Assembly: GCA_965204345.1 (NCBI GenBank)
Contig: OZ241981.1
Coordinates: 1,408,001 to 1,472,000, forward strand
DNA from: Nitrosopumilus sp.
Lineage (GTDB): Archaea > Thermoproteota > Nitrososphaeria > Nitrososphaerales > Nitrosopumilaceae
Direction: 5' to 3'
Length of the DNA: 64,000 nt
Below are positions 1 to 64,000 of the stretch, one piece after another (positions within the stretch are counted from its first letter, which is position 1; the number at the start of each line of letters is the position of its first letter). The notes beneath the pieces are model-generated. The model saw nothing but the letters and a program-made list of their open reading frames with translations, searched no databases and was not told the origin of the DNA. A program made the position numbers and the translations under genes.

Positions 1-296
1 AAAGAAACGATCTAACGGCTTTTAGTGAAATACTTAGAAAAGGATGGGATGAAAAAAAGAAATTCGCACGCCAGATTACAGATAAGTCAATTGATGATGT
101 GGTTAAACGTGCAACGACCCTAGGAGTTCAAGGAATGAAAATTACGGGGGCAGGTGGGGGCGGGCACATCTTTGCATATGCAGATTCAGGCAAACATAAA
201 AAAATTATCTCCAATCTAGAAAAAATAGGTATAAAACATATACCATTTCATTATACATTCTCTGGAACAGTTGCTTTTAATACAAGTTTTTTATAG
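1..296 (+). CDS. hddA: GHMP-family sugar kinase (D-glycero-alpha-D-manno-heptose-7-phosphate kinase-like), 3' part; runs off window start
   Basis: Identical to the 3' end of 2878..3894 (GMKITGAGGGG motif); offset 3598 bp. Confidence 0.8.
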   Translation, partial: RNDLTAFSEILRKGWDEKKKFARQITDKSIDDVVKRATTLGVQGMKITGAGGGGHIFAYADSGKHKKIISNLEKIGIKHIPFHYTFSGTVAFNTSFL

Positions 297-317
297 ATTT
301 TTTTGGTGAGGTAAGAT

Positions 318-905
318 ATGAATGACATCGTAAAGGATTATTTAATTCATCAAGAAGAATGTCTTGAAAAAATAAAGACAGATTTTTTTTCAGACAAAAT
401 TAAGAAAATTTTTGGGATTTTGATTAACGCACGTGATAATGGCAATCGCGTGTTTGTTATGGGCAATGGCGGAAGTGCATCTACAGCATCTCACTTTGTT
501 GCGGATTTATTAAAAACAAGTATTGTGAAAAATTCGAAAAGATTTCAAGCGTTATCTTTGTCAGATAATATTCCAGTCATGTTGGCATGGGCAAATGATT
601 TTTCTTACGATGACATATTTGTAGGACAGTTAGAAAATTTCTTGGAGGAAAAAGACATAGTGGTTGGAATTAGCAGCAGTGGAAATTCAAACAACGTAAT
701 CAGAGCAGCCAAATATGCAAACGACAAAGGTGCGCACTGTATTGCATTGACAGGCAAAGATGGAGGCAAATTATCAAATATATCTGCCACAAATTTAACA
801 GTTCCAAGTAATGACATTCTAACTATCGAGACTATGCATTTGATGACATGTCATTTATTAATCGCAATGATTAGAGAATCAGGTACGCCTTTCTACAAAT
901 ATTAA
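318..905 (+). CDS. gmhA: Phosphoheptose isomerase (SIS domain)
   Basis: GNGGSASTASHF, ANDFSYDDIF..QL, ISSSGNS.N, ETMHL motifs. Confidence 0.9.
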   Translation: MNDIVKDYLIHQEECLEKIKTDFFSDKIKKIFGILINARDNGNRVFVMGNGGSASTASHFVADLLKTSIVKNSKRFQALSLSDNIPVMLAWANDFSYDDIFVGQLENFLEEKDIVVGISSSGNSNNVIRAAKYANDKGAHCIALTGKDGGKLSNISATNLTVPSNDILTIETMHLMTCHLLIAMIRESGTPFYKY

Positions 906-906
906 A

Positions 907-1395
907 TTGCAAAAGAAAGCCATATTTTTAGATAGGGACGGAGTCATTAACCAAAACAGAAAAGACTACGTCAAAGAGTTATCAGAATTTGAAATATTTG
1001 ACTGGGTAGGAGAATCAGTCAAACTGTTCAAGGATGCAGGATATTTGGTGATAATAATAACAAATCAATCAGCTATAGGAAGGAGATTACTCACACATGA
1101 AGAATTAAAAAAAATACATGATTGCCTTGAGAACTATCTTAAAACATTCAAGACAAAGATTGATGCAATATATTATTGCCCACATACGCCAGAAGACAAT
1201 TGTGATTGTAGAAAACCCAAGCCCGGGTTGTTGCTTGCTGCAATACAGGATTTTCAAGTTGATTTGTCAAACAGTTGGATGGTAGGAGATTCGACTGCAG
1301 ATATCATGGCCGCAACGTCAGCTGGATGCAGATCATACATGATAAAAGAGAATTTAACATTGCTTGATATTGCAATACATATATGTAAAGGATAA
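907..1395 (+). CDS. gmhB: Heptose-1,7-bisphosphate phosphatase (HAD)
   Basis: FLDRDGVIN, TNQS, CPH..C.CRKPKPG, MVGD motifs. Confidence 0.9.
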   Translation: MQKKAIFLDRDGVINQNRKDYVKELSEFEIFDWVGESVKLFKDAGYLVIIITNQSAIGRRLLTHEELKKIHDCLENYLKTFKTKIDAIYYCPHTPEDNCDCRKPKPGLLLAAIQDFQVDLSNSWMVGDSTADIMAATSAGCRSYMIKENLTLLDIAIHICKG

Positions 1396-1638
1396 GATTT
1401 TGAATTGTGGTTAATTAAGGACATCGTCAGACATGCAGTTACGGATAGATAAAGAGAGGAAGAAGTAAGGAGCGAGTAAATAAATCAATAAATAACGGAT
1501 TGATTGATTGTGTAAATTAATTTCCTTTATTTCAGATAAGATGGGATTATAAATTCTGGCTATAAATTAGACATCAAGTATCATCAACATATAAATTATT
1601 TTTTGTCTTTTGATTTTTTGTTCTTCTTCTTGTTCTTT

Positions 1639-2769
1639 TGTATTATATGAAAATCATATCCGCTAGTCATTCATGTCTGCCTCCATCCATTTTTGGTTGC
1701 TTTTTCTGATCGCATCAGGAACCTTTTTGGCCTTAAATGCCATCAGAGGCACCTGGCAGTTCTCTATGTCCAGAGAAAAATGCAGTCTATCCTTATTGTA
1801 AAAATCGATGAACTCCCCCATCGTCTTAAAGTGTACAATCTCATCCTCAAGTGTCCTGAAGAATCTCTCAATCTTGCCGTTGGCCTGCGGGTGGTGGTGG
1901 TGGTGGTGGTGGTGGGAGCGTGAGTCAATCAGGGCAATACTCCTCTCCAGAGCTTCTTCCTCAAACATGGTGAGCCTCTATCCCTTGGCAGGTATACCGC
2001 GGTTTCGGGATGTGAACTGGGCGCCGTTGTCTGAAAGTATCTGGCCTGGCGTGCCAAATGACTTGATAGTCTTGCGCAAAACGGCTACAGTGTTCTGGCT
2101 TGTGGCACTATCAAATATCCCGAATCCCGTTATGCATCTTGATGCATCATCCAGATATGCCACAAGTTGCAATCCTTTTAGGCGTGGATCCTTCATTTTG
2201 GCCAGTCCATATCCCACATTGCATTGGAATACAGTCACTCGTATCTGACGTACTTTCTCTTCTTGGATTTTTCAGGAGACAGCTTAACTAGTCCATTGGA
2301 TTTCATTATTTGGTAATGCTGTATGGTATCTTATATGAGATGACTTTCTGAGGTGGCGAGCTGTGTGCACTACTGCATGAATATCATCATATGTCTTAAG
2401 AACACGACGTTTAAGTGGTGACGGCATCGTCTAGGGCTTCGAGCCTGCATGAATATCATCATATGTCTTAAGAACACGACGTACATCCTCAGGTGATGGT
2501 ATCTTTCTGGGTCTTTCTGCCTTTCTGTGGGGGAGTATTCTTCCGGTCTTGCGGTAGGCTGCCCATATGCGTCTGACGTGTCTTGCGCTGACCTGCATGG
2601 TCTGGGCCAGAACAGATGCTGCACCTGTGCCCTTTTGATGCTGCCGTATGATGTATCTAATCTGAACTTCTTTTAGTCTGGTTCTCTTCATTATTCGTGA
2701 TCTGTATATGCGGTAATAATCCCTTGCCTGAAGCCTGAGCTTAGGCGGACATAATTTTCGTACAATAGA
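1639..2769 (-). mobile_element. IS481-family element copy 1, degraded (frameshifts, in-frame TAG, 72-bp insertion)
   Basis: HTH N-terminus, DDASR, ILSDNGAQF and HPQ.NGKIERF rve-integrase motifs in split ORFs; 25-bp imperfect IRs TGTATTATATGAAAATCATATCCGC / TCTATTGTACGAAAATTATGTCCGC. Confidence 0.9.
2373..2482. repeat. 38-bp direct repeat pair enclosing a 34-bp unique insert (inside IS copy 1; again at 5971..6080)
   Basis: CTGCATGAATATCATCATATGTCTTAAGAACACGACGT at 2373-2410 and 2445-2482; single copy and no insert in IS copies 3 and 4. Confidence 0.9.
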
Positions 2770-2847
2770 TTTGCGAAACCAGATGAAAGACTAAAAACGT
2801 TAAAACTGGATGATGATGATCCTGCTCATGCAAGAGATGTTAATTAA
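2770..2847 (+). pseudogene. 3' remnant of a gene truncated by the IS end
   Basis: Open frame FAKPDERLKTLKLDDDDPAHARDVN* starts immediately at the IS terminus, with no start codon. Confidence 0.5.
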
Positions 2848-2877
2848 TATGAAGTATTTTCAGCAGTACTAACACAC

Positions 2878-3894
2878 ATGATTGTTGGTAGATCACCACT
2901 AAGAATCAGTTTTGCAGGGGGAGGAACTGATCTTGAAGAATATTACAAAAGATATACAGGTCATACCATTAGTTTCACAATCAGCAAAAATACACATGTC
3001 GTCATACAAAAAAGAGAGGATGAAAAATTCCAGGGATTTTCTCCAGATTTTCAAACGCATCATCCCCCAGAAAAATATTCAAAAGTAAGGAAAAATCTTC
3101 AGGGTCATGAAATAATCATAGCAGTTTTAAAGGAATTAAACGTTACAAAAGGAATAAACGCATTTTTTTGCAGTGATGTAAACGCGGGTTCAGGGCTAGG
3201 TGCATCATCATCACTTGCAACAAATTTAGTTAATACCGTACTTTTTATGGAAGAGCAAAAATGGACAAAAAAGAGAATTGCAGAGAAGGCATATGAGATA
3301 GCACATAATGTTTTAAAATGGAACTTGGGAAAACAAGATGAGTTTTCTTCATCTTATGGTGGATTGAATCTCTTTGAATTTACTAAAGATAATGTCAAGA
3401 CTGAAAGACTTTTGTTGAACAAATCTACCTTCAGAGAGATTCAAGATAATTCGTTGTTGTTTTCATTAGAAAGAAAGCGACAGCCCTCTAGCACGATCTT
3501 AAAAGACCAAGCAGAAAAAACTAAGAAGAATGATCCCCGTACAATAAATGCCCTGCACAATACAAATCAATTTGCTTTAGAATTGCGGGACTGCTTAAAA
3601 AGAAACGATCTAACGGCTTTTAGTGAAATACTTAGAAAAGGATGGGATGAAAAAAAGAAATTCGCACGCCAGATTACAGATAAGTCAATTGATGATGTGG
3701 TTAAACGTGCAACGACCCTAGGAGTTCAAGGAATGAAAATTACGGGGGCAGGTGGGGGCGGGCACATCTTTGCATATGCAGATTCAGGCAAACATAAAAA
3801 AATTATCTCCAATCTAGAAAAAATAGGTATAAAACATATACCATTTCATTATACATTCTCTGGAACAGTTGCTTTTAATACAAGTTTTTTATAG
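2878..3894 (+). CDS. hddA: D-glycero-alpha-D-manno-heptose-7-phosphate kinase-like GHMP kinase
   Basis: RSPLRISFAGGGTD, GSGLGASS, GKQD, GAGGGG motifs; adjacent to gmhA/gmhB. Confidence 0.85.
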   Translation: MIVGRSPLRISFAGGGTDLEEYYKRYTGHTISFTISKNTHVVIQKREDEKFQGFSPDFQTHHPPEKYSKVRKNLQGHEIIIAVLKELNVTKGINAFFCSDVNAGSGLGASSSLATNLVNTVLFMEEQKWTKKRIAEKAYEIAHNVLKWNLGKQDEFSSSYGGLNLFEFTKDNVKTERLLLNKSTFREIQDNSLLFSLERKRQPSSTILKDQAEKTKKNDPRTINALHNTNQFALELRDCLKRNDLTAFSEILRKGWDEKKKFARQITDKSIDDVVKRATTLGVQGMKITGAGGGGHIFAYADSGKHKKIISNLEKIGIKHIPFHYTFSGTVAFNTSFL

Positions 3895-3915
3895 ATTTTT
3901 TTGGTGAGGTAAGAT

Positions 3916-4503
3916 ATGAATGACATCGTAAAGGATTATTTAATTCATCAAGAAGAATGTCTTGAAAAAATAAAGACAGATTTTTTTTCAGACAAAATTA
4001 AGAAAATTTTTGGGATTTTGATTAACGCACGTGATAATGGCAATCGCGTGTTTGTTATGGGCAATGGCGGAAGTGCATCTACAGCATCTCACTTTGTTGC
4101 GGATTTATTAAAAACAAGTATTGTGAAAAATTCGAAAAGATTTCAAGCGTTATCTTTGTCAGATAATATTCCAGTCATGTTGGCATGGGCAAATGATTTT
4201 TCTTACGATGACATATTTGTAGGACAGTTAGAAAATTTCTTGGAGGAAAAAGACATAGTGGTTGGAATTAGCAGCAGTGGAAATTCAAACAACGTAATCA
4301 GAGCAGCCAAATATGCAAACGACAAAGGTGCGCACTGTATTGCATTGACAGGCAAAGATGGAGGCAAATTATCAAATATATCTGCCACAAATTTAACAGT
4401 TCCAAGTAATGACATTCTAACTATCGAGACTATGCATTTGATGACATGTCATTTATTAATCGCAATGATTAGAGAATCAGGTACGCCTTTCTACAAATAT
4501 TAA
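3916..4503 (+). CDS. gmhA: Phosphoheptose isomerase (second copy)
   Basis: Identical to 318..905. Confidence 0.9.
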   Translation: MNDIVKDYLIHQEECLEKIKTDFFSDKIKKIFGILINARDNGNRVFVMGNGGSASTASHFVADLLKTSIVKNSKRFQALSLSDNIPVMLAWANDFSYDDIFVGQLENFLEEKDIVVGISSSGNSNNVIRAAKYANDKGAHCIALTGKDGGKLSNISATNLTVPSNDILTIETMHLMTCHLLIAMIRESGTPFYKY

Positions 4504-4504
4504 A

Positions 4505-4993
4505 TTGCAAAAGAAAGCCATATTTTTAGATAGGGACGGAGTCATTAACCAAAACAGAAAAGACTACGTCAAAGAGTTATCAGAATTTGAAATATTTGAC
4601 TGGGTAGGAGAATCAGTCAAACTGTTCAAGGATGCAGGATATTTGGTGATAATAATAACAAATCAATCAGCTATAGGAAGGAGATTACTCACACATGAAG
4701 AATTAAAAAAAATACATGATTGCCTTGAGAACTATCTTAAAACATTCAAGACAAAGATTGATGCAATATATTATTGCCCACATACGCCAGAAGACAATTG
4801 TGATTGTAGAAAACCCAAGCCCGGGTTGTTGCTTGCTGCAATACAGGATTTTCAAGTTGATTTGTCAAACAGTTGGATGGTAGGAGATTCGACTGCAGAT
4901 ATCATGGCCGCAACGTCAGCTGGATGCAGATCATACATGATAAAAGAGAATTTAACATTGCTTGATATTGCAATACATATATGTAAAGGATAA
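4505..4993 (+). CDS. gmhB: Heptose bisphosphate phosphatase (second copy)
   Basis: Identical to 907..1395. Confidence 0.9.
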   Translation: MQKKAIFLDRDGVINQNRKDYVKELSEFEIFDWVGESVKLFKDAGYLVIIITNQSAIGRRLLTHEELKKIHDCLENYLKTFKTKIDAIYYCPHTPEDNCDCRKPKPGLLLAAIQDFQVDLSNSWMVGDSTADIMAATSAGCRSYMIKENLTLLDIAIHICKG

Positions 4994-5236
4994 GATTTTG
5001 AATTGTGGTTAATTAAGGACATCGTCAGACATGCAGTTACGGATAGATAAAGAGAGGAAGAAGTAAGGAGCGAGTAAATAAATCAATAAATAACGGATTG
5101 ATTGATTGTGTAAATTAATTTCCTTTATTTCAGATAAGATGGGATTATAAATTCTGGCTATAAATTAGACATCAAGTATCATCAACATATAAATTATTTT
5201 TTGTCTTTTGATTTTTTGTTCTTCTTCTTGTTCTTT

Positions 5237-6367
5237 TGTATTATATGAAAATCATATCCGCTAGTCATTCATGTCTGCCTCCATCCATTTTTGGTTGCTT
5301 TTTCTGATCGCATCAGGAACCTTTTTGGCCTTAAATGCCATCAGAGGCACCTGGCAGTTCTCTATGTCCAGAGAAAAATGCAGTCTATCCTTATTGTAAA
5401 AATCGATGAACTCCCCCATCGTCTTAAAGTGTACAATCTCATCCTCAAGTGTCCTGAAGAATCTCTCAATCTTGCCGTTGGCCTGCGGGTGGTGGTGGTG
5501 GTGGTGGTGGTGGGAGCGTGAGTCAATCAGGGCAATACTCCTCTCCAGAGCTTCTTCCTCAAACATGGTGAGCCTCTATCCCTTGGCAGGTATACCGCGG
5601 TTTCGGGATGTGAACTGGGCGCCGTTGTCTGAAAGTATCTGGCCTGGCGTGCCAAATGACTTGATAGTCTTGCGCAAAACGGCTACAGTGTTCTGGCTTG
5701 TGGCACTATCAAATATCCCGAATCCCGTTATGCATCTTGATGCATCATCCAGATATGCCACAAGTTGCAATCCTTTTAGGCGTGGATCCTTCATTTTGGC
5801 CAGTCCATATCCCACATTGCATTGGAATACAGTCACTCGTATCTGACGTACTTTCTCTTCTTGGATTTTTCAGGAGACAGCTTAACTAGTCCATTGGATT
5901 TCATTATTTGGTAATGCTGTATGGTATCTTATATGAGATGACTTTCTGAGGTGGCGAGCTGTGTGCACTACTGCATGAATATCATCATATGTCTTAAGAA
6001 CACGACGTTTAAGTGGTGACGGCATCGTCTAGGGCTTCGAGCCTGCATGAATATCATCATATGTCTTAAGAACACGACGTACATCCTCAGGTGATGGTAT
6101 CTTTCTGGGTCTTTCTGCCTTTCTGTGGGGGAGTATTCTTCCGGTCTTGCGGTAGGCTGCCCATATGCGTCTGACGTGTCTTGCGCTGACCTGCATGGTC
6201 TGGGCCAGAACAGATGCTGCACCTGTGCCCTTTTGATGCTGCCGTATGATGTATCTAATCTGAACTTCTTTTAGTCTGGTTCTCTTCATTATTCGTGATC
6301 TGTATATGCGGTAATAATCCCTTGCCTGAAGCCTGAGCTTAGGCGGACATAATTTTCGTACAATAGA
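5237..6367 (-). mobile_element. IS481-family element copy 2 (identical to copy 1), degraded
   Basis: Same split ORFs and IRs; flanked by a near-duplicated TTTGTTCTT(CTTCTT)GTTCTTT. Confidence 0.9.
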
Positions 6368-6458
6368 TTTGTTCTTGTTCTTTAAGAAAATTTAAAAGAG
6401 AAATAAATTGTATGTCTGTAACTTATAATAACAGGTATTTGTTGTGAGGCATATAAGC

Positions 6459-7700
6459 ATGAATGTTTTAATCATAGCACAATATTTCCCACCAGACGTA
6501 GGTGGTGGAATAACTAGAATAAGCAATGCAGCTAAGGCATTAAAGAACCAAGGCAACAACGTAACTGTCGTATCTGCGTTTCCACACTATCCAAAGGGAG
6601 ACATTCCAAAAAAATACAGAGGTAAGATAATTGCAAAAGAACAGATTGACGGCATAACAATATACAGAACATGTATTCCCAAATTATCTCATTCGTCTAT
6701 TTTAAAACGCATAATAATTCATCTTTCATTTTGTCTCTCATCACTGTTGGTAATGCAGAAATTTCGCGATACTGACATAATTTTTGCATCAAACCCGAGC
6801 TTTTTTGTTTCATTTCCTGCTGCTGTGTACAGTTTTTTTCTGAAAAAAAAATATATTCTTAATGTCGATGACATGTGGCCAGAAGTATGGTATGACTTGG
6901 GATATGTCAAGTCGAGGATCTTCAGAAAGATTTTAGACCATATTGCCCAAAAATCATATGACAATTCGTGTGCAGTGGTGCCACTAAGTAGGGGTTATGT
7001 AGACGTATTGGAGTCAAAATATAAGGTCAAAAGAGAAAAAATTACAGTTATTGAGCATGGCGTAGATACGGAAAAATTCAGGACTAATGAAAACAAAAGG
7101 GATGAGCAACACCAAGACGGACCAAGTGGAAGGAAAAAAATTCTAATGTATGCCGGCGCACTAGGTATCGGATATGATTTTGATACAATACTGCAGGCTG
7201 CCAAGATTTTAGAGCAGTATCCGATACAGTTCATAATCAGGGGTGAGGGAAACCTGGAGGATTATCTAAAACAGCAGGTTCAGCAGCAGAAAATTACAAA
7301 TGTCAAAATAGATACAAAATTTGTCGAATTTGAAAAATATAACGAGATACTAAACAGCGCGGATATTTTTTTATTGCCCCTAAGTCCGGTCAGGGGATTT
7401 GACTATGGATTGATTACAAAGACACTGGACTATCAAATGATTGGAAGGCCAATCTTTTGTATCTCAAAGGGGGAATCAAAACGCTATGTAAATGAGACAA
7501 AAAGTGGCATTGTAACATCATCAAGGGATCCCAAGACTGTTTCGGATTTGATTTTGAAATTGGTAAAAGACGAGAAGCTTGCAGAGGAATTGGGTCAAAA
7601 CGGAAGAAGGTACGTTCTAGAGAACCTGACAATAGAGATGATTGGCAAGCGATTGATGAAGGTGATAAACGGCTGTATGGAGGAGGAGGAAAAAAAATAA
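6459..7700 (+). CDS. Glycosyltransferase family 4 (GT-B, WcaI/WbuB-like)
   Basis: MNVLIIAQYFPPD..GG, PHYPKG, YAG.LG..YDF, ADIFLLP; ATG at 6459 aligns with the paralog start. Confidence 0.9.
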   Translation: MNVLIIAQYFPPDVGGGITRISNAAKALKNQGNNVTVVSAFPHYPKGDIPKKYRGKIIAKEQIDGITIYRTCIPKLSHSSILKRIIIHLSFCLSSLLVMQKFRDTDIIFASNPSFFVSFPAAVYSFFLKKKYILNVDDMWPEVWYDLGYVKSRIFRKILDHIAQKSYDNSCAVVPLSRGYVDVLESKYKVKREKITVIEHGVDTEKFRTNENKRDEQHQDGPSGRKKILMYAGALGIGYDFDTILQAAKILEQYPIQFIIRGEGNLEDYLKQQVQQQKITNVKIDTKFVEFEKYNEILNSADIFLLPLSPVRGFDYGLITKTLDYQMIGRPIFCISKGESKRYVNETKSGIVTSSRDPKTVSDLILKLVKDEKLAEELGQNGRRYVLENLTIEMIGKRLMKVINGCMEEEEKK

Positions 7701-7812
7701 TAGCGGGTGTTTAGATGTGAGGAATCCCAATCCAGGATTTGGATGAGATCAAGCATGGGGGGGGAGAAGGAAGAGAGACATAGAGAGAAATAATAGCGGG
7801 TGTTTAGATGTG
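7677..7812. repeat. Duplicated GT4 stop-codon region (ancestral about 37 bp) enclosing a 35-bp unique insert
   Basis: AAATAATAGCGGGTGTTTAGATGTG at 7695-7719 and 7788-7812, each preceded by ATGG plus an AG-rich run; the paralog at about 25340-25375 has one copy. Confidence 0.75.
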
Positions 7813-7861
7813 CATGTCCCAGAATGATTTTGGATTGTACAGCATTGGATGATGATGATGT

Positions 7862-7912
7862 AAATACATACACATACATACATACATAAATACATACATA
7901 CACATACACACA
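7862..7912. repeat. Imperfect (TACA)n microsatellite
   Basis: aaatacatacacatacatacatacataaatacatacatacacatacacac; shorter (TGTA)n in the inverted homolog at about 25269-25290. Confidence 0.8.
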
Positions 7913-8040
7913 AAAAAAGTTCGTGCAATCAAAATAACACCATAAACATCATTCTGCTTGGGCTTCAGACACAATGAGGAGAATGCCTTTTTTATAAAAA
8001 ATCAGGAAAGAGATATTAACTTTTGAAAATATTTTTGGAC

Positions 8041-8896
8041 ATGCGGTTTCCAGATTTCTTTATTGTCGGAGCTCCAAGGTCAGGAACTACATCACTGTAC
8101 AAGTATTTGAAACAGAATCCCAAAATATTTATGCCAAAGCGCAGAGTCGCATTATTTTTCGCCAAACATTAAACGGCAGACGAATCTGATTGTAAGTCCA
8201 ATAAAAACCGAAAAAGAATACCTGTCATTATTTGCGCACGCAAGAGAGGATCAGATAATAGGGGAAGGCAGCGTAACGTACTTTATGGACCCCGATTCCC
8301 CGGGAGCTATACATGCAAAGAATCCCAATGCCAAGATAATTATGATCTTAAGAAATCCAAATGAGAGGCTAATTTCAGATTATCTGTATCAGATAAAGTA
8401 TGCATTAGACATTCTGCCGTTTGAGGAGGTAGTCAAGGCAGGCATAAGATCATTGTCAAAAGACATACATTCAATTGTAAAAACAGGCATGTATTCTCAG
8501 CATATAGGAAATTATTACGGCAAGTTTGATAAAAAACAGATAAAAATCATAATTTTTGAGGAATTCATCAAAGATACCAAAAAAACAGTAAGGGAGGTTT
8601 TGGAATTCTTGGAGATAGACGGATTGCATGATTTTAAGGATGAAGTTTATAACAGGTACGCAGTGCCGGGGGGAAGATTGCAAAAAGCAGTAATAAAAAA
8701 CAAGACACTTTTGAAGATAGTAGTCAGAATACTCCCAACTGACAGGATAATAAAGATGGCTGAGATGTTTTTGATGAAAAAGGAAAAGCGTCCGAAAAGT
8801 TCGGAATTTGACATGTCGCAACTCAGGGAGATATTTCTGGACGAAAAGACAAAGCTGGAAATAATGCTGGGGCGCAAAATAGACTGGGAGATATGA
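8041..8896 (+). pseudogene. Sulfotransferase, frameshifted copy
   Basis: Near-identical to 24283..25140 but with a 2-bp deletion at about 8143 (CGCAGAG vs CGCAAAGAG). Confidence 0.85.
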
Positions 8897-8982
8897 TTTT
8901 TGCACAAAACAGGTAAAAAAAATACAGTCATGGGCATGATCAAAGATAAACAAAAAAATACGCATATAACCATCATCTAGAC

Positions 8983-9527
<545 letters not shown>

Positions 9528-9573
9528 TATGGCAGGACTGGAGAGACAGTCATTACATTATAATTAAATAATT

Positions 9574-11733
9574 TTGTATTTCTCTAAATTTAAGATGCTT
9601 TCAGCCGGCTTTTTTCTACGAATACCTTCCTCGTCGTCATCCCCATCCTCACGTTTTCAAGGTGTCTGTAACGAATTTTTGCTAACATATTTCCTGTTTT
9701 CGGCATACGCATTACTTTACATGGTCCTGACTGCAACCATATTAAAGATAAAAATTTTTCCAACCATCGACAGAATAACATACGTGGATGCAGTAGTCAG
9801 ATGGACGATAACTGATTCGCTGCAATACGACATGCTGTTTGCATCCATAATTTTTGCAACGGCATTGCTCTTGTCGTTTAGAAAAAAGATATCAGTTTCT
9901 TTCTCAGTCATGCTACTGGTACCGGTCATCTCTGCGTCGTTTTTTGATTTTTTTCTCGAAGTTTCTCAAATGGTTTTCATCTTCTCAATGCCGACAGCAC
10001 TCACATTATTCTTGGTTGGTTATTACTTGTCTAACTACAGCCAGAAAAAGAAGAAGAAGAGCTCATCTAGCTTGGAGAAACCAGAAGAGGTGGCAACGGG
10101 TCACAGCTTCAGGCATGCGTTGTCTGTATTTTTTTCAGTTATTCTACTAGTTGAATTGGCAGCGGCACTCAGATGGGTTCTAACGCCTGTGGTTTTGGAA
10201 TTGCCCAAAAACCACTGGAGTTGGAACATAGTGTCTTTGGAAAACAGCGTGTTTTATGTTCTGGGCCTGATGGTTCCGTCCATCTTTTTGCTTTGCATCC
10301 TGTCTTTTTTGATAAAACCGTTTGTACAAAAAATATATTCAGGCATCAGCAGCGGCGGCGGCAACAACGGCAAAGACGGCAGCGGCACTACCACTGACAC
10401 TGCCATCACGCAGCAGCAGCAGCCTCAAAGACGACGACATTCAGATGATCTTGATGGCAAAAGCCCAACTGCAAACGGCCAAAAATCATTGAAAATAACA
10501 AATTTAAAAAAATACAGCCCCGTCATCTTGCTCTCAAAAATTGATTTTGATGGCAGTACGCGAAACGTTGCCTTGATGTTGTTGCTGGCAATGATATCGT
10601 CAGTTTTGATATCATTGTTTCCATACGCAGTATCCATAGTAGATGCGGACAAGTCATTTGGCACTGACGTCAAAAACTACACTGGCTGGCTTTGGCCGAT
10701 TAATTCGGCTGCCGGCCTTGAGAGCATGCTCCGTCTGGCATTCTTTGAAATAAACGAGGGTTCCAGACCCCTGACGCTGCTTTCAATATATTTTATCTCC
10801 CATATCTCCCAGTACGAGCAGGAGATTGTTTTAAAATATTTGCCAACAGTGCTGGGTCCGCTACTAGTAGCATCCACATATTTCTTTACGAGGGCTGCCT
10901 ATCCTCAGAACAGGAAGATTGCAGTGATCACATCGGTGATCACGTCAGTATCACCGCAGATAGTAATCGGGTTTTATGCGGCATTTTACGCAAATTGGTT
11001 TGCCTTGATTTTTATTTTAATCTCCTCAACGTTTCTAATCAAGTGCGTACGAAGGCAGGATCATCATCATCATCATCACGATTTTAGAAACATGACACTG
11101 TTTGGCGGCACCCTGCTGTTGGTGTTATTTTTTCATTCGTATGCATGGAGTTATTTTATGGCAACAGTTATGCTATACCTCATATGGTCACTGGCAATAA
11201 AAAAACGCAGAAAAGAGTCGGCAAAAATTTGTATCATTTTGGTGGCAGTGACATTATCCATACTTTCAGTGGATCTGTCCAGATCATATTTTGGAAACAC
11301 ATCAGATAGTTTTGAGAAAGACTTGCTGATAGCAGATTCGTCAATTAGTTATTACGAGTTTGTAAACAGATGGGCCAACTTTAATAACACTTTTTTTGTC
11401 TTTCTTGGGGGGTTTCTGACAAATTTTATGCTGCTAGGCCTGCTATTTGTATGGACCCTGCAAACAAAGCACTCGAGTCATTCAGACAGATTCTTCCTTT
11501 CGATGTTGCTGGTATCAGTGCTGCCAATCTTATTTGGGGATTTCAACGTACAGTCCAGAATATTTTACAACATTCCGTTCCACATTCCTGCAAGCGTTAT
11601 GTTGTACAAAATATACCAGAGCAACCAGACAAGGCCATTTGGCAAAATACTGGTCGTTGTGACAATATTGTTTCAGTTCAACTATGCATTAAGGGGGATG
11701 TCAAACATGAATTTTGCATCACCGATACAATGA
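9574..11733 (+). CDS. Multi-pass membrane protein, putative GT-C-fold glycosyltransferase
   Basis: Many hydrophobic segments, G.D..Y loop motif, glycosylation context; exact start uncertain. Confidence 0.6.
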   Translation: MYFSKFKMLSAGFFLRIPSSSSSPSSRFQGVCNEFLLTYFLFSAYALLYMVLTATILKIKIFPTIDRITYVDAVVRWTITDSLQYDMLFASIIFATALLLSFRKKISVSFSVMLLVPVISASFFDFFLEVSQMVFIFSMPTALTLFLVGYYLSNYSQKKKKKSSSSLEKPEEVATGHSFRHALSVFFSVILLVELAAALRWVLTPVVLELPKNHWSWNIVSLENSVFYVLGLMVPSIFLLCILSFLIKPFVQKIYSGISSGGGNNGKDGSGTTTDTAITQQQQPQRRRHSDDLDGKSPTANGQKSLKITNLKKYSPVILLSKIDFDGSTRNVALMLLLAMISSVLISLFPYAVSIVDADKSFGTDVKNYTGWLWPINSAAGLESMLRLAFFEINEGSRPLTLLSIYFISHISQYEQEIVLKYLPTVLGPLLVASTYFFTRAAYPQNRKIAVITSVITSVSPQIVIGFYAAFYANWFALIFILISSTFLIKCVRRQDHHHHHHDFRNMTLFGGTLLLVLFFHSYAWSYFMATVMLYLIWSLAIKKRRKESAKICIILVAVTLSILSVDLSRSYFGNTSDSFEKDLLIADSSISYYEFVNRWANFNNTFFVFLGGFLTNFMLLGLLFVWTLQTKHSSHSDRFFLSMLLVSVLPILFGDFNVQSRIFYNIPFHIPASVMLYKIYQSNQTRPFGKILVVVTILFQFNYALRGMSNMNFASPIQ

Positions 11734-11812
11734 AAACCCCATGATGCAACCAGAATTATACCAGCCTCTATTTTGTCAAACATGAATTTTGCATCACCGA
11801 TACAATGAAAAC
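11699..11812. repeat. 39-bp perfect direct repeat pair enclosing a 36-bp unique insert (mirror copy at 16895..17008)
   Basis: TGTCAAACATGAATTTTGCATCACCGATACAATGAAAAC at 11699-11737 and 11774-11812. Confidence 0.9.
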
Positions 11813-11931
11813 GGCAGGACACGGGAAGAAGGCTAAAAAGACTTAAAAATGAAAAACAGGCTACGGTACTTGCTTGACAAAGTCTCAAATATCTGTCTGT
11901 TGTTGCAAAATCCTGACATCTGTGTAATGCC

Positions 11932-13005
11932 ATGGCTAAAAAAAAATCCGCCCTAATAACTGGGATAACGGGTCAGGATGGCGCCTATTTGGCAAGGTTT
12001 CTCTTGAATAAAAATTATGACGTGTACGGAACATTCAGGCGCCTCTCCACGCCGAATTTTTGGAGGCTCATATCACTGGGCATTGATGAGAGCATCAATT
12101 ATATTCCGGCAGACCTTGTGGATGTCTCATCATTAACAGAGTCGCTGAAAATTTCAAACCCCGATGAAGTGTATCATCTGGCCGCCCAAAGTTATGTAGG
12201 ATCCTCATTTGATCAGCCAATAACAAGTGGGGAATACTCTGGTTTGGCAGTTGCAAGAATCTTGGAAAGCGTGAGGAGGGCAGCAGACAAAAAGAAGATC
12301 AAGTTTTATCAAGCCTCCTCAAGTGAGCTGTATGGCAGGGTTGAGGAATCCCCCCAAAATGAGGACACCCCGTTTAGACCACAGAGTCCGTACGCCGCAG
12401 CAAAGCTGTACGGTTACTGGATAACAAAAATGTACCGTGACGGCTATGACATGTTTGCCTCAAATGGAATACTGTTTAATCACGAATCCCCGTTGAGGGG
12501 ACTGGAGTTTGTCACAAGAAAGATTACAAATGCCGTTGCAAAAATCAAGCTGGGATTGCAGAAGAGACTGGTACTTGGAAACCTGGATGCATCAAGGGAT
12601 TGGGGATATGCGCCTGAATACGTCGAATGCATGTGGAGAATAATGCAGCAAAAAAATCCGGATGACTATGTCATTTCTACCAATGAGGCCCATACGGTAA
12701 GAGAGTTTGTGGAGCTGGCCTTCTCACATGTTGATTTGAAATGGGAAAAATACGTAAAATCAGATGATCGGTTTTATAGGATTCTTGAGGTAGATACGCT
12801 AAGGGGGGATTCATCCAAAGCCAAGAGGGAGCTTAGGTGGAGGCCAAAAACCAGGTTTGAGGATTTGGTTAAAATCATGGTAAATGCGGACATTCAGAGA
12901 TGGGAACGCTGGCAGAAAGGCAAGACATTTTCATGGGATGCAATTAATTATATCGACGAAAAGAAGACGCTTTTTAGGACAAGAAAGACAAGCGTGCATT
13001 CGTAA
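11932..13005 (+). CDS. gmd: GDP-mannose 4,6-dehydratase
   Basis: ALITGITGQDGAYL, HLAAQS, YQASSSELYG, SPYAAAKLY, FNHESPLRG, RDWGYA. Confidence 0.93.
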   Translation: MAKKKSALITGITGQDGAYLARFLLNKNYDVYGTFRRLSTPNFWRLISLGIDESINYIPADLVDVSSLTESLKISNPDEVYHLAAQSYVGSSFDQPITSGEYSGLAVARILESVRRAADKKKIKFYQASSSELYGRVEESPQNEDTPFRPQSPYAAAKLYGYWITKMYRDGYDMFASNGILFNHESPLRGLEFVTRKITNAVAKIKLGLQKRLVLGNLDASRDWGYAPEYVECMWRIMQQKNPDDYVISTNEAHTVREFVELAFSHVDLKWEKYVKSDDRFYRILEVDTLRGDSSKAKRELRWRPKTRFEDLVKIMVNADIQRWERWQKGKTFSWDAINYIDEKKTLFRTRKTSVHS

Positions 13006-13194
13006 ATAGGTTGTCCGGCATGTAATGCCGTATGTCAGTCAGGCAATCAGCCGGCATGCATGCATGCATATAGCAGCCGGCTGGCACAGACATACTTGTG
13101 CAAATAATATCCAAGTCAGCCAGCAAGTCAGTGTGTATATATATCATACCTGTCCAAATAACATGCAAGTCAGTCATCATTCTCTTAGTGCTCC

Positions 13195-14172
13195 TCAAGA
13201 CAAGTCTGGGTTAAGAATCCTTTTCTTCTCAATGCTCTTGGTCTTGTCTTGTGGATTATTAAGATACCAAGCAATCAGCTCTTTTAATCCCTCTTCAAAC
13301 TTTATTTGGGGTTTCCAGCCAAACTCGTTTTTAGCTTTAGATATGTCCAACAAGCGTCTTGGTTGACCGTTAGGATGATTGACATCAAAGAGTATTTCCA
13401 AATCCAAATCCATGAGTTTCATTAGTATTTTTGTAAGTTCTAGTATTGTGATTTCATATCCCCCACCAATATTCACAGGGGATGGGTCATTGTAAGATTC
13501 TGAGGCCATTATAATGGCTTGTGCTGCATCAGTTATGTGAAGAAAATCTCGTGAAGCAGAACCGTCACCGAAAAGTGTGATGCTTGGATAATTGTTAATT
13601 TTTGCTTCATGCAGTTTCACAATCAATGCAGGAATTACATGGGACATTTCTGGTGAAAAATTATCTTTGATTCCATACAAATTACTCAATATTATATTAA
13701 TTGCGGTAAAATTGAACTGTGCGGCATATGCATCGGATTGAACAATCAGCATTTTTTTTGCCAGTCCATAGTGGGAATTTGTCTCCTCAGGATAGCCATC
13801 CCAAATATCTTTCTCTAAGGAAGGGAGATGAGTATATTTTGGATAGCTGCACACGGTTCCGATTGAAATGAATTTTTTAACATTTGCCTTTCGTGCTTCC
13901 TCCATCAAATGAGCTCCCATTATTAGGTTGTCATAGAAAACCGAGCCAGGATATTTGGCTGTAAAGCCAATTCCTCCAATAAGTCCGGCAGCATGAAAAA
14001 CAATATCAACGTCTTGTACAATCCTAGCACAGTTTGACTTTTCACGTAAATCGCATTCTTTGGATGTTGGAGTAATTATTTTGTTGGGTTTTTTTTCTTT
14101 TAAGAGAGAGACAATATTTGAACCTAAGAAGCCGTTGGCACCTGTAACTAAGACATTCAATTTATCCCACAT
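13195..14172 (-). CDS. fcl: GDP-L-fucose synthase-like epimerase/reductase
   Basis: VTGANGFLG, GTVCSYPK, YGLAKK, NLYG..DNF, SHVIPALI, GQPRRLLD. Confidence 0.88.
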   Translation of the reverse strand: MWDKLNVLVTGANGFLGSNIVSLLKEKKPNKIITPTSKECDLREKSNCARIVQDVDIVFHAAGLIGGIGFTAKYPGSVFYDNLIMGAHLMEEARKANVKKFISIGTVCSYPKYTHLPSLEKDIWDGYPEETNSHYGLAKKMLIVQSDAYAAQFNFTAINIILSNLYGIKDNFSPEMSHVIPALIVKLHEAKINNYPSITLFGDGSASRDFLHITDAAQAIIMASESYNDPSPVNIGGGYEITILELTKILMKLMDLDLEILFDVNHPNGQPRRLLDISKAKNEFGWKPQIKFEEGLKELIAWYLNNPQDKTKSIEKKRILNPDLS

Positions 14173-14219
14173 TTAAGTAATATACAATCATTATGTAATT
14201 AATACTTTTATTTACACTG

Positions 14220-15254
14220 TCTATTGTACGAAAATTATGTCCGCCTAAGCTCAGGCTTCAGACAAGGGATTATTACCGCATATACCGATCACGAATAATG
14301 AAGAGAACCAGACTAAAAGGAGATCAGATTAGATACATCATACGGCAGCATCAAAAGGGCACAGCTGCAGCAGTCTGGCCCAGACCATGCAGGTCAGCGC
14401 AAGACACGTCAGACGCATATGGGCAGCCTACCGCAAGACCGGAAGAATACTCCCCCACAGAAAGGCAGAAAGACCCAGAAAGATACCATCACCTGAGGAT
14501 GTACGTCATGTTCTTAAGACATATGATGATATTCATGCAGTAGTAGTGCGCACGACTCGCCACCTCAGAAAGTCATCTCATATAAGCTACCATACGGTAT
14601 ACCAAATAATGAAATCCAACGGACTGGCCAGACTGTCTCCTGAAAAATCCAAGAAGAGGAAATACGTCAGATACGAGCGACTGTATTCCAATGCAATGTG
14701 GCATGTGGACTGGCCAAAATGAAGGATCCACGCCTGAAAGGACTGCAACTTGTGGCATATCTGGATGATGCATCAAGATGCATAACGGGATTCGAGATAT
14801 TTGAGTGCCACAAGCCAGAACACTGTAGCCGTTTTGCGCAAGGCTATCAAGTCATTTGGCACGCCAGGTCAGATACTTTCAGACAATGGAGCCCAGTTCA
14901 CATCCCGGAACCGCGGTGTACCTGCCAAGGGATGGAAGCCCACCCTGTTTGAGGAGGAAGCTCTAGAGAGGGGTATTGCCCTGATTAACTCGCGCCCCCA
15001 CCACCCGCAGACCAACGGCAAGATTGAAAGATTCTTCAAGACACTTAAGGATGAGATTGTACACTTAAGACAGTAGGGGAGTTCATCGATTTTTACAATG
15101 AGGATAGGTTGCATTTTTCTCTGGACATAGAGAACTGTCAGGTGCCCCTGATGGCATTTAAGGCCAAAAAGGTTCCTGATGCGATCAGGAAAAACAACCA
15201 AAAATGGATGGAGGTGGACATAAATGACTAGCGGACATATTATCATATAATACA
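14220..15254 (+). mobile_element. IS481-family element copy 3, frameshifted
   Basis: Split transposase ORFs 14298-15076 and onward; IRs TCTATTGTACG... and ...ATATAATACA. Confidence 0.9.
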
Positions 15255-15512
15255 ATCACAATACTAGAACTTACAAAAATACTAATGAAACTCATGGATT
15301 TGGATTTGGAAATACTCTTTGATGTCAATCATCCTAACGGTCAACCAAGACGCTTGTTGGACATATCTAAAGCTAAAAACGAGTTTGGCTGGAAACCCCA
15401 AATAAAGTTTGAAGAGGGATTAAAAGAGCTGATTGCTTGGTATCTTAATAATCCACAAGACAAGACCAAGAGCATTGAGAAGAAAAGGATTCTTAACCCA
15501 GACTTGTCTTGA
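15255..15512 (+). pseudogene. fcl: 3' fragment of fcl at the start of the right inverted arm
   Basis: Reverse complement of 13195-13452, beginning exactly at the IS end. Confidence 0.9.
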
Positions 15513-15701
15513 GGAGCACTAAGAGAATGATGACTGACTTGCATGTTATTTGGACAGGTATGATATATATACACACTGACTTGCTGGCTGACTTGGATAT
15601 TATTTGCACAAGTATGTCTGTGCCAGCCGGCTGCTATATGCATGCATGCATGCCGGCTGATTGCCTGACTGACATACGGCATTACATGCCGGACAACCTA
15701 T

Positions 15702-16775
15702 TTACGAATGCACGCTTGTCTTTCTTGTCCTAAAAAGCGTCTTCTTTTCGTCGATATAATTAATTGCATCCCATGAAAATGTCTTGCCTTTCTGCCAGCG
15801 TTCCCATCTCTGAATGTCCGCATTTACCATGATTTTAACCAAATCCTCAAACCTGGTTTTTGGCCTCCACCTAAGCTCCCTCTTGGCTTTGGATGAATCC
15901 CCCCTTAGCGTATCTACCTCAAGAATCCTATAAAACCGATCATCTGATTTTACGTATTTTTCCCATTTCAAATCAACATGTGAGAAGGCCAGCTCCACAA
16001 ACTCTCTTACCGTATGGGCCTCATTGGTAGAAATGACATAGTCATCCGGATTTTTTTGCTGCATTATTCTCCACATGCATTCGACGTATTCAGGCGCATA
16101 TCCCCAATCCCTTGATGCATCCAGGTTTCCAAGTACCAGTCTCTTCTGCAATCCCAGCTTGATTTTTGCAACGGCATTTGTAATCTTTCTTGTGACAAAC
16201 TCCAGTCCCCTCAACGGGGATTCGTGATTAAACAGTATTCCATTTGAGGCAAACATGTCATAGCCGTCACGGTACATTTTTGTTATCCAGTAACCGTACA
16301 GCTTTGCTGCGGCGTACGGACTCTGTGGTCTAAACGGGGTGTCCTCATTTTGGGGGGATTCCTCAACCCTGCCATACAGCTCACTTGAGGAGGCTTGATA
16401 AAACTTGATCTTCTTTTTGTCTGCTGCCCTCCTCACGCTTTCCAAGATTCTTGCAACTGCCAAACCAGAGTATTCCCCACTTGTTATTGGCTGATCAAAT
16501 GAGGATCCTACATAACTTTGGGCGGCCAGATGATACACTTCATCGGGGTTTGAAATTTTCAGCGACTCTGTTAATGATGAGACATCCACAAGGTCTGCCG
16601 GAATATAATTGATGCTCTCATCAATGCCCAGTGATATGAGCCTCCAAAAATTCGGCGTGGAGAGGCGCCTGAATGTTCCGTACACGTCATAATTTTTATT
16701 CAAGAGAAACCTTGCCAAATAGGCGCCATCCTGACCCGTTATCCCAGTTATTAGGGCGGATTTTTTTTTAGCCAT
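15702..16775 (-). CDS. gmd: GDP-mannose 4,6-dehydratase (inverted copy)
   Basis: Identical protein to 11932..13005. Confidence 0.93.
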   Translation of the reverse strand: MAKKKSALITGITGQDGAYLARFLLNKNYDVYGTFRRLSTPNFWRLISLGIDESINYIPADLVDVSSLTESLKISNPDEVYHLAAQSYVGSSFDQPITSGEYSGLAVARILESVRRAADKKKIKFYQASSSELYGRVEESPQNEDTPFRPQSPYAAAKLYGYWITKMYRDGYDMFASNGILFNHESPLRGLEFVTRKITNAVAKIKLGLQKRLVLGNLDASRDWGYAPEYVECMWRIMQQKNPDDYVISTNEAHTVREFVELAFSHVDLKWEKYVKSDDRFYRILEVDTLRGDSSKAKRELRWRPKTRFEDLVKIMVNADIQRWERWQKGKTFSWDAINYIDEKKTLFRTRKTSVHS

Positions 16776-16973
16776 GGCATTACACAGATGTCAGGATTTT
16801 GCAACAACAGACAGATATTTGAGACTTTGTCAAGCAAGTACCGTAGCCTGTTTTTCATTTTTAAGTCTTTTTAGCCTTCTTCCCGTGTCCTGCCGTTTTC
16901 ATTGTATCGGTGATGCAAAATTCATGTTTGACAAAATAGAGGCTGGTATAATTCTGGTTGCATCATGGGGTTT

Positions 16974-19133
16974 TCATTGTATCGGTGATGCAAAATTCAT
17001 GTTTGACATCCCCCTTAATGCATAGTTGAACTGAAACAATATTGTCACAACGACCAGTATTTTGCCAAATGGCCTTGTCTGGTTGCTCTGGTATATTTTG
17101 TACAACATAACGCTTGCAGGAATGTGGAACGGAATGTTGTAAAATATTCTGGACTGTACGTTGAAATCCCCAAATAAGATTGGCAGCACTGATACCAGCA
17201 ACATCGAAAGGAAGAATCTGTCTGAATGACTCGAGTGCTTTGTTTGCAGGGTCCATACAAATAGCAGGCCTAGCAGCATAAAATTTGTCAGAAACCCCCC
17301 AAGAAAGACAAAAAAAGTGTTATTAAAGTTGGCCCATCTGTTTACAAACTCGTAATAACTAATTGACGAATCTGCTATCAGCAAGTCTTTCTCAAAACTA
17401 TCTGATGTGTTTCCAAAATATGATCTGGACAGATCCACTGAAAGTATGGATAATGTCACTGCCACCAAAATGATACAAATTTTTGCCGACTCTTTTCTGC
17501 GTTTTTTTATTGCCAGTGACCATATGAGGTATAGCATAACTGTTGCCATAAAATAACTCCATGCATACGAATGAAAAAATAACACCAACAGCAGGGTGCC
17601 GCCAAACAGTGTCATGTTTCTAAAATCGTGATGATGATGATGATGATCCTGCCTTCGTACGCACTTGATTAGAAACGTTGAGGAGATTAAAATAAAAATC
17701 AAGGCAAACCAATTTGCGTAAAATGCCGCATAAAACCCGATTACTATCTGCGGTGATACTGACGTGATCACCGATGTGATCACTGCAATCTTCCTGTTCT
17801 GAGGATAGGCAGCCCTCGTAAAGAAATATGTGGATGCTACTAGTAGCGGACCCAGCACTGTTGGCAAATATTTTAAAACAATCTCCTGCTCGTACTGGGA
17901 GATATGGGAGATAAAATATATTGAAAGCAGCGTCAGGGGTCTGGAACCCTCGTTTATTTCAAAGAATGCCAGACGGAGCATGCTCTCAAGGCCGGCAGCC
18001 GAATTAATCGGCCAAAGCCAGCCAGTGTAGTTTTTGACGTCAGTGCCAAATGACTTGTCCGCATCTACTATGGATACTGCGTATGGAAACAATGATATCA
18101 AAACTGACGATATCATTGCCAGCAACAACATCAAGGCAACGTTTCGCGTACTGCCATCAAAATCAATTTTTGAGAGCAAGATGACGGGGCTGTATTTTTT
18201 TAAATTTGTTATTTTCAATGATTTTTGGCCGTTTGCAGTTGGGCTTTTGCCATCAAGATCATCTGAATGTCGTCGTCTTTGAGGCTGCTGCTGCTGCGTG
18301 ATGGCAGTGTCAGTGGTAGTGCCGCTGCCGTCTTTGCCGTTGTTGCCGCCGCCGCTGCTGATGCCTGAATATATTTTTTGTACAAACGGTTTTATCAAAA
18401 AAGACAGGATGCAAAGCAAAAAGATGGACGGAACCATCAGGCCCAGAACATAAAACACGCTGTTTTCCAAAGACACTATGTTCCAACTCCAGTGGTTTTT
18501 GGGCAATTCCAAAACCACAGGCGTTAGAACCCATCTGAGTGCCGCTGCCAATTCAACTAGTAGAATAACTGAAAAAAATACAGACAACGCATGCCTGAAG
18601 CTGTGACCCGTTGCCACCTCTTCTGGTTTCTCCAAGCTAGATGAGCTCTTCTTCTTCTTTTTCTGGCTGTAGTTAGACAAGTAATAACCAACCAAGAATA
18701 ATGTGAGTGCTGTCGGCATTGAGAAGATGAAAACCATTTGAGAAACTTCGAGAAAAAAATCAAAAAACGACGCAGAGATGACCGGTACCAGTAGCATGAC
18801 TGAGAAAGAAACTGATATCTTTTTTCTAAACGACAAGAGCAATGCCGTTGCAAAAATTATGGATGCAAACAGCATGTCGTATTGCAGCGAATCAGTTATC
18901 GTCCATCTGACTACTGCATCCACGTATGTTATTCTGTCGATGGTTGGAAAAATTTTTATCTTTAATATGGTTGCAGTCAGGACCATGTAAAGTAATGCGT
19001 ATGCCGAAAACAGGAAATATGTTAGCAAAAATTCGTTACAGACACCTTGAAAACGTGAGGATGGGGATGACGACGAGGAAGGTATTCGTAGAAAAAAGCC
19101 GGCTGAAAGCATCTTAAATTTAGAGAAATACAA
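16974..19133 (-). CDS. Multi-pass membrane protein, putative GT-C fold (inverted copy)
   Basis: Identical protein to 9574..11733. Confidence 0.6.
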   Translation of the reverse strand: MYFSKFKMLSAGFFLRIPSSSSSPSSRFQGVCNEFLLTYFLFSAYALLYMVLTATILKIKIFPTIDRITYVDAVVRWTITDSLQYDMLFASIIFATALLLSFRKKISVSFSVMLLVPVISASFFDFFLEVSQMVFIFSMPTALTLFLVGYYLSNYSQKKKKKSSSSLEKPEEVATGHSFRHALSVFFSVILLVELAAALRWVLTPVVLELPKNHWSWNIVSLENSVFYVLGLMVPSIFLLCILSFLIKPFVQKIYSGISSGGGNNGKDGSGTTTDTAITQQQQPQRRRHSDDLDGKSPTANGQKSLKITNLKKYSPVILLSKIDFDGSTRNVALMLLLAMISSVLISLFPYAVSIVDADKSFGTDVKNYTGWLWPINSAAGLESMLRLAFFEINEGSRPLTLLSIYFISHISQYEQEIVLKYLPTVLGPLLVASTYFFTRAAYPQNRKIAVITSVITSVSPQIVIGFYAAFYANWFALIFILISSTFLIKCVRRQDHHHHHHDFRNMTLFGGTLLLVLFFHSYAWSYFMATVMLYLIWSLAIKKRRKESAKICIILVAVTLSILSVDLSRSYFGNTSDSFEKDLLIADSSISYYEFVNRWANFNNTFFVFLGGFLTNFMLLGLLFVWTLQTKHSSHSDRFFLSMLLVSVLPILFGDFNVQSRIFYNIPFHIPASVMLYKIYQSNQTRPFGKILVVVTILFQFNYALRGMSNMNFASPIQ

Positions 19134-19179
19134 AATTATTTAATTATAATGTAATGACTGTCTCTCCAGTCCTGCCATA

Positions 19180-24165
<4,986 letters not shown>

Positions 24166-24240
24166 GTCTAGATGATGGTTATATGCGTATTTTTTTTGTT
24201 TATCTTTGATCATGCCCATGACTGTATTTTTTTTACCTGT

Positions 24241-24300
24241 TTTGTGCAAAAATCATGTCTCCCAGTCTGTTTTGTGCAAAAATCATATCTCCCAGTCTAT
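24241..24300. repeat. 30-bp tandem duplication spanning the sulfotransferase stop
   Basis: TTTGTGCAAAAATCAT(G/A)TCTCCCAGTCT(G/A)T twice; single copy in the left arm. Confidence 0.85.
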
Positions 24301-25140
24301 TTTGCGCCCCAGCATTATTTCCAGCTTTGTCTTTTCGTCCAGAAATATCTCCCTGAGTTGCGACATGTCAAATTCCGAACTTTTCGGACGCTTTTCCTTT
24401 TTCATCAAAAACATCTCAGCCATCTTTATTATCCTGTCAGTTGGGAGTATTCTGACTACTATCTTCAAAAGTGTCTTGTTTTTTATTACTGCTTTTTGCA
24501 ATCTTCCCCCCGGCACTGCGTACCTGTTATAAACTTCATCCTTAAAATCATGCAATCCGTCTATCTCCAAGAATTCCAAAACCTCCCTTACTGTTTTTTT
24601 GGTATCTTTGATGAATTCCTCAAAAATTATGATTTTTATCTGTTTTTTATCAAACTTGCCGTAATAATTTCCTATATGCTGAGAATACATGCCTGTTTTT
24701 ACAATTGAATGTATGTCTTTTGACAATGATCTTATGCCTGCCTTGACTACCTCCTCAAACGGCAGAATGTCTAATGCATACTTTATCTGATACAGATAAT
24801 CTGAAATTAGCCTCTCATTTGGATTTCTTAAGATCATAATTATCTTGGCATTGGGATTCTTTGCATGTATAGCTCCCGGGGAATCGGGGTCCATAAAGTA
24901 CGTTACGCTGCCTTCCCCTATTATCTGATCCTCTCTTGCGTGCGCAAATAATGACAGGTATTCTTTTTCGGTTTTTATTGGACTTACAATCAGATTCGTC
25001 TGCCGTTTAATGTTTGGCGAAAAATAATGCGACTCTTTGCGCTTTGGCATAAATATTTTGGGATTCTGTTTCAAATACTTGTACAGTGATGTAGTTCCTG
25101 ACCTTGGAGCTCCGACAATAAAGAAATCTGGAAACCGCAT
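24283..25140 (-). CDS. PAPS-dependent sulfotransferase
   Basis: PDFFIVGAPRSGTTSLY (5'-PSB loop), KESHYF, LRNP.ER..S.Y (3'-PB). Confidence 0.9.
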   Translation of the reverse strand: MRFPDFFIVGAPRSGTTSLYKYLKQNPKIFMPKRKESHYFSPNIKRQTNLIVSPIKTEKEYLSLFAHAREDQIIGEGSVTYFMDPDSPGAIHAKNPNAKIIMILRNPNERLISDYLYQIKYALDILPFEEVVKAGIRSLSKDIHSIVKTGMYSQHIGNYYGKFDKKQIKIIIFEEFIKDTKKTVREVLEFLEIDGLHDFKDEVYNRYAVPGGRLQKAVIKNKTLLKIVVRILPTDRIIKMAEMFLMKKEKRPKSSEFDMSQLREIFLDEKTKLEIMLGRKIDWEI

Positions 25141-25357
25141 GTCCAAAAATATTTTCAAAAGTTAATATCTCTTTCCTGATTTTTTATAAAAAAGGCATTC
25201 TCCTCATTGTGTCTGAAGCCCAAACAGAATGATGTTTATGGTGTTATTTTGATTGCACGAATTTTTTTTGTATGTATGTATGTATGTATTTAAATCATCA
25301 TCCAATGCTGTACAATCCAAAATCATTCTAGGACATGCAGTATCTAAACACTCACTA

Positions 25358-26593
25358 TTATTTCTCTCTCTCCATACAGCTGTTTATCACCTTCATCAAT
25401 CGCTTGCCAATCATCTCTATTGTTAGGTTCTCTAGAACGTACCTTCTTCCGTTTTGACCCAATTCCTCTGCAAGCTTCTCGTCTTTTACCAATTTCAAAA
25501 TCAAATCCGAAACAGTCTTGGGATCCCTTGATGATGTTACAATGCCGCTTTTTGTCCTGTTTACATAGCGTTTTGATTCCCCCTTTGAGATACAAAAGAT
25601 TGGCCTTCCAATCATTTGATAGTCCAATGTCTTTGTAATCAATTCATAGTCAAATCCCCTGACCGGACTTAGGGGCAATAAAAAAATATCCGCGCTGTTT
25701 AGTATCTCGTTATACTTTTCAAATTCGACAAATTTTGTATCTATTTTGACATTTGTAATTTTCTGCTGCTGAACCTGCTGTTTTAGATAATCCTCCCTGT
25801 CTCCCTCGCCCCTGATTATGAACTGTATCGGATACTGCTCTAAAATCTTGGCAGCCTGCAGTATTGTATCAAAATCATATCCGATACTTAGTGCGCCGGC
25901 ATACATTAGAATTTTTTTCCTTCCACTTGGTCCGTCTTGGTGTTGCTCATCCCTTTTGTTTTCATTAGTCCTGAATTTTTCCGTATCTACGCCATGCTCA
26001 ATAACTGTAATTTTTTCTCTTTTGATCTTATATTTTGACTCCAATACGTCTACAGAACCTTCACTTAGTGGCACCACTGCACACGAATTGTCATATGATT
26101 TTTGGGCAATATGGTCTAAAATCTTTCTGAAGATCCTCGACTTGACATATCCCAAGTCATACCATACTTCTGGCCACATGTCATCGACATTACGAATATA
26201 TTTTTTTTTCAGAAAAAAACTGTACACTGCAGCAGGAAATGAAACAAAAAAGCTCGGGTTTGATGCAAAAATTATGTCAGTATCGCGAAATTTCTGCATT
26301 ACCAACAGTGATGAGAGACAAAATGAAAGATGAATTATTACGCGTTTTAAAATGGACGAAAAAGCTAACTTGGGAACCCATGTTCTGTATATTGTCATGC
26401 CGTCAATCTGTTCTTTTGCAACTAGCTTGCCCCTGTATTTTTTTGGAATGTCCCCCTTTGGATAGTGTGGAAACGCAGATACGACAGTTACGTTGTTGCC
26501 TTGGTTCTTTAATGCCTTAGCTGCATTGTGTGCTCTAGTCGATCCGCCGCCTATGTCTGGCCAGAACAGCTGTGCTATGATTAAAACATTCAT
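25358..26593 (-). CDS. Glycosyltransferase family 4, paralog of 6459..7700
   Basis: Long identical stretches with patches of substitutions. Confidence 0.9.
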   Translation of the reverse strand: MNVLIIAQLFWPDIGGGSTRAHNAAKALKNQGNNVTVVSAFPHYPKGDIPKKYRGKLVAKEQIDGMTIYRTWVPKLAFSSILKRVIIHLSFCLSSLLVMQKFRDTDIIFASNPSFFVSFPAAVYSFFLKKKYIRNVDDMWPEVWYDLGYVKSRIFRKILDHIAQKSYDNSCAVVPLSEGSVDVLESKYKIKREKITVIEHGVDTEKFRTNENKRDEQHQDGPSGRKKILMYAGALSIGYDFDTILQAAKILEQYPIQFIIRGEGDREDYLKQQVQQQKITNVKIDTKFVEFEKYNEILNSADIFLLPLSPVRGFDYELITKTLDYQMIGRPIFCISKGESKRYVNRTKSGIVTSSRDPKTVSDLILKLVKDEKLAEELGQNGRRYVLENLTIEMIGKRLMKVINSCMEREK

Positions 26594-26816
26594 GCTTATG
26601 CGCTAAAAAAATCATTATATATACATTATAAGTTGCAGACATACATTGCAACTTGCTTCTTCCTTAAATTTTCTTAAGGAAGAAAAACAAAAAGTCAAAA
26701 GACAAAAATGATTTATGTGCATGATGCTCAACCTCTAACTAAAAAATTAACAATCCTATGTCATGTCATTTTAAATAAAGGCAGCTAGTTTGCACCGTCT
26801 ATTGTTTACTTACTTC

Positions 26817-27851
26817 TTACTTGCTCTCCCCTTCTCCCTGACTATCCACACTATTACCACTACCACTACTGCGGCCACGACGACCCTCATTACTAATCCA
26901 CTCTATGGTCTTTTTTAATCCTGTCAGTATATCGACTCTTGGGTTATACTTTAGGACATTTTGCATTTTGGACAAATCTGGCTGAAAGTATGCCGTCTGA
27001 CCGCTTTGCTTAACCTGGTATTTTATTTTGATGTTCAAAGAAGAAGAAGAAGAAGAAGAAGAAGAAGAAGAGCTGCCAATCAAATCTGAGATTATCCTTG
27101 CCATCTCGTCAATCTTAAAGTTGTCCGTTGAGCAGAGGTTAAATGTCTCCTTTGAGAATTTTCCCTCTACTGTCAGCTCAATGGCATCAATCAGGTCATC
27201 AATGTAAATAAAATTCAATGTCTGACCGCCTCCAAAGATAATGATCTCTTCGTTGATCAAGGCACTGTTGATCATCTCGTACAATCCCGAAACCCTTCCA
27301 TGCGGCCCATATACGTTTGTGGGCCGCAATATTATGTAATCAAGGTCATACATGTCTGAAAAATATCTGATCATATTTTCTGCAATCATCTTTGTAATTC
27401 CCAGTATGTTGTTTGGACACAGTGTATCGTTTTCGCTGCTGCATGCACCTTTTTGGCTTTCCCCGTAAACCTCTCTTGATGATATGAAAATCAACTTTGA
27501 GTTTGATCTTAAACAGCCTTGGATGACGTTATATGTTCCATAGACATTGGTGCCAAACGTATCTGTTGGATTATCATTGCAGTTTTTGAGCCCGGTCTGA
27601 CCTGCTGCATTAACTACAATATCGGGTTTGTACTTCTCCAAAAGTCCGATGATGCGGCTGTCTTTCATGTCGATTATTTCTGTCTTGTTGCCCTTCTCAT
27701 CCTCCCTGTCTTTGCCTTTATCATCACCGTCTTTATCATGTCTGCCTCTTGAGTTTCGCGTAAAAACTATCACCTCATGTTTCTCTGAGAGTCTGCCAGC
27801 TAATTCTTTTCCAATAAAGCCGGTGCTGCCCCCAATTATCACAATCTTCAT
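26817..27851 (-). CDS. NAD-dependent epimerase/dehydratase (extended SDR)
   Basis: IIGGSTGFIG, ISSREVYG, LRPTNVYGP, FIYIDD; LGITK in place of the YxxxK motif; poly-Ser insertion. Confidence 0.85.
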   Translation of the reverse strand: MKIVIIGGSTGFIGKELAGRLSEKHEVIVFTRNSRGRHDKDGDDKGKDREDEKGNKTEIIDMKDSRIIGLLEKYKPDIVVNAAGQTGLKNCNDNPTDTFGTNVYGTYNVIQGCLRSNSKLIFISSREVYGESQKGACSSENDTLCPNNILGITKMIAENMIRYFSDMYDLDYIILRPTNVYGPHGRVSGLYEMINSALINEEIIIFGGGQTLNFIYIDDLIDAIELTVEGKFSKETFNLCSTDNFKIDEMARIISDLIGSSSSSSSSSSSSLNIKIKYQVKQSGQTAYFQPDLSKMQNVLKYNPRVDILTGLKKTIEWISNEGRRGRSSGSGNSVDSQGEGESK

Positions 27852-27945
27852 TATACTTTCACGATCATTGAATAATGCAAACTCTCATAATAAAACTTTG
27901 AAGACACGTTAACTTTTTATATTGACATAGGAGGGTGAAGGTTAC

Positions 27946-28926
27946 TTGGATTCTGAGGAGTTTAAAGACCTTAATGTTTTAGTTACGGGAGCCGACGGCT
28001 TCATTCCAGGCCATGTCTGTGAAAGACTAGTTGAGTTAGGTGCAAATGTCACGGGACTGGTCCGAAGAAACTCAAGCAACGTACTAAAGTCAATTCCTCA
28101 CCTTATTGATAAAATTAATTTTAGATGGGGCGATATCACTGATTTGTCGTTACTGGCACGAGAGACCAAAGGGATTGACATCATATATCACTTGGGTGCC
28201 CAGAGCCACGTCCAGTATTCACTGCATAATCCGCTTGAGACATACCAGACCAATGTCATGGGAACAATCAACGTCTTAGAAGCAGCCAGGCTAAATGATG
28301 TAAGGCGCGTGGTTCATGCGGGAAGTTCAGAAGTGTATGGCAAGCCTGAAACGGTTCCAATCACAGAGAACCATCCACTGGCCCCTCGCAGTCCGTATGC
28401 AGCAGGCAAGGTAGCCTCAGACAGGCTCTTGTTCTCTTACTATTGCACGTATGGAATGTCAGTTGTCACATCGAGGTTCTTTGGATATTACGGTCCAAGA
28501 CAGAGCATAGAAAAGGCTATTCCAAAATTCATTTTAAACATTCACAACGGCATTCCTCCTACGGTTTACGGTGACGGCAGTCAGAGTCGTGACCTGATGT
28601 TTGTAACTGATGCTGCTGATGCCTATACGAGGCTGGGTCTGGCCGACAACGTTGATGGCAAGGTGCTCAACGTGGGAACCGGCGTGGAATCTACAATAAA
28701 GGATCTTATCTTGTTGATTTTGAAATTGATGGATTCTAAGCTAGAGCCGGTCTTTACAAAGAACCTTCATCCTGGCGAGGCAGGCAGGCTTATCTCTGAT
28801 CCTACACCTATAATGGAACTCTTGAACTGGAAGCCAAGCATAAGCCTGGAGGAAGGACTCAAGAGAACCATCGATTACTATCTGCAACACACACATCTGT
28901 TCAAACACCTCAATGTCGTAGTATGA
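27946..28926 (+). CDS. NDP-sugar 4,6-dehydratase/epimerase (extended SDR)
   Basis: VTGADGFI, GSSEVYG, SPYAAGK, YGPRQ, GDGSQSRD. Confidence 0.88.
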   Translation: MDSEEFKDLNVLVTGADGFIPGHVCERLVELGANVTGLVRRNSSNVLKSIPHLIDKINFRWGDITDLSLLARETKGIDIIYHLGAQSHVQYSLHNPLETYQTNVMGTINVLEAARLNDVRRVVHAGSSEVYGKPETVPITENHPLAPRSPYAAGKVASDRLLFSYYCTYGMSVVTSRFFGYYGPRQSIEKAIPKFILNIHNGIPPTVYGDGSQSRDLMFVTDAADAYTRLGLADNVDGKVLNVGTGVESTIKDLILLILKLMDSKLEPVFTKNLHPGEAGRLISDPTPIMELLNWKPSISLEEGLKRTIDYYLQHTHLFKHLNVVV

Positions 28927-28991
28927 CATGACATGACATGCATGCCCATTGATATTGTTACAATGTCTCAAGTTTGGAACAGTGTACAAAG

Positions 28992-29312
28992 GGTACTGTT
29001 GCGTTCATGAGGGATATGCACGAGAGATAAATTTGAGACATTGTTGAATCTTAGGGTGTTTCCTGATTTTCAATCTGATGTTCATTTAGTGTAGTGAGAT
29101 TGTTTCTCTGACATTGATCAAGGAACTAGAGGAAACAACCACGTCAAAGCAAATCTTGATGATTTTAATATGAACACGGCAAATGCAACGGACAGCTCTG
29201 GTAAATTTCGATGATCTGATCACTGGAATTTATCAGTGCCGTTTGTAGGTCTTGATTAAAACGTGTGCGATCAAACAGATTCGTGTCTATCCCTCATGAA
29301 CGCAACAGTACC
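28992..29312. mobile_element. Non-autonomous IS6-family-like MITE (321 bp)
   Basis: 25-bp perfect TIRs GGTACTGTTGCGTTCATGAGGGATA; 8-bp TSD GTACAAAG at 28984-28991 and 29313-29320; no ORF. Confidence 0.85.
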
Positions 29313-29354
29313 GTACAAAGAAAAAGTAAATAAACAAGAAAATTTTAGAATCTG

Positions 29355-31976
29355 TTGTTTCTTGTTAGTGGGATAGCACTTGTTTTGTTGGTATTATGTG
29401 CGTTGCCATCAATTGTATTTGCCGAAAATCTTCATGATTTTTATGTTTTCGAGTCTGACAGTGAGAATAAATGTACGTGGGATTCAGAGTCTAGTTTTTT
29501 GGACAAATCTCTGAATATGAATAGTGATGATGATGATGATGATAGCGATTTTACCTATAGTTATTTTTCCAGCAGTGATGCCACAGAAACAGCAGTTCTT
29601 GAGTGCCGTTTTTCCAAGCCTGTGGATCTGTCTACGGGCCAAGGATTACGATTTTGGATGAATCTTGAAAATGTGGCTGGAATAAATAAAAGTACTCCTG
29701 AAGCATGGAGGGCTAATGCATTTTTGATCATGGTTGATGCAAATGATATACAGCGTCTTTTTTGGAATTTGCCACAGTGGTTTGGTTTAGAAGATGGCAC
29801 TTGGGCAAAAGTTATTGTAGATCCCTCCAATTACGTTCAAAATAAACCTGGCTTTGATCCTGGCAATGTCAAGTCTCTTAGAATTACATTTGTAAACGGA
29901 GGGGACTCTTATTCCCAGACCACGCTCATTACAGATGCAGAGGTAGTGCCTGGATTATTTGACAGCAAAATAGGTTCAGACAGGTCGAATTTTAAAAACG
30001 AGATACTGACATCCATGATTGTTTATTTGTCGTCTTCAGTTATTATGGGGTATTTTCTATTAAAAATTATCCGATACAAGCTGAATTTTGGATTTGTAAT
30101 TAATTTTTCCCTGTACTCTGCCTTTGGCTTGGTATTGCTGATTCTTTTGGCGATTTTTCTGGCAATGCTTCACTTTACACAGACTACTGTTCTGACAGCC
30201 TTCTTTTCGTTTATGATGGTTGGCTCTTACTTGATTTTCAGAGACAGAGCTAAAATTCTGTCTGAAATTAAAAATGAAAAAGTTCTTCCAAATCTGATTG
30301 CAGGCATACTCATAATTCTGTCACTGATTCACTTTTTTATAATTGCAGAAAATATGAGCTGGCCGCCGATTCATGATCCGCAATACCATGGTCACGCTTC
30401 GCAATTTATAATGTATCATACGAGTGTGTTTAACAATAATTGGCCATTTTTTGATTTGCCATATGGAATGACAGTTTATCCTCAGGGATTTCATGCTTTG
30501 ACTGCATTTTTTTCTTTGATTACAAACGTCATGCTGCCAATATCCCAATATGCCGTCACAGTAACAATTGTTGCACTCTTGCCGCCCATCTGTTTTTCAA
30601 TAATATACAAAAAAACCAAATCGTATTACTTGGCAAGCATTGCATTTGGAGCATTGTTTTTTATTCCAGGAAATGAAGTAGGTTATTTTATACTATTTCA
30701 TGATGTACTACTTACTCCATTAGAAGGGGGCACTTTTGTATTTGCTACATTTACTTGCATACTTTTGCTTTTTATCAGCATAGTTATTAATAATAAAAAT
30801 AATTCTAATTTTATTATTTATTCGCTATTGTCAGTTGTAATATTTATCACATATGCTGTCATGATCGTTCCCTTTGTTTTGTTTATAATTATTAAATTAA
30901 TACTCTTAAAATCCCCCATAAACTCCAAAACAAATGGACTGCGAGTCGGGAAATTTAAGATAAAAAACTATATGCTTACTTCTTTACGATTGGCGATAAT
31001 TATTTTATTAGTAACATTAGGTGCACCACTGGTTTATTTTGCAGATGAATTGATTCAGGAACATGGTGCTAGGGTCGACTTTTGGTGGATCCTTCTAGAG
31101 GATATGGACATATACAACATAGATTCTATATATTTTCCTTATTTTGTTTTATTACTAGGGGGGGTTCTTTCTGCAATTTGGTTGTTTAAATCCAATCGAG
31201 AGTTTAGTTTATTTTTGATTGTAATGTTTTCCCTAGTGTTTGGAGCAATATCAAATAAAGTAATTTATGAGAATCTTTTCTGGTTTATGTATCCTGTCAG
31301 ACTTGTTTTACTAGGAGCTATCATCTCTCAAATAGGAATAATTTTAGCAGGGGTTGATATTTTTGATAAACTTGTAACTAGGTTTAACAAACGCAAAATT
31401 TCATTACGTTCAAAATCAGTCTTCTCCATAGCGATTTGCTCGTTGGTTTTTATTGCACTAATTCCAAGTCTTGATACTCATATTTCATACGAGTATAAAG
31501 ATAATTTGCTAGGATATTTACCTACAAGCAATGAATTAAAAGTGATGGGTTGGATGAATGACAATCTTGATTCAAATACAACCATCCTTGAGGATAGAAC
31601 TAGTGAAGGAATGTGGCTTTCATCAATAAAGATATTTGATATAACTAATAACAGAGAAATGTGGAGAAAAATAAGCGCCAATGTTGTGCCAGATGATACA
31701 TTTCTAAAAGAGAGAGCATATGAGGCTAACCTTGTATTACACCATCCCGGAGACATGAAAATGATGGAAATATTGGACAAGTATGGTATTGAATATGTGT
31801 TAATTACTGGCGGTGATCCCCAAAACAGACAACAAGCGGCACGACAGCATCTTCTACCAGTATTTCCAGCTCTTCACATAAGTACTTCTGAACGAATAGC
31901 CCTCTTTGAGGATAATCCTCAATTGCAATTAGTCATTAGAGAAGGTGAAGCTGCCTTATTCAAAGTGAAAACATAG
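29355..31976 (+). CDS. Membrane protein with N-terminal carbohydrate-binding-like domain and multi-TM GT-C-like region
   Basis: Signal peptide, DLS..LRFWM..W.KV.V domain, HDP..H and YPQGFH motifs, C-terminal W...N and KYGIEYV domain. Confidence 0.65.
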   Translation: MFLVSGIALVLLVLCALPSIVFAENLHDFYVFESDSENKCTWDSESSFLDKSLNMNSDDDDDDSDFTYSYFSSSDATETAVLECRFSKPVDLSTGQGLRFWMNLENVAGINKSTPEAWRANAFLIMVDANDIQRLFWNLPQWFGLEDGTWAKVIVDPSNYVQNKPGFDPGNVKSLRITFVNGGDSYSQTTLITDAEVVPGLFDSKIGSDRSNFKNEILTSMIVYLSSSVIMGYFLLKIIRYKLNFGFVINFSLYSAFGLVLLILLAIFLAMLHFTQTTVLTAFFSFMMVGSYLIFRDRAKILSEIKNEKVLPNLIAGILIILSLIHFFIIAENMSWPPIHDPQYHGHASQFIMYHTSVFNNNWPFFDLPYGMTVYPQGFHALTAFFSLITNVMLPISQYAVTVTIVALLPPICFSIIYKKTKSYYLASIAFGALFFIPGNEVGYFILFHDVLLTPLEGGTFVFATFTCILLLFISIVINNKNNSNFIIYSLLSVVIFITYAVMIVPFVLFIIIKLILLKSPINSKTNGLRVGKFKIKNYMLTSLRLAIIILLVTLGAPLVYFADELIQEHGARVDFWWILLEDMDIYNIDSIYFPYFVLLLGGVLSAIWLFKSNREFSLFLIVMFSLVFGAISNKVIYENLFWFMYPVRLVLLGAIISQIGIILAGVDIFDKLVTRFNKRKISLRSKSVFSIAICSLVFIALIPSLDTHISYEYKDNLLGYLPTSNELKVMGWMNDNLDSNTTILEDRTSEGMWLSSIKIFDITNNREMWRKISANVVPDDTFLKERAYEANLVLHHPGDMKMMEILDKYGIEYVLITGGDPQNRQQAARQHLLPVFPALHISTSERIALFEDNPQLQLVIREGEAALFKVKT

Positions 31977-32074
31977 ACACAGCAGTAAATGAAATGTAAT
32001 GTATGATGCGTGGTCAAAATGCTCTGAAAGATTTATTCAGTGAAAACATAGACAGCAGTATGCGCTGCCAATAC

Positions 32075-33116
32075 TGTATTATATGAAAATCATATCCGCT
32101 AGTCATTCATGTCTGCCTCCATCCATTTTTGGTTGCTTTTTCTGATCGCATCAGGAACCTTTTTGGCCTTAAATGCCATCAGAGGCACCTGGCAGTTCTC
32201 TATGTCCAGAGAAAAATGCAGCCTATCCTCATTGTAAAAGTCGATGAATTTCCCTACCGTCTTAAAGTGTACAAGCTCATCCTCAAGTGTCCTAAAGAAT
32301 CTCTCAATCTTGCCGTTGGCCTGCGGGTGGTGGGAGCGTGAGTCAATCAGGGCAATACTCCTCTCCAGAGCTTCTTCCTCAAACATGGTGAGCCTCTATC
32401 CCTTGGCAGGTACACCGCGGTTTCTGGATGTGAACTGGGCTCCATTGTCTGAAAGTATTTGACCTGGCGTGCCAAATGACTTGATAGCCTTGCGCAAAAC
32501 GGCTACAGTGTTCTGGCTTGTGGCACTATCAAATATCTCGAATCCCGTTATGCATCTGGGATGCATCATCCAGATATGCCACAAGTTGCAGTCCTTTCAG
32601 GCGTGGATCCTTCATTTCGTGCCAGTCCACATGCCACATTGCATTGGAATACAGTCGCTCATATCTGACGTACTTTCTCTTCTTGGATTTTTCAGGAGAC
32701 AGTCTGGCCAGTCCGTTGGATTTCATTATTTGGTATACCGTATGGTAGCTTATATGAGATGACTTTCTGAGGTGGCGAGTCGTGCGTACTACTCCTGCAT
32801 GAATATCATCATATGTCTTAAGAACACGACGTACATCCTCAGATGATATTGTCTTTCTGGGTCTTCCTGGCTTTCTGTGGGAGTTTATTGTTCCGGTCTT
32901 GCGGTAGGCTGCCCATATGCGTCTGACGTGCCTTGCGCTGACCTGCATGGTTTGGGCCAGAACAGATGCAGCTGTGCCCTTTTGACGCTGACGTATGATG
33001 TATCTGGTCTGATCCTCCTTTAGTCTGATTCTCTTCATTATTCGTGATCGGTATATGCGGTAATAATCCCTTGCCTGAAGCCTGAGCTTAGGCGGACATA
33101 ATTTTCGTACAATAGA
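32075..33116 (-). mobile_element. IS481-family element copy 4, frameshifted with in-frame TAG
   Basis: Split ORFs 32529-33038, 32396-32584 and 32099-32386; same IRs. Confidence 0.9.
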
Positions 33117-34253
33117 CTGCCCCCAATTATCACAATCTTCATTATACTTTCACGATCATTGAATAATGCAAACTCTCATAATAAAACTTTGAAGACACGT
33201 TAACTTTTTATATTGACATAGGAGGGTGAAGGTTACTTGGATTCTGAGGAGTTTAAAGACCTTAATGTTTTAGTTACGGGAGCCGACGGCTTCATTCCAG
33301 GCTATGTCTGTGAAAGACTAGTTGAGTTAGGTGCAAATGTCACGGGACTGGTCCGAAGAAACTCAAGCAACGTACTAAAGTCAATTCCTCACCTTATTGA
33401 TAAAATTAATTTTAGATGGGGCGATATCACTGATTTGTCGTTACTGGCACGAGAGACCAAAGGGATTGACATCATATATCACTTGGGTGCCCAGAGCCAC
33501 GTCCAGTATTCACTGCATAATCCGCTTGAGACATACCAGACCAATGTCATGGGAACAATCAACGTCTTAGAAGCAGCCAGGCTAAATGATGTAAGGCGCG
33601 TGGTTCATGCGGGAAGTTCAGAAGTGTATGGCAAGCCTGAAACGGTTCCAATCACAGAGAACCATCCACTGGCCCCTCGCAGTCCGTATGCAGCAGGCAA
33701 GGTAGCCTCAGACAGGCTCTTGTTCTCTTACTATTGCACGTATGGAATGTCAGTTGTCACATCGAGGTTCTTTGGATATTACGGTCCAAGACAGAGCATA
33801 GAAAAGGCTATTCCAAAATTCATTTTAAACATTCACAACGGCATTCCTCCTACGGTTTACGGTGACGGCAGTCAGAGTCGTGACCTGATGTTTGTAACTG
33901 ATGCTGCTGATGCCTATACGAGGCTGGGTCTGGCCGACAACGTTGATGGCAAGGTGCTCAACGTGGGAACCGGCGTGGAATCTACAATAAAGGATCTTGC
34001 CTTGTTGATTTTGAAATTGATGGATTCTAAGCTAGAGCCGGTCTTTACAAAGAACCTTCATCCTGGCGAGGCAGGCAGGCTTATCTCTGATCCTGCACCT
34101 GTAATGGAACTCTTGAACTGGAAGCCAAGCATAAGCCTGGAGGAAGGACTCAAGAGAACCATCGATTACTATCTGCAACACACACATCTATTCAAACACC
34201 TCAATGTCGTAGTATGACATGACATGACATGCATGCCCATTGATATTGTTACA
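33117..34253. repeat. 1,137-bp direct duplicate of 27826..28962
   Basis: Offset 5291; starts at the first base after the IS end; a few substitutions. Confidence 0.92.
33237..34217 (+). CDS. NDP-sugar dehydratase/epimerase, duplicate of 27946..28926
   Basis: Four amino-acid differences (H>Y, I>A, T>A, I>V). Confidence 0.88.
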   Translation: MDSEEFKDLNVLVTGADGFIPGYVCERLVELGANVTGLVRRNSSNVLKSIPHLIDKINFRWGDITDLSLLARETKGIDIIYHLGAQSHVQYSLHNPLETYQTNVMGTINVLEAARLNDVRRVVHAGSSEVYGKPETVPITENHPLAPRSPYAAGKVASDRLLFSYYCTYGMSVVTSRFFGYYGPRQSIEKAIPKFILNIHNGIPPTVYGDGSQSRDLMFVTDAADAYTRLGLADNVDGKVLNVGTGVESTIKDLALLILKLMDSKLEPVFTKNLHPGEAGRLISDPAPVMELLNWKPSISLEEGLKRTIDYYLQHTHLFKHLNVVV

Positions 34254-34285
34254 TGACGTTTTGATGATAATATGGTATCCTCATC

Positions 34286-35440
34286 ATGAAAGCCGTGCTG
34301 TTAGCTGCCGGCAAAGGCAGCAGGTTAAGTCCCATCACAGATGATCTGCCAAAGCAGATGATATCTGTGGGCGGCAAGCCCCTTCTCCAGTACATTATAG
34401 AGGAGCTAAAGTCTTGTGGAATAGATCAGGTTTGTATCGTCATCAGCAGCAGTGGTAATAATAATAATAATAGTGATGATGATGCTGCCGCTGATGATGA
34501 TGATGATGACAGCAGCAGCAGCACCGGCAGTACAACTGCTCACAAAAGCAAAATCCAACGATACTTTAAGAATGGGATGTCCCTTGGCATTAAAATTACG
34601 TATGCTGAGCAAACGACACTTGACGGAACCGCAGGTGCGCTGCGACTGGCCGAAAAATTCGTCAAAAGGGACAGCTTTGTCTTGTGCCTTACAGACATCC
34701 TGATTCCAGAGGGACTGGGCAATTTTTTTAGAAACATTGATCCAGACTCAGAGGCCACAATTCTGTCATCTAAGGTATCAAAGGCGCAAGCCAAAGTCTC
34801 CGGAACAATCCACACCAGCAAAAGTGCAAGTGATAATAATAATAATAATAATAATGATGATGATGATGATAATGATGTTAGTAACAACAGCGGCCAATAC
34901 GTGAGAAAACTAAAGGAAAAAGACCCAAACCCCACAAGCAGGCTCGTATGGGCAGGCCTGGCACATTTTGCCTCAGATGAAATCTTTGAAGCAATAAAGT
35001 CAATAAAGAAATCATCCCGGGGCGAGTATGAGATTACCGATGCAATGAACTACCTGATCTCATCTGGGAAGAAGACGATCAAAAACCAACCCTGCAAAAA
35101 ATACCTGGACTTTGGCACTCCTCCCGGACTACGCGATGCCCTGAGATTCATCCTCAAGGAAAAAGAGAGACAAAAAGAACAAGCAAATCAAAAAGAGAAA
35201 CAAACCCCCAAAACCAGAAAGAATCCTTCTGCTACATTTGGCCCAAACCACATATCCCGAGGCGTAAAAATCGGCAAGGGCGTCAAGCTTGGGCCCTTTG
35301 TCTCAATAGACAAGGATGTGAAGATTTCCGACTCTGTTCAGATCAAAAACAGCATAGTGCTTGCAGGCGCATCCATTCCAAAAAATGCCAAAATTGCCGA
35401 CTGCCTGGTTTCAAAAAACAGCATTCTAAAGCTAGCTTGA
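34286..35440 (+). CDS. Sugar-phosphate nucleotidyltransferase (RmlA/GlmU long form) with low-complexity insertions
   Basis: LLAAGKGSRL.P.T..LPK, GTAGAL, RGEYEITDA, C-terminal hexapeptide repeats. Confidence 0.88.
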   Translation: MKAVLLAAGKGSRLSPITDDLPKQMISVGGKPLLQYIIEELKSCGIDQVCIVISSSGNNNNNSDDDAAADDDDDDSSSSTGSTTAHKSKIQRYFKNGMSLGIKITYAEQTTLDGTAGALRLAEKFVKRDSFVLCLTDILIPEGLGNFFRNIDPDSEATILSSKVSKAQAKVSGTIHTSKSASDNNNNNNNDDDDDNDVSNNSGQYVRKLKEKDPNPTSRLVWAGLAHFASDEIFEAIKSIKKSSRGEYEITDAMNYLISSGKKTIKNQPCKKYLDFGTPPGLRDALRFILKEKERQKEQANQKEKQTPKTRKNPSATFGPNHISRGVKIGKGVKLGPFVSIDKDVKISDSVQIKNSIVLAGASIPKNAKIADCLVSKNSILKLA

Positions 35441-35541
35441 TGATATGCTGATAATAATAATGATGATGATGGTTGATAATGTCAAATAATTTAGTTTTGT
35501 CGGGCAAAGATTCAAATTCTAATCAGATAGAAAGTCTCTAA

Positions 35542-36506
35542 ATGGAAAAAGGACATGATGATTCACTTTTAGATTTGGTTATAGTTATTCCTACATTAAA
35601 TGAAGAAAAAGGAATTGGAAGTACTATTGATTCTATAAACAAATCACTTGCTGGAAAGCTTAGATTTGAAATTTTAGTAGTTGATAATAATTCTGTTGAT
35701 AATACAATCAAGATTGCCAAATCAAAAGGTGTAACAGTAATTAAACATCTAGTAAAGGGATATGGAAATGTGTTACAAGCTGGATTTCATTTTGTAGATA
35801 ATAATCGTAAAACCCTAGCCGTATCAATGGTTGATGCAGATGGAACCTATGAAGTAAAAGACATAATTACTATGGTCCAAATGATTAAAGATGAAAAAGC
35901 AGATTTTGTTATAGGTAATCGTTTTGCAAATATGAATAAAGATGCTATGAGCTTTACAAACAAATTTGGAAATAAAGTTACATCTATTCTTTCAAAATGG
36001 ATTTTACGAATCAACATAGTTGATTTTTCTTGTGGAATGAGAACATTTAGATCTGATCTGTTAAAATTTTACCATGGTAGACAAGGTAATTTTTCGTTTG
36101 CAATTGAAATGTTAGCAATTGCTCAAGTATGTAATGCAGAAATAAAAGAAATTCCAACTTCATACTATAAGAGAATTGGAGATACCAAGCTTAATCCCCT
36201 TCAAGATGGTGCAACATTGTTTACAATTCTTCTAAGGTTGATGCGAGATATAAGACCACGATTTTTTTTTGGAGGTATCGGTATTATATTGACCTTATTT
36301 GGAGTGATGTTTGGATTGTTATTGTTCTAGAATGGTTCAATACTCGAACAATGAATAGAATTCCAACTACAATTCTTTCAATGTTGTTAATTGTTTTGAG
36401 AATACAGACTTTGACTGTAGGACTGTTAACTTATATGTTAAAGGAAAAGAACTCTCAATCTTTTTACAAGGTTATTACTGCTGATGATCTCTCAACTAAT
36501 AGATAG
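35542..36506 (+). pseudogene. GT2 (Dpm1-like) glycosyltransferase with a frameshift near the C-terminal TM region
   Basis: IPTLNEE, VVDNNS.D, DADGTY; a shifted frame after about 36320 continues IVLEWF...RIPTTILSMLLIVL.IQ...GLL to TAG 36506. Confidence 0.7.
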
Positions 36507-36671
36507 CACACATTAAAATTATTCTTTGTTAATTTATACAATCTATGTTGCTATGATCTATGAGCAGAAAAACCATCATGTACACAATTTGTACCTGACA
36601 GATTGAGCATAGAATCTACCTTGATTTAATTTTGTTTTTTAATATTTTGCAATTCTGCTGATCTTATTTAC

Positions 36672-37688
36672 CTATGATATATGAGATTTTACAAAATTAA
36701 TTGATTTTGTAGGATATGGATCTATTTTTTCAAGAATCGCTTTGTATATGGTCGCCATATCTAGTAGATAAATTAAATTAATATTTTTCGAGAGAGTATC
36801 ACCTTTAATTGAATGCACCTCCCAATAATCAATATTATTTTCTTTAAAGAAACTTTTAATGATCTCCCATCTCTCTTTTGTTTTTAAATTACCTCCTGTT
36901 TCCTGAATAAGTATTGGTTTAATGTTTGACTTTACTTCCCATGAAACAATCCCATTATGACATGTTTCAATTATATCTTCAATCATGGCATGGCATTTCA
37001 TATTTTCTTGTATGGAATTTTTGAATCTAGTAGATACTGCCTGTAGTCCATGTGGATAATAAATTAATGATATTTCATTTAGCCAGTTTGCTAAAGAAAG
37101 AGATGGATTTGTTTCAGATAAATTTTTTGTAGAAATTTTTTCTGAGAGTATTTCCATTTGTAATATGGAATTCTTAATAGATTCTTTGTTTACTGGCATG
37201 ATGTTTTTTAACACATTCAATATCGTATAAACAGCTGATGGAAAAGATGAACGAGAATTTGCATAATATTGTACTTTTCTATGTTCTATACTGTTTTGAT
37301 TACAATATTGTTCTAATTTACCTCCAACTGAAAAACAAATAATTTTACATCCAATCTCATTTGCAGTTTTTATTGCATGTAATGTTTCAACGGCATCTCC
37401 TGATATACTAATCCCCACTACTAATGATTTTGAGTTAACTGTTTTGGGTAATACATATCCCTTTACACATGCTACATGAATATTTGTTTTAGATAGTATT
37501 GAGAACAATAAATCACAAATAGAACCAGAACCCCCCATTCCAGCAAATACAATATGTTCAATATTCTCATCAATGGGAAATACTGGTAATTCAGACTCGT
37601 ATGCCTCTTTGGCAATTTTTGGCCATATGGCATAGATTTTATGCATTTCCATTGAATCAAATTTGTTAACTTGAGAATAGTCAAACAT
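36672..37688 (-). CDS. Bifunctional phosphoglucose/phosphomannose isomerase-like SIS protein
   Basis: FAGMGGSG, RFKNSIQEN.K, E.CHN.I, IDP.P...I; ATG 37688 is the likely start. Confidence 0.85.
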   Translation of the reverse strand: MFDYSQVNKFDSMEMHKIYAIWPKIAKEAYESELPVFPIDENIEHIVFAGMGGSGSICDLLFSILSKTNIHVACVKGYVLPKTVNSKSLVVGISISGDAVETLHAIKTANEIGCKIICFSVGGKLEQYCNQNSIEHRKVQYYANSRSSFPSAVYTILNVLKNIMPVNKESIKNSILQMEILSEKISTKNLSETNPSLSLANWLNEISLIYYPHGLQAVSTRFKNSIQENMKCHAMIEDIIETCHNGIVSWEVKSNIKPILIQETGGNLKTKERWEIIKSFFKENNIDYWEVHSIKGDTLSKNINLIYLLDMATIYKAILEKIDPYPTKSINFVKSHIS

Positions 37689-37858
37689 TACAAATATCAA
37701 AAATCTTATTCTATAAAAATTAAAACCAGTAATCATCTAATTTTTTCTTGCTTGTAATATATCGTCACAATTTATGATTCTGGGCTTGATTTGCGATCAA
37801 GTTATGATCATCATTCAAAAATCTTATTAATACCTACTTTTGTATAAAATTGAGTATT

Positions 37859-40800
37859 ATGGGTAGTATCACAAACATTAGATTAAAGTCTAAACGAGAG
37901 TTTGTACCAGTAGTAGTAGCAATAGGTATACTTGCAGTGCTTTTTTCACCATATCCTGGAATTGATGCTGTAACCATATCTTTGAGTGATACGAACACTT
38001 TTGTCGATTTTACTAATGGTGTGCTTACTGATATTGATGATATATTGTCCATGGAAATTATCCTAAGAAACCCTGCTGATAATGGTATAACTTTTACATC
38101 ATCTACGGGTTCCACATTCAATTCAGAAACTCTTCTTGCTGATGTCTCTATTGTCAGAGTAGTCCTCAACCCTGGTGAATCTGATGAAGTCGTTGCATTC
38201 TTTGATTTATCTGGTAATCGTCTCTCAAACACCCTTGCCGCAACCTTTGGACAAACCGCTGATGTTGACGGTAAAATTGTAGCATTGAACTTTGATGGTA
38301 TTCGTGCTAATGCCTTAGGTGGCGATTATGGTAATTATGGCTACTTTGACTATGGTTACTTTGGTGCTTATGGTAATTATGGCTACTTTGACTATGGTTA
38401 CTTTGGTGGTTATGGTTATGGTTACTTTGGAACTGGATTTGGTTATGGTAGTTTAGGTTCTGGCTCTTATGGATATGGATTATCATCTAACCCAATAGCT
38501 AGAGACACAAAAGCAAGTTATGATATTCAAGTCAATTCTGCGTTACTAAAAGATGGAGATAACACTGTTAGAATTGATGTCTTGCCATCTGCATCATCTA
38601 CTCAATTTTTCTCATCAGTGCCATCTACTTTCACCAATGTGATTACTGGAACCGTTATTGAGGTCAATGTCCCGGTTGGAAGTCCTCATGGCGGAGTAAT
38701 ATTTACACCATCTTCTGATTTGAGTACCCTCAATGTAATATCTAACACATTACCTGACACAATTGCCGCTACTGATGGCCAGATGCTTGACTTTAATGGC
38801 GCTCCAACATTTGATGTTAGTGAGGACGGAACAAAGAGTGTGATAATTTCTGATTCTGTTACTGTCGTTAATTCTATACTCTCTGATTCTCAAACAATAA
38901 CTGTCACCTATCCAGGTGGTGTAGTTGTAAGTGGCTCAGGTGACTGGGCTGGCACTATTGCAGTTCCATCTCTTTCTACTGGTACTGCTGACCCTCCAAC
39001 CTCAAATGATGAGATAGGACTGGCATTCTCTGTAGGTGATGACAACACTAGATTAACATTTGATCAGGCAGTCAGGTTACTCTTGCCTGGTCAAGGAGCG
39101 CAGGAAGGTGCCTTCTTCTCAGGAGAAGATGCTGATGGTAATCTAGTATCACGATCACTAGATATATGTCCATTTGTTCCTGCCAATCAGGCTACTGCCA
39201 ATACTAATCTTGAAGCTGGCACTGCGTTGGAATCATGTTTTGTTCGTGACGGCTCTGATATGATCATCTGGACCACACACTTTAGTTCATTTGGCTCATT
39301 CTCTACCCTTAGATCTGCCCCAACAGTCTCTGTGACTTCAAATGTAGGCGCCAGTAGCAACTCTGATACGGTAGCATTTACTGTAACCTTTAGTGAGGAT
39401 GTCCAGAACTTTATCCTGTCTGACATTACAGTAACGGGTACTGTCAACGACGGCAATCCGGTAGCATCAAACCTTCTTGGATCTGGTGCCGAATACACCT
39501 TTGATGTTGCTCGCGGCTCTACAGACGGAACCGTAACTGTGTCAATTGCAGCAGATGTGGCAACAGATCTTGCAGGCAACTCCAACACCGCATCTAATTC
39601 AGTTACTGTCACCATAGACACTCGTACCCCAACCGTACCTTCTGGTGGTGACCGTGGTGACCGTGGCGGTGGTGGCGGCGGTGGTGGCGGCGGCGGCGGT
39701 GGTGGCGGCGGTAGTAGCAGTGCCTCTAGAATCTCATCTATTGCAGATAATGTCTCTGGCGCTGTTTTGTATGACGTACAGTGGGATGTCTGTGAAGCAA
39801 ACACAATCAATATAATAGCTGGACCTGTAACTGACAATCTATCTGTAAAGATTAGAACCAACGCAGGCATAATCCAAGCAGAACGCTCTGATGACCAGTC
39901 CTATCCCGGAAGAATTTCATTTGATGCAAACCTCTCACCAAATGAGTCATTTGTATACGTACAAGTAGAAAATATTGCATCAAGAGGACCGACAGTTGAT
40001 TCAAAATCACTTAACCTTAACGAATGTTCTGGTTCTGTATCTGTAAACAAATACGAGTCATCATCAATAATAACAAGCAAAGATAATGACAGTAGAGTTG
40101 TAACACCTCAACAGCCATCTAGAGAAGTAGATTCGGCAACTAACATTATACCTGGTCTAATCCCCGTACAAACGCCAGGCCTAGTACATGAGTTCATCAC
40201 TGACTTTACTGATATTACAAATGATAACACTGGTATGAAATTGACTGACTTCCAGACATTGCAATCCAATACTGACAAATATGCCGAAGTCGTCCTGGGA
40301 ATCAGCGGACAGACAGTTACCACCGTTGCATTGATGGATAGGCCTGATTCAGAGGAGAGTAACAACAATGCAAACCTCTTCTTACAAATTTCATCCACCG
40401 GTGATAAGGTCAACTCCATGAGAGGCGTTCTCTTGGGCGGTGATACAATTGAGATTATGGCAGGAGACGGAAGCAAGACTATTGTTCCAACATCTGCAGA
40501 AATTGCAATTGCATCTGAGGATGCAGTGGCAGTATCTCAAAAATCAAGCATGAAAATTAATGACAAATCAACCCAGGTTGACCTCCCAGATGTGGTCAAA
40601 GAATTCCTCAATACTAGTATTGAATTTACAAACGAGGATACCGGTGAGACACTAACGCAATACATGGTACTGCAATCAGTACCGGATGTGTTTGCAGAGA
40701 AGGAACTTGACATCTCCGGACAAACCGTAACTACCATAGCGTTCCCAGACAGATATGGCAGGGCAGACAGCAATGATGACCTGAATGTCTTTGTACAATT

Positions 40801-40927
40801 CACGCACACTGATGAGCAGGTCAACTCCTTGAGAGGCATCCAGCAGGGCGGCAACGCAATCAGCGTTAGTACCAACGGTGTTGAGCAGGGAACTCTGACA
40901 CAGACAGTAGAGATTCCGCTAGGCTAG
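37859..40927 (+). CDS. Large secreted/surface protein: GYG repeats, HFS motif, bacterial Ig-like domain, poly-Gly linker, duplicated C-terminal domain
   Basis: N-terminal hydrophobic segment; VTFSE.V..F...DI.V...DLAGNSN Ig-like signature; two copies of about 90 aa ISGQTVTT...VNS.RG. Confidence 0.75.
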   Translation: MGSITNIRLKSKREFVPVVVAIGILAVLFSPYPGIDAVTISLSDTNTFVDFTNGVLTDIDDILSMEIILRNPADNGITFTSSTGSTFNSETLLADVSIVRVVLNPGESDEVVAFFDLSGNRLSNTLAATFGQTADVDGKIVALNFDGIRANALGGDYGNYGYFDYGYFGAYGNYGYFDYGYFGGYGYGYFGTGFGYGSLGSGSYGYGLSSNPIARDTKASYDIQVNSALLKDGDNTVRIDVLPSASSTQFFSSVPSTFTNVITGTVIEVNVPVGSPHGGVIFTPSSDLSTLNVISNTLPDTIAATDGQMLDFNGAPTFDVSEDGTKSVIISDSVTVVNSILSDSQTITVTYPGGVVVSGSGDWAGTIAVPSLSTGTADPPTSNDEIGLAFSVGDDNTRLTFDQAVRLLLPGQGAQEGAFFSGEDADGNLVSRSLDICPFVPANQATANTNLEAGTALESCFVRDGSDMIIWTTHFSSFGSFSTLRSAPTVSVTSNVGASSNSDTVAFTVTFSEDVQNFILSDITVTGTVNDGNPVASNLLGSGAEYTFDVARGSTDGTVTVSIAADVATDLAGNSNTASNSVTVTIDTRTPTVPSGGDRGDRGGGGGGGGGGGGGGGGSSSASRISSIADNVSGAVLYDVQWDVCEANTINIIAGPVTDNLSVKIRTNAGIIQAERSDDQSYPGRISFDANLSPNESFVYVQVENIASRGPTVDSKSLNLNECSGSVSVNKYESSSIITSKDNDSRVVTPQQPSREVDSATNIIPGLIPVQTPGLVHEFITDFTDITNDNTGMKLTDFQTLQSNTDKYAEVVLGISGQTVTTVALMDRPDSEESNNNANLFLQISSTGDKVNSMRGVLLGGDTIEIMAGDGSKTIVPTSAEIAIASEDAVAVSQKSSMKINDKSTQVDLPDVVKEFLNTSIEFTNEDTGETLTQYMVLQSVPDVFAEKELDISGQTVTTIAFPDRYGRADSNDDLNVFVQFTHTDEQVNSLRGIQQGGNAISVSTNGVEQGTLTQTVEIPLG

Positions 40928-41000
40928 ATTTTTTTTGTTCTTTGTTATTTTACAGGTATTTTTGATCAGTCAAATTGCAAAGTTATTCTTCCCTAGTTTA

Positions 41001-41516
41001 TCATCCTATCTTGCAACAACTTTTACTTTGTAATCCTCTGACAATCCAAAAGATTGAAAATAAAAGTACCCCAACTGAAACAAATTTCAATTCTAATCCC
41101 TGCATTGGAAACAATGATAGTCCTCCTACTGCTCCCAAAATTACTGCCAGCGGTGCAGTACATGCAGGACATCCCGGTGTGAACGCTGCAAATGCCCCAC
41201 CCAGTGCTGCTGAAGAATTTGATTTTACAGAGCTTACCATCTTCATTCTTTTTATTTTAAAGGCCATCATTGCAAAATTAATACCGCCTAACGATGCAAT
41301 TACTACTGTTAATCCAATAGATGAGCCAATGTAAAACGGTGATATCTCAATCATGCTATCAAAGTGAGTTGGCAGCATTGACATTGTCAAATAATAATAG
41401 ATTATCCCTAATCCTATACTGCTAATTACGGCAATACTTGCATATCTTTTTGTAGTCAATACATTTGAGATTATCTGTAATTTACTTACCAAGTAAGTCT
41501 GTTTAGTATTTGTCAT
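41001..41516 (-). CDS. Conserved membrane protein with GCPAC motif
   Basis: Four TM segments with CxxC. Confidence 0.65.
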   Translation of the reverse strand: MTNTKQTYLVSKLQIISNVLTTKRYASIAVISSIGLGIIYYYLTMSMLPTHFDSMIEISPFYIGSSIGLTVVIASLGGINFAMMAFKIKRMKMVSSVKSNSSAALGGAFAAFTPGCPACTAPLAVILGAVGGLSLFPMQGLELKFVSVGVLLFSIFWIVRGLQSKSCCKIG

Positions 41517-41571
41517 ATTTTAACTATCTTTGAATAATCAAAGATATTACACGCAAATTTTATCAAAAACC

Positions 41572-41823
41572 ATGACAGAATTTTCATCAGAAGAGAAAAT
41601 TATACTCGTTCAATATGGAATAAAAAAATATGAAAATGAAGAGACAATAACTGAGAAACTAAAAACCATCCTATCTGAAAAAGACATTCAAAGAAATATT
41701 GACACTTTGATTGGAACTCAAAGAGTCAGACGAATTGGTTCAAAGGCACTTCAAAACAATGAAAGTCATACTGAGTTACCAGGCTTGCCTGAGCACCTAA
41801 AGCCAATAATTGACTCTTTATAA
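41572..41823 (+). CDS. Conserved thaumarchaeal hypothetical protein
   Basis: Clean ORF from ATG 41572. Confidence 0.6.
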   Translation: MTEFSSEEKIILVQYGIKKYENEETITEKLKTILSEKDIQRNIDTLIGTQRVRRIGSKALQNNESHTELPGLPEHLKPIIDSL

Positions 41824-41864
41824 CATGAAAAATTATTAAACCACCAATAGTTCATTCTTAACGT

Positions 41865-42316
41865 ATGCTGAAATTCATTTTATTTTCGTCTGCCCTGTTT
41901 ATGCTAGTTGTATTGCCATCCTCAATGGATGCTGCTTTTGCTCATCCTCATTTTGATCAAGTGATGATAAATGATCACACACACAACCCACAAACTCAAA
42001 ACATTCCATTAAATGACATGATGAAACTTCAGACAGCTACAATCCCATTTCATTCCCCTCAAGAAAACAAGCTACCTTGGGCTTTTGTTGAGGGCAACGT
42101 ACCAAATCATGTTAAGGGATATCCGGTAATAATCCAAATCTTCAAAGATATAGTCCAATTCACTTTGCTCAAACAAATGTAGAGCCAAACGGGGATTATG
42201 AGTACAAGTTCAGAGTCTTGTATTCTAATGGTGACATTACAAGCGAAATTTTTGATGATGATTACTCAATTAAAATCTTCAAGGTCGTATACCAAAGTCA
42301 AGAGAATTTAATTTAA
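41865..42316 (+). pseudogene. Exported protein, frameshifted at about 42150
   Basis: Signal peptide; GYPVIIQIFK continues in another frame as PIHFAQT.V..NG.YEYKFRV...YSIKIFKVV to TAA 42316. Confidence 0.65.
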
Positions 42317-43194
42317 AATCCTCGCAATCCCTCTGGACGAACAGTTTCTGGATGCTGTTTCATCCATCTTACTTTTTCTAACATCTCTTGTTTGTCTTGT
42401 GGGAATGTTCCCCTTACTGTATATGCATTAGAGCCATGATTTACCCTAAAGACAATCTCATTCTTTGTCTCAATCTGATTAACCAATTCATATAGTTCTT
42501 CTAGCGATTCATCATCATTGATTCTAACAAATTCTCCTTGATATTTCTCAATGAATTCTTGCTTGATTCCATTTTCTAGGTAGAGTGTCAATGCTCCAAC
42601 ATAATGTGGTGAGCATGCATTGAGCACCTCTGCTGTTCCCCTGATATGATCTTTTGAATATGTTTTTCCACCCAATCCCAAAATTACCATACATGACATA
42701 ACATATCCAGCTTCTTTTGCCTTGTTTACAGACTTGATTATTGTTTTAGATATTGCTCCCTTTGTGACTTTTTTCAAAACTGTGTCTGAGCCACTCTCAA
42801 TTCCCAAATAGAACATGTCCAACCCTGCCTCGTTGATCTGTTTTAGCTCCTCAGGCGTTTTCTTTAGAATATTCATAGGCATTGCATAGCAAGAAATTCT
42901 TTCAATATTTACAAATTTTTCCCTGATGTATTTTACAATTTTAATCATGTACTGTGAATCCAAATTCAAAGCATCACCATCTGCAAGAAATACCCGCTTT
43001 GTATCAGGCAGATATCCTGCCATCATGTCAATCTCTGCCTTGACATCTTCCCATGGTCTCTCTGAATATTCTTTTGATCTATACATATCACAAAACGAAC
43101 ATTCGTTAAATGAACAGCCCAAAGTCACTTGAAAAATTAATGATCTAGCCTCTGATGGTGGTCTGTATAAGGGCGCATCATAATTTAGCATCAT
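42313..43194 (-). CDS. Radical SAM protein
   Basis: YRPPSEA.S, CSFNECSFC (CxxxCxxC). Confidence 0.9.
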   Translation of the reverse strand: MMLNYDAPLYRPPSEARSLIFQVTLGCSFNECSFCDMYRSKEYSERPWEDVKAEIDMMAGYLPDTKRVFLADGDALNLDSQYMIKIVKYIREKFVNIERISCYAMPMNILKKTPEELKQINEAGLDMFYLGIESGSDTVLKKVTKGAISKTIIKSVNKAKEAGYVMSCMVILGLGGKTYSKDHIRGTAEVLNACSPHYVGALTLYLENGIKQEFIEKYQGEFVRINDDESLEELYELVNQIETKNEIVFRVNHGSNAYTVRGTFPQDKQEMLEKVRWMKQHPETVRPEGLRGF

Positions 43195-43295
43195 TTTTAT
43201 CCGTTGAGATTTGTTTGATTATGTTTTTTATATTTTCTACTATATTTGTCCCAGAATACCTTTTAGTAGTAAATTGGAGATGAATCTCGTAATAT

Positions 43296-43598
43296 ATGGC
43301 AAATGATCCTTATGCAAGAAGGCTTCTCTGGTTTGTATTTGCAGGCTCTAGAGGAGGATTAAATCGATTAAAAATAATTTCTAAATTAAAGGAAAATCCA
43401 TTCAACATAAATCAACTGGCAAAAGAATTGAATCTTGATTACAAGGCCATTCAACATCATATCAGAGTACTGGAAAAAAATAACATGGTAAGCAAAGTTG
43501 GAGAAAAATACAATGTAACCTATTTTGTATCCACTTTTCTTGAAGTCAATATGGAGACATTTGAAGAAATTGAAGAGAAATTGGATAAAAGTAAATAA
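43296..43598 (+). CDS. ArsR-family winged-helix regulator
   Basis: LLWFVFAGSRGG.NR, NINQLA..L.LDYKAIQHH. Confidence 0.85.
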   Translation: MANDPYARRLLWFVFAGSRGGLNRLKIISKLKENPFNINQLAKELNLDYKAIQHHIRVLEKNNMVSKVGEKYNVTYFVSTFLEVNMETFEEIEEKLDKSK

Positions 43599-43623
43599 AA
43601 GCTCAAGCGGTGTCTGTGACTAA

Positions 43624-43908
43624 ATGGAACCCACCTCACTGATCCTATCAGTTGTCTCAATGGCAAATATGGGCATATTGGGTATCTTGATTGCAATTTT
43701 TGGAAACATGTATCGCAAAACCCAAGCGCAGCTTCCTTTGGGAATGATCGTCGTTGCTGGAATGCTAATTTTACATAATGTAATTGGCGCCATTGGTTAT
43801 TTCTCTCATGAGATGATCTTCTCTCATGACATATTCCCATATATGTTGGGGGTAGGTATTGCAGAACTTGTTGGATTAATCATATTTCTAAGGATCACTT
43901 TGGACTAG
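43624..43908 (+). CDS. Small membrane protein
   Basis: Three hydrophobic helices, downstream of the ArsR gene. Confidence 0.65.
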   Translation: MEPTSLILSVVSMANMGILGILIAIFGNMYRKTQAQLPLGMIVVAGMLILHNVIGAIGYFSHEMIFSHDIFPYMLGVGIAELVGLIIFLRITLD

Positions 43909-43943
43909 TCTTAGTTTATTTGTAATAAATTATTTTTTAAGCT

Positions 43944-44387
43944 GTGCTACGAGAATATCTAAAACTTAACAAAAATATTCTCATAGCATTTGCTGCATCA
44001 ATTATTATCTCTGCAGTCATTGCCCAAATCTTATCTGATCAAAGCGCTTTTCTGAATACGACTTATACGACAATTTCCGATTATGCAATATTTTTTTCAG
44101 TTTTTAGCAGTATGTTTTATTTGGATAACAGAAAAAAATACAGATTAGAGTCTGGAAACACTGATACTGCCAAGCTAAGACATGATCTAAAAAAATTAAT
44201 CACTTCATTGGGTATTGCAGAAATTGTATACACTGCAATCAGATGGGCACTTCAGTATTACTTCCTAACCATCAACTATGATCCATATTTGGCATCTGTT
44301 GCATCCCAAGGAATCTCTACAATTATTTATATGATAACTCTGAACCTAATTATAAAAATAATGAGGTTATACAAAGATGGGAATTAG
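43944..44387 (+). CDS. Membrane protein (GtrA-like topology)
   Basis: Four TM segments. Confidence 0.55.
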   Translation: MLREYLKLNKNILIAFAASIIISAVIAQILSDQSAFLNTTYTTISDYAIFFSVFSSMFYLDNRKKYRLESGNTDTAKLRHDLKKLITSLGIAEIVYTAIRWALQYYFLTINYDPYLASVASQGISTIIYMITLNLIIKIMRLYKDGN

Positions 44388-44736
44388 TATTTACGTTGAC
44401 GGTTCTGGTGGAGATGATAGTGGATATGGATACTTTGTTAAGGAAACAGGAGAATCGTTTTATGAAAAAAAACCTGATCTAACCAACAACCAGGCTGAAT
44501 ATCTAGCAATAATCTCTGCACTAAACAAATACGTTGACTCTGATGATCAAATTATCATTTACAGCGATTCTAAAAATACTGTAAACCAACTAAACCATGA
44601 ATTTGCAATTAATAATGAGCATCTGCGAACTCTGGCACGAGAAGCATGGCAAATTATTGGAAAATTTTCTGACAACCTCTCCATTGTTTGGATTCCAAGA
44701 AAAGATAACCTGGCAGGAAAAATGCTGGGAAGCTAA
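44377..44736 (+). CDS. rnhA: Ribonuclease HI-like protein
   Basis: IYVDGS, TNNQAEY.A, YSDS, WIPR..N.A. Confidence 0.85.
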   Translation: MGISIYVDGSGGDDSGYGYFVKETGESFYEKKPDLTNNQAEYLAIISALNKYVDSDDQIIIYSDSKNTVNQLNHEFAINNEHLRTLAREAWQIIGKFSDNLSIVWIPRKDNLAGKMLGS

Positions 44737-44800
44737 AAAACATAGATCAGAAATTTTCAAGAATAACTTTATTATACAAAAATCTTAAAATTAAATCATC

Positions 44801-46897
44801 ATGGCAGAATCTCCGATCTTATCTCCAAAATCAATTGCAGTAATTGGTGCGTCTGATAAGAGGGGCAGTGTTGGTGCCACAATTACATCAAATATTATGA
44901 ACGGATTCAAAGGAACAGTCTACCCAATCAGTCCATCAAGAGACAAGGTCTTTTACAAAAAGGCATACAAGTCTGTTTTGGATGTTCCAAAATCAATTGA
45001 TCTTGCAGTTATCGTCATCAAAAACACCCTAGTTGCACCTGTACTAGAAGAGTGCGGAAAGAAAAAGATCAAGGGTGTCATCATAATCACAGCTGGTTTT
45101 AAGGAAGTTGATGAGGAAGGGGCCAAACGGGAACAGCAAATAAAGGATATTGCCAAAAAATACAGCATCCAAGTTATTGGGCCAAATTGTCTTGGTGTCA
45201 TGAATCTTGATCCAAAAACAATGATGAATTCTACGTTCCTTAAGGTCACACCAAAGTCTGGAAAGATTGCACTCGTTTCCCAAAGCGGTGCCATATGTGC
45301 TGCATTGGTAGAGGATGCAAGTGCGCAAGGAATTGGCTTTTCAGCCGTTGTTAGTTTAGGAAACAAAGCCGTAATGAGCGAAGTAGACATTCTAAAAATT
45401 CTTGCAAATCACAAGCAGACCAGAGTCATTGTAATGTATCTTGAAGATATGGGGAATGGCCAAGAATTTCTTAAGGTTTGCAAAAACATTACTAAAAAGC
45501 TCAAAAAACCAGTATTGGTTCTCAAATCTGGACGCAGTCCGGAGGGTGCAAAGGCTGCAATGTCCCATACTGGTGCATTGATGGGCTCAGATGAAATCTA
45601 TGATGCACTACTCAAACAGTCCGGTGCAATCAGAGTTGATACGATGGAGGAACTGTTTGACTATGCAACTGCATTTTCAAAACAGCCACTTCCGTCAAAA
45701 GGCCAACTTGTAATTGTTTCAAATGCAGGCGGACCTGCAATTATCTCAACTGATGCATGCTCCAAAATGAAAATTAAGATGGCAGATATTACAAGTGTAA
45801 GAAAAAAGATTGATGCGGTAATTCCTCCTTGGGGAAGCTCTGGAAATCCTGTTGATATTGTAGGTGATGCTGATTTTAACAGATTCCACAATGTGCTGGA
45901 TAGGGTTCTTGCACATCCCAAGGTCGGCTCTGTGATTTCAATGTGTACACCATCTGGAACACTGGACTATGACAAACTGGCCGAAGTCATCGTTTCAATG
46001 TCAAAGAAATACAAAAAAACAATGCTTGCAAGTCTAATGGGGTTAGATGAGGGTATTACAAACAGAGAAATCCTGGCAAGGGGCAACGTTCCATATTACA
46101 CGTATGCAGAAGGCGCAATACGAACGCTTGCTGCAATGATCAAATTTTCAAACTGGACCAAAGCACCAAATGGCAAAATTACAAAATTCAAAGTAGACAA
46201 GACAAAAGCTCAAAAGATATTTGATAAAGTAAAAGGTGAAAAACGACCAAATCTTCTAGAAGAGGAAGGACAACAAGTTCTCAAAGCTTATGGATTGCCA
46301 CTACCAAAAAGTGCTCTAGCTACATCAGAGGCAGAAGCTGTAAAAATTGCAAAAAAGATTGGCTATCCTGTTGTAATGAAGATTGCATCCCCACAAATTA
46401 TCCACAAGTCTGATGCAGGTGGTGTTAAAGTTAATTTGACAAACGATGCTGAAATCAAATCTGCATTTAAAACAATAATCAAAAACGCAAAAAGCTACAA
46501 CAACAAAGCCAAAATCAAGGGAGTCTTGATTGTAGAGATGGTAAAAGGCGGCAAAGAGCTCATCATAGGCTCAAAACTCGAGCCTGGATTTGGTCCTGTT
46601 ATCATGCTTGGAATGGGCGGAATCTATGTTGAGGTTCTCAAAGATGTAACCTTCAAGCTTGCACCGGTAACTGATAGGGAATCTGATGATATGATCGCAT
46701 CAATTAAAACTCAAAAATTACTGCAAGGAGTTAGGGGTGAGAAGCCATCTGATATTGCAAAACTGTCTGAATGTATTCAGAGACTATCTCAACTGGTCTC
46801 TGATTTCAAAGAGATCAAAGAATTGGATATGAATCCAGTGTTGGTCATGGAGAAAGGAAAAGGCTGCAGAATTCTTGATGTCAGAATTGGACTCTGA
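44801..46897 (+). CDS. ADP-forming acyl-CoA synthetase, likely 4-hydroxybutyrate--CoA ligase of the 3HP/4HB cycle
   Basis: PKSIAVIGAS, GPNCLG, SQSGA, SHTGAL, HKSDAGGV ATP-grasp; directly upstream of the 4HB-CoA dehydratase as in Nitrosopumilus. Confidence 0.85.
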   Translation: MAESPILSPKSIAVIGASDKRGSVGATITSNIMNGFKGTVYPISPSRDKVFYKKAYKSVLDVPKSIDLAVIVIKNTLVAPVLEECGKKKIKGVIIITAGFKEVDEEGAKREQQIKDIAKKYSIQVIGPNCLGVMNLDPKTMMNSTFLKVTPKSGKIALVSQSGAICAALVEDASAQGIGFSAVVSLGNKAVMSEVDILKILANHKQTRVIVMYLEDMGNGQEFLKVCKNITKKLKKPVLVLKSGRSPEGAKAAMSHTGALMGSDEIYDALLKQSGAIRVDTMEELFDYATAFSKQPLPSKGQLVIVSNAGGPAIISTDACSKMKIKMADITSVRKKIDAVIPPWGSSGNPVDIVGDADFNRFHNVLDRVLAHPKVGSVISMCTPSGTLDYDKLAEVIVSMSKKYKKTMLASLMGLDEGITNREILARGNVPYYTYAEGAIRTLAAMIKFSNWTKAPNGKITKFKVDKTKAQKIFDKVKGEKRPNLLEEEGQQVLKAYGLPLPKSALATSEAEAVKIAKKIGYPVVMKIASPQIIHKSDAGGVKVNLTNDAEIKSAFKTIIKNAKSYNNKAKIKGVLIVEMVKGGKELIIGSKLEPGFGPVIMLGMGGIYVEVLKDVTFKLAPVTDRESDDMIASIKTQKLLQGVRGEKPSDIAKLSECIQRLSQLVSDFKEIKELDMNPVLVMEKGKGCRILDVRIGL

Positions 46898-46969
46898 TTA
46901 CGATTCCTTCCTAAGTTTTCGACATTACTAATCTAGAATATTTATACAACGTCAGAATAATAGTATTAC

Positions 46970-48496
46970 ATGGCTAATGTCTTAAAGACAATTAGAACAG
47001 GTGATGATTACATTGAAAGTCTTAGGGGACGGGATCTAAAAATTTACCTCTTTGGGGAGCTGGTAAAAGAACCAGTTGATCATCCAATGATTAGGCCATC
47101 AATTAATGCAGTTGCAGAGACTTATGACCTTGCAGTACGTGAAGAATCATTGGCATCTGCTGACTCCTCAATTACCGGATTAAAGGTTAACAGATTTTTA
47201 CACATTGCAGAAAGTGCAGAAGATTTAGTCTTACAAAATAAAATGCAACGAAAGTTAGGACAAAACACGGGAACCTGTTTCCAAAGATGTGTTGGCATGG
47301 ACGCAATGAATTCTTTGCATTCTACAACATTTGAAATTGATGAAAAGCACGGAACTGATTATCACAGACGATTCTTGGAATTTGTAAAGATGGTTCAGCA
47401 AGAAAATCTTGTAATTGGAGGTGCCATGACTGATCCTAAGGGAGATAGAAGCAAGGGCCCTGCTGAACAAGATGACCCTGATTTGTTTACAAGAATAGTT
47501 GAAACTGACGATAGGGGTGTCTATGTGTCAGGCGCAAAAGCCCACCAAACCGGCTGTATAAACTCGCACTGGATTATCTTAATGCCAACTATTAGACTAA
47601 CAGAATCCGATAAAGACTGGGCAATTGTCGGGGCAATTCCCGCAGATGCAAAAGGTGTCACTTACATTTACGGTAGACAATCCTGTGATACGCGAAGTAT
47701 GGAGGAGGGCGATATCGATGATGGCAATGCAAAATTTGGAGGACAAGAGGCACTAATCATTTTAGACAGGGTGTTCATTCCCTGGGACAAGGTCTTCATG
47801 CATGGAGAATATGAGTTTGCATCCATGCTTGTAGAGAGGTTCACATGTTATCATAGGCGCAGTTATGTATGCAAAACAGGTCTTGGCGATGTGTTAATTG
47901 GGGCAGCTGCAACTATTGCAGATTACAATGGCGTACCAAAAGTATCTCACATTAAGGATAAAATTATTGAGATGACTCATCTTAATGAGACAATTTTTGC
48001 TGCAGGCATTGCATCATCTCATCAAGGTCAGAAAATGAAATCAGGCGTGTTCCTAAATGATGACATGCTTGCTCAGGTTTGCAAACACAATGTAACTCGG
48101 TTCCCCTATGAGATTAGTAGATTGGCTCAAGATATTGCAGGTGGTCTGGTAGTTACATTGCCGTCTGAAAAAGACTTTAGGCATCCAGAGGCAGGACCGC
48201 TACTCAAAAAGTATCTTGCAGGACGAAAAGGGACTGATGTTGAAAATAGGATGAGAATCTTACGGTTAATTGAAAATATGACTTTGGGTAGAAATGCAGT
48301 TGGATATCTTACTGAATCTATGCATGGAGCAGGTTCCCCACAAGCACAAAGAATTCAAATCCAGAGACAGATGCAAGTAGGCTACAAAAAGAATCTAGCA
48401 AAGAATCTAGCCGGTATTACAAATGATGTTGAAGAGCCACTAGAACCCTCTGATTACTTTAAACGAGTTTTCAAAACAAAGGATTCCGTTCTTTAG
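46970..48496 (+). CDS. hcd: 4-hydroxybutyryl-CoA dehydratase / vinylacetyl-CoA isomerase
   Basis: CFQRCVGMDA, GAMTDPKGDRS, YHRRSYVCK, HGAGSPQAQ. Confidence 0.95.
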   Translation: MANVLKTIRTGDDYIESLRGRDLKIYLFGELVKEPVDHPMIRPSINAVAETYDLAVREESLASADSSITGLKVNRFLHIAESAEDLVLQNKMQRKLGQNTGTCFQRCVGMDAMNSLHSTTFEIDEKHGTDYHRRFLEFVKMVQQENLVIGGAMTDPKGDRSKGPAEQDDPDLFTRIVETDDRGVYVSGAKAHQTGCINSHWIILMPTIRLTESDKDWAIVGAIPADAKGVTYIYGRQSCDTRSMEEGDIDDGNAKFGGQEALIILDRVFIPWDKVFMHGEYEFASMLVERFTCYHRRSYVCKTGLGDVLIGAAATIADYNGVPKVSHIKDKIIEMTHLNETIFAAGIASSHQGQKMKSGVFLNDDMLAQVCKHNVTRFPYEISRLAQDIAGGLVVTLPSEKDFRHPEAGPLLKKYLAGRKGTDVENRMRILRLIENMTLGRNAVGYLTESMHGAGSPQAQRIQIQRQMQVGYKKNLAKNLAGITNDVEEPLEPSDYFKRVFKTKDSVL

Positions 48497-48725
48497 AATT
48501 AATCTTTGGCTTTTCTCTGATTTTGTAATATGAGTTTATTACTGTAATCTTGATGTAGTAGAGTCTGTTATTTTTGAACTGACAGGTCTTCATATTGAAA
48601 ATAGTTCCGGCATTGGAATTCTTTTCAGAAGATCCGTTTGTAGATCCAATCAAGGGAGAATTATTGCAAAATGTAAAACAATACCCCCCTACCTGACTTG
48701 TTTGCCTAATTTTTTGTCGATTTTT

Positions 48726-50159
48726 TTACTCTTTATCCTTTTCAGATCTTACATCCGTACTGTCATCTTCAATGGGCTCTTCTGTTTCTTGCATCTCTTT
48801 TTTAATCCCTTCAGACTTCTTGCCTGCTGATTCATCTAACTGATCCAAATCTTCGGATTTAGGCATGTGTTCAGAGTATTCTGAATCCTTTTCCATCTTC
48901 CCAATACCTGATAATTCCTCACTTGGTTCAGAGTATTCTGAATCCTTTTCCATCTTCCCAATACCTGATAATTCCTCACTTGGTTCAGAGTATTCTGAAT
49001 CCTTTTCCATCTTCCCAATACCTGATAATTCCTCACTTGGTTCAGAGTATTCTGAATCCTTTTCCATCTTCCCAATACCTGATAATTCCTCACTTGGTTC
49101 AGAGTATTCTGAATCCTTTTCCATCTTCCCAATACCTGATAATTCCTCACTTGGTTCAGAGTATTCTGAATCCTTTTCCATCTTCCCAATACCTGATAAT
49201 TCCTCACTTGGTTCAGAGTATTCTGAATCCTTTTCCATCTTCCCAATACCTGATAATTCCTCACTTGGTTCAGAGTATTCTGAATCCTTTTCCATCTTCC
49301 CAATACCTGATAATTCCTCACTTGGTTCAGAGTATTCTGAATCCTTTTCCATCTTCCCAATACCTGATAATTCCTCACTTGGTTCAGAGTATTCTGAATC
49401 CTTTTCCATCTTCCCAATACCTGATAATTCCTCACTTGGTTCAGAGTATTCTGAATCCTTTTCCATCTTCCCAATACCTGATAATTCCTCACTTGGTTCA
49501 GAGTATTCTGAATCCTTTTCCATCTTCCCAATACCTGATAATTCCTCACTTGGTTCAGAGTATTCTGAATCCTTTTCCATCTTCCCAATACCTGATAATT
49601 CCTCACTTGGTTCAGAGTATTCTAAATTATCCTGCAATGGATCTGAAAGTACTGTTTCTTTTTTCCTTTTTGCAAACTGTTTAGCAATCATAATTCCGAT
49701 GACTACAGCAATTATGATGTAATTGATTGGCGGTTTTATTATCTGAGTAACATATCCTATCTGTGGAAGTATATATTCTACTTTTCCTATGTATTCTTCT
49801 TCTGTAATTGGAAAATCAGTGCCTGGAATTGATCCTGGATTTGCGTCTCCTTGTGTTTTTACCGTCTTTGGATCGTGTGATTGAATTTCTACTACTCTGT
49901 GTACAATTACTCTGTCATGGTCCGATGGCCGATTAAACACAATGATATCCCCAATCGCGATATCCTCAAACGGTTCGTTACCTTGAACTATCAGAATGTC
50001 ATATACTTGTAAAACTGGAACCATACTCCCACTTGCAACAACATAAAATGGATTCTGCGTTCCAAATGCTACTTGCAGGCCTATCCAAATCACCAAAACT
50101 CCAACACCGACAATTATGATGTCTTTTACTATTCCTTTTGAGATTGATATTTTTGTCAA
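48726..50159 (-). CDS. Signal peptidase I (Sec11/S26B) with expanded acidic C-terminal repeat tail
   Basis: VVASGSM.P, GDIIVF, IVHRV, TQGDAN. Confidence 0.88.
   Translation of the reverse strand: MTKISISKGIVKDIIIVGVGVLVIWIGLQVAFGTQNPFYVVASGSMVPVLQVYDILIVQGNEPFEDIAIGDIIVFNRPSDHDRVIVHRVVEIQSHDPKTVKTQGDANPGSIPGTDFPITEEEYIGKVEYILPQIGYVTQIIKPPINYIIIAVVIGIMIAKQFAKRKKETVLSDPLQDNLEYSEPSEELSGIGKMEKDSEYSEPSEELSGIGKMEKDSEYSEPSEELSGIGKMEKDSEYSEPSEELSGIGKMEKDSEYSEPSEELSGIGKMEKDSEYSEPSEELSGIGKMEKDSEYSEPSEELSGIGKMEKDSEYSEPSEELSGIGKMEKDSEYSEPSEELSGIGKMEKDSEYSEPSEELSGIGKMEKDSEYSEPSEELSGIGKMEKDSEYSEPSEELSGIGKMEKDSEYSEPSEELSGIGKMEKDSEYSEHMPKSEDLDQLDESAGKKSEGIKKEMQETEEPIEDDSTDVRSEKDKE
48869..49623. repeat. 13 perfect tandem copies of a 57-bp (19-aa) unit
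   Basis: GTTCAGAG at 48869 and 49610 = 13 x 57; SEYSEPSEELSGIGKMEKD. Confidence 0.95.
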
Positions 50160-50197
50160 TTGTATTATCGCCTATACTGTAATTGATTACTTTTTCA

Positions 50198-50941
50198 TTA
50201 GATTTTTGTTCCACACTCTTCGCAGAATTTAGAGCCCTCTTTGTTTACAAATCCACAGCTAGAGCATCTTCCTGGCGTGGATGCCTCTTCTGGCTTGCCT
50301 AAGAGAACTACCTCCCCTATTTTCTTAATGCTATTCCATGATATGCTGCCTTCAGTACCATCTTCTTTTGTAATTACCAAAACCATAGTCTGTGCAGAGT
50401 CAATCCCTACTTGTTTTGCAGTTCCGACTTTGTTTGCATTTTCATCAAACACTATTTTTCCCTCAATTGATGTAACAGACGTTGCCGGACCTGGTCTTGT
50501 AGATGACTCTTGTGGAGTCTGTACTGCAGGTTCTGTATCTTGTTGTGGCGTGGATTCTGTCTGTGGAGCAGTTTGCGTCTGAGGCTCTAATGGCTTTGCA
50601 CTCCCTACTTCTTCTGCCTCATCTTGCTTTTTAAATTCCCTATATTCTGCTATGGTTGAATTACATGAATTACAATTGTACTGTCCTCGTTCTGCAAGAA
50701 CCAGGTTTTCTGCGACTTCCTCATTTGGATTCTCAAATTCTATTTTTGGAGAACCGTCAAATTCCTTCTCACAGGTATTGCAAAAATGTTTAGTAATTTT
50801 TTCTGCATCCAATCTTCCAATTGGTGCCAAAAACAGATCAGGACCTCCTAGATTACCCTTCATTTGCTGCTCATCAGTTACTGAAGCCATAACGTAACCT
50901 CCAGATCCTCTTAATTTTTTAAGTCTCAGTTCCGAACTCAT
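50198..50941 (-). CDS. Zinc-ribbon / PRC-barrel-like protein
   Basis: CxxC pairs, C-terminal SKFCEECGTK. Confidence 0.75.
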   Translation of the reverse strand: MSSELRLKKLRGSGGYVMASVTDEQQMKGNLGGPDLFLAPIGRLDAEKITKHFCNTCEKEFDGSPKIEFENPNEEVAENLVLAERGQYNCNSCNSTIAEYREFKKQDEAEEVGSAKPLEPQTQTAPQTESTPQQDTEPAVQTPQESSTRPGPATSVTSIEGKIVFDENANKVGTAKQVGIDSAQTMVLVITKEDGTEGSISWNSIKKIGEVVLLGKPEEASTPGRCSSCGFVNKEGSKFCEECGTKI

Positions 50942-51056
50942 ATCTGGGCTTTAGCAAAACGTCATTTAAGTATATATCAAAATTAATTTTACAACAAAAA
51001 ATATGGTGATAGTTCTGGTGAACGTTTTTAGGTACGGTCAATAAAATAATGTTACA

Positions 51057-51383
51057 ATGGCTGTTACACAAATTTCAGACGCAAAATCATGGGAAATAGA
51101 TGTAATCAATTCTGATATTCCTGTATTTGTGGACTTTTGGGCCGAATGGTGTGGTCCGTGTAGGATGGTAGGTCCGGTAGTTGAAGAACTTGCAGCTGAC
51201 TATGATGGCAAAGTAAAATTTGTCAAGGTTAATGTTGATGAGGCCAATGAATTGGCATCAAAATATAATGTATTTAGCATTCCAACTTTAATCCTACTTA
51301 ACAAGGGTGAGATAGTTAGCCAACAAGTAGGTGCAGCTTCTAAAGAATCATACCAAGGTATGATTGATAGAGCACTTGCATAA
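51057..51383 (+). CDS. trxA: Thioredoxin
   Basis: DFWAEWCGPC, SIPT. Confidence 0.95.
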   Translation: MAVTQISDAKSWEIDVINSDIPVFVDFWAEWCGPCRMVGPVVEELAADYDGKVKFVKVNVDEANELASKYNVFSIPTLILLNKGEIVSQQVGAASKESYQGMIDRALA

Positions 51384-51573
51384 CTGACTTACATACACAC
51401 ACGTTTTTCTCTTTTTTGATTTTTATTGTGATGGCAAAAACTAACTAAATGCTTGTTTTTTAATCTGGGCATATGCTATAAAGGAAAGTGTACTGGATGT
51501 GAGAGTAACTGACCTAATCATAAACTCTAATCTGATCCTAAAGTAATTAATATTACAAAAATTGAGTGGGATT

Positions 51574-52107
51574 ATGTCATTTGGTGAAGTGGATACGCTT
51601 GGTATGTTATTTGACAAACTGCAGAGTCTGTTTGACGAGTCTCAAGGATACTATGAGTCATTCCTAGATACTAACAACATGTACAAGAAAGGCCAAATTG
51701 GCGATAAAGAATTCTTTCAAAAATTAGGTGATTATACAGTTGCATATTCTGCATTAGAATTTCTGGCCATCAAAGTACTTTTTGAATTAAAAAAATCTGT
51801 AGATGGTGGAACTGGAAATACACAATCGCCTGGTTTGATGCCAGGTATGGGTCAGCCAGGAATGATGCCAGGTGGTATGGGTCAGCCTCCACGAGCAGGA
51901 ACTGCACAAAATCCTGTGGGTGGCGGACCTCCCGGAATTGTATCAGCTCAGGAAGCATTTGGAGATGTCGGAACTTTGCCGTCACCAGATCCTGCATTGA
52001 TGCCAAGACAAGCAGCACAACCACAATCTGGCAATGGATGTTCTTCTTGTGGTGCATCACTTAGACCAAATGCAAAATTTTGTACAAAGTGTGGCTCCAA
52101 AGCCTAA
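51574..52107 (+). CDS. Zinc-ribbon domain protein
   Basis: CSSCG...AKFCTKCG; P/G/M-rich linker. Confidence 0.75.
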   Translation: MSFGEVDTLGMLFDKLQSLFDESQGYYESFLDTNNMYKKGQIGDKEFFQKLGDYTVAYSALEFLAIKVLFELKKSVDGGTGNTQSPGLMPGMGQPGMMPGGMGQPPRAGTAQNPVGGGPPGIVSAQEAFGDVGTLPSPDPALMPRQAAQPQSGNGCSSCGASLRPNAKFCTKCGSKA

Positions 52108-52132
52108 AACCAATTAAACAAAACCTGTTTTC

Positions 52133-52510
52133 TTATTCTTGTGTTGTTCCACATTCAGGACAGAACTTTGCAGTAGCTGATAAACTAGTTCCACATTCAG
52201 AACAAAAGTTTCCATTTGGAATTTGCTCATTGTATGCATTTCCAACGTTTGCTGAGCTTTTTACTGCTCCTGATGGTACGTATGTATCATCATCAATTAA
52301 TACAGGTTCAAAGTCTTGTTCTGTCAAAAATGTCATCATTCTTGGAATTCCTTTGCCATCATTTTTTGGATCTGGTACCGAATCACCCAGCCAGAATGCA
52401 AATCTCATCAGGGTCAACTCCGGAGTAGAGAATGCCAGTGTATGTTTTGACATGTACTCTTGTGCCGCTTTTTTGCCGTCAAACACTTCCATGAGGATGG
52501 TATTTTTCAT
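52133..52510 (-). CDS. Zinc-ribbon domain protein
   Basis: FCSECG...AKFCPECG. Confidence 0.75.
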   Translation of the reverse strand: MKNTILMEVFDGKKAAQEYMSKHTLAFSTPELTLMRFAFWLGDSVPDPKNDGKGIPRMMTFLTEQDFEPVLIDDDTYVPSGAVKSSANVGNAYNEQIPNGNFCSECGTSLSATAKFCPECGTTQE

Positions 52511-52535
52511 TTATGTATAATAGTTTATGCGAAAG

Positions 52536-52607
52536 TGGACCGGGAGGGAATCGAACCCTCGACATCCTCGTTGCGAACGAGGCATTATGCCCCTAAACCA
52601 CCGGCCC
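52536..52607 (-). tRNA. tRNA-Ala (CGC)
   Basis: GGGCCGG/CCGGTCC acceptor stem with G3:U70, CCTCG-TTCGCAA-CGAGG anticodon arm, GGTTCGATTCC T-arm. Confidence 0.93.
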
Positions 52608-52681
52608 CCAAATTACCTCTTTGGGTTGTTCTTTTATTCATTTTCTCAACGCATAATAGCCTCAATCAGCATGATTTCCAT

Positions 52682-54073
52682 ATGACCTATGACACTGTAA
52701 TTGCTGATTCACACGTTATTTTACCCATGGGAATGGTTGAAAAAAATATCATAATTGATGAGGGAAAAATTGTGGGACTCTCCTCTGATGTCCCTGCATG
52801 TGAGAATAAAATTAATGGTCTTGGCCTAGTTTCAGTTCCAGGACCAATTGACACTCATGTTCATTATGGGGTTTACTCTCCAATTAATCAAGCCGCAAAA
52901 ACTGAATCTCATGCTGCGGCAATCGGTGGAATTACCACAATGATGCGAATGCTCAGATTAGGCGATCCATTCTCTAATTCTTTGCAAGCTCAGATAGATT
53001 CTTCATCTGAAAATCATTATGTCGATTACGCAATGCATGCCTCAATTTTTACACCGCAGCAAATCAGTGAGATGGATCTCTGTGTGGAAAAAGGGATTAC
53101 TTCGTTTAAAATTTACATGAATCTTGGCGGCGATGTCGGTCATGTGTATATGGATATGCCGCCAAATTCACCAAGTCTTATTGCAGCCCAAGTGGATGTC
53201 ACTGATGAAATAGTTGAACAAACGGTAAAGACTGCTGCAAAACTTGGATGCCCCGTACTAGTTCATGCTGAGGATTATGAGTCATGCGGATGTGGAATTA
53301 AGACTGCAAAAGAAAAAAAACAGGATGGACTTTCTGCATGGTCTTCTAGTCGTTCCCCAGAGTCCGAGGCTAAAGCAATAAAAACTGTATCCCAATTTGG
53401 TAGGGATTATGGCTGTGTGATTTATTTTGTACATATTGGTTCTCAACGTGCGCTAAAACAAATTGAAGAGGAGAAAAAACTTGGAACAAGAATCTTTGTA
53501 GAAACATGCCCGCACTATCTAACATTATCTTATGAGAGGCAATCCGGATATCTTGCCAAAGTAATGCCTCCTATTAGAACTGAAAATGATCGTAAAGCTG
53601 TTTGGAATGCTCTATCAAATAATTTCATTGATACGATAGGAACTGATCATGTTGCAAACCAACTCAAACTAAAACTTGAAGGAGACGATGTGTGGAGTGC
53701 ACTTGCAGGCTTTCCTGGGATTGGAACTGTTATCCCAATCTTACTTAATGATGGTGTGAATCAACACAAAATCACACTAGAACAGTTTGTCCATTTTACC
53801 AGTCATAATGCTGCCCGAATCTTTGGAATGTACCCTCAAAAGGGCACTCTTGAAAGAGGCTCTGATGCTGATGTTCTCCTCATAGACTTGAAAAAAGAAA
53901 AAAAAGTGACATCTGAACTGTTTGGCGGCTTTTCTGACTATATTGTATATGAAGGAAGAAGTCTGACCGGATGGCCTATCAAAACAATAGTTCGGGGAGA
54001 ACTAGTTGCTGATAACTTTGAGGTGGTTGGGAAATTAGGTCATGGCAAACTAGTTAAAAGAAAGGTCAGCTAG
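52682..54073 (+). CDS. Dihydroorotase/allantoinase-family amidohydrolase
   Basis: IDTHVH, GGITT, SFKIYM, VHAED, ETCPHYL, PPIR, GTDH; start ATG 52682 (the longer ORF overlaps the tRNA). Confidence 0.88.
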   Translation: MTYDTVIADSHVILPMGMVEKNIIIDEGKIVGLSSDVPACENKINGLGLVSVPGPIDTHVHYGVYSPINQAAKTESHAAAIGGITTMMRMLRLGDPFSNSLQAQIDSSSENHYVDYAMHASIFTPQQISEMDLCVEKGITSFKIYMNLGGDVGHVYMDMPPNSPSLIAAQVDVTDEIVEQTVKTAAKLGCPVLVHAEDYESCGCGIKTAKEKKQDGLSAWSSSRSPESEAKAIKTVSQFGRDYGCVIYFVHIGSQRALKQIEEEKKLGTRIFVETCPHYLTLSYERQSGYLAKVMPPIRTENDRKAVWNALSNNFIDTIGTDHVANQLKLKLEGDDVWSALAGFPGIGTVIPILLNDGVNQHKITLEQFVHFTSHNAARIFGMYPQKGTLERGSDADVLLIDLKKEKKVTSELFGGFSDYIVYEGRSLTGWPIKTIVRGELVADNFEVVGKLGHGKLVKRKVS

Positions 54074-54075
54074 TT

Positions 54076-54750
54076 TTAGACGATATCGTACTTGCCGTTT
54101 TCTTTAGCCCTGTAAATCACATCTGGTTTTTTAAGAAATATTCCTGATTCTAAAACTCCTGCTGTCTGTTTGATTTTTTGAGCTAGTGCTTTGGGATTTT
54201 TTATTATTCCAAAGTCACAATCCAAAATAATATTTCCATTTTCTGTAAAGAATGGATAGCCCCTATCCAATGAACGCACTTGTGCGATTCCACCCATCTT
54301 TTTTATTGATTTTGTAACTGAATTTCTTGCTAGTGGGTGGATTTCCACAGGAACTGTTCTATTGAAATTTTTTACAAACTTTGTCTTGTCTGCCATTACC
54401 ACAACTTTTTTTGCAAGACTAAACAGGATGTTTTCTCGCAATAATGCTCCTCCCCCTCCCTTGATTACATATTTTTGTGAATCAATCTGATCTGCACCAT
54501 CAAAAACAATGTCGATGTATTCTACTTGATCAGCCTCTACTAGTGGGATTCCTCCTTTTTCTGCAATTAATTTAATTTGTAATGATGTTGGAACTCCTTT
54601 AACATTGTATCCTTTGAGTTTGATTAGCTTTGAAAGTGACTTAACAAGCGCAGTTGCGGCTCGCCCGCTTCCCAACCCAATAACATAACCGTCTTTTACA
54701 AATTTTAATGCATCATTTGATAATGCCTTGATGGCATCATCGTATGTCAA
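54076..54750 (-). CDS. rpiA: Ribose-5-phosphate isomerase A
   Basis: IGLGSG, VPTS, DGADQ, IKGGGGALLRE, TENGN.ILD. Confidence 0.95.
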   Translation of the reverse strand: MTYDDAIKALSNDALKFVKDGYVIGLGSGRAATALVKSLSKLIKLKGYNVKGVPTSLQIKLIAEKGGIPLVEADQVEYIDIVFDGADQIDSQKYVIKGGGGALLRENILFSLAKKVVVMADKTKFVKNFNRTVPVEIHPLARNSVTKSIKKMGGIAQVRSLDRGYPFFTENGNIILDCDFGIIKNPKALAQKIKQTAGVLESGIFLKKPDVIYRAKENGKYDIV

Positions 54751-55692
54751 TTATTCTACCTCTGCTTGATCAATCTTTGACAATACTTTCATGATATCGC
54801 CCTTAATTTTATCCAAATCATCTGCATCATCATCATCATCAAAGTCATCATCTAATGTCGCTGATCTTTCTTTTATTGGTCCTGGCAGCGCCTTGTGTGC
54901 TGTAATTTTTGCAACTTCTTTATTGATATCTGGTCTTGTCTGAAGATTGATTTCAGAACTTTCTGCTACTGCTACTGACTGAACAATCCCAATTTTATCC
55001 TCAACTTTTGGTTTTGGCCGTCTAGTCTCTTGTACTATCTCTTCTTTTGGCTGTGACGCTGGTTTTCTGATTTGTTTTACTTGTTCTCCTTCAAATAACG
55101 GGAATTTCGGCTCTTTTCTTGAAATATTTGTTAACGTAGTCAATTCAAATGACTGTCTTGGTTTTGTTGGAGGAATCTCCACTGGGTTTATCTTGCTCCC
55201 TACAGGTTTCTCAAAGTCGAATACTTTGGGATGTTTTGGTTTTGACTCTTGTTTGGTTTCAGGCCTTGTTTTGGTCTGTGTTTGAACTTTTGGACTAGAT
55301 ATTTTTGATGAGAGTTCGTAGAGTCTATCGTCCAATTTTGATAATTTTTGATCCATCAATGTTATCAAGCCATCTCCTACCGGGCCCAAGTCCGGATGGC
55401 TACTTGCCTGTTCAAGTTTTTCTAGCTTGGCTAAAACAATTCCCAACTGATGCTGGTATTTTAATAACAATTTACCCTTTTGAACTTTGGAAAATTCAGA
55501 TTCTGCTTGATATAGCCTTGAAATAGTCTTGGTAAGAATGTCTTTTTCAATTCTTAATGAATTGATTTGGGTTTTAATGTGTGAACTTGCGCCAAGACTA
55601 AGCAATTGGTTTTTTTCTTTTGGCATTTTTCTTACAGCTGCTGCTGTGGCAACACCTGCTAATGAACTAAGAATTAAAACAATTTCTTGCAT
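54751..55692 (-). CDS. Conserved thaumarchaeal coiled-coil protein
   Basis: N-terminal hydrophobic anchor, coiled coil, ends LSKIDQAEVE. Confidence 0.7.
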   Translation of the reverse strand: MQEIVLILSSLAGVATAAAVRKMPKEKNQLLSLGASSHIKTQINSLRIEKDILTKTISRLYQAESEFSKVQKGKLLLKYQHQLGIVLAKLEKLEQASSHPDLGPVGDGLITLMDQKLSKLDDRLYELSSKISSPKVQTQTKTRPETKQESKPKHPKVFDFEKPVGSKINPVEIPPTKPRQSFELTTLTNISRKEPKFPLFEGEQVKQIRKPASQPKEEIVQETRRPKPKVEDKIGIVQSVAVAESSEINLQTRPDINKEVAKITAHKALPGPIKERSATLDDDFDDDDDADDLDKIKGDIMKVLSKIDQAEVE

Positions 55693-55860
55693 CTATGTAT
55701 ACCATTTAATCCAGGAATATTTTCTGCGTTTGGCCTCTGGGTATCCACAACTTGCACATTGGTGGTGACGCTTGTGAAGTGAGTTTTTCCCACATCGTCT
55801 GCATCTGATGTGAACTTTCTTCTTTGTAAAACCACCCATCGAAGTTGTACCTTTTGTCAT
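55693..55860 (-). CDS. rpl37e: 50S ribosomal protein L37e (not in ORF track)
   Basis: [10 protein letters not shown]...[25 protein letters not shown]...YSW. Confidence 0.95.
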
Positions 55861-55870
55861 TGCAAATCAC

Positions 55871-56107
55871 CTAATTTTGTGCGGGTGGAGGAGATATCAT
55901 AACTACATTGTCTCCTCTAACTACAATGTTACCAAGGCTCTTAGACTCGCCCTCAGCGGGAATTTCCTCTGAAGAGTCAAGTAGCAGGTTCATGTGTTGG
56001 TCAAAACCTAGAAGATTGCCTCTAATGGTCTTGTTTCCTTTGAGTTTTATCAATACAACCTGATTGATACTCTCATCCAATACTTTTACTGCCATATCAA
56101 CGGACAT
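55871..56107 (-). CDS. Sm-like archaeal protein (Lsm)
   Basis: [19 protein letters not shown]; upstream of rpl37e. Confidence 0.93.
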
Positions 56108-56164
56108 CTATTTCACTTATTGACTTGGATATCAAGGGATTATATTAAATTTCCATTGGTGAAA

Positions 56165-56887
56165 CTATGAGCTATGCTCAGTAAGGCAAGTTTGACACTT
56201 TTTTCCAAGATTTTTGACGATTTCAGCTAAAATCGTCTGTCCTTCTTTCTTTGTAGCTTTTCTTGGATCCCCCCAAATTCCATTTTTGGTTACTTTGGGA
56301 AATGATTTGTTTGCCTGTTTTCCAAGTTTTGATATTTCTTGCTTTGTCATTCCATCTGTAATCAGTCCTCTTTTAGCCAAATTCATCTTGACATTCTTTG
56401 AGATTGCCAGCATTAGTGATGTTTCCACAAATCCTGCATGGTCAAATTCCCTACCCATAAAATGCCAATATGATAACGGGAACACTTTGAGTTTGTTTTT
56501 TGAAATCTTTTTGAGATTAGCATCTAATTTTGATATTGGTCTTAGATTGCCATGATGACCATTAATTATGAAAACCGTTTTGATATTATTTGATAATAAT
56601 GATAGACACAAATCGACTAGCACTAGACGCAAAGTTGATTTTTTAATGCTGAGATTGAAAAAGGGTGCATGCTCATATGATACCCCGTAGTTGAGTGTGG
56701 GCAATAGCAGATATCCGTGTTTTTCTGATATCTTTGTTGCAATCCCTGTTACTATCTCCGAATCCGTTGATATTGGTAAATGTGGTCCATGCTGTTCAAT
56801 GGAGCCTACTGGAATCACTGCAACATGTTTTTTCCTTGATATTGATTTTCTAAGAATAGGATCAAACTGGGTCTTGATGCTCACCAT
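56165..56887 (-). CDS. Creatininase-family amidohydrolase
   Basis: PVGSIEQHGPHLP..TD, NGHHGN, HAG..ETS. Confidence 0.9.
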   Translation of the reverse strand: MVSIKTQFDPILRKSISRKKHVAVIPVGSIEQHGPHLPISTDSEIVTGIATKISEKHGYLLLPTLNYGVSYEHAPFFNLSIKKSTLRLVLVDLCLSLLSNNIKTVFIINGHHGNLRPISKLDANLKKISKNKLKVFPLSYWHFMGREFDHAGFVETSLMLAISKNVKMNLAKRGLITDGMTKQEISKLGKQANKSFPKVTKNGIWGDPRKATKKEGQTILAEIVKNLGKKCQTCLTEHSS

Positions 56888-56892
56888 CTAAT

Positions 56893-57762
56893 TCACTTTG
56901 CTTTAATGTGAACTTTTCTCCAACGAACCTCGAGCTTGTTCTCCAGATGCATTTTCATTGCCTTGAGCAACGTATCAGATTCTAATTTCTGTCCTTTTTC
57001 TTTCATTTGTTCTAATGTATCACTTGGATCTACTTTAAATGAATCCTGGAATATAATTGGTCCTTGATCCAGGTTTTCTGTTACATAGTGAGCTGTTACA
57101 CCAACAATTTTTGTACCCCTCTCAAAGGCTTGCGCATATGCTGAAGCTCCTGGAAACGCAGGAAGTAATGACGGATGAATGTTAATTATTCTATTTGGAT
57201 ATCTCCAAACGAAATTAGGGCTAAGGATTCTCATATATCTTGCAAGTGATATTAAATCAATGTCATATTTTTTACATACCTGAATAATTTTCTCTTCTGC
57301 CTTATCCTGAATTTTTTCCTCTATTAGTACAAATGGAATTTTGGCCCTTTTTGCCAATGACTCTAACGTTTTCTCCGTACCAACAATTACTGAAATTTTT
57401 CCTTTAAGTGATCTTGAATTTGCAAGGATTGTTTGAAGACACAGCGGTTCTTTAGTTACTAGTACTGCGATATTTTTCTGTAAATTTGTTTCATGATGGG
57501 TACTTACGTCCATCTTTTCTTTTTTTGCCAAACTTTGAATGTCCGAGTCAAATTTTTTTACATTTACTGCCCTTGAGAATGATACCTCTAGATACATGCC
57601 AAAAAGACCTTTGATTACGTTTTGATTTACTTTCTCAATGTTTCCTCCTTTGGAAAATGCAAAGTTTGTAAATGTGGCCACAATTCCTTCTCTGTCTTTG
57701 CCAACCACCGTAATGCCAACTACTATCCTTTTCATGACTTTGTTTGATGAGGATTTTCTCAT
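56893..57762 (-). CDS. purU: Formyltetrahydrofolate deformylase (ACT + formyltransferase)
   Basis: GKDREGIV, LARYMRILS, INIHPSLLPAF.GA..Y.QA, LDQGPII.Q. Confidence 0.9.
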   Translation of the reverse strand: MRKSSSNKVMKRIVVGITVVGKDREGIVATFTNFAFSKGGNIEKVNQNVIKGLFGMYLEVSFSRAVNVKKFDSDIQSLAKKEKMDVSTHHETNLQKNIAVLVTKEPLCLQTILANSRSLKGKISVIVGTEKTLESLAKRAKIPFVLIEEKIQDKAEEKIIQVCKKYDIDLISLARYMRILSPNFVWRYPNRIINIHPSLLPAFPGASAYAQAFERGTKIVGVTAHYVTENLDQGPIIFQDSFKVDPSDTLEQMKEKGQKLESDTLLKAMKMHLENKLEVRWRKVHIKAK

Positions 57763-57785
57763 TATTAATCATTCACAGAAACTAA

Positions 57786-57873
57786 TGGTGCGGGAGGTGG
57801 GATTCGAACCCACGAACTCCTAAGAGATAGGGTCCTAAACCCTACGCCTTTGACCAGGCTGGGCGACTCCCGC
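57786..57873 (-). tRNA. tRNA-Leu (TAG), with encoded CCA
   Basis: GCGGGAG acceptor, TAGGG-TTTAGGA-CCCTA anticodon arm, long variable arm, GGTTCGAATCC. Confidence 0.93.
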
Positions 57874-57922
57874 AACGGATTTGCCAATAAACACAAATTT
57901 ATCTATTATTGCACACAGTATC

Positions 57923-59269
57923 ATGGCAAAATTTTTTGGAACTAACGGAATCCGTGGCGTTTTTGATGAAGATTTTACATTGGAATTTGTTCACGATATG
58001 ACATTGGCAATTGGAACTTACTTTGGAAAAGGACCCGTGTTAATCGGCTATGATGGCAGGGATTCAAGCCCTGCTATTTGTAAAGTTGTTAGTTCCGCTC
58101 TTAATTCTATTGGAATAGATTGCAAAGTTGCAGGCCTTGTTCCTACTCCGTGCCTTGAATTTGCAGTAAAATCTTTGGGATATTCTGGTGGAATGATGAT
58201 TACTGCATCACATAACCCACCACAATATAATGGAATTAAACCTGCTGCAAAAGACGGAGTTGAGATTTCACGTGAAGACGAACTAGTAATTGAAAATATC
58301 TACTTACAAAAAAAATGGCCAGATACCAAAAAATGGGGAAATACCGGAACTGACAACAGAACAATTGCAACATATCTTGATGGAATTATCTCCAACATTG
58401 ATTCCAAACTAATAGAATCAAAACATTTCAAGGTTGTTTTGGATTTGGGTAATGGTGCCCAAGCGGTATCCGCGCCTGATTTTTGTAAAATGTTAAAGTG
58501 TGAAACATTCCTCATCAATCAAAACGTTGATGGTTCGTTTTCAGGGCGTGGGTCAGAACCAACGCCACAAAATCTTTCAGAACTATCAAAAACAGTTATA
58601 GAAAATAATGCAGATATAGGAATTGCATTTGATGGCGATGGAGATCGAAGTATTTTCTGTGACAACAATGGTAATATTTTAACTGGGGACAGGTCTGCCC
58701 TAGTACTGGTTCGGCATTTGCTGAAAAAAAATCCAGATTCTTTGGTTGTAACTTGTTTGAATTCCGGTTCTAGCATTGAAGTTTTGGCTGATAAATTTAA
58801 TTCAAAAGTTATTCGGACCAAAGTTGGCAGTGTTGAGGTCTCACGGAAAATGGTTCAAACTGACGCACTAATTGGATTTGAGGAGAATGGAGGTTTCATG
58901 TATGGAGAGCATAATCAGGTTAGAGATGGATGTATGACTTTGGCATTGATGCTTGATCTTTTGGCCGCCTCTGAGAAATCCATATCCGAAGAGATTGCCA
59001 GTTTGCCTCCTTCTTTTACAACTAAAGACAAAATTGCTTGTTCTTCTGATAAAGTAGAAAATTTGATTTCTACATTAAAGGAAGAATTCCCAAATTCTGA
59101 TACCACTGATGGCATCAAGATTTCCATTGATCCTAAAAATTGGGTTATGATCAGACCCAGTGGTACAGAACCCATTGTTAGGGTCTATGCAGAATCTGAA
59201 AGTCAGGAGAAACTAGATACCTTACTGTCTGAATATCTTCAAAAAGTCAACTCTATAATTTCCAGATAA
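57923..59269 (+). CDS. glmM: Phosphohexomutase (phosphoglucosamine mutase / PMM-PGM)
   Basis: FGTNGIRG, TASHNP, DGDGDR, RPSGTEP. Confidence 0.85.
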   Translation: MAKFFGTNGIRGVFDEDFTLEFVHDMTLAIGTYFGKGPVLIGYDGRDSSPAICKVVSSALNSIGIDCKVAGLVPTPCLEFAVKSLGYSGGMMITASHNPPQYNGIKPAAKDGVEISREDELVIENIYLQKKWPDTKKWGNTGTDNRTIATYLDGIISNIDSKLIESKHFKVVLDLGNGAQAVSAPDFCKMLKCETFLINQNVDGSFSGRGSEPTPQNLSELSKTVIENNADIGIAFDGDGDRSIFCDNNGNILTGDRSALVLVRHLLKKNPDSLVVTCLNSGSSIEVLADKFNSKVIRTKVGSVEVSRKMVQTDALIGFEENGGFMYGEHNQVRDGCMTLALMLDLLAASEKSISEEIASLPPSFTTKDKIACSSDKVENLISTLKEEFPNSDTTDGIKISIDPKNWVMIRPSGTEPIVRVYAESESQEKLDTLLSEYLQKVNSIISR

Positions 59270-59331
59270 CACTTTTAAAACCAAACTCATCGATGGATAG
59301 AATGGAGAATGAACCCCTAGGGTGACGAAGT

Positions 59332-59718
59332 ATGGGAAAAGCATATTATGTTAAATTTGAAACGCCAGAGGATCTCATAAATCCAATTTTGGAAGCCGTT
59401 AGAGTAGCATCAACTAGCGGTAAGGTCAAAAAAGGGACCAATGAGGCAACCAAGGCAATTGAACGTGGTACCAGCAAGCTAATTGTTATCGCCGAAGATG
59501 TTGAACCACCAGAGGTAGTGGCACATCTTCCAATTCTATGTGAGGAACAGGGTGTTGCATATGCATTTGTACCAAGCAGACAGGAATTAGGAAGTTCATT
59601 GGGTATTGACATTACTTCTGCCGCTGCAGCAATTTTGGATGCCGGTGATGCACAACACATTGTAGACCAAGTTGTCGCAGCCATTGCTAAAATTAAAGGC
59701 GGTAAGACCGAAGAATGA
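59332..59718 (+). CDS. rpl7ae: 50S ribosomal protein L7Ae
   Basis: [28 protein letters not shown]. Confidence 0.96.
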
Positions 59719-59927
59719 GTGCAACAACTGACGAAGTAGTTCAATCTGAAATTATTCAAATTGTTGGCAGAACCGGCATTGCTGGCGAAGTCATTCAAGT
59801 TAGAGTTAAAGTTCTTACTGGAAAGGATAAAGGAAGAATTCTTACCAGAAACGTCAAAGGTTCTATTAGGTCTGGGGAAATCTTGATGTTAAGAGAAACA
59901 GAGAGAGAAGCAAAGAAAATCAAGTAG
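59715..59927 (+). CDS. rps28e: 30S ribosomal protein S28e
   Basis: GRTG..GEV.QV, RNVKG, L.ETEREA. Confidence 0.96.
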
Positions 59928-59938
59928 CAGGTGTTTAG

Positions 59939-60139
59939 ATGAGTCTTTTAGTTAAACCATGTAATTTCTGTGATAGGCCAGTTGCCAAAGGTTCCGGTAC
60001 AATGTATGCTAAAAATGACGGAACCGTTCAGTGGTTCTGCTCTGCAAAATGTAAAAAAAATGCACTAGTCCTAAAGCGTGATCCAAGGAAATTAAAATGG
60101 ACAAAAAAATACGTTAAAGGCGGAATTAAAAAGAAGTAA
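59939..60139 (+). CDS. rpl24e: 50S ribosomal protein L24e
   Basis: C.FC...G.G.MY..NDG...FCS.KC, PRKLKWT. Confidence 0.96.
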
Positions 60140-60141
60140 AA

Positions 60142-60543
60142 TTGACTGAGCAATCACTATTCATTGTAAAACCAGATGCTGTATCTAGAAACCTAGTTGG
60201 CGAAGTTGTATCCAGATTTGAAAGAAAAGGATTCAAAATATTAAAACTAAAGATGTTTACATTTACTCAAGCACAGGCAGAGAACTTTTACGGTGTACAC
60301 AAAGACAAACCGTTCTTTGGCGAACTGACATCATTTATCACATCAGGTCCTGTAGTAGCTGCAGTTATTGAAGGAAACAATGCAATTGCCACTACACGAA
60401 TAATGATTGGTGCAACCAAGTCATTTGAAGCAGACCCTGGTTCCATTAGAGGCGACTTTGGATTAGGATTCAGTGAAAATATCATTCATGCGTCTGATTC
60501 ACAAGAAAGTTTTGATCACGAATCGAGGGTAGCATTTGAGTGA
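60142..60543 (+). CDS. ndk: Nucleoside diphosphate kinase
   Basis: [21 protein letters not shown]. Confidence 0.96.
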
Positions 60544-60549
60544 TCTGAT

Positions 60550-62331
60550 TTGCAAATCCGTCAGCCCATAGTGGCAGTTCTTGGTCACGTAGACTCTGGA
60601 AAAACGTCTCTTTTAGATAGAATACGTGGTACTGGTGTTCAAGGTAGAGAAGCTGGGGGAATTACCCAGCATATAGGTGCGAGTTTTCTTCCAACTGAAA
60701 CAATTAAAGAAACATGTGGTCAACTATACAAAAAACTTGAAGAATCAGAGAACAAAGTTCCTGGATTACTAGTAATTGATACTCCTGGCCACGAAGTATT
60801 TACAAATCTTCGCTCTAGAGGCGGCTCTGCTGCTGACATTGCAATACTGGTAGTTGATGTAAATCGTGGATTTCAACCACAAACAAATGAGAGCCTGAAA
60901 ATTTTACAGAACAGAAAGGTTCCATTTGTCGTTGCACTAAACAAATGTGATCAAATATCCGGATGGCGAAAATCCGACACCAAGTTCATTTCACATGCAA
61001 TCAAGGAACAAGATGCATCCATTCAAACTGATTTAGATCAAAAAATTTACGATGTTGTAGGCACATTATCCATTCTAGGTTACAAATCTGAGGCGTTTTA
61101 TCGTGTTGAGGACTTTAAGTCAGAAATTGCCATTGTTCCAATATCTGCAAGGTCCGGAGTTGGCGTGCCTGAATTACTTGGTGTTTTAGTTGGTCTGACC
61201 CAACAATATCTTCAAAAAAGATTAGATCAGCAAGAAAAAGAACCTCGTGGAATAGTTCTTGAAGTCAAAGACGAGGTTGGGTTGGGCCAAACTGCAAATG
61301 TTATACTGATTGATGGTACCATCAAGAAGGAAAACAGCATAGTTGTTGCAAAACGTGATGCAGTCATTGTTACAAAACCCAAAGCACTACTCTTGCCAAA
61401 ACCTCTTGATGAAATGCGTGATCCTAGAGATAAATTCAAGCCTGTTCCCCTAGTAGTTGCAGCAGCTGGCTTGAAAATTGCATCACCTGAACTTGAAGGC
61501 GTACTTCCAGGAAGTACCCTTTATGTTGCATCAAATGACGAAGAGGTTGACAAATTCAGCAAACTTATCGAATCTGAAATGCAATCGATGTTTATTGATA
61601 CTGAAACTAATGGAGTTATTCTAAAGTGTGATACTATAGGATCACTTGAGGCTATAGTTGAGATGCTCAAGCGCTCTCAAGTGCCTGTTGCAAAAGCCGA
61701 CATTGGTCCCGTAAACAGACGGGATGTAATAGAGGCAAAAGCAATCAAAGAAAATGATAGGCATTTGGGAATTGTTCTAGCCTTTAATGTCAAAATATTA
61801 CCTGATGCAAAGGAAGAATCAGAGGCAAGTCACATAAAATTATTTGAAGACAAAGTAATTTACAGTTTAATTGACAGTTACAACGCTTGGGTAGAGGAGG
61901 ATTCTGCAAATCAAGAAGATGCAATCTTTTCAGAATTTACCCCAATTTCAAAATTTTCATTTATGAAGGGCATGGTGTTTAGAAACAACAATCCTGCAGT
62001 TTTTGGCGTGCATGTGGATGTTGGGAATCTGAAACATAAAATTCCCTTTATGAATATGGCAGGACGTAAGGTTGGTTACATACACCAGCTTCAACTAGAC
62101 AAAAAAACCGTATCCTCTGCAAAGACAGGTGATGAGGTTGCATGTTCTGTCAAAGATGTTACCATTGGCAGACAGATCTTTGAAGAAGAAGTTTATTATA
62201 CATTTCCTCCATCTCATGAGGCCAAGCAAATTCTAAACAGGTTTATGCACAAGCTGAGTCCCGAAGAACAACAAGTATTCAATGATATTGTTAGGATTCA
62301 AAGAGAGATTGAACCTGTTTATGGCTACTAG
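60550..62331 (+). CDS. infB: Translation initiation factor aIF5B (IF-2)
   Basis: GHVDSGKT, EAGGITQHIGA, DTPGHE.F, NKCD. Confidence 0.96.
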   Translation: MQIRQPIVAVLGHVDSGKTSLLDRIRGTGVQGREAGGITQHIGASFLPTETIKETCGQLYKKLEESENKVPGLLVIDTPGHEVFTNLRSRGGSAADIAILVVDVNRGFQPQTNESLKILQNRKVPFVVALNKCDQISGWRKSDTKFISHAIKEQDASIQTDLDQKIYDVVGTLSILGYKSEAFYRVEDFKSEIAIVPISARSGVGVPELLGVLVGLTQQYLQKRLDQQEKEPRGIVLEVKDEVGLGQTANVILIDGTIKKENSIVVAKRDAVIVTKPKALLLPKPLDEMRDPRDKFKPVPLVVAAAGLKIASPELEGVLPGSTLYVASNDEEVDKFSKLIESEMQSMFIDTETNGVILKCDTIGSLEAIVEMLKRSQVPVAKADIGPVNRRDVIEAKAIKENDRHLGIVLAFNVKILPDAKEESEASHIKLFEDKVIYSLIDSYNAWVEEDSANQEDAIFSEFTPISKFSFMKGMVFRNNNPAVFGVHVDVGNLKHKIPFMNMAGRKVGYIHQLQLDKKTVSSAKTGDEVACSVKDVTIGRQIFEEEVYYTFPPSHEAKQILNRFMHKLSPEEQQVFNDIVRIQREIEPVYGY

Positions 62332-62733
62332 CTAACTAGAGTGCTTTTTACAAATCATATGAATTCCGGGAGCGCCTACTGCACCCATCATTTTGTCTAC
62401 AATTTGACCTGATTTGAACATGATGAATGTTGGAATCGACTGAACTGCAAATCTCATAGAAATGCCTTGATTTTGATCAACATTGACTCTTGCAAATTTT
62501 ACATTTGGATACTTTTTTGACAAGCTCTCAAAGACTGGATGCATTGATTTGCATGGGCCACACCACTCTGCCCAAAAATCTACCAATGTTGGATTCTCAG
62601 CAGATGTCACTTGATCAAAATTAGAGTCATTCAAATCTATAATTTCCGGCTCAGTTTTGGGCTCTGGTTTTGGCCTTAGCATCTCCTCCATCTTTTTTTG
62701 CATAATTTTTGCAATTTCTGGATCTTCGGACAA
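62332..62733 (-). CDS. Thioredoxin
   Basis: DFWAEWCGPC, SIPTF. Confidence 0.92.
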   Translation of the reverse strand: MSEDPEIAKIMQKKMEEMLRPKPEPKTEPEIIDLNDSNFDQVTSAENPTLVDFWAEWCGPCKSMHPVFESLSKKYPNVKFARVNVDQNQGISMRFAVQSIPTFIMFKSGQIVDKMMGAVGAPGIHMICKKHSS

Positions 62734-62777
62734 TACCTGTCCAAAACTGTCTTTACTAAAAAATCTATGTTGAAAAG

Positions 62778-62924
62778 CTATTCGTCGTCCATTTTTATTG
62801 GAATCGCTTCAAATCTTCTTGATTTGCAAATGGGACACTGATCAATGTATTTTGTAAAGCTGACAGACGTGTATGCAATTCCACAATCACCACAAATTCT
62901 AAGATTTCTTGCCAGCTTGCCCAT
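62778..62924 (-). CDS. Small zinc-finger protein (48 aa, not in ORF track)
   Basis: MGKLARNLRICGDCG...CPICKS..F. Confidence 0.7.
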   Translation of the reverse strand: MGKLARNLRICGDCGIAYTSVSFTKYIDQCPICKSRRFEAIPIKMDDE

Positions 62925-62969
62925 TATTGACTACCAAAAAGCATTGTGATTAAAACTTAGCTTTAGATT

Positions 62970-64000
62970 CTACCAAAATCGCCACCAAGGCTTTGCAGAT
63001 GATGGATTATCCACAATTTTACATACTCCATCAATTAATTTAGTACCAGGACCACAGATTCCAAACTTTTTCTCTTCTATTTTAGGTTCCTCCAACCCTA
63101 CTGCCTGATAAATTGAGTCATATTCCGAATATGTCTTATCAAACCACTCTTTGTAGGCATCCTCCGTATTGTATCTATCAACATAGCTTTGCACATCTTT
63201 GGATTCATCTACAAATGGTGCAGGAACCGGCAGTGGCTCCTCCAACCCTACTGCCTGATAAATTGAGTCATATTCCGAATATGTCTTATCAAACCACTCT
63301 TTGTAGGCATCCTCCGTATTGTATCTATCAACATAGCTTTGCACATCTTTGGATTCATCTACAAATGGTGCAGGAACCGGCAGTGGCTCCTCCAACCCTA
63401 CTGCATGATAAATTGAGTCATATTCCGAATATGTCTTATCAAACCACTCTTTGTAGGCATCCTCCGTATTGTATCTATCAACATAGCTTTGCACATCTTT
63501 GGATTCATCTACAAATGGTGCAGGAACCGGCAGTGGCTCCTCCAACCCTACTGCATGATAAATTGAGTCATATTCCGGATATGTCTTATCAAACCACTCT
63601 TTGTAGGCATCCTCCGTATTGTATCTATCAACATAGCTTTGCACATCTTTGGATTCATCTACAAACGGTGCAATTCCTAACTCTTTTGGTTGTGAGTCAT
63701 CTACCACGTCATTGACAGTTACAGTTACAGTTGTTCTGTCTGAGAGCCCACCTTTTTTTGCAACTATATCAAAGGTGTATGTTTTCCCACCGTCTGATGA
63801 TGTTGGTGTCCATGAGAACATGCCTGTATTTGGTGTGATTTTAGCTCCTGCTAGGGAGCTTTTCTCCAAACTAAATACTGCATCTTTTATTGAATTATCC
63901 ACTAGTTTTACTGTAAATGATAGTAATTTTCCTTCATCTATGGTTAATTTTCTTATTGGGCTGATCTGGATATTTGTCAATTCTGGTGTTGCAGAAGATT
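62970..64000 (-). CDS. Surface protein, partial (Ig/cadherin-like domain plus four 50-aa repeats); runs off window end
   Basis: GAKI..NTG.FSWTP Ig-like motif; APFVD..KD.QSYVDRYN.E..YKEWFD repeats; CGPGT.L.DGVC; frame open to window end. Confidence 0.8.
   Translation of the reverse strand, partial: SSATPELTNIQISPIRKLTIDEGKLLSFTVKLVDNSIKDAVFSLEKSSLAGAKITPNTGMFSWTPTSSDGGKTYTFDIVAKKGGLSDRTTVTVTVNDVVDDSQPKELGIAPFVDESKDVQSYVDRYNTEDAYKEWFDKTYPEYDSIYHAVGLEEPLPVPAPFVDESKDVQSYVDRYNTEDAYKEWFDKTYSEYDSIYHAVGLEEPLPVPAPFVDESKDVQSYVDRYNTEDAYKEWFDKTYSEYDSIYQAVGLEEPLPVPAPFVDESKDVQSYVDRYNTEDAYKEWFDKTYSEYDSIYQAVGLEEPKIEEKKFGICGPGTKLIDGVCKIVDNPSSAKPWWRFW
63087..63672. repeat. About four tandem 150-bp intragenic repeats
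   Basis: Units at 63087/63237/63387/63537 with few substitutions. Confidence 0.92.

Follow-up and report, generated by a model that had tools for sequence, protein, structure and literature searches.

Off-target integration by Cas1–Cas2 is already known from experiments. In E. coli, work of Nivala, Shipman and Church from 2018 reportedly found that Cas1–Cas2 puts spacer-sized fragments at non-CRISPR sites and duplicates a repeat-length target in doing so. The weight of such events in nature is another matter; a text citing the E. coli work speaks only of "circumstantial evidence", for two other species. For Pyrococcus furiosus, an in vitro study describes off-target full-site integration by Cas1–Cas2 with attack points one repeat length apart; the sites used are similar to the repeat and to the leader end at their termini and at a few positions in between (PMC6698737). 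The Nitrosopumilus genome analysed here is a rich natural case. Its repeat–insert–repeat sites were very probably left behind when the genome's own Cas1–Cas2(–Cas4) adaptation module integrated spacers off target ("non-canonical" integration).

The window (the whole 64,000-nt stretch that was analysed) contains two exact units. Site 1, a 38+34+38 unit at 2373–2482, lies within an IS-like repeat copy and consists of a 38-nt left target copy (2373–2410), a unique 34-nt insert, or spacer (2411–2444), and a right target copy that repeats the left exactly (2445–2482). The only genome matches to the insert are three duplicated copies of the site-1 unit, and a tandem duplication of 3,598 bp has placed a second copy of the entire unit at 5971–6080. 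Its target is present as an aligned, single, un-inserted copy in IS copy 4 (32795–32832, forward strand, 0 mismatches) and in IS copy 3 (14503–14540, reverse strand, 1 mismatch). Site 3, a 39+36+39 unit at 11699–11812, is composed of a 39-nt left target copy (11699–11737), which contains the stop codon (11731–11733) of ORF 9574–11733, a 36-nt insert that was unique in the sequence scan (11738–11773) and an exact 39-nt right copy (11774–11812). For this repeat, dinucleotide-preserving shuffles give 0.00 matches expected by chance. The entire site-3 unit lies within a perfect inverted repeat of 4.1 kb, whose opposite arm bears a second, inverted copy at 16895–17008. Large perfect duplications are a feature of the window.

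The two remaining sites have decayed. Site 2 (7677–7812) spans the stop codon of a GT4 glycosyltransferase ORF (6444–7700) and retains an exact core repeat of 25 nt (7695–7719 and 7788–7812, 93 nt apart), a 35-nt insert at 7720–7754 and an expanded purine tract. This allele is ~93 nt longer than its GT4 paralog, which has the empty target where its own coding sequence ends (approximately 25340–25400, reverse strand), and it fits a ~37-nt duplication with a 35-nt insert that was later blurred by purine-tract expansion. Site 4 (31956–32060), an old unit at the end of ORF 29355–31976, has ~75 nt extra compared to at least nine paralogs and an imperfect duplication of ~29–31 nt. The preliminary description, which had seen direct duplications around short inserts at three loci, a degenerate fourth site, empty alleles for two of them within the window and inserts without matches elsewhere in the window, was confirmed, with site 2 as a decayed version of the pattern and with the inserts of sites 1 and 3 recurring in the duplicated copies of their units.

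That description had also placed the insertions in an island. A seeded whole-genome search for solitary repeat–insert–repeat units instead revealed them genome-wide, scattered along the 2.04-Mb contig and found in unique genes too. The search identified 33 distinct units with mutually unrelated repeats, 24 of them clean and 9 "relaxed". Each unit consists of two copies of a locus-specific sequence belonging to host genes or IS copies, and the inserts differ from one another in all units. In the clean units (n = 24) the target has a median length of 36.5 nt (31–42), the insert of 35 nt (30–38) and the period of 71 nt (66–75), and the two repeats are identical in 20 of the 24. When all solitary direct repeats with spacings of 20–300 nt are considered (n = 82), the distribution is sharply peaked, as the claim of a length-measuring integrase would have it: 29 fall at 70–74 nt, compared to 3 at 65–69, 5 at 75–79, 1 at 60–64 and 1 at 80–84 nt. 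The units do not constitute a bona fide CRISPR array, a reading that was rejected since no single conserved repeat is common to the loci. Several ambiguous units were kept out of the clean set, namely C1:250576 and C1:253451 (44+35 and 42+32 with 5 mismatches), C7:8002 (62+36) and the collagen-like-repeat units C1:518900 and C1:519476. Multi-spacer neo-arrays were also considered and rejected, as the repeats 147 nt apart at C1:1605049 and C1:48986 look, by eye, like coding repeats. Coding tandem repeats are abundant in the genome.

The genome encodes one integrase of the expected kind. The search for Cas1, which the preliminary description had proposed as a check, returned a single match (230 bits), and this cas1 lies outside the window, in agreement with the earlier statement that the window contains no cas gene. 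The cas4, cas2 and cas1 genes adjoin a native CRISPR array of six decayed repeats (C1:1886280–1886667), with periods of 72, 68, 70, 72 and 72 nt and a conserved repeat core of 34 nt, which is ~2 nt below the median duplicated target. Elsewhere in the genome the native repeat occurs as one degenerate solo copy. The cas1 gene is itself split by a 72-nt unit into ORFs of 167 and 151 residues. Searches of the genome, which is 99.7% complete, gave 0 matches for the effectors RAMP, DevR/Cas7, Cas5 (Cas5d) and Cas6 and, for cas3, a cas3_core match below the cut-off only; a complete type I-B CRISPR-Cas system was rejected on this basis.

The geometry of the units equals the spacing of the native array and that of the 36–37-nt repeat/35-nt spacer arrays of the relatives with the closest Cas1. 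In the arrays beside these Cas1 proteins (G086, G014, G082 and G076) the repeats measure 36–37 nt and the commonest spacer length is 35 nt. Two such units are present in the 800 kb sampled from G082, which harbors an intact type I-B system, and no clean units were found in 400 kb each of the Cas1-less genomes G018 and G002, where one 37+43 unit and one doubtful 30+42 unit were seen, respectively.

The targets show a bias at their ends. Ten of the 24 clean units have targets that begin with CT on one strand (null mean 2.65) and five have CT|CT at the target end (null 0.18); none of 5000 random sets attained either count, in a test that used the same data in which the motif had been noticed. In the native array the leader meets the first repeat as GGCT|CTGAAT, a junction that the target ends resemble (CT|CT). 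The orientation-optimised information content of the targets is 7.0 bits, compared to 4.93 ± 0.40 in 60 nulls. Over their whole length the targets are only weakly similar to the native repeat (mean 13.7 versus 13.2 matches, p = 0.04), and the idea that they look like it was rejected for the full length, where it is barely above random, and retained for the ends.

These data bear on whether a different integrase was responsible: a casposase-type Cas1, a tyrosine integrase near the array or a Cas1–Cas2 acting in trans from a lost plasmid or virus. A 563-residue ORF of the phage-integrase family is located ~2 kb from the native array, Cas1 homologues with open frames of up to about 410–450 residues, which we take to be putatively casposase-like, are encoded by other species of the genus, and the resident cas1 is broken. 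However, the genome contains a single Cas1 match, and the resident array accounts well for the geometry of the units and for the motif at their ends. Tyrosine recombinases are not known to generate 36-bp target duplications, and casposons duplicate about 14–15 bp and have genes as their cargo in place of 35-nt inserts. A trans-acting Cas1–Cas2 of the same type would amount to the same mechanism. We therefore regard another integrase as improbable.

The inserts provide a further line of evidence on origin. Four of the 33 have near-full-length matches in genes located far from them on the organism's own genome, namely NFACT (34/36), trpA (33/34), UPF0182 (30/30 plus flanks) and a short ORF (30/32), and one spacer of the native array matches the chromosome over 37 nt. 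In the genome scan no insert source was found for the other 29 units; apart from the source matches and duplicated copies of the same unit, the inserts are absent elsewhere in the genome. The site-3 insert has one match of another kind, to a 5,428-nt contig in run X3 that is present at about one tenth of the host depth and is counted as foreign; the match covers 11738–11774 alone, with one letter different. Exact scans, which are blind to single mismatches, detected the inserts of sites 1, 2 and 3 in none of the viral contigs and those of sites 1 and 3 in none of the metagenome contigs. The site-3 insert also had no blastn match in phage records and, allowing up to 3 mismatches, none in 150 other genomes of the genus. 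The view that the inserts are foreign DNA was not borne out, as those traced so far are mostly self-derived. Nor was the anticipated shared PAM seen: no common flank is present beside the 4–5 known protospacers in either orientation, in what is a small sample from a genome that encodes Cas4.

Direct repeats around an insert could also arise with no CRISPR link, through ordinary tandem duplication or through slippage during replication, with filler DNA from template switching or end-joining repair. Some decayed units, namely sites 2 and 4 together with the nine relaxed ones, have the short exact repeats and longer inserts that this process might produce, and the richness of the genome in coding tandem repeats points the same way. 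Yet neither the sharp peak at 70–74 nt nor the agreement of the 36/35 split with CRISPR geometry is explained by slippage, and the target ends carry the native leader-repeat motif. The inserts, moreover, are not copies of adjacent DNA; the one exception is the relaxed unit C1:253451, whose "insert" is found again 2.9 kb away, next to a paralogous unit, and which was treated as ambiguous. We consider slippage very improbable, and the earlier proposal that a Cas1-type integrase wrote repeatedly into this genome gains support from the presence of Cas1, the sharp length peak and the non-adjacent inserts.

The units are insertions, as un-inserted single-copy target alleles exist. Relatives are too distant at the DNA level (a search for the empty allele of a helicase unit in 30 relatives gave short, chance-level matches only), and therefore paralogs, protein-level comparison and public runs were used to find empty alleles. 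Of 31 distinct units, 12 have a paralog with a spanning empty allele, those of site 1, site 2, a subtilase unit and one paralog pair having been inspected directly; the remaining units lack a paralog for such a comparison. One unit is missing from nine paralogs, the four listed being 99.8–100% identical, and the Cas1 of relatives is contiguous where this genome's cas1 carries 72 extra nt. Site 3, the sole site compared across runs, is polymorphic. Four studies have public runs that contain the stretch; contigs from three of them (2010, 2019 and 2024) include the unit, and in one run of the fourth study, X7, a contig joins 11698 to 11774, an exact 75-nt skip that corresponds to the empty allele. 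For the read support sought, the evidence thus consists of assembled contigs, rather than raw reads, at site 3. An assembly or sequencing artefact, which might be suspected because many units lie in repeated DNA, where assemblies err, and because the window has perfect large duplications, is very improbable given the site-3 unit in contigs from three studies, the precise empty allele in a fourth study's run, the spread of units over the 2.04-Mb contig, unique genes included, and inserts that are all different.

We infer that Cas1–Cas2 catalysed the off-target insertions, in an order of events that may have been as follows. The integrase would capture a ~35-bp prespacer, with traceable sources mostly in its own chromosome, and attack the two strands of a non-CRISPR target ~36 bp apart; gap repair would then duplicate 36 bp to yield target–insert–target. 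Site choice would be loose, with a preference for targets whose ends resemble the native repeat and its leader junction (CT|CT...). No interference genes were found, and therefore self-derived spacers would not be lethal. Selection presumably purges harmful hits, so that survivors would be those in non-coding or dead DNA, those spanning stop codons and those in frame in tolerant proteins. The period is divisible by 3 in 7 of 7 distinct units within continuous long ORFs, compared to 9 of 24 other units, and in-frame insertions of 22–25 residues are found in a subtilase, a restriction-system SNF2-type helicase and a D12 DNA methyltransferase. One unit duplicates a tRNA end. The earlier suggestion that insertions survive only where harmless hence stands for stop codons and dead DNA and falls short elsewhere, as units also lie in frame inside intact genes and one broke cas1. 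That hit, which split cas1 itself, probably ended the process; as cas1 is now broken, integration activity must be past.

We lean, with some reserve, towards a broader reading in which, in this lineage (the runs are labelled sponge metagenome), an adaptation module that had lost its interference partner acted as a chronic endogenous mutagen, placing 70–75-bp units chromosome-wide, inserting in frame into proteins, duplicating a tRNA end, seeding potential new arrays and finally inactivating its own cas1. On this reading, the similar units in G082, whose system is intact, point to off-target writing as a regular cost of natural CRISPR adaptation that has so far gone uncounted. With dozens of clean, partly polymorphic events, this one genome offers a natural data set for the sites that Cas1–Cas2 chooses without a leader, reveals what selection tolerates and indicates that adaptation is able to mutate proteins in frame and wreck its own gene. 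The peak of solitary direct repeats at the native repeat plus spacer length is a cheap genome-wide signature, which could be used across prokaryotes to quantify both the burden that CRISPR adaptation places on genomes and the emergence of new arrays.

Among known systems, casposons likewise employ a Cas1-family integrase that makes target-site duplications. They are several kb long, carry genes and make short duplications; a casposon was rejected here, where inserts are 30–38 nt and duplications 31–42 nt. Self-targeting spacers in CRISPR arrays are likewise copied from the host chromosome, whereas most of the inserts described here lie outside any array, in a genome where no interference machinery was found. 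A complete related system is the type I-B of same-genus relatives such as G082, which encodes cas7/Csh2, cas5, cas3, cas6, cas1, cas2 and cas4 beside a 55-repeat array. Its Cas1 shares 63–67% identity (tblastx pieces) with that of this genome, the cas1-cas2-cas4-array order is common to both, the period is equal and the repeats are related, ending in GATTGAAAC. By contrast, this genome is without the effector genes searched for and has six decayed repeats and a split cas1. The P. furiosus reactions used plasmids in vitro and showed a 30-bp spacing with a G/C preference (PMC6698737), while the events described here are natural and chromosomal, their attack points lie ~36 bp apart and one end is biased towards CT|CT. 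The neo-CRISPR events of E. coli are likewise reported to be repeat–spacer–repeat units whose "repeat" is unrelated to the array, seen there under Cas1–Cas2 over-production with supplied oligonucleotides and here as 24–33 fixed natural events. Unlike in E. coli, the module is type I-B-like, proteins have received in-frame insertions, cas1 itself has been hit and a population polymorphism is among the events.

Four solitary scars in the window, each a target duplicated directly around a short insert (hereafter units, described as target + insert lengths, the period being their sum), were named in the preliminary description, and re-reading of the four loci together with a repeat search bore them out as described. 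Site 1 is a 38-nt exact direct repeat (2373-2410 and 2445-2482) around a 34-nt insert and site 3 a 39-nt exact repeat (11699-11737 and 11774-11812) around a 36-nt insert; the site 3 repeat has no comparable match in shuffled sequence. Site 2 (7677-7812) has an exact core of only 25 nt and ~93 extra nt relative to its paralog, which, judged from the sequence, would read best as a ~37-nt duplication with a 35-nt insert followed by purine-tract expansion. Site 4 (31956-32060), imperfect and longer by ~75 nt than the corresponding stretch of at least nine paralogs, is an old unit. The un-inserted alleles that had been claimed for two of the sites were likewise found in the window, each with a single target copy: the empty site 1 target lies in IS copy 3 (14503-14540, minus strand) and IS copy 4 (32795-32832), and the site 2 target stands at the end of the paralogous GT4 gene. 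Second copies of the site 1 unit (5971-6080, within a 3,598-bp tandem duplication) and of the site 3 unit (16895-17008, inverted, inside a 4.1-kb perfect inverted repeat) exist solely because these larger duplications carry them.

The 3,598-bp segment, which encodes SIS-domain, HAD-hydrolase and GHMP-kinase proteins and contains an IS-like copy, forms a 100% identical tandem over window positions 1-7200 and upstream (contig C1 positions 1406775, 1410373 and 1413971), so that the site 1 unit occurs three times in the genome; the tandem may reflect recent amplification, or assembly collapse or expansion. The inverted duplication (6453-13453 and 15254-26599) is of a cluster of sugar-nucleotide and glycosyltransferase genes on both sides of an IS-like copy, its arms being 100% identical over 4.1 kb with further blocks at 95-100%. 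The window also contains perfect long coding tandem repeats at 20303-22659 (495 nt x 4.8, inside a 1,689-aa ORF), 48869-49627 (57 nt x 13.3) and 63088-63672 (150 nt x 3.9), and coding repeats of 309-312 nt are numerous genome-wide.

We extended the analysis to the whole assembly (2.12 Mb, completeness 99.7%; the window is C1:1408001-1472000 of this genome, G000) with a seeded scan for direct repeats spaced 20-300 nt, keeping solitary pairs with no further repeat nearby. The genome-wide distribution is sharply peaked: 29 of the 82 solitary pairs have a spacing of 70-74 nt, compared to three at 65-69 nt, five at 75-79 nt and one each at 60-64 and 80-84 nt. The remaining pairs fall mostly at 145-154, 230-244 and 300 nt and were taken for coding repeats. 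After copies in segmental duplications were collapsed and two units 110 nt apart, lost to the neighbor filter, were re-added, 33 distinct units remained. The 24 clean units (target 31-42 nt, insert 30-39 nt, no more than two mismatches) have a median target of 36.5 nt, a median insert of 35 nt and a median period of 71 nt (66-75), and both target copies are identical in 20 of them. Nine further units have the period of the clean set but a shorter exact repeat, and at least two of these (C1:1400070 and C1:301804) extend to targets of ~36-40 nt when one mismatch or one 1-nt indel is tolerated. No two units have repeats that are alike.

Comparison of in silico un-inserted versions of the units with the genome, with part of the junctions viewed directly, revealed junction-spanning paralogs with a single target copy for 12 of the 31 distinct units. 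The unit at C1:1400070 is absent from nine paralogs, the four of these that were listed being 99.8-100% identical over 428 nt, and that at C1:162808, in a subtilase gene, is absent from nine paralogs with up to 94% identity; in the protein search the two halves of the subtilase query overlap by 36 nt in every paralog. One pair of paralogous genes carries a unit each, ~45 nt apart, and each gene is empty at the site of its partner. Site 3 has no paralog, and its stretch was found in public metagenome runs from four studies: contigs of runs X1, X3 and X10 carry the unit, and a 2,508-nt contig of run X7, otherwise without differences, joins 11698 to 11774, skipping exactly 75 nt, with 39 nt that fit on either side of the junction. 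By its sequence the X7 contig is taken to be a natural-population empty allele of site 3; an exact repeat-to-repeat deletion would give the same sequence.

The preliminary description had proposed a Cas1-type integrase as the source of the scars, and cas1, cas2 and cas4 are all present in the genome, outside the window, together with a native array. The single Cas1 match of the genome (C1:1887727-1888668) is adjoined by cas2 (119 aa) and cas4 (195 aa), and the array (C1:1886280-1886667) consists of six decayed repeats with periods of 72, 68, 70, 72 and 72 nt. The native repeat has a 34-nt conserved core, the minus-strand end of which is GATTGAAAC; the duplicated targets of the units are ~2 nt longer than this core. 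A genome search for interference genes gave no match for RAMP, DevR/Cas7, Cas5 or Cas6 and only below-cut-off matches for Cas3. The cas1 gene itself is interrupted by a 38 + 34 + 38 unit (C1:1888134-1888243) that contains two in-frame TAA codons and leaves ORFs of 167 and 151 aa; with the 72-nt unit excised, the frame is again open over 1,011 nt, and the Cas1 genes of relatives are uninterrupted at this position. Within the array, the unit at C1:1886549-1886660 has a target duplication shifted by ~12 nt relative to the repeat, indicating off-register integration inside the native array: the duplicated 35-40 nt comprise part of the repeat and ~12 nt of the neighboring spacer, leaving the fifth repeat "truncated", and the insert, a native spacer, copies 37 chromosomal nt at C1:1209425. 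A degenerate solo CRISPR repeat lies near the array (C1:1884791), and beyond the array is a 563-aa ORF of the phage-integrase family (L002:10556-12247, C1:1882556-1884247). The adaptation module may be carried on an integrated element.

Compared along their full length, the targets barely exceed random DNA in similarity to the native repeat. Their ends are non-random. Orienting 21 units by expectation-maximization yielded 7.0 bits, compared to 4.93 ± 0.40 for 60 random sets (maximum 6.0). CT stands at the target start on one strand in 10 of 24 units (random mean 2.65), C or G followed by T in 15 of 24 (4.79), and CT|CT spans the junction in 5 of 24 (0.18), each count being reached by none of 5,000 random sets; because the same units served both to find the motif and to test it, these effect sizes are optimistic. 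The native leader-repeat junction is GGCT|CTGAAT, and the match of the motif to it is independent of that bias.

For all inserts, blastn against the genome gave no sign of templating from adjacent DNA, an origin that the preliminary description had named as an alternative. Four inserts have near-full-length matches at distant loci, the source genes being assigned with Pfam: C1:330574 (34/36, an NFACT gene), C1:1385280 (33/34, trpA), C1:1947301 (30/30, with a further 4 and 5 flanking nt that run into the repeats, a UPF0182 gene) and C1:500922 (30/32, a short ORF). The inserts at C1:330574, 500922 and 1385280 differ from their sources (C1:1275229, 964067 and 174508, respectively) at six positions, all transitions, five of which are C>T or G>A from genome to insert and four of which would alter the protein encoded by the source; the duplicated targets of these three units show no differences in 111 nt. 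The insert/source differences may stem from a diverged donor strain or from a damaged prespacer. Run X3 includes a 5,428-nt contig, covered at about a tenth of the host depth, that matches the site 3 insert alone (11738-11774, one other letter) and likely holds the site 3 protospacer on another replicon or in another organism. Exact scans gave no match in viral contigs for the inserts of sites 1, 2 and 3 and none in metagenome contigs for those of sites 1 and 3, the site 3 insert has no match in phage records and is absent from 150 genomes of the genus, and no PAM is apparent beside the four to five protospacers compared.

Selection on the units is visible. Of the seven distinct units lying within an uninterrupted long ORF, all have periods that are multiples of three, compared to 9 of 24 among the other units. 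The in-frame units lengthen their proteins, which include a subtilase-domain protein, an SNF2-like helicase beside a methyltransferase, a D12 DNA methyltransferase and several of unknown family, by 22-25 residues. Other surviving units lie across stop codons (sites 2 and 3) or in IS copies (site 1). Two units 110 nt apart occupy C1:486267-486486 (stretch L055), the second duplicating the 3'-terminal 23 nt of a tRNA-Ser(CGA) gene and 15 nt downstream such that the tRNA gene remains whole.

Cas1 is present in 43 of 101 sampled genomes of the genus. Its homologues fall into open-frame size classes of ~330-340, ~410-450 and ~557-578 aa, with three to nine matches in several genomes; the longer homologues may, we presume, be casposases and Cas4-Cas1 fusions. 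The Cas1 proteins closest to that of G000 belong to four relatives, one of which, G082, carries a complete type I-B operon (Csh2-type cas7, cas5, cas3, cas6, cas1, cas2 and cas4). As an indication rather than a test, given small samples and related genomes, the first 800 kb of G000 (cas1 split), cut like the G082 sample, contain 12 solitary pairs at 70-74 nt, 800 kb of G082 (intact type I-B) three, namely one true CRISPR-repeat pair and two units, and 400 kb each of two relatives with no Cas1, G018 and G002, none (one 37 + 43 at 80 nt) and one doubtful 30 + 42, respectively. The two G082 units (L059:1661 and L075:1767) have unrelated targets and measure 37 + 36 and 36 + 35. G082 also has a two-repeat mini-array (L058:3914) whose repeat resembles that of the relative G086.

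Off-target integration by the genome's own Cas1-Cas2(-Cas4) module, which is type I-B-like, is the best explanation of the units, whereby a spacer-sized fragment would be inserted with a repeat-length stagger and the gaps then repaired. Slippage with filler DNA and the action of another integrase fit less well, as does an assembly artefact: each fails at least one of the length peak, the CRISPR geometry, the end motif, the single Cas1 and the recovery in independent runs. For integration by the resident module, tolerance of self-derived spacers would follow from the interference genes having been lost, and the small, decayed array from the hit in cas1, the order of these two events being one that we infer.

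The solitary units of G000 share their geometry with the arrays of the four Cas1-closest relatives, in all of which 40-56 repeats, each 36-37 nt long, alternate with spacers most often of 35 nt, at periods of 70-73 nt. Because a limited literature search gave no earlier account of a natural genome with such units scattered through it, or of a cas1 broken by one, we file G000 as a new and unusually rich natural case of the already known off-target integration. Such integration was reportedly observed in E. coli with over-produced Cas1-Cas2 by Nivala et al. in 2018, and a text citing that work describes the natural evidence in two other species as circumstantial. In vitro, Cas1-Cas2 of Pyrococcus furiosus also inserts DNA into non-CRISPR sites whose attack points are separated by one repeat length and whose ends resemble the repeat (PMC6698737).

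Follow-up and report, generated by a model that had tools for sequence, protein, structure and literature searches.

Off-target spacer integration has been described in E. coli over-producing Cas1-Cas2, where it gives rise to 'neo-CRISPR' loci (Nivala, Shipman & Church 2018, as related in PMC7054753, PMC6698737, PMC11788318 and bioRxiv 10.1101/148544), and the available text of the last of these accounts speaks of 'circumstantial evidence' for natural off-target integration in two other species. In vitro, off-target integration is documented for Cas1-Cas2 of Pyrococcus furiosus (PMC6698737) and of Thermotoga profunda (PMC13769266), in the latter case with suppression of off-target events by HU; as the accessible parts of both reports have it, Cas1-Cas2 alone integrates into non-CRISPR DNA with repeat-like features, the positions of the two cuts being fixed by a ruler in combination with motifs inside the repeat and at its junction. 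For CRISPR1 and CRISPR3 of Streptococcus thermophilus, spacer acquisition within the array that is ectopic or slipped is on record (PMC7999890, PMC5338259). A bioRxiv search for natural off-target arrays returned nothing relevant, and as far as we know off-target integration is known only sparsely from natural genomes. Shmakov et al., in a 2020 article in CRISPR J, are said to have proposed that some isolated mini-arrays arise de novo from off-target integration.

The locus reported here, in a Nitrosopumilus chromosome, resembles the E. coli loci, as the available accounts depict them, in its spacer-sized insert, in the repeat-length duplication of a non-CRISPR target, and in belonging to a set of sites that share features of the leader-repeat junction. 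Unlike those loci, the Nitrosopumilus events are natural and occurred without over-expression, with 22 in one chromosome and 6-7 in a relative; moreover, one event struck cas1 itself and differs in presence between natural samples, the system lacks its interference genes, and some events display junction microhomology. In contrast to the plasmid assays with the P. furiosus and T. profunda enzymes, they are fixed genomic footprints. One further unit (C1:1886549-1886660) was acquired at the wrong position within the host array and to that extent recalls ectopic acquisition in S. thermophilus as far as described; however, it is out of register with the repeat rather than at an internal repeat border, and 476 kb of chromosome separate the array from the scar that is our main subject, which lies in unrelated DNA. 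The mini-arrays attributed to Shmakov et al. are reportedly also two-repeat, one-spacer units away from cas genes, with locus-specific 'repeats'.

A 72-bp insertion within an insertion sequence

The window, a stretch of 64,000 nucleotides, corresponds to C1:1408001-1472000 in a 2.12-Mb assembly of 9 contigs with a Nitrosopumilus chromosome of 2.04 Mb. The host is a sponge-associated ammonia-oxidising archaeon. Window positions 2373-2482 consist of an exact 38-bp direct repeat flanking a unique 34-bp insert; direct reading and a repeat search both confirm the first-pass annotation, which had resolved the 72 additional bp into a 38-bp duplication and a 34-bp insert. The features concerned are the following (window positions unless marked C1).

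1..6371, strand not assigned: in-window part of an IS-genes-IS-genes-IS tandem amplification, period 3598 bp, 100% identity
1639..2769, minus strand: IS copy bearing the scar; transposase with HTH and rve DDE domains, fragmented; expanded (GGT)n / His-codon tract
2373..2410, plus strand: first copy of the target-site duplication, 38 bp; on the leader side, provided that the site has the orientation of the host repeat (CTGCATGAATATC...)
2411..2444, plus strand: spacer-sized insert, 34 bp, 56% G+C
2445..2482, plus strand: second copy of the target-site duplication, 38 bp, with no difference from the first
5237..6367, minus strand: second scar-bearing IS copy (tandem unit 2)
5971..6080, plus strand: identical scar (38+34+38) one 3598-bp tandem unit further on, with 38-mers at 5971-6008 and 6043-6080
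14503..14540, minus strand: empty site in the inverted IS copy 3 (IS 14220-15255); 38-mer once, 1 mismatch
32795..32832, plus strand: empty pre-insertion site in IS copy 4 (IS 32075-33116); 38-mer once
C1:1406775-1406884: third identical scar copy, upstream of the window

The carrier element is about 1.13 kb long, and its fragmented minus-strand ORFs match HTH_29, HTH_21, HTH_32 and rve/rve_3 domains, a predicted architecture compatible with the earlier label 'IS481'. A whole-genome BLAST search with the IS located the 72 bp in three IS copies, all within the tandem region. For each of the seven other full-length copies the alignment is broken in two, with 38-39 bp of the subject shared by both parts; all seven thus carry the empty site. 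For the copies at about 32.8 kb and 14.5 kb, which had been proposed to preserve the pre-insertion state, base-by-base alignment leads to the same result, showing a single 38-mer with neither the insert nor the second repeat. The tandem region occupies C1:1406292-1414371 and comprises 2.25 units of 3598 bp, 100% identical to one another, in the arrangement IS-genes-IS-genes-IS. Since the units are identical, scar included, and all three IS copies there carry it, the scar is older than the 3.6-kb amplification, as had been suggested.

A match of the 34-bp insert to nearby sequence would have spoken against the first-pass reading, but in the entire genome BLAST finds it only in its three amplified copies. 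Nor does it occur in 400 other Nitrosopumilaceae genomes when up to 3 mismatches are allowed, and viral contigs and metagenome contigs hold no exact match, so that its protospacer was not found in these sets. Its length agrees with the spacers of 32-38 bp implied by the host array unit of 68-72 bp, and the 38-bp duplication compares with a host repeat core of 34-36 nt and with a mean duplication of 36.3 bp in the family of scars described below.

A chromosome-wide family of scars and their target sites

When k-mers were used to look for direct repeats lying 55-95 bp from one another in the genome, many solo units of this size came to light in unrelated locations. In a loose scan for isolated exact direct repeats of at least 30 bp spaced 30-300 bp apart, 25 of 46 had a spacing of 65-79 bp. 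A strict filter was then defined, which retains isolated, non-tandem, exact repeats of at least 28 bp with a spacing of 40-140 bp and an insert sharing no 8-mer with the duplication or its flanks; on the chromosome this left 30 repeats, 26 of them spaced 65-79 bp. If a scar is taken to be a duplication of 31-44 bp with an insert of 30-39 bp and a spacing of 66-79 bp, 23 loci qualify, representing 19 independent events, three of which were duplicated afterwards, namely the scar at window 2373 (three copies), C1:1419699/1424895 and C1:1765720/1848731. Together with three near-exact units (C1:486267, 718691 and 1704438) these strict events form a set of 22 independent solo units of duplication plus insert, in which duplications of 31-39 bp (36.3 +/- 2.25 bp) accompany inserts of 33-39 bp (35.1 +/- 1.55 bp) and the sum of the two is 71.4 +/- 1.65 bp. 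Across the scars the two lengths are negatively correlated (r = -0.68).

Several candidates were dropped: C1:250576, with an atypical duplication reaching about 52 bp; C1:167191, a 33+33 unit within a 7.6-kb ORF that is possibly a coding repeat; C1:718060, with a low-complexity insert; C1:1682090 and 1236292, which are related to tandem repeats or of the wrong size; and C1:110352 and 1974847, whose short duplications could not be extended. The loci C1:905180, 1400070 and 193709 resemble older scars with decayed duplication edges. A '44-nt match' to C1:1400070 was rejected as a protospacer, being a paralogous copy of the whole structure.

A second independent event and its copy lie within the window itself:

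11699..11812, plus strand: scar with a 39-bp duplication and a 36-bp insert, at the 3' end of a 2163-nt open frame
16895..17008, minus strand: inverted copy of that scar, lying in a segment of at least 1 kb that is duplicated in inverse orientation with 100% identity

Two of the 22 scars reside in the carrier IS family. Besides the one at window 2373 there is C1:1045502, which sits in another, partly deleted IS copy about 50-85 bp away in IS coordinates and has at least 10 empty paralogous copies; similarly, the scar at C1:1765720 has an empty paralogous site at C1:1730731-1730765. Most scars are intergenic or in short frames, and the three within long ORFs (72, 69 and 75 bp) are in frame and stop-free, adding 23-25 codons, a distribution that is the one expected from survivor bias. 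One scar site and the 3' end of tRNA-Ser(CGA) overlap; the T-arm of this tRNA (GGATTCGAAC) is similar to the repeat end, and a second scar lies 3 bp away.

The inserts have little in common. In a BLAST search of all 22 against the genome none matched another independent insert, and no common termini were detected. Their mean G+C content of 39.7% is close to the 38.7% of the genome. The idea that they are hairpins or palindromes was rejected, the mean z being +0.15, with one of the 22 below -2. Five of the 22, as well as the insert of the unit within the array, match the host's own chromosome over their full length in ordinary genes, the translations of which resemble, by eye, TrpA, an NFACT protein and a UPF0182 protein. 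Four self-matching inserts differ from their source by 1-3 bases, whereas their flanking duplications are nearly all identical (by hand count, about 7 differences in 138 nt between insert and source versus 1 in 147 nt in the duplications), and one self-matching insert also matches the relatives G013 and G229. The numbers are small, and they hint that some prespacers came from related strains and not from the cell itself. No consistent PAM was seen beside six self-protospacers, a small number in which the orientation of some sites is ambiguous.

The target sites share a signature. An orientation-free EM procedure applied to 4 nt of flank and 8 nt at each end of the 22 sites recovered 7.03 bits of information, compared with 4.29 +/- 0.40 bits in 200 random site sets (maximum 5.63; none of the 200 reached the observed value). 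Its elements are a G three bases before the duplication in 15 of the 22 sites, no G at -1, and, a few bases inside the duplication, a run rich in A; at the canonical junction of leader and repeat in the host, GGCT immediately precedes the repeat and CTGAATAG stands at the start of the repeat. When the 22 sites are compared with the 13 nt that open the host repeat, their similarity totals 117, and random sets give 97.4 +/- 6.6 (7 of 3000 reach the observed value); a test of both repeat ends gives 158 against 144.8 +/- 4.9 (13 of 2000). The first-pass annotation had proposed aligning the window-2373 target with the host leader-repeat junction. On the plus strand the site shares 8 of its first 13 nt with the host repeat, counted from the leader-proximal end (CTGCATGAATATC vs CTGAATAGAATTC), and has the same CTG at the junction, a score equalled by 0.97% of random 13-mers; at any single site such likeness to the junction is weak. 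The loose resemblance to a CRISPR repeat that had been noted therefore stands for the host's own repeat (CTGAATAG...ATTGAAAC in crRNA sense) and falls for the 'GTCG-starting' repeats originally named.

The host CRISPR locus and those of relatives

The host array (C1:1886280-1886669) has six repeats with periods of 72, 68, 70, 72 and 72 bp, a unit equal to the summed duplication and insert of the scars. In crRNA sense, which is the minus strand, its repeat is CTGAATAG...ATTGAAAC, also given as CTGAATAG...AAGATTGAAAC. Beside the array lie cas4, cas2 and cas1, in the minus-strand order cas1, cas2, cas4, array, with Pfam matches to Cas_Cas1 in two halves (E 3e-34 and 1.6e-26), CRISPR_Cas2 (3.2e-16) and Cas_Cas4 (3.7e-16). 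This cas1 is the sole Cas1-family match in the genome, and hence there is no casposase. Profile searches of the genome for Cas6_C, DevR/Cas7, RAMPs and Cas5d gave no matches; Cas3-like_C_2 matches occur elsewhere within long open frames, in what we take to be unrelated helicases, and a remnant of the Cas6b C-terminal domain is present in a 5'-truncated open frame of 131 codons beside a tyrosine-integrase-like ORF. A full type I-B set (Cas6b, Cas8b, Cas7, Cas5 and Cas3 with cas1-cas2-cas4 and an array) was not found in the genome. With only a split cas1, cas2, cas4, the six-repeat array and the Cas6b remnant present, the locus is thus a decayed, adaptation-only remnant of a type I-B-like system and not a working one.

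The split in cas1 is itself a scar. A 38+34 unit at C1:1888134-1888243 divides the gene into two ORFs; removing the 72 bp in silico restores a single open frame of 1011 nt, and the two halves are colinear with the 328-residue Cas1 of G013, at 63% and 59% identity. The stretch containing this scar is present in public runs from four studies, mostly labelled as sponge metagenomes. In run X1, a contig of 2,523 nt passes straight from L002:12133 to 12206, skipping 72 letters, with 38 letters that fit on either side, and over its length differs otherwise by one letter and one single-letter gap; this scar-free contig comes from a 2010 metagenome. A contig of run X10 spans the insert. The allele calls are taken from these two runs, as X4 does not cover L002:12180-12447 and the contigs of X2 stop at the duplication. 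Intact and scarred cas1 alleles therefore both exist in nature, and the presence of the scar in X10 together with its absence in X1 rules out an assembly artefact for this class of unit. At L002:12171 a loose end in X2 apparently places the cas1-scar insert in another context. Neither this insert nor that of window 11738-11773 has an exact match in viral contigs, and the former has none in metagenome contigs.

The array, too, varies. At its repeat borders X2, X4 and X10 show alternative continuations, which we read as spacer polymorphism, although related arrays of other strains could look alike. At the leader-proximal repeat the unit mentioned above (C1:1886549-1886660) is an off-register 40+32 event in which 13 nt of spacer and 27 nt of repeat were duplicated; C1:1209418-1209449 matches its insert at 100% identity.

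Two members of the same genus provide a comparison. G013 encodes cas3-cas6b-cas1-cas2-cas4 followed by an array of 66 repeats, with a 36-nt repeat ending in GATTGAAAC and periods of 70-72 bp. Its whole genome (1,699,898 bp) contains six scars by the strict filter and seven by eye, with duplications of 35-37 bp and inserts of 34-36 bp, and two of the seven inserts are 100% identical to G013's own genes. In G229, a search for Cas1 homologues gave no match, and the 1,188,200 of 1,360,076 bp scanned hold no isolated non-tandem repeat of the scar class; as a Cas1-less control this is weak, being a single, smaller and probably more streamlined genome of which 87% was scanned. Elsewhere, Cas1 homologues were recovered in 21 of 300 other sampled Nitrosopumilaceae genomes, a tally that takes in the unpublished genomes G258 and G260, the closest having 62% identity. 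A search of genome contigs with the G013 Cas1 returned two loci, one of them G013's own, and was left out of all counts.

Origin of the scars and its implications

The geometry of the scar, its empty sites, the equal-sized family, the match to the array unit, the presence of cas1-cas2-cas4, the target signature, the self-derived inserts and the scar-free cas1 together make off-target integration the best reading. Accordingly, we assign a probability of roughly 0.88 to the view that the 72 bp arose by off-target spacer integration by the host Cas1-Cas2(-Cas4) into an IS copy that was subsequently amplified in tandem. The integrase, loaded with a prespacer of about 34-36 bp, would have attacked both strands of a non-CRISPR site inside the IS at points approximately one repeat length apart, with the spacer joined in between. 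Gap repair would then have duplicated the 38 bp between the cuts, yielding a repeat-spacer-repeat unit with a locus-specific 'repeat', and the 3.6-kb tandem amplification would have copied the scarred IS to three places. Cas1-Cas2 is the probable catalyst. Of the properties that characterize neo-CRISPR loci, the scar at window 2373 has a repeat-length duplication, a spacer-length insert, an empty site, host-encoded Cas1 and Cas2, and a junction-like target; so understood, it is a further natural case of an already known kind of event. Loss of the interference genes probably allowed self-derived spacers to be tolerated, and the scar in cas1 presumably ended the process in this lineage.

The main rival is a replication or repair accident independent of CRISPR, in which a nascent strand moves to another template where it meets microhomology, copies about 35 nt and returns upstream of its point of departure, leaving both an insert and a duplication. 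Where the source of the insert is known, the flanks of the source can be compared with the ends of the target: two of eight such scars have microhomologies of 4+5 nt and 4+1 nt, which would suit template switching, whereas the other six have just 0-2 nt. Over all 16 junctions the microhomology adds up to 18 nt, where chance would give about 5.3. Part of this is explained by fortuitous lengthening of the apparent duplication, which does not account for the 9-nt case. The copying of the cell's own genes into some inserts and the mutual compensation of duplication and insert lengths would also suit a wandering nascent strand. On the other hand, such a strand has no reason to produce a fixed sum equal to the CRISPR unit of both the host and G013, and just four of the 30 isolated repeats retained by the strict filter fall outside the 65-79-bp spacing class. 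Template switching moreover leaves unexplained the resemblance of the targets to a leader-repeat junction, the off-register event at the leader-proximal repeat, and the absence of such units from 1.19 Mb of the Cas1-less G229. We therefore consider it unlikely. Under integration by Cas1-Cas2, the microhomology may mean that pairing of incompletely trimmed prespacer ends with the target aids capture at non-cognate sites; alternatively, the second joint could sometimes be made by host repair.

An insert between direct duplications would equally be left by a tiny mobile element with a long target-site duplication, such as a MITE-like element, a casposon or another transposon remnant, and the scar does lie in an IS-rich region. 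Casposon target duplications, however, are about 14-15 bp long and not 35-39. Such an element is also hard to reconcile with 22 inserts that have neither sequence nor termini in common and are not hairpins, with several inserts that are exact pieces of housekeeping genes, and with a genome whose single Cas1-family gene is that of the CRISPR locus; we regard this origin as very improbable. An assembly or sequencing artefact might be suspected because the scar sits among IS copies and in a tandem amplification, repeats of the sort that assemblies can get wrong; it is the least credible explanation of all, given the identity of the unique insert in three units, the equivalent scar in the single-copy cas1 that independent public runs show both with the insert (X10) and without it (X1), and the same scar class in the independent assembly of G013.

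Several observations nevertheless count against integration by Cas1-Cas2. The search for a protospacer of the 34-bp insert in the genome, 400 relatives and the viral and metagenome contigs was negative, and there is no consistent PAM despite a cas4 gene. The duplication of 38 bp exceeds the 34-36 bp of the host repeat core, and the negative correlation of duplication and insert lengths is a further difficulty. Junction microhomology is not predicted by the textbook Cas1-Cas2 reaction and would suit a template switch. Finally, cas1 is broken in this assembly, and the Cas1-negative control comprises one genome with the limits of size, streamlining and coverage given above.

A wider proposal can be made tentatively, at somewhat short of even odds. 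The type I-B adaptation module of this Nitrosopumilus lineage may be intrinsically loose in its choice of targets, such that off-target integration is a regular and still ongoing mutational process in wild populations. This activity would have outlived the loss of the interference genes and written own and foreign DNA into two dozen places, including in-frame protein insertions of 23-25 codons, a tRNA end and the array, before finally destroying its own cas1 in a form of 'integrase suicide', with microhomology between prespacer ends and target helping the choice of non-cognate sites. If so, the scars would constitute a natural molecular record and raw material for new arrays.

Three things are remarkable here: how many events one genome holds, the striking of cas1 with both alleles found in nature, and the occurrence of all this in a decayed, effector-less system. 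The 22 mapped and dated natural events, with the 6-7 of the relative, give access to the intrinsic target specificity of an archaeal type I-B integrase. They also expose a genomic cost of CRISPR adaptation, in the form of insertional mutagenesis, self-derived spacers and a cas1 inactivated by its own product, and this cost bears on why many lineages lose CRISPR-Cas. In genome annotation, such units should not be labelled as CRISPR arrays or tandem repeats. For the sponge-associated archaeon itself, the scars serve as presence/absence markers that differ between natural samples, and each is a candidate starting point for a new array.

Scarred and scar-free forms of cas1

The scars of about 72 bp, each a target duplication with a spacer-sized insert and read as off-target spacer integration, extend to the CRISPR machinery itself, as one lies in the integrase gene:

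C1:1888134-1888243 (L002:12134-12243, in the stretch around the host CRISPR array and cas4-cas2-cas1; outside the window): scar of 38 + 34 bp splitting cas1, of the same kind as the window scar

These 72 bp are exactly missing from one contig of the public run X1 and are present in run X10; scarred and scar-free cas1 alleles thus both occur in natural samples. The reaction that the CRISPR integrase carries out seems to have knocked out the integrase's own gene.

The array and its neighborhood

Two further features of the CRISPR locus lie outside the window:

C1:1886549-1886660: off-register integration at the array's leader-proximal repeat
C1:1882556-1884672 (L002:6556-8672): tyrosine-integrase-like ORF of 563-579 codons, abutting a 5'-truncated cas6b remnant

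The off-register unit holds a 32-nt insert, whose source is C1:1209418-1209449, flanked by a duplication of 13 nt of spacer and 27 nt of repeat. At this scar 4+1 nt at the target ends are identical to the sequence flanking the spacer source, and at the scar at C1:1947301 the figure is 4+5 nt; such junction microhomology is unexpected under the textbook integration reaction. The array repeat also serves arrays with other spacers within the same metagenomes (X2, X4 and X10). An integrating element may have disrupted the effector genes of this CRISPR-Cas locus. Behind one array repeat (L002:10455-10490) several differing continuations were seen in runs X2, X4 and X10, and the summed contig depth there is very high in X4.

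Other repeats in and near the window

Window 1886-1915 and 5484-5513, and C1:1406121-1406317: (GGT)n tract inside the IS transposase, a His-codon run on the minus strand
Window 20303-22800: exact tandem array, 495-bp unit, 5 copies
Window 48755-49795: exact tandem array, 57-bp unit, about 14 copies
Window 63085-63822: exact tandem array, 150-bp unit, about 4 copies

The (GGT)n tract has grown to about 170-200 bp in the IS copy that opens the tandem IS-genes amplification. Besides the long exact arrays, trinucleotide tracts are numerous too.

Scars at a tRNA gene and in open frames

Further scars, likewise outside the window, lie at a tRNA gene or within open frames:

C1:486267-486486: two independent scars with 3 bp between them
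C1:162808, 499885 and 1546947: scars of 72, 69 and 75 bp in open frames of 2058, 939 and 3375 nt, respectively

The second scar of the pair duplicates the 3' end of tRNA-Ser(CGA), and the pair may be either a new array at its earliest stage or a hot spot arising from the repeat-like T-arm. The latter three scars keep the reading frame and introduce no stops, and are equivalent to natural protein insertions of 23-25 residues.

Follow-up and report, generated by a model that had tools for sequence, protein, structure and literature searches.

Introduction

The closest described counterpart of the locus considered here is the "neo-CRISPR", the outcome of non-canonical spacer integration in E. coli overproducing Cas1-Cas2 (Nivala, Shipman and Church, 2018, Nat Microbiol). 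For its occurrence in nature, the evidence is reported to be "circumstantial," from two other species. Two archaeal systems are also relevant. One report states that Cas1 and Cas2 of Pyrococcus furiosus alone suffice for full-site integration in vitro, and that the off-target sites used in vitro have repeat features in common (PMC6698737). In the type I-B system of Haloarcula hispanica, a repeat-length ruler operates, where the size of the duplication is set by the integrase and by motifs in the repeat (PMC4872114).

Thus far, knowledge of off-target spacer integration has come mostly from over-expression experiments and test tubes, and little of it bears on natural frequency and cost. Isolated arrays that arise by stray integration were reportedly discussed by Shmakov et al. 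in 2020. In the literature searched, as far as its passages were available (among them passages on sponge Thaumarchaeota), no description was found of scars of this kind in Nitrosopumilus.

Here, we analyze a window of 64,000 nucleotides from Nitrosopumilus sp. (C1:1408001-1472000 of a 2.12-Mb assembly, 99.7% complete); all positions without a contig name refer to this window. The genome stems from sponge metagenomes, and its archaeal amoA gene helps to place the organism, a sponge-associated ammonia oxidizer, in Nitrosopumilus. The subject is a repeat-insert-repeat structure, called scar 3, which is very probably the product of an off-target Cas1-Cas2 spacer integration and now a neutral scar.

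Geometry of scar 3 and its host genes

Scar 3 is a 114-base structure (11699..11812, forward strand) in which a direct repeat, an insert, and the same direct repeat follow one another. As the original prediction had it, a perfect 39-nt repeat, TGTCAAAC...ATGAAAAC, surrounds a 36-nt insert. Copy 1 of the target (11699..11737) and copy 2 (11774..11812) are identical and start 75 nt apart, with the exact insert between them (11738..11773). The boundary T at 11774 is ambiguous between repeat and insert. Because the match to a putative donor (below) extends through this T, the spacer is most likely 37 nt and the duplication 38 nt long. Half-site refinement likewise favors a 38-nt duplication (11700-11737 and 11775-11812) around a 37-nt insert (11738-11774). 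We read the insert as an integrated spacer.

Copy 1 holds the last 11 codons and the TGA stop (11731-11733) of a 719-aa open reading frame on the same strand (9574..11733); that the repeat includes this stop had been pointed out before. The frame encodes hydrophobic stretches, suggesting by eye a membrane protein, and has no Pfam match. Because its end falls within copy 1, the insertion leaves the protein unchanged. The gap between this gene and the one downstream, encoding GDP-mannose 4,6-dehydratase (11932..13005, forward strand), has been widened by 75 nt.

The region around scar 3 abounds in perfect multi-kb repeats. One of these is an inverted repeat of 4104 nt, whose left arm (9350..13453) is 100% complementary to its partner (15254-19357). 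Because scar 3 sits within it, the entire structure is mirrored on the reverse strand (16895..17008, with repeats at 16895-16933 and 16970-17008 and the insert at 16934-16969), which accounts for the mirror image already noticed there. The 4.1-kb inverted duplication is later than the integration.

A family of scars across the chromosome

A census of the whole chromosome collected non-tandem repeat pairs with at least 28 of 30 positions matching and a spacing of 40-200 nt. It yielded 474 raw pairs, 58 of them isolated; of these 58, 32 are spaced 69-76 nt, with a mode at 72 nt (14 pairs). Subtracting six copies made by segmental duplication, and adding back two adjacent scars that were lost to the isolation filter (C1:486267 and C1:486375), gives 28 unique scars. 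When the chromosome was block-shuffled three times, each shuffle yielded 0 pairs under the same match and spacing thresholds, which excludes a chance origin of the scar repeats. In the 20 perfect-repeat scars with repeats of at least 33 nt, the median exact repeat is 37.5 nt and the median insert 35 nt. Across the approximately 28 different sites, the inserts measure 30-38 nt, and their sequences are mutually unrelated.

A sister in the same window, scar 1/2, has a 38-nt repeat, a 34-nt insert, and a period of 72 nt (2373..2482, forward strand, repeated at 5971-6080). Its two diverged paralogues (approximately 32794-32832, and approximately 14503-14540 on the reverse strand) are empty sites; each has a single copy of the 38-nt target and lacks the insert.

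Another of the sisters reaches into a tRNA-Ser gene at its 3' end. Both this gene and the 719-aa gene survive because the scars duplicate the end of each. Within open frames of at least 300 aa, the periods of all five scars are divisible by 3, and all 12 scars with a period not divisible by 3 lie at places that no frame of 100 aa spans. This pattern shows that frame-breaking hits have been selected against.

Origin of the inserts

The 36 inserts (duplicates included), which represent 29 unique sequences from the 28 scars and one unit within the host array, were compared with the genome itself. Six of the 29 copy distant chromosomal sites over 33-37 nt with 94-100% identity, and the matches end at, or a few bases from, the borders of the insert. 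We left out of this count a seventh match, of 31 nt (90%, E 0.057). Spacer-length fragments taken from other places and pasted between duplicated targets are the product expected of Cas1-Cas2. No common PAM is apparent by eye beside the six chromosomal donors. Microhomology of 4-5 nt with the target ends is found at two donors, those of the in-array unit at C1:1886549 and of the scar at C1:1947301, and is absent from most.

Within its own genome, the insert of scar 3 has its mirror as the sole further copy. In the metagenome run X12, a contig of 1055 nt matches 11738-11774 over 37 nt with 1 mismatch, and its flanks are unrelated to the scar 3 locus. The depth of this contig is 9.4, versus 2.9 for host contigs (approximately three times). 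We read it as the probable donor of the insert, or a close relative of that donor; the donor may be a virus, a plasmid, or another strain.

Other collections gave little. Against a phage collection, the scar 3 insert had just two 24-nt chance matches (E 0.9), and the insert of scar 1 had 0 matches in IMG/VR. A 60-nt probe around the scar 3 insert found matches of 21-28 nt in 10 of 300 family genomes (E 2.5e-4 to 6e-3). Four of these loci, when aligned, proved to lie in three unrelated contexts and to share little beyond ACCAGCCTCTATTTTGTC; for this reason, the ten matches are read as chance and rejected as donors.

A probable empty site

The stretch is contained in public runs from sponge and marine metagenomes, and all of its sampled words were found in runs from several studies. 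Four runs were compared with it: X10, X11, X12, and X13 (RNA contigs). Run X10 contains the filled form as unitigs, the insert being a unitig of its own that joins both copies of the repeat. In run X11, which shares its study with some possible source samples, a 2508-nt contig joins 11429-11698 to 11774-12200 with 0 mismatches and skips exactly 75 nt; none of the X11 contigs covers the insert. The RNA contigs of X13 do not extend over scar 3. We read the 2508-nt contig as a probable empty allele of scar 3, noting that this contig, like the putative donor, comes from k-mer assembly and not from raw reads, and that an assembler could collapse a 39-nt repeat loop.

At the DNA level, a search for the orthologous empty site in 40 relatives matched the downstream gene alone, in G015. 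A scan of metagenome contigs with 24 nt of the scar 3 repeat gave 0 matches.

Sequence at the scar ends

The original prediction saw CRISPR-like ends in the scar 3 repeat and proposed a comparison with the host's own CRISPR repeat. Over the full length, the likeness is at chance: 14 of 34 positions agree, which is the null level. The family behaves in the same way: full-length scar repeats agree on average at 14.7 of 34 positions, where the null gives 15.0 (P 0.86), and none of the 28 lies above the 95th percentile of the null. The part of the claim that holds concerns the termini. In crRNA orientation, the host CRISPR repeat terminates in GATTGAAAC, close to AATGAAAAC in scar 3.

To describe these termini, each end was read inward from its flank, without shifting, in 25 perfect-repeat scars (20 of the 28 in this genome and 5 of 7 in the relative G053), after scars with uncertain borders had been dropped. 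Of the resulting 50 half-sites, 28 have G at position -3 (P 1e-8), 23 have C at -2 (P 2e-5), 29 have T at +2 (P 6e-5), and 33 have A at +6 (P 2.5e-7). The consensus, RCT-(G/C)TnAnAA (the hyphen marks the border between flank and repeat), is symmetric at the scar ends. In an earlier comparison of the scar repeats with the CRISPR repeat, a score taken over both ends, with shifts allowed freely, reached only weak significance (P about 0.004). The left half-site of scar 3, GAT-GTCAAAC (11696..11707, forward strand), fits the consensus; the right half-site, GCC-GTTTTCAT (11805..11816, reverse strand), is similar to the host CRISPR repeat at its GTTTCAAT end.

In the four leaders examined, GGCT or GACT stands immediately 5' of the first repeat. 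The CRISPR repeats themselves start with CTGAATAG (in this genome), CAATTAAT, or GTTCAAAG, and with GTTTCAAT on the opposite strand. The motif at the scar ends appears to mimic this leader-repeat junction. The two-fold symmetry of the motif, and the fixed distance between its halves, fit an integrase that is itself two-fold symmetric and carries its own ruler.

The host CRISPR-cas locus

The single Cas1 match in the genome lies in a cas1-cas2-cas4 block that adjoins a CRISPR array of six repeats (C1:1886281-1886667) with periods of 68-72 nt. The leader-proximal unit of this array is off register: its insert of 32 nt lies between two copies of a 40-nt stretch, of which 13 nt are spacer and 27 nt are repeat. 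The cas1 gene itself holds a scar, of period 72 nt, that brings in-frame TAA stops. At present, no open stretch of the gene exceeds 184 aa, and the next longest has 154 aa; an open frame of 337 aa reappears once the 72 nt are taken out in silico.

Four Pfam models, PF01881, PF03787, PF01905, and PF09704 (the Cas6, RAMP, DevR/Cas7, and Cas5 models), have no match in the genome. When the cas proteins of G053 were used as tblastn queries, cas1, cas2, and cas4 were found, cas6 was represented by residues 92-214 alone, and no cas5, cas7, or cas8 was detected in the genome. The C-terminal cas6 fragment lies on the opposite strand and adjoins a tyrosine-integrase gene. A weak cas3 match (23.6% identity, E 8e-5), distant from the cas locus, was read as an unrelated helicase. 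By its gene content, the module is a decayed type I-B system that lacks interference, which accounts for the tolerance of spacers derived from the host itself.

It had also been suggested that read-through transcription at scar 3 could yield a mini pre-crRNA. This idea is unsupported, as genes for Cas5, Cas7, Cas8, or RAMP proteins were not found, cas6 is a fragment, and cas1 is split. A functional CRISPR mini-array would likewise need what is absent here: the scar 3 repeats, with the 14 of 34 positions given above, are not the host CRISPR repeat, and Cas6 and an effector complex are missing. Scar 3 is most likely without present function, since no working Cas6 or effector was found and a sister scar splits cas1.

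Relatives with and without Cas1

Within the genus, the closest Cas1 proteins are those of G053, G280, and G320, with the two Cas1 fragments of the present genome being 63% and 61% identical to Cas1 of G053. In all three relatives, a related repeat of 36 nt forms long arrays; the periods are 69-75 nt for G053 and for G320, and 69-80 nt, mostly 70-72, for G280. Because the arrays of the relatives and of the host match the scars in these dimensions, the scars can be said to share with the CRISPR of their lineage its period and the lengths of its repeat and spacer.

The cas set of G053 is complete (a cas8-like gene, cas7, cas5, cas3, cas6, cas1, cas2, and cas4) and type I-B-like. The same census script, applied to all 1.70 Mb of that genome, gave 21 isolated pairs, 8 of them at 66-73 nt; removing one of the 8 as a low-complexity coding repeat leaves seven scars, and the inserts of two of the seven have perfect donors in their own genome. 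G078, a member of the same genus with no Cas1 match, gave 6 isolated pairs in the first 800,000 of its 1,612,089 bases, 0 of them at 60-85 nt.

Mechanism and alternatives

From sequence, we infer that Cas1-Cas2 catalyzed the integration of the scars. The integrase would be the host's own type I-B-derived Cas1-Cas2(-Cas4) adaptation module, and scar 3 would record a single off-target event. Cas1-Cas2 would have taken up a 37-nt DNA fragment absent from this genome. Two staggered strand-transfer attacks, approximately 38 nt apart, would then have struck a site whose ends resemble the leader-repeat junction and the termini of the repeat, and gap repair would have doubled the 38-nt target, leaving one copy on each side of the insert. 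With copy 1 preserving the 719-aa gene, the integration would have been neutral, and the 4.1-kb inverted duplication would later have copied the scar. The suggestion that the site was an off-target of Cas1 thus draws support from the geometry, the scar family, the donor, the empty site, and the shared terminal motif. Against it stand the duplication of 38-39 nt at scar 3, where the repeat of the genus measures 36 nt, the chance-level likeness of full-length scar repeats to the host repeat, the lack of a common PAM by eye, and a cas1 that is now broken.

Other processes might paste short fragments between duplicated targets. The enzyme could be a different integrase, or a transposase, such as a casposase-like Cas1 or some other staggered cutter, that inserts short fragments with a duplication of approximately 37 nt. 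Catalysis by Cas1-Cas2 is, after all, our deduction, and Cas1 homologues, of which some are probably casposases, are widespread among the genomes of the family (104 of 301, a tally that includes the unpublished genomes G243, G293, G294, G132, and G117, on which no other result here depends). Casposons, however, are large elements with short target duplications of approximately 14-15 bp, terminal inverted repeats, and a polymerase gene, features that are not seen here. Further, the one Cas1 match in this genome is found beside cas2, cas4, and an array; the sizes of duplication and insert track those of CRISPR repeat and spacer; and the end motif mirrors the leader-repeat junction. We consider a different integrase unlikely. 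Template-switching during replication, or microhomology-mediated repair, in which a short patch is copied from elsewhere and its flank duplicated, would find a place for the microhomology at two of the donors. It is hard to see, however, how such repair would produce a fixed period of approximately 72 nt and a symmetric end motif, both of which it leaves unexplained. Most donors lack the microhomology, and scars are absent from the 800 kb examined of the Cas1-less G078. These facts make repair of this kind a quite improbable source of the scars.

The insert might also be what remains of a larger integrated element, the 39-nt repeat being its att site. Direct repeats that include the 3' end of a gene do resemble attL and attR, and a sister scar sits at the 3' end of tRNA-Ser. 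Nevertheless, the interval between the scar 3 repeats contains no integrase-bearing element, holding instead a 36-nt insert, and the empty site in X11 lacks exactly 75 nt, so that the locus gives no sign of anything larger. The orthologous locus might have undone the original prediction by revealing such a remnant; this difference of exactly 75 nt does not refute it. Approximately 28 different sites with unrelated inserts, all of 30-38 nt, several being exact short copies of chromosomal sequence, likewise speak against this origin, which we hold to be very improbable. Least credible is an artefact of assembly. A region full of perfect multi-kb repeats invites the suspicion, but the sampled words of the stretch recur in runs from several studies, and the unitig in X10 that bridges both copies of the repeat is the insert itself.

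Integration by Cas1-Cas2 at scar 3 can be placed in a wider setting. The adaptation module in this Nitrosopumilus lineage may have been a standing, weakly sequence-guided insertional mutagen, finally self-silenced via cas1. We offer this only tentatively, and would lean slightly against it. The module would have scattered spacers even with interference intact, as in G053 with its seven scars, and would have run further after effector loss, leaving the 28 scars and the self-derived spacers seen here. Five long open reading frames would have gained 23-25 residues in frame along the way. Finally, a spacer integrated into its own cas1 would have shut the module off. If this is so, the scars are a natural, datable record of target choice by the integrase, and raw material for new CRISPR arrays.

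Comparison with known systems

Whatever the standing of that wider proposal, approximately 28 natural events are fixed in this genome and come with donors; an empty allele persists in the population, and the target motif is connected with the leader-repeat junction. One can thus measure from sequence how faithful a CRISPR integrase is, what mutational load it imposes, and whether arrays are born of stray integrations, as has been proposed. For annotators, the lesson is that isolated repeat-spacer-repeat units of approximately 72 nt within genes may be neither CRISPR arrays nor mobile elements.

Several described systems share parts of this pattern. Mini-CRISPR arrays and solitary repeat units of viruses and cas loci likewise place one spacer between two repeats, but those are genuine CRISPR repeats, thought to be functional, whereas the scar repeats are ordinary host sequence (PMC6858448, PMC8616872). 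Casposons also use a Cas1-family integrase that duplicates its target (PMC5137440), although no large element with short duplications was found here.

The archaeal adaptation systems come nearer. The P. furiosus experiments are a test-tube assay on plasmids, whereas the events described here are fixed in a genome; further, the features that the present sites have in common are limited to the termini and a leader-like RCT flank (PMC6698737). Relative to H. hispanica, the scars here, without mid-repeat motifs, vary between 33 and 42 nt, with 36 nt as the norm (PMC4872114).

Nearest of all are the neo-CRISPRs of E. coli, where a spacer-sized insert also stands between duplicated, repeat-sized, non-CRISPR sequence, put there by Cas1-Cas2, as was presumably the case here (Nivala, Shipman and Church, 2018, Nat Microbiol). 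Unlike those, the present events are natural and archaeal: a single chromosome holds 28 unique cases, the empty site is polymorphic, genes including cas1 itself have been hit, and the adaptation module has no effector. Scar 3 is thus a neutral relic of a known type of event, the neo-CRISPR, within an unusually rich natural record.

Scars within host genes

One scar lies inside the host's own cas1 gene. Here, a structure with a period of 72 nt (G000:C1:1888130-1888245 on the host chromosome; 8130-8245 in locus L005) breaks cas1 into two open reading frames, of 167 and 151 amino acids, and a 337-amino-acid cas1 frame is regained when the scar is removed in silico. Five further host scars, at C1 positions 162808, 499885, 754448, 1400070 and 1546947, lie within long open frames (313-1125 amino acids). 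The periods of all five are divisible by three, and the scars would add 23-25 residues to each protein.

Two independent host scars are separated by just 2 nt (C1:486267-486486). The second of these duplicates the last 23 nt of a tRNA-Ser(CGA) gene together with 15 nt of flank, leaving the tRNA intact.

The host CRISPR locus

The array unit nearest the leader (C1:1886549-1886660) is off register; its 40-nt duplication comprises 13 nt of spacer and 27 nt of repeat. The spacer of this unit is 100% identical to C1:1209414-1209450, and is therefore self-derived. Of cas6, a remnant covering only residues 92-214 is found (C1:1884292-1884660), on the strand opposite to cas1-cas2-cas4, and adjoining it is a tyrosine-integrase frame of 563 amino acids (C1:1882556-1884247). 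The effector genes of the host may have been lost via rearrangement or insertion of an element.

Repeats within the window

Three perfect copies of a 3598-bp unit follow one another in tandem (window 1-7200 and upstream, C1:1406775), and every one of them carries the same scar, with a period of 72 nt. This scar is absent from a 91-98% copy at about window 32075-33117.

The window also holds a perfect inverted repeat of 4104 nt (9350-13453 and 15254-19357) around a centre of 1800 nt. Part of that centre (about 14220-15238) is an inverted, diverged copy (about 92-99%) of parts of the repeated unit, matching 1639-2769, 5237-6367 and 32075-33117.

Other regions are coding and highly repetitive. 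Five perfect 495-nt tandem repeats lie inside a 1689-amino-acid frame (19180-24249, minus strand); tandem arrays of 57-nt and 150-nt units lie outside it (48755-49795, 63085-63822).

Scars in a relative with a complete CRISPR-Cas system

The same-genus relative G053, whose type I-B system is complete and whose array has over 60 repeats, also carries seven scars (G053:C1 43914, 61656, 381767, 879346, 1174536, 1536512 and 1589657). At 43914, the terminus of the target, the duplicated stretch flanking the insert, is GGATTGAAAC, and 22 of 36 positions match the CRISPR repeat.
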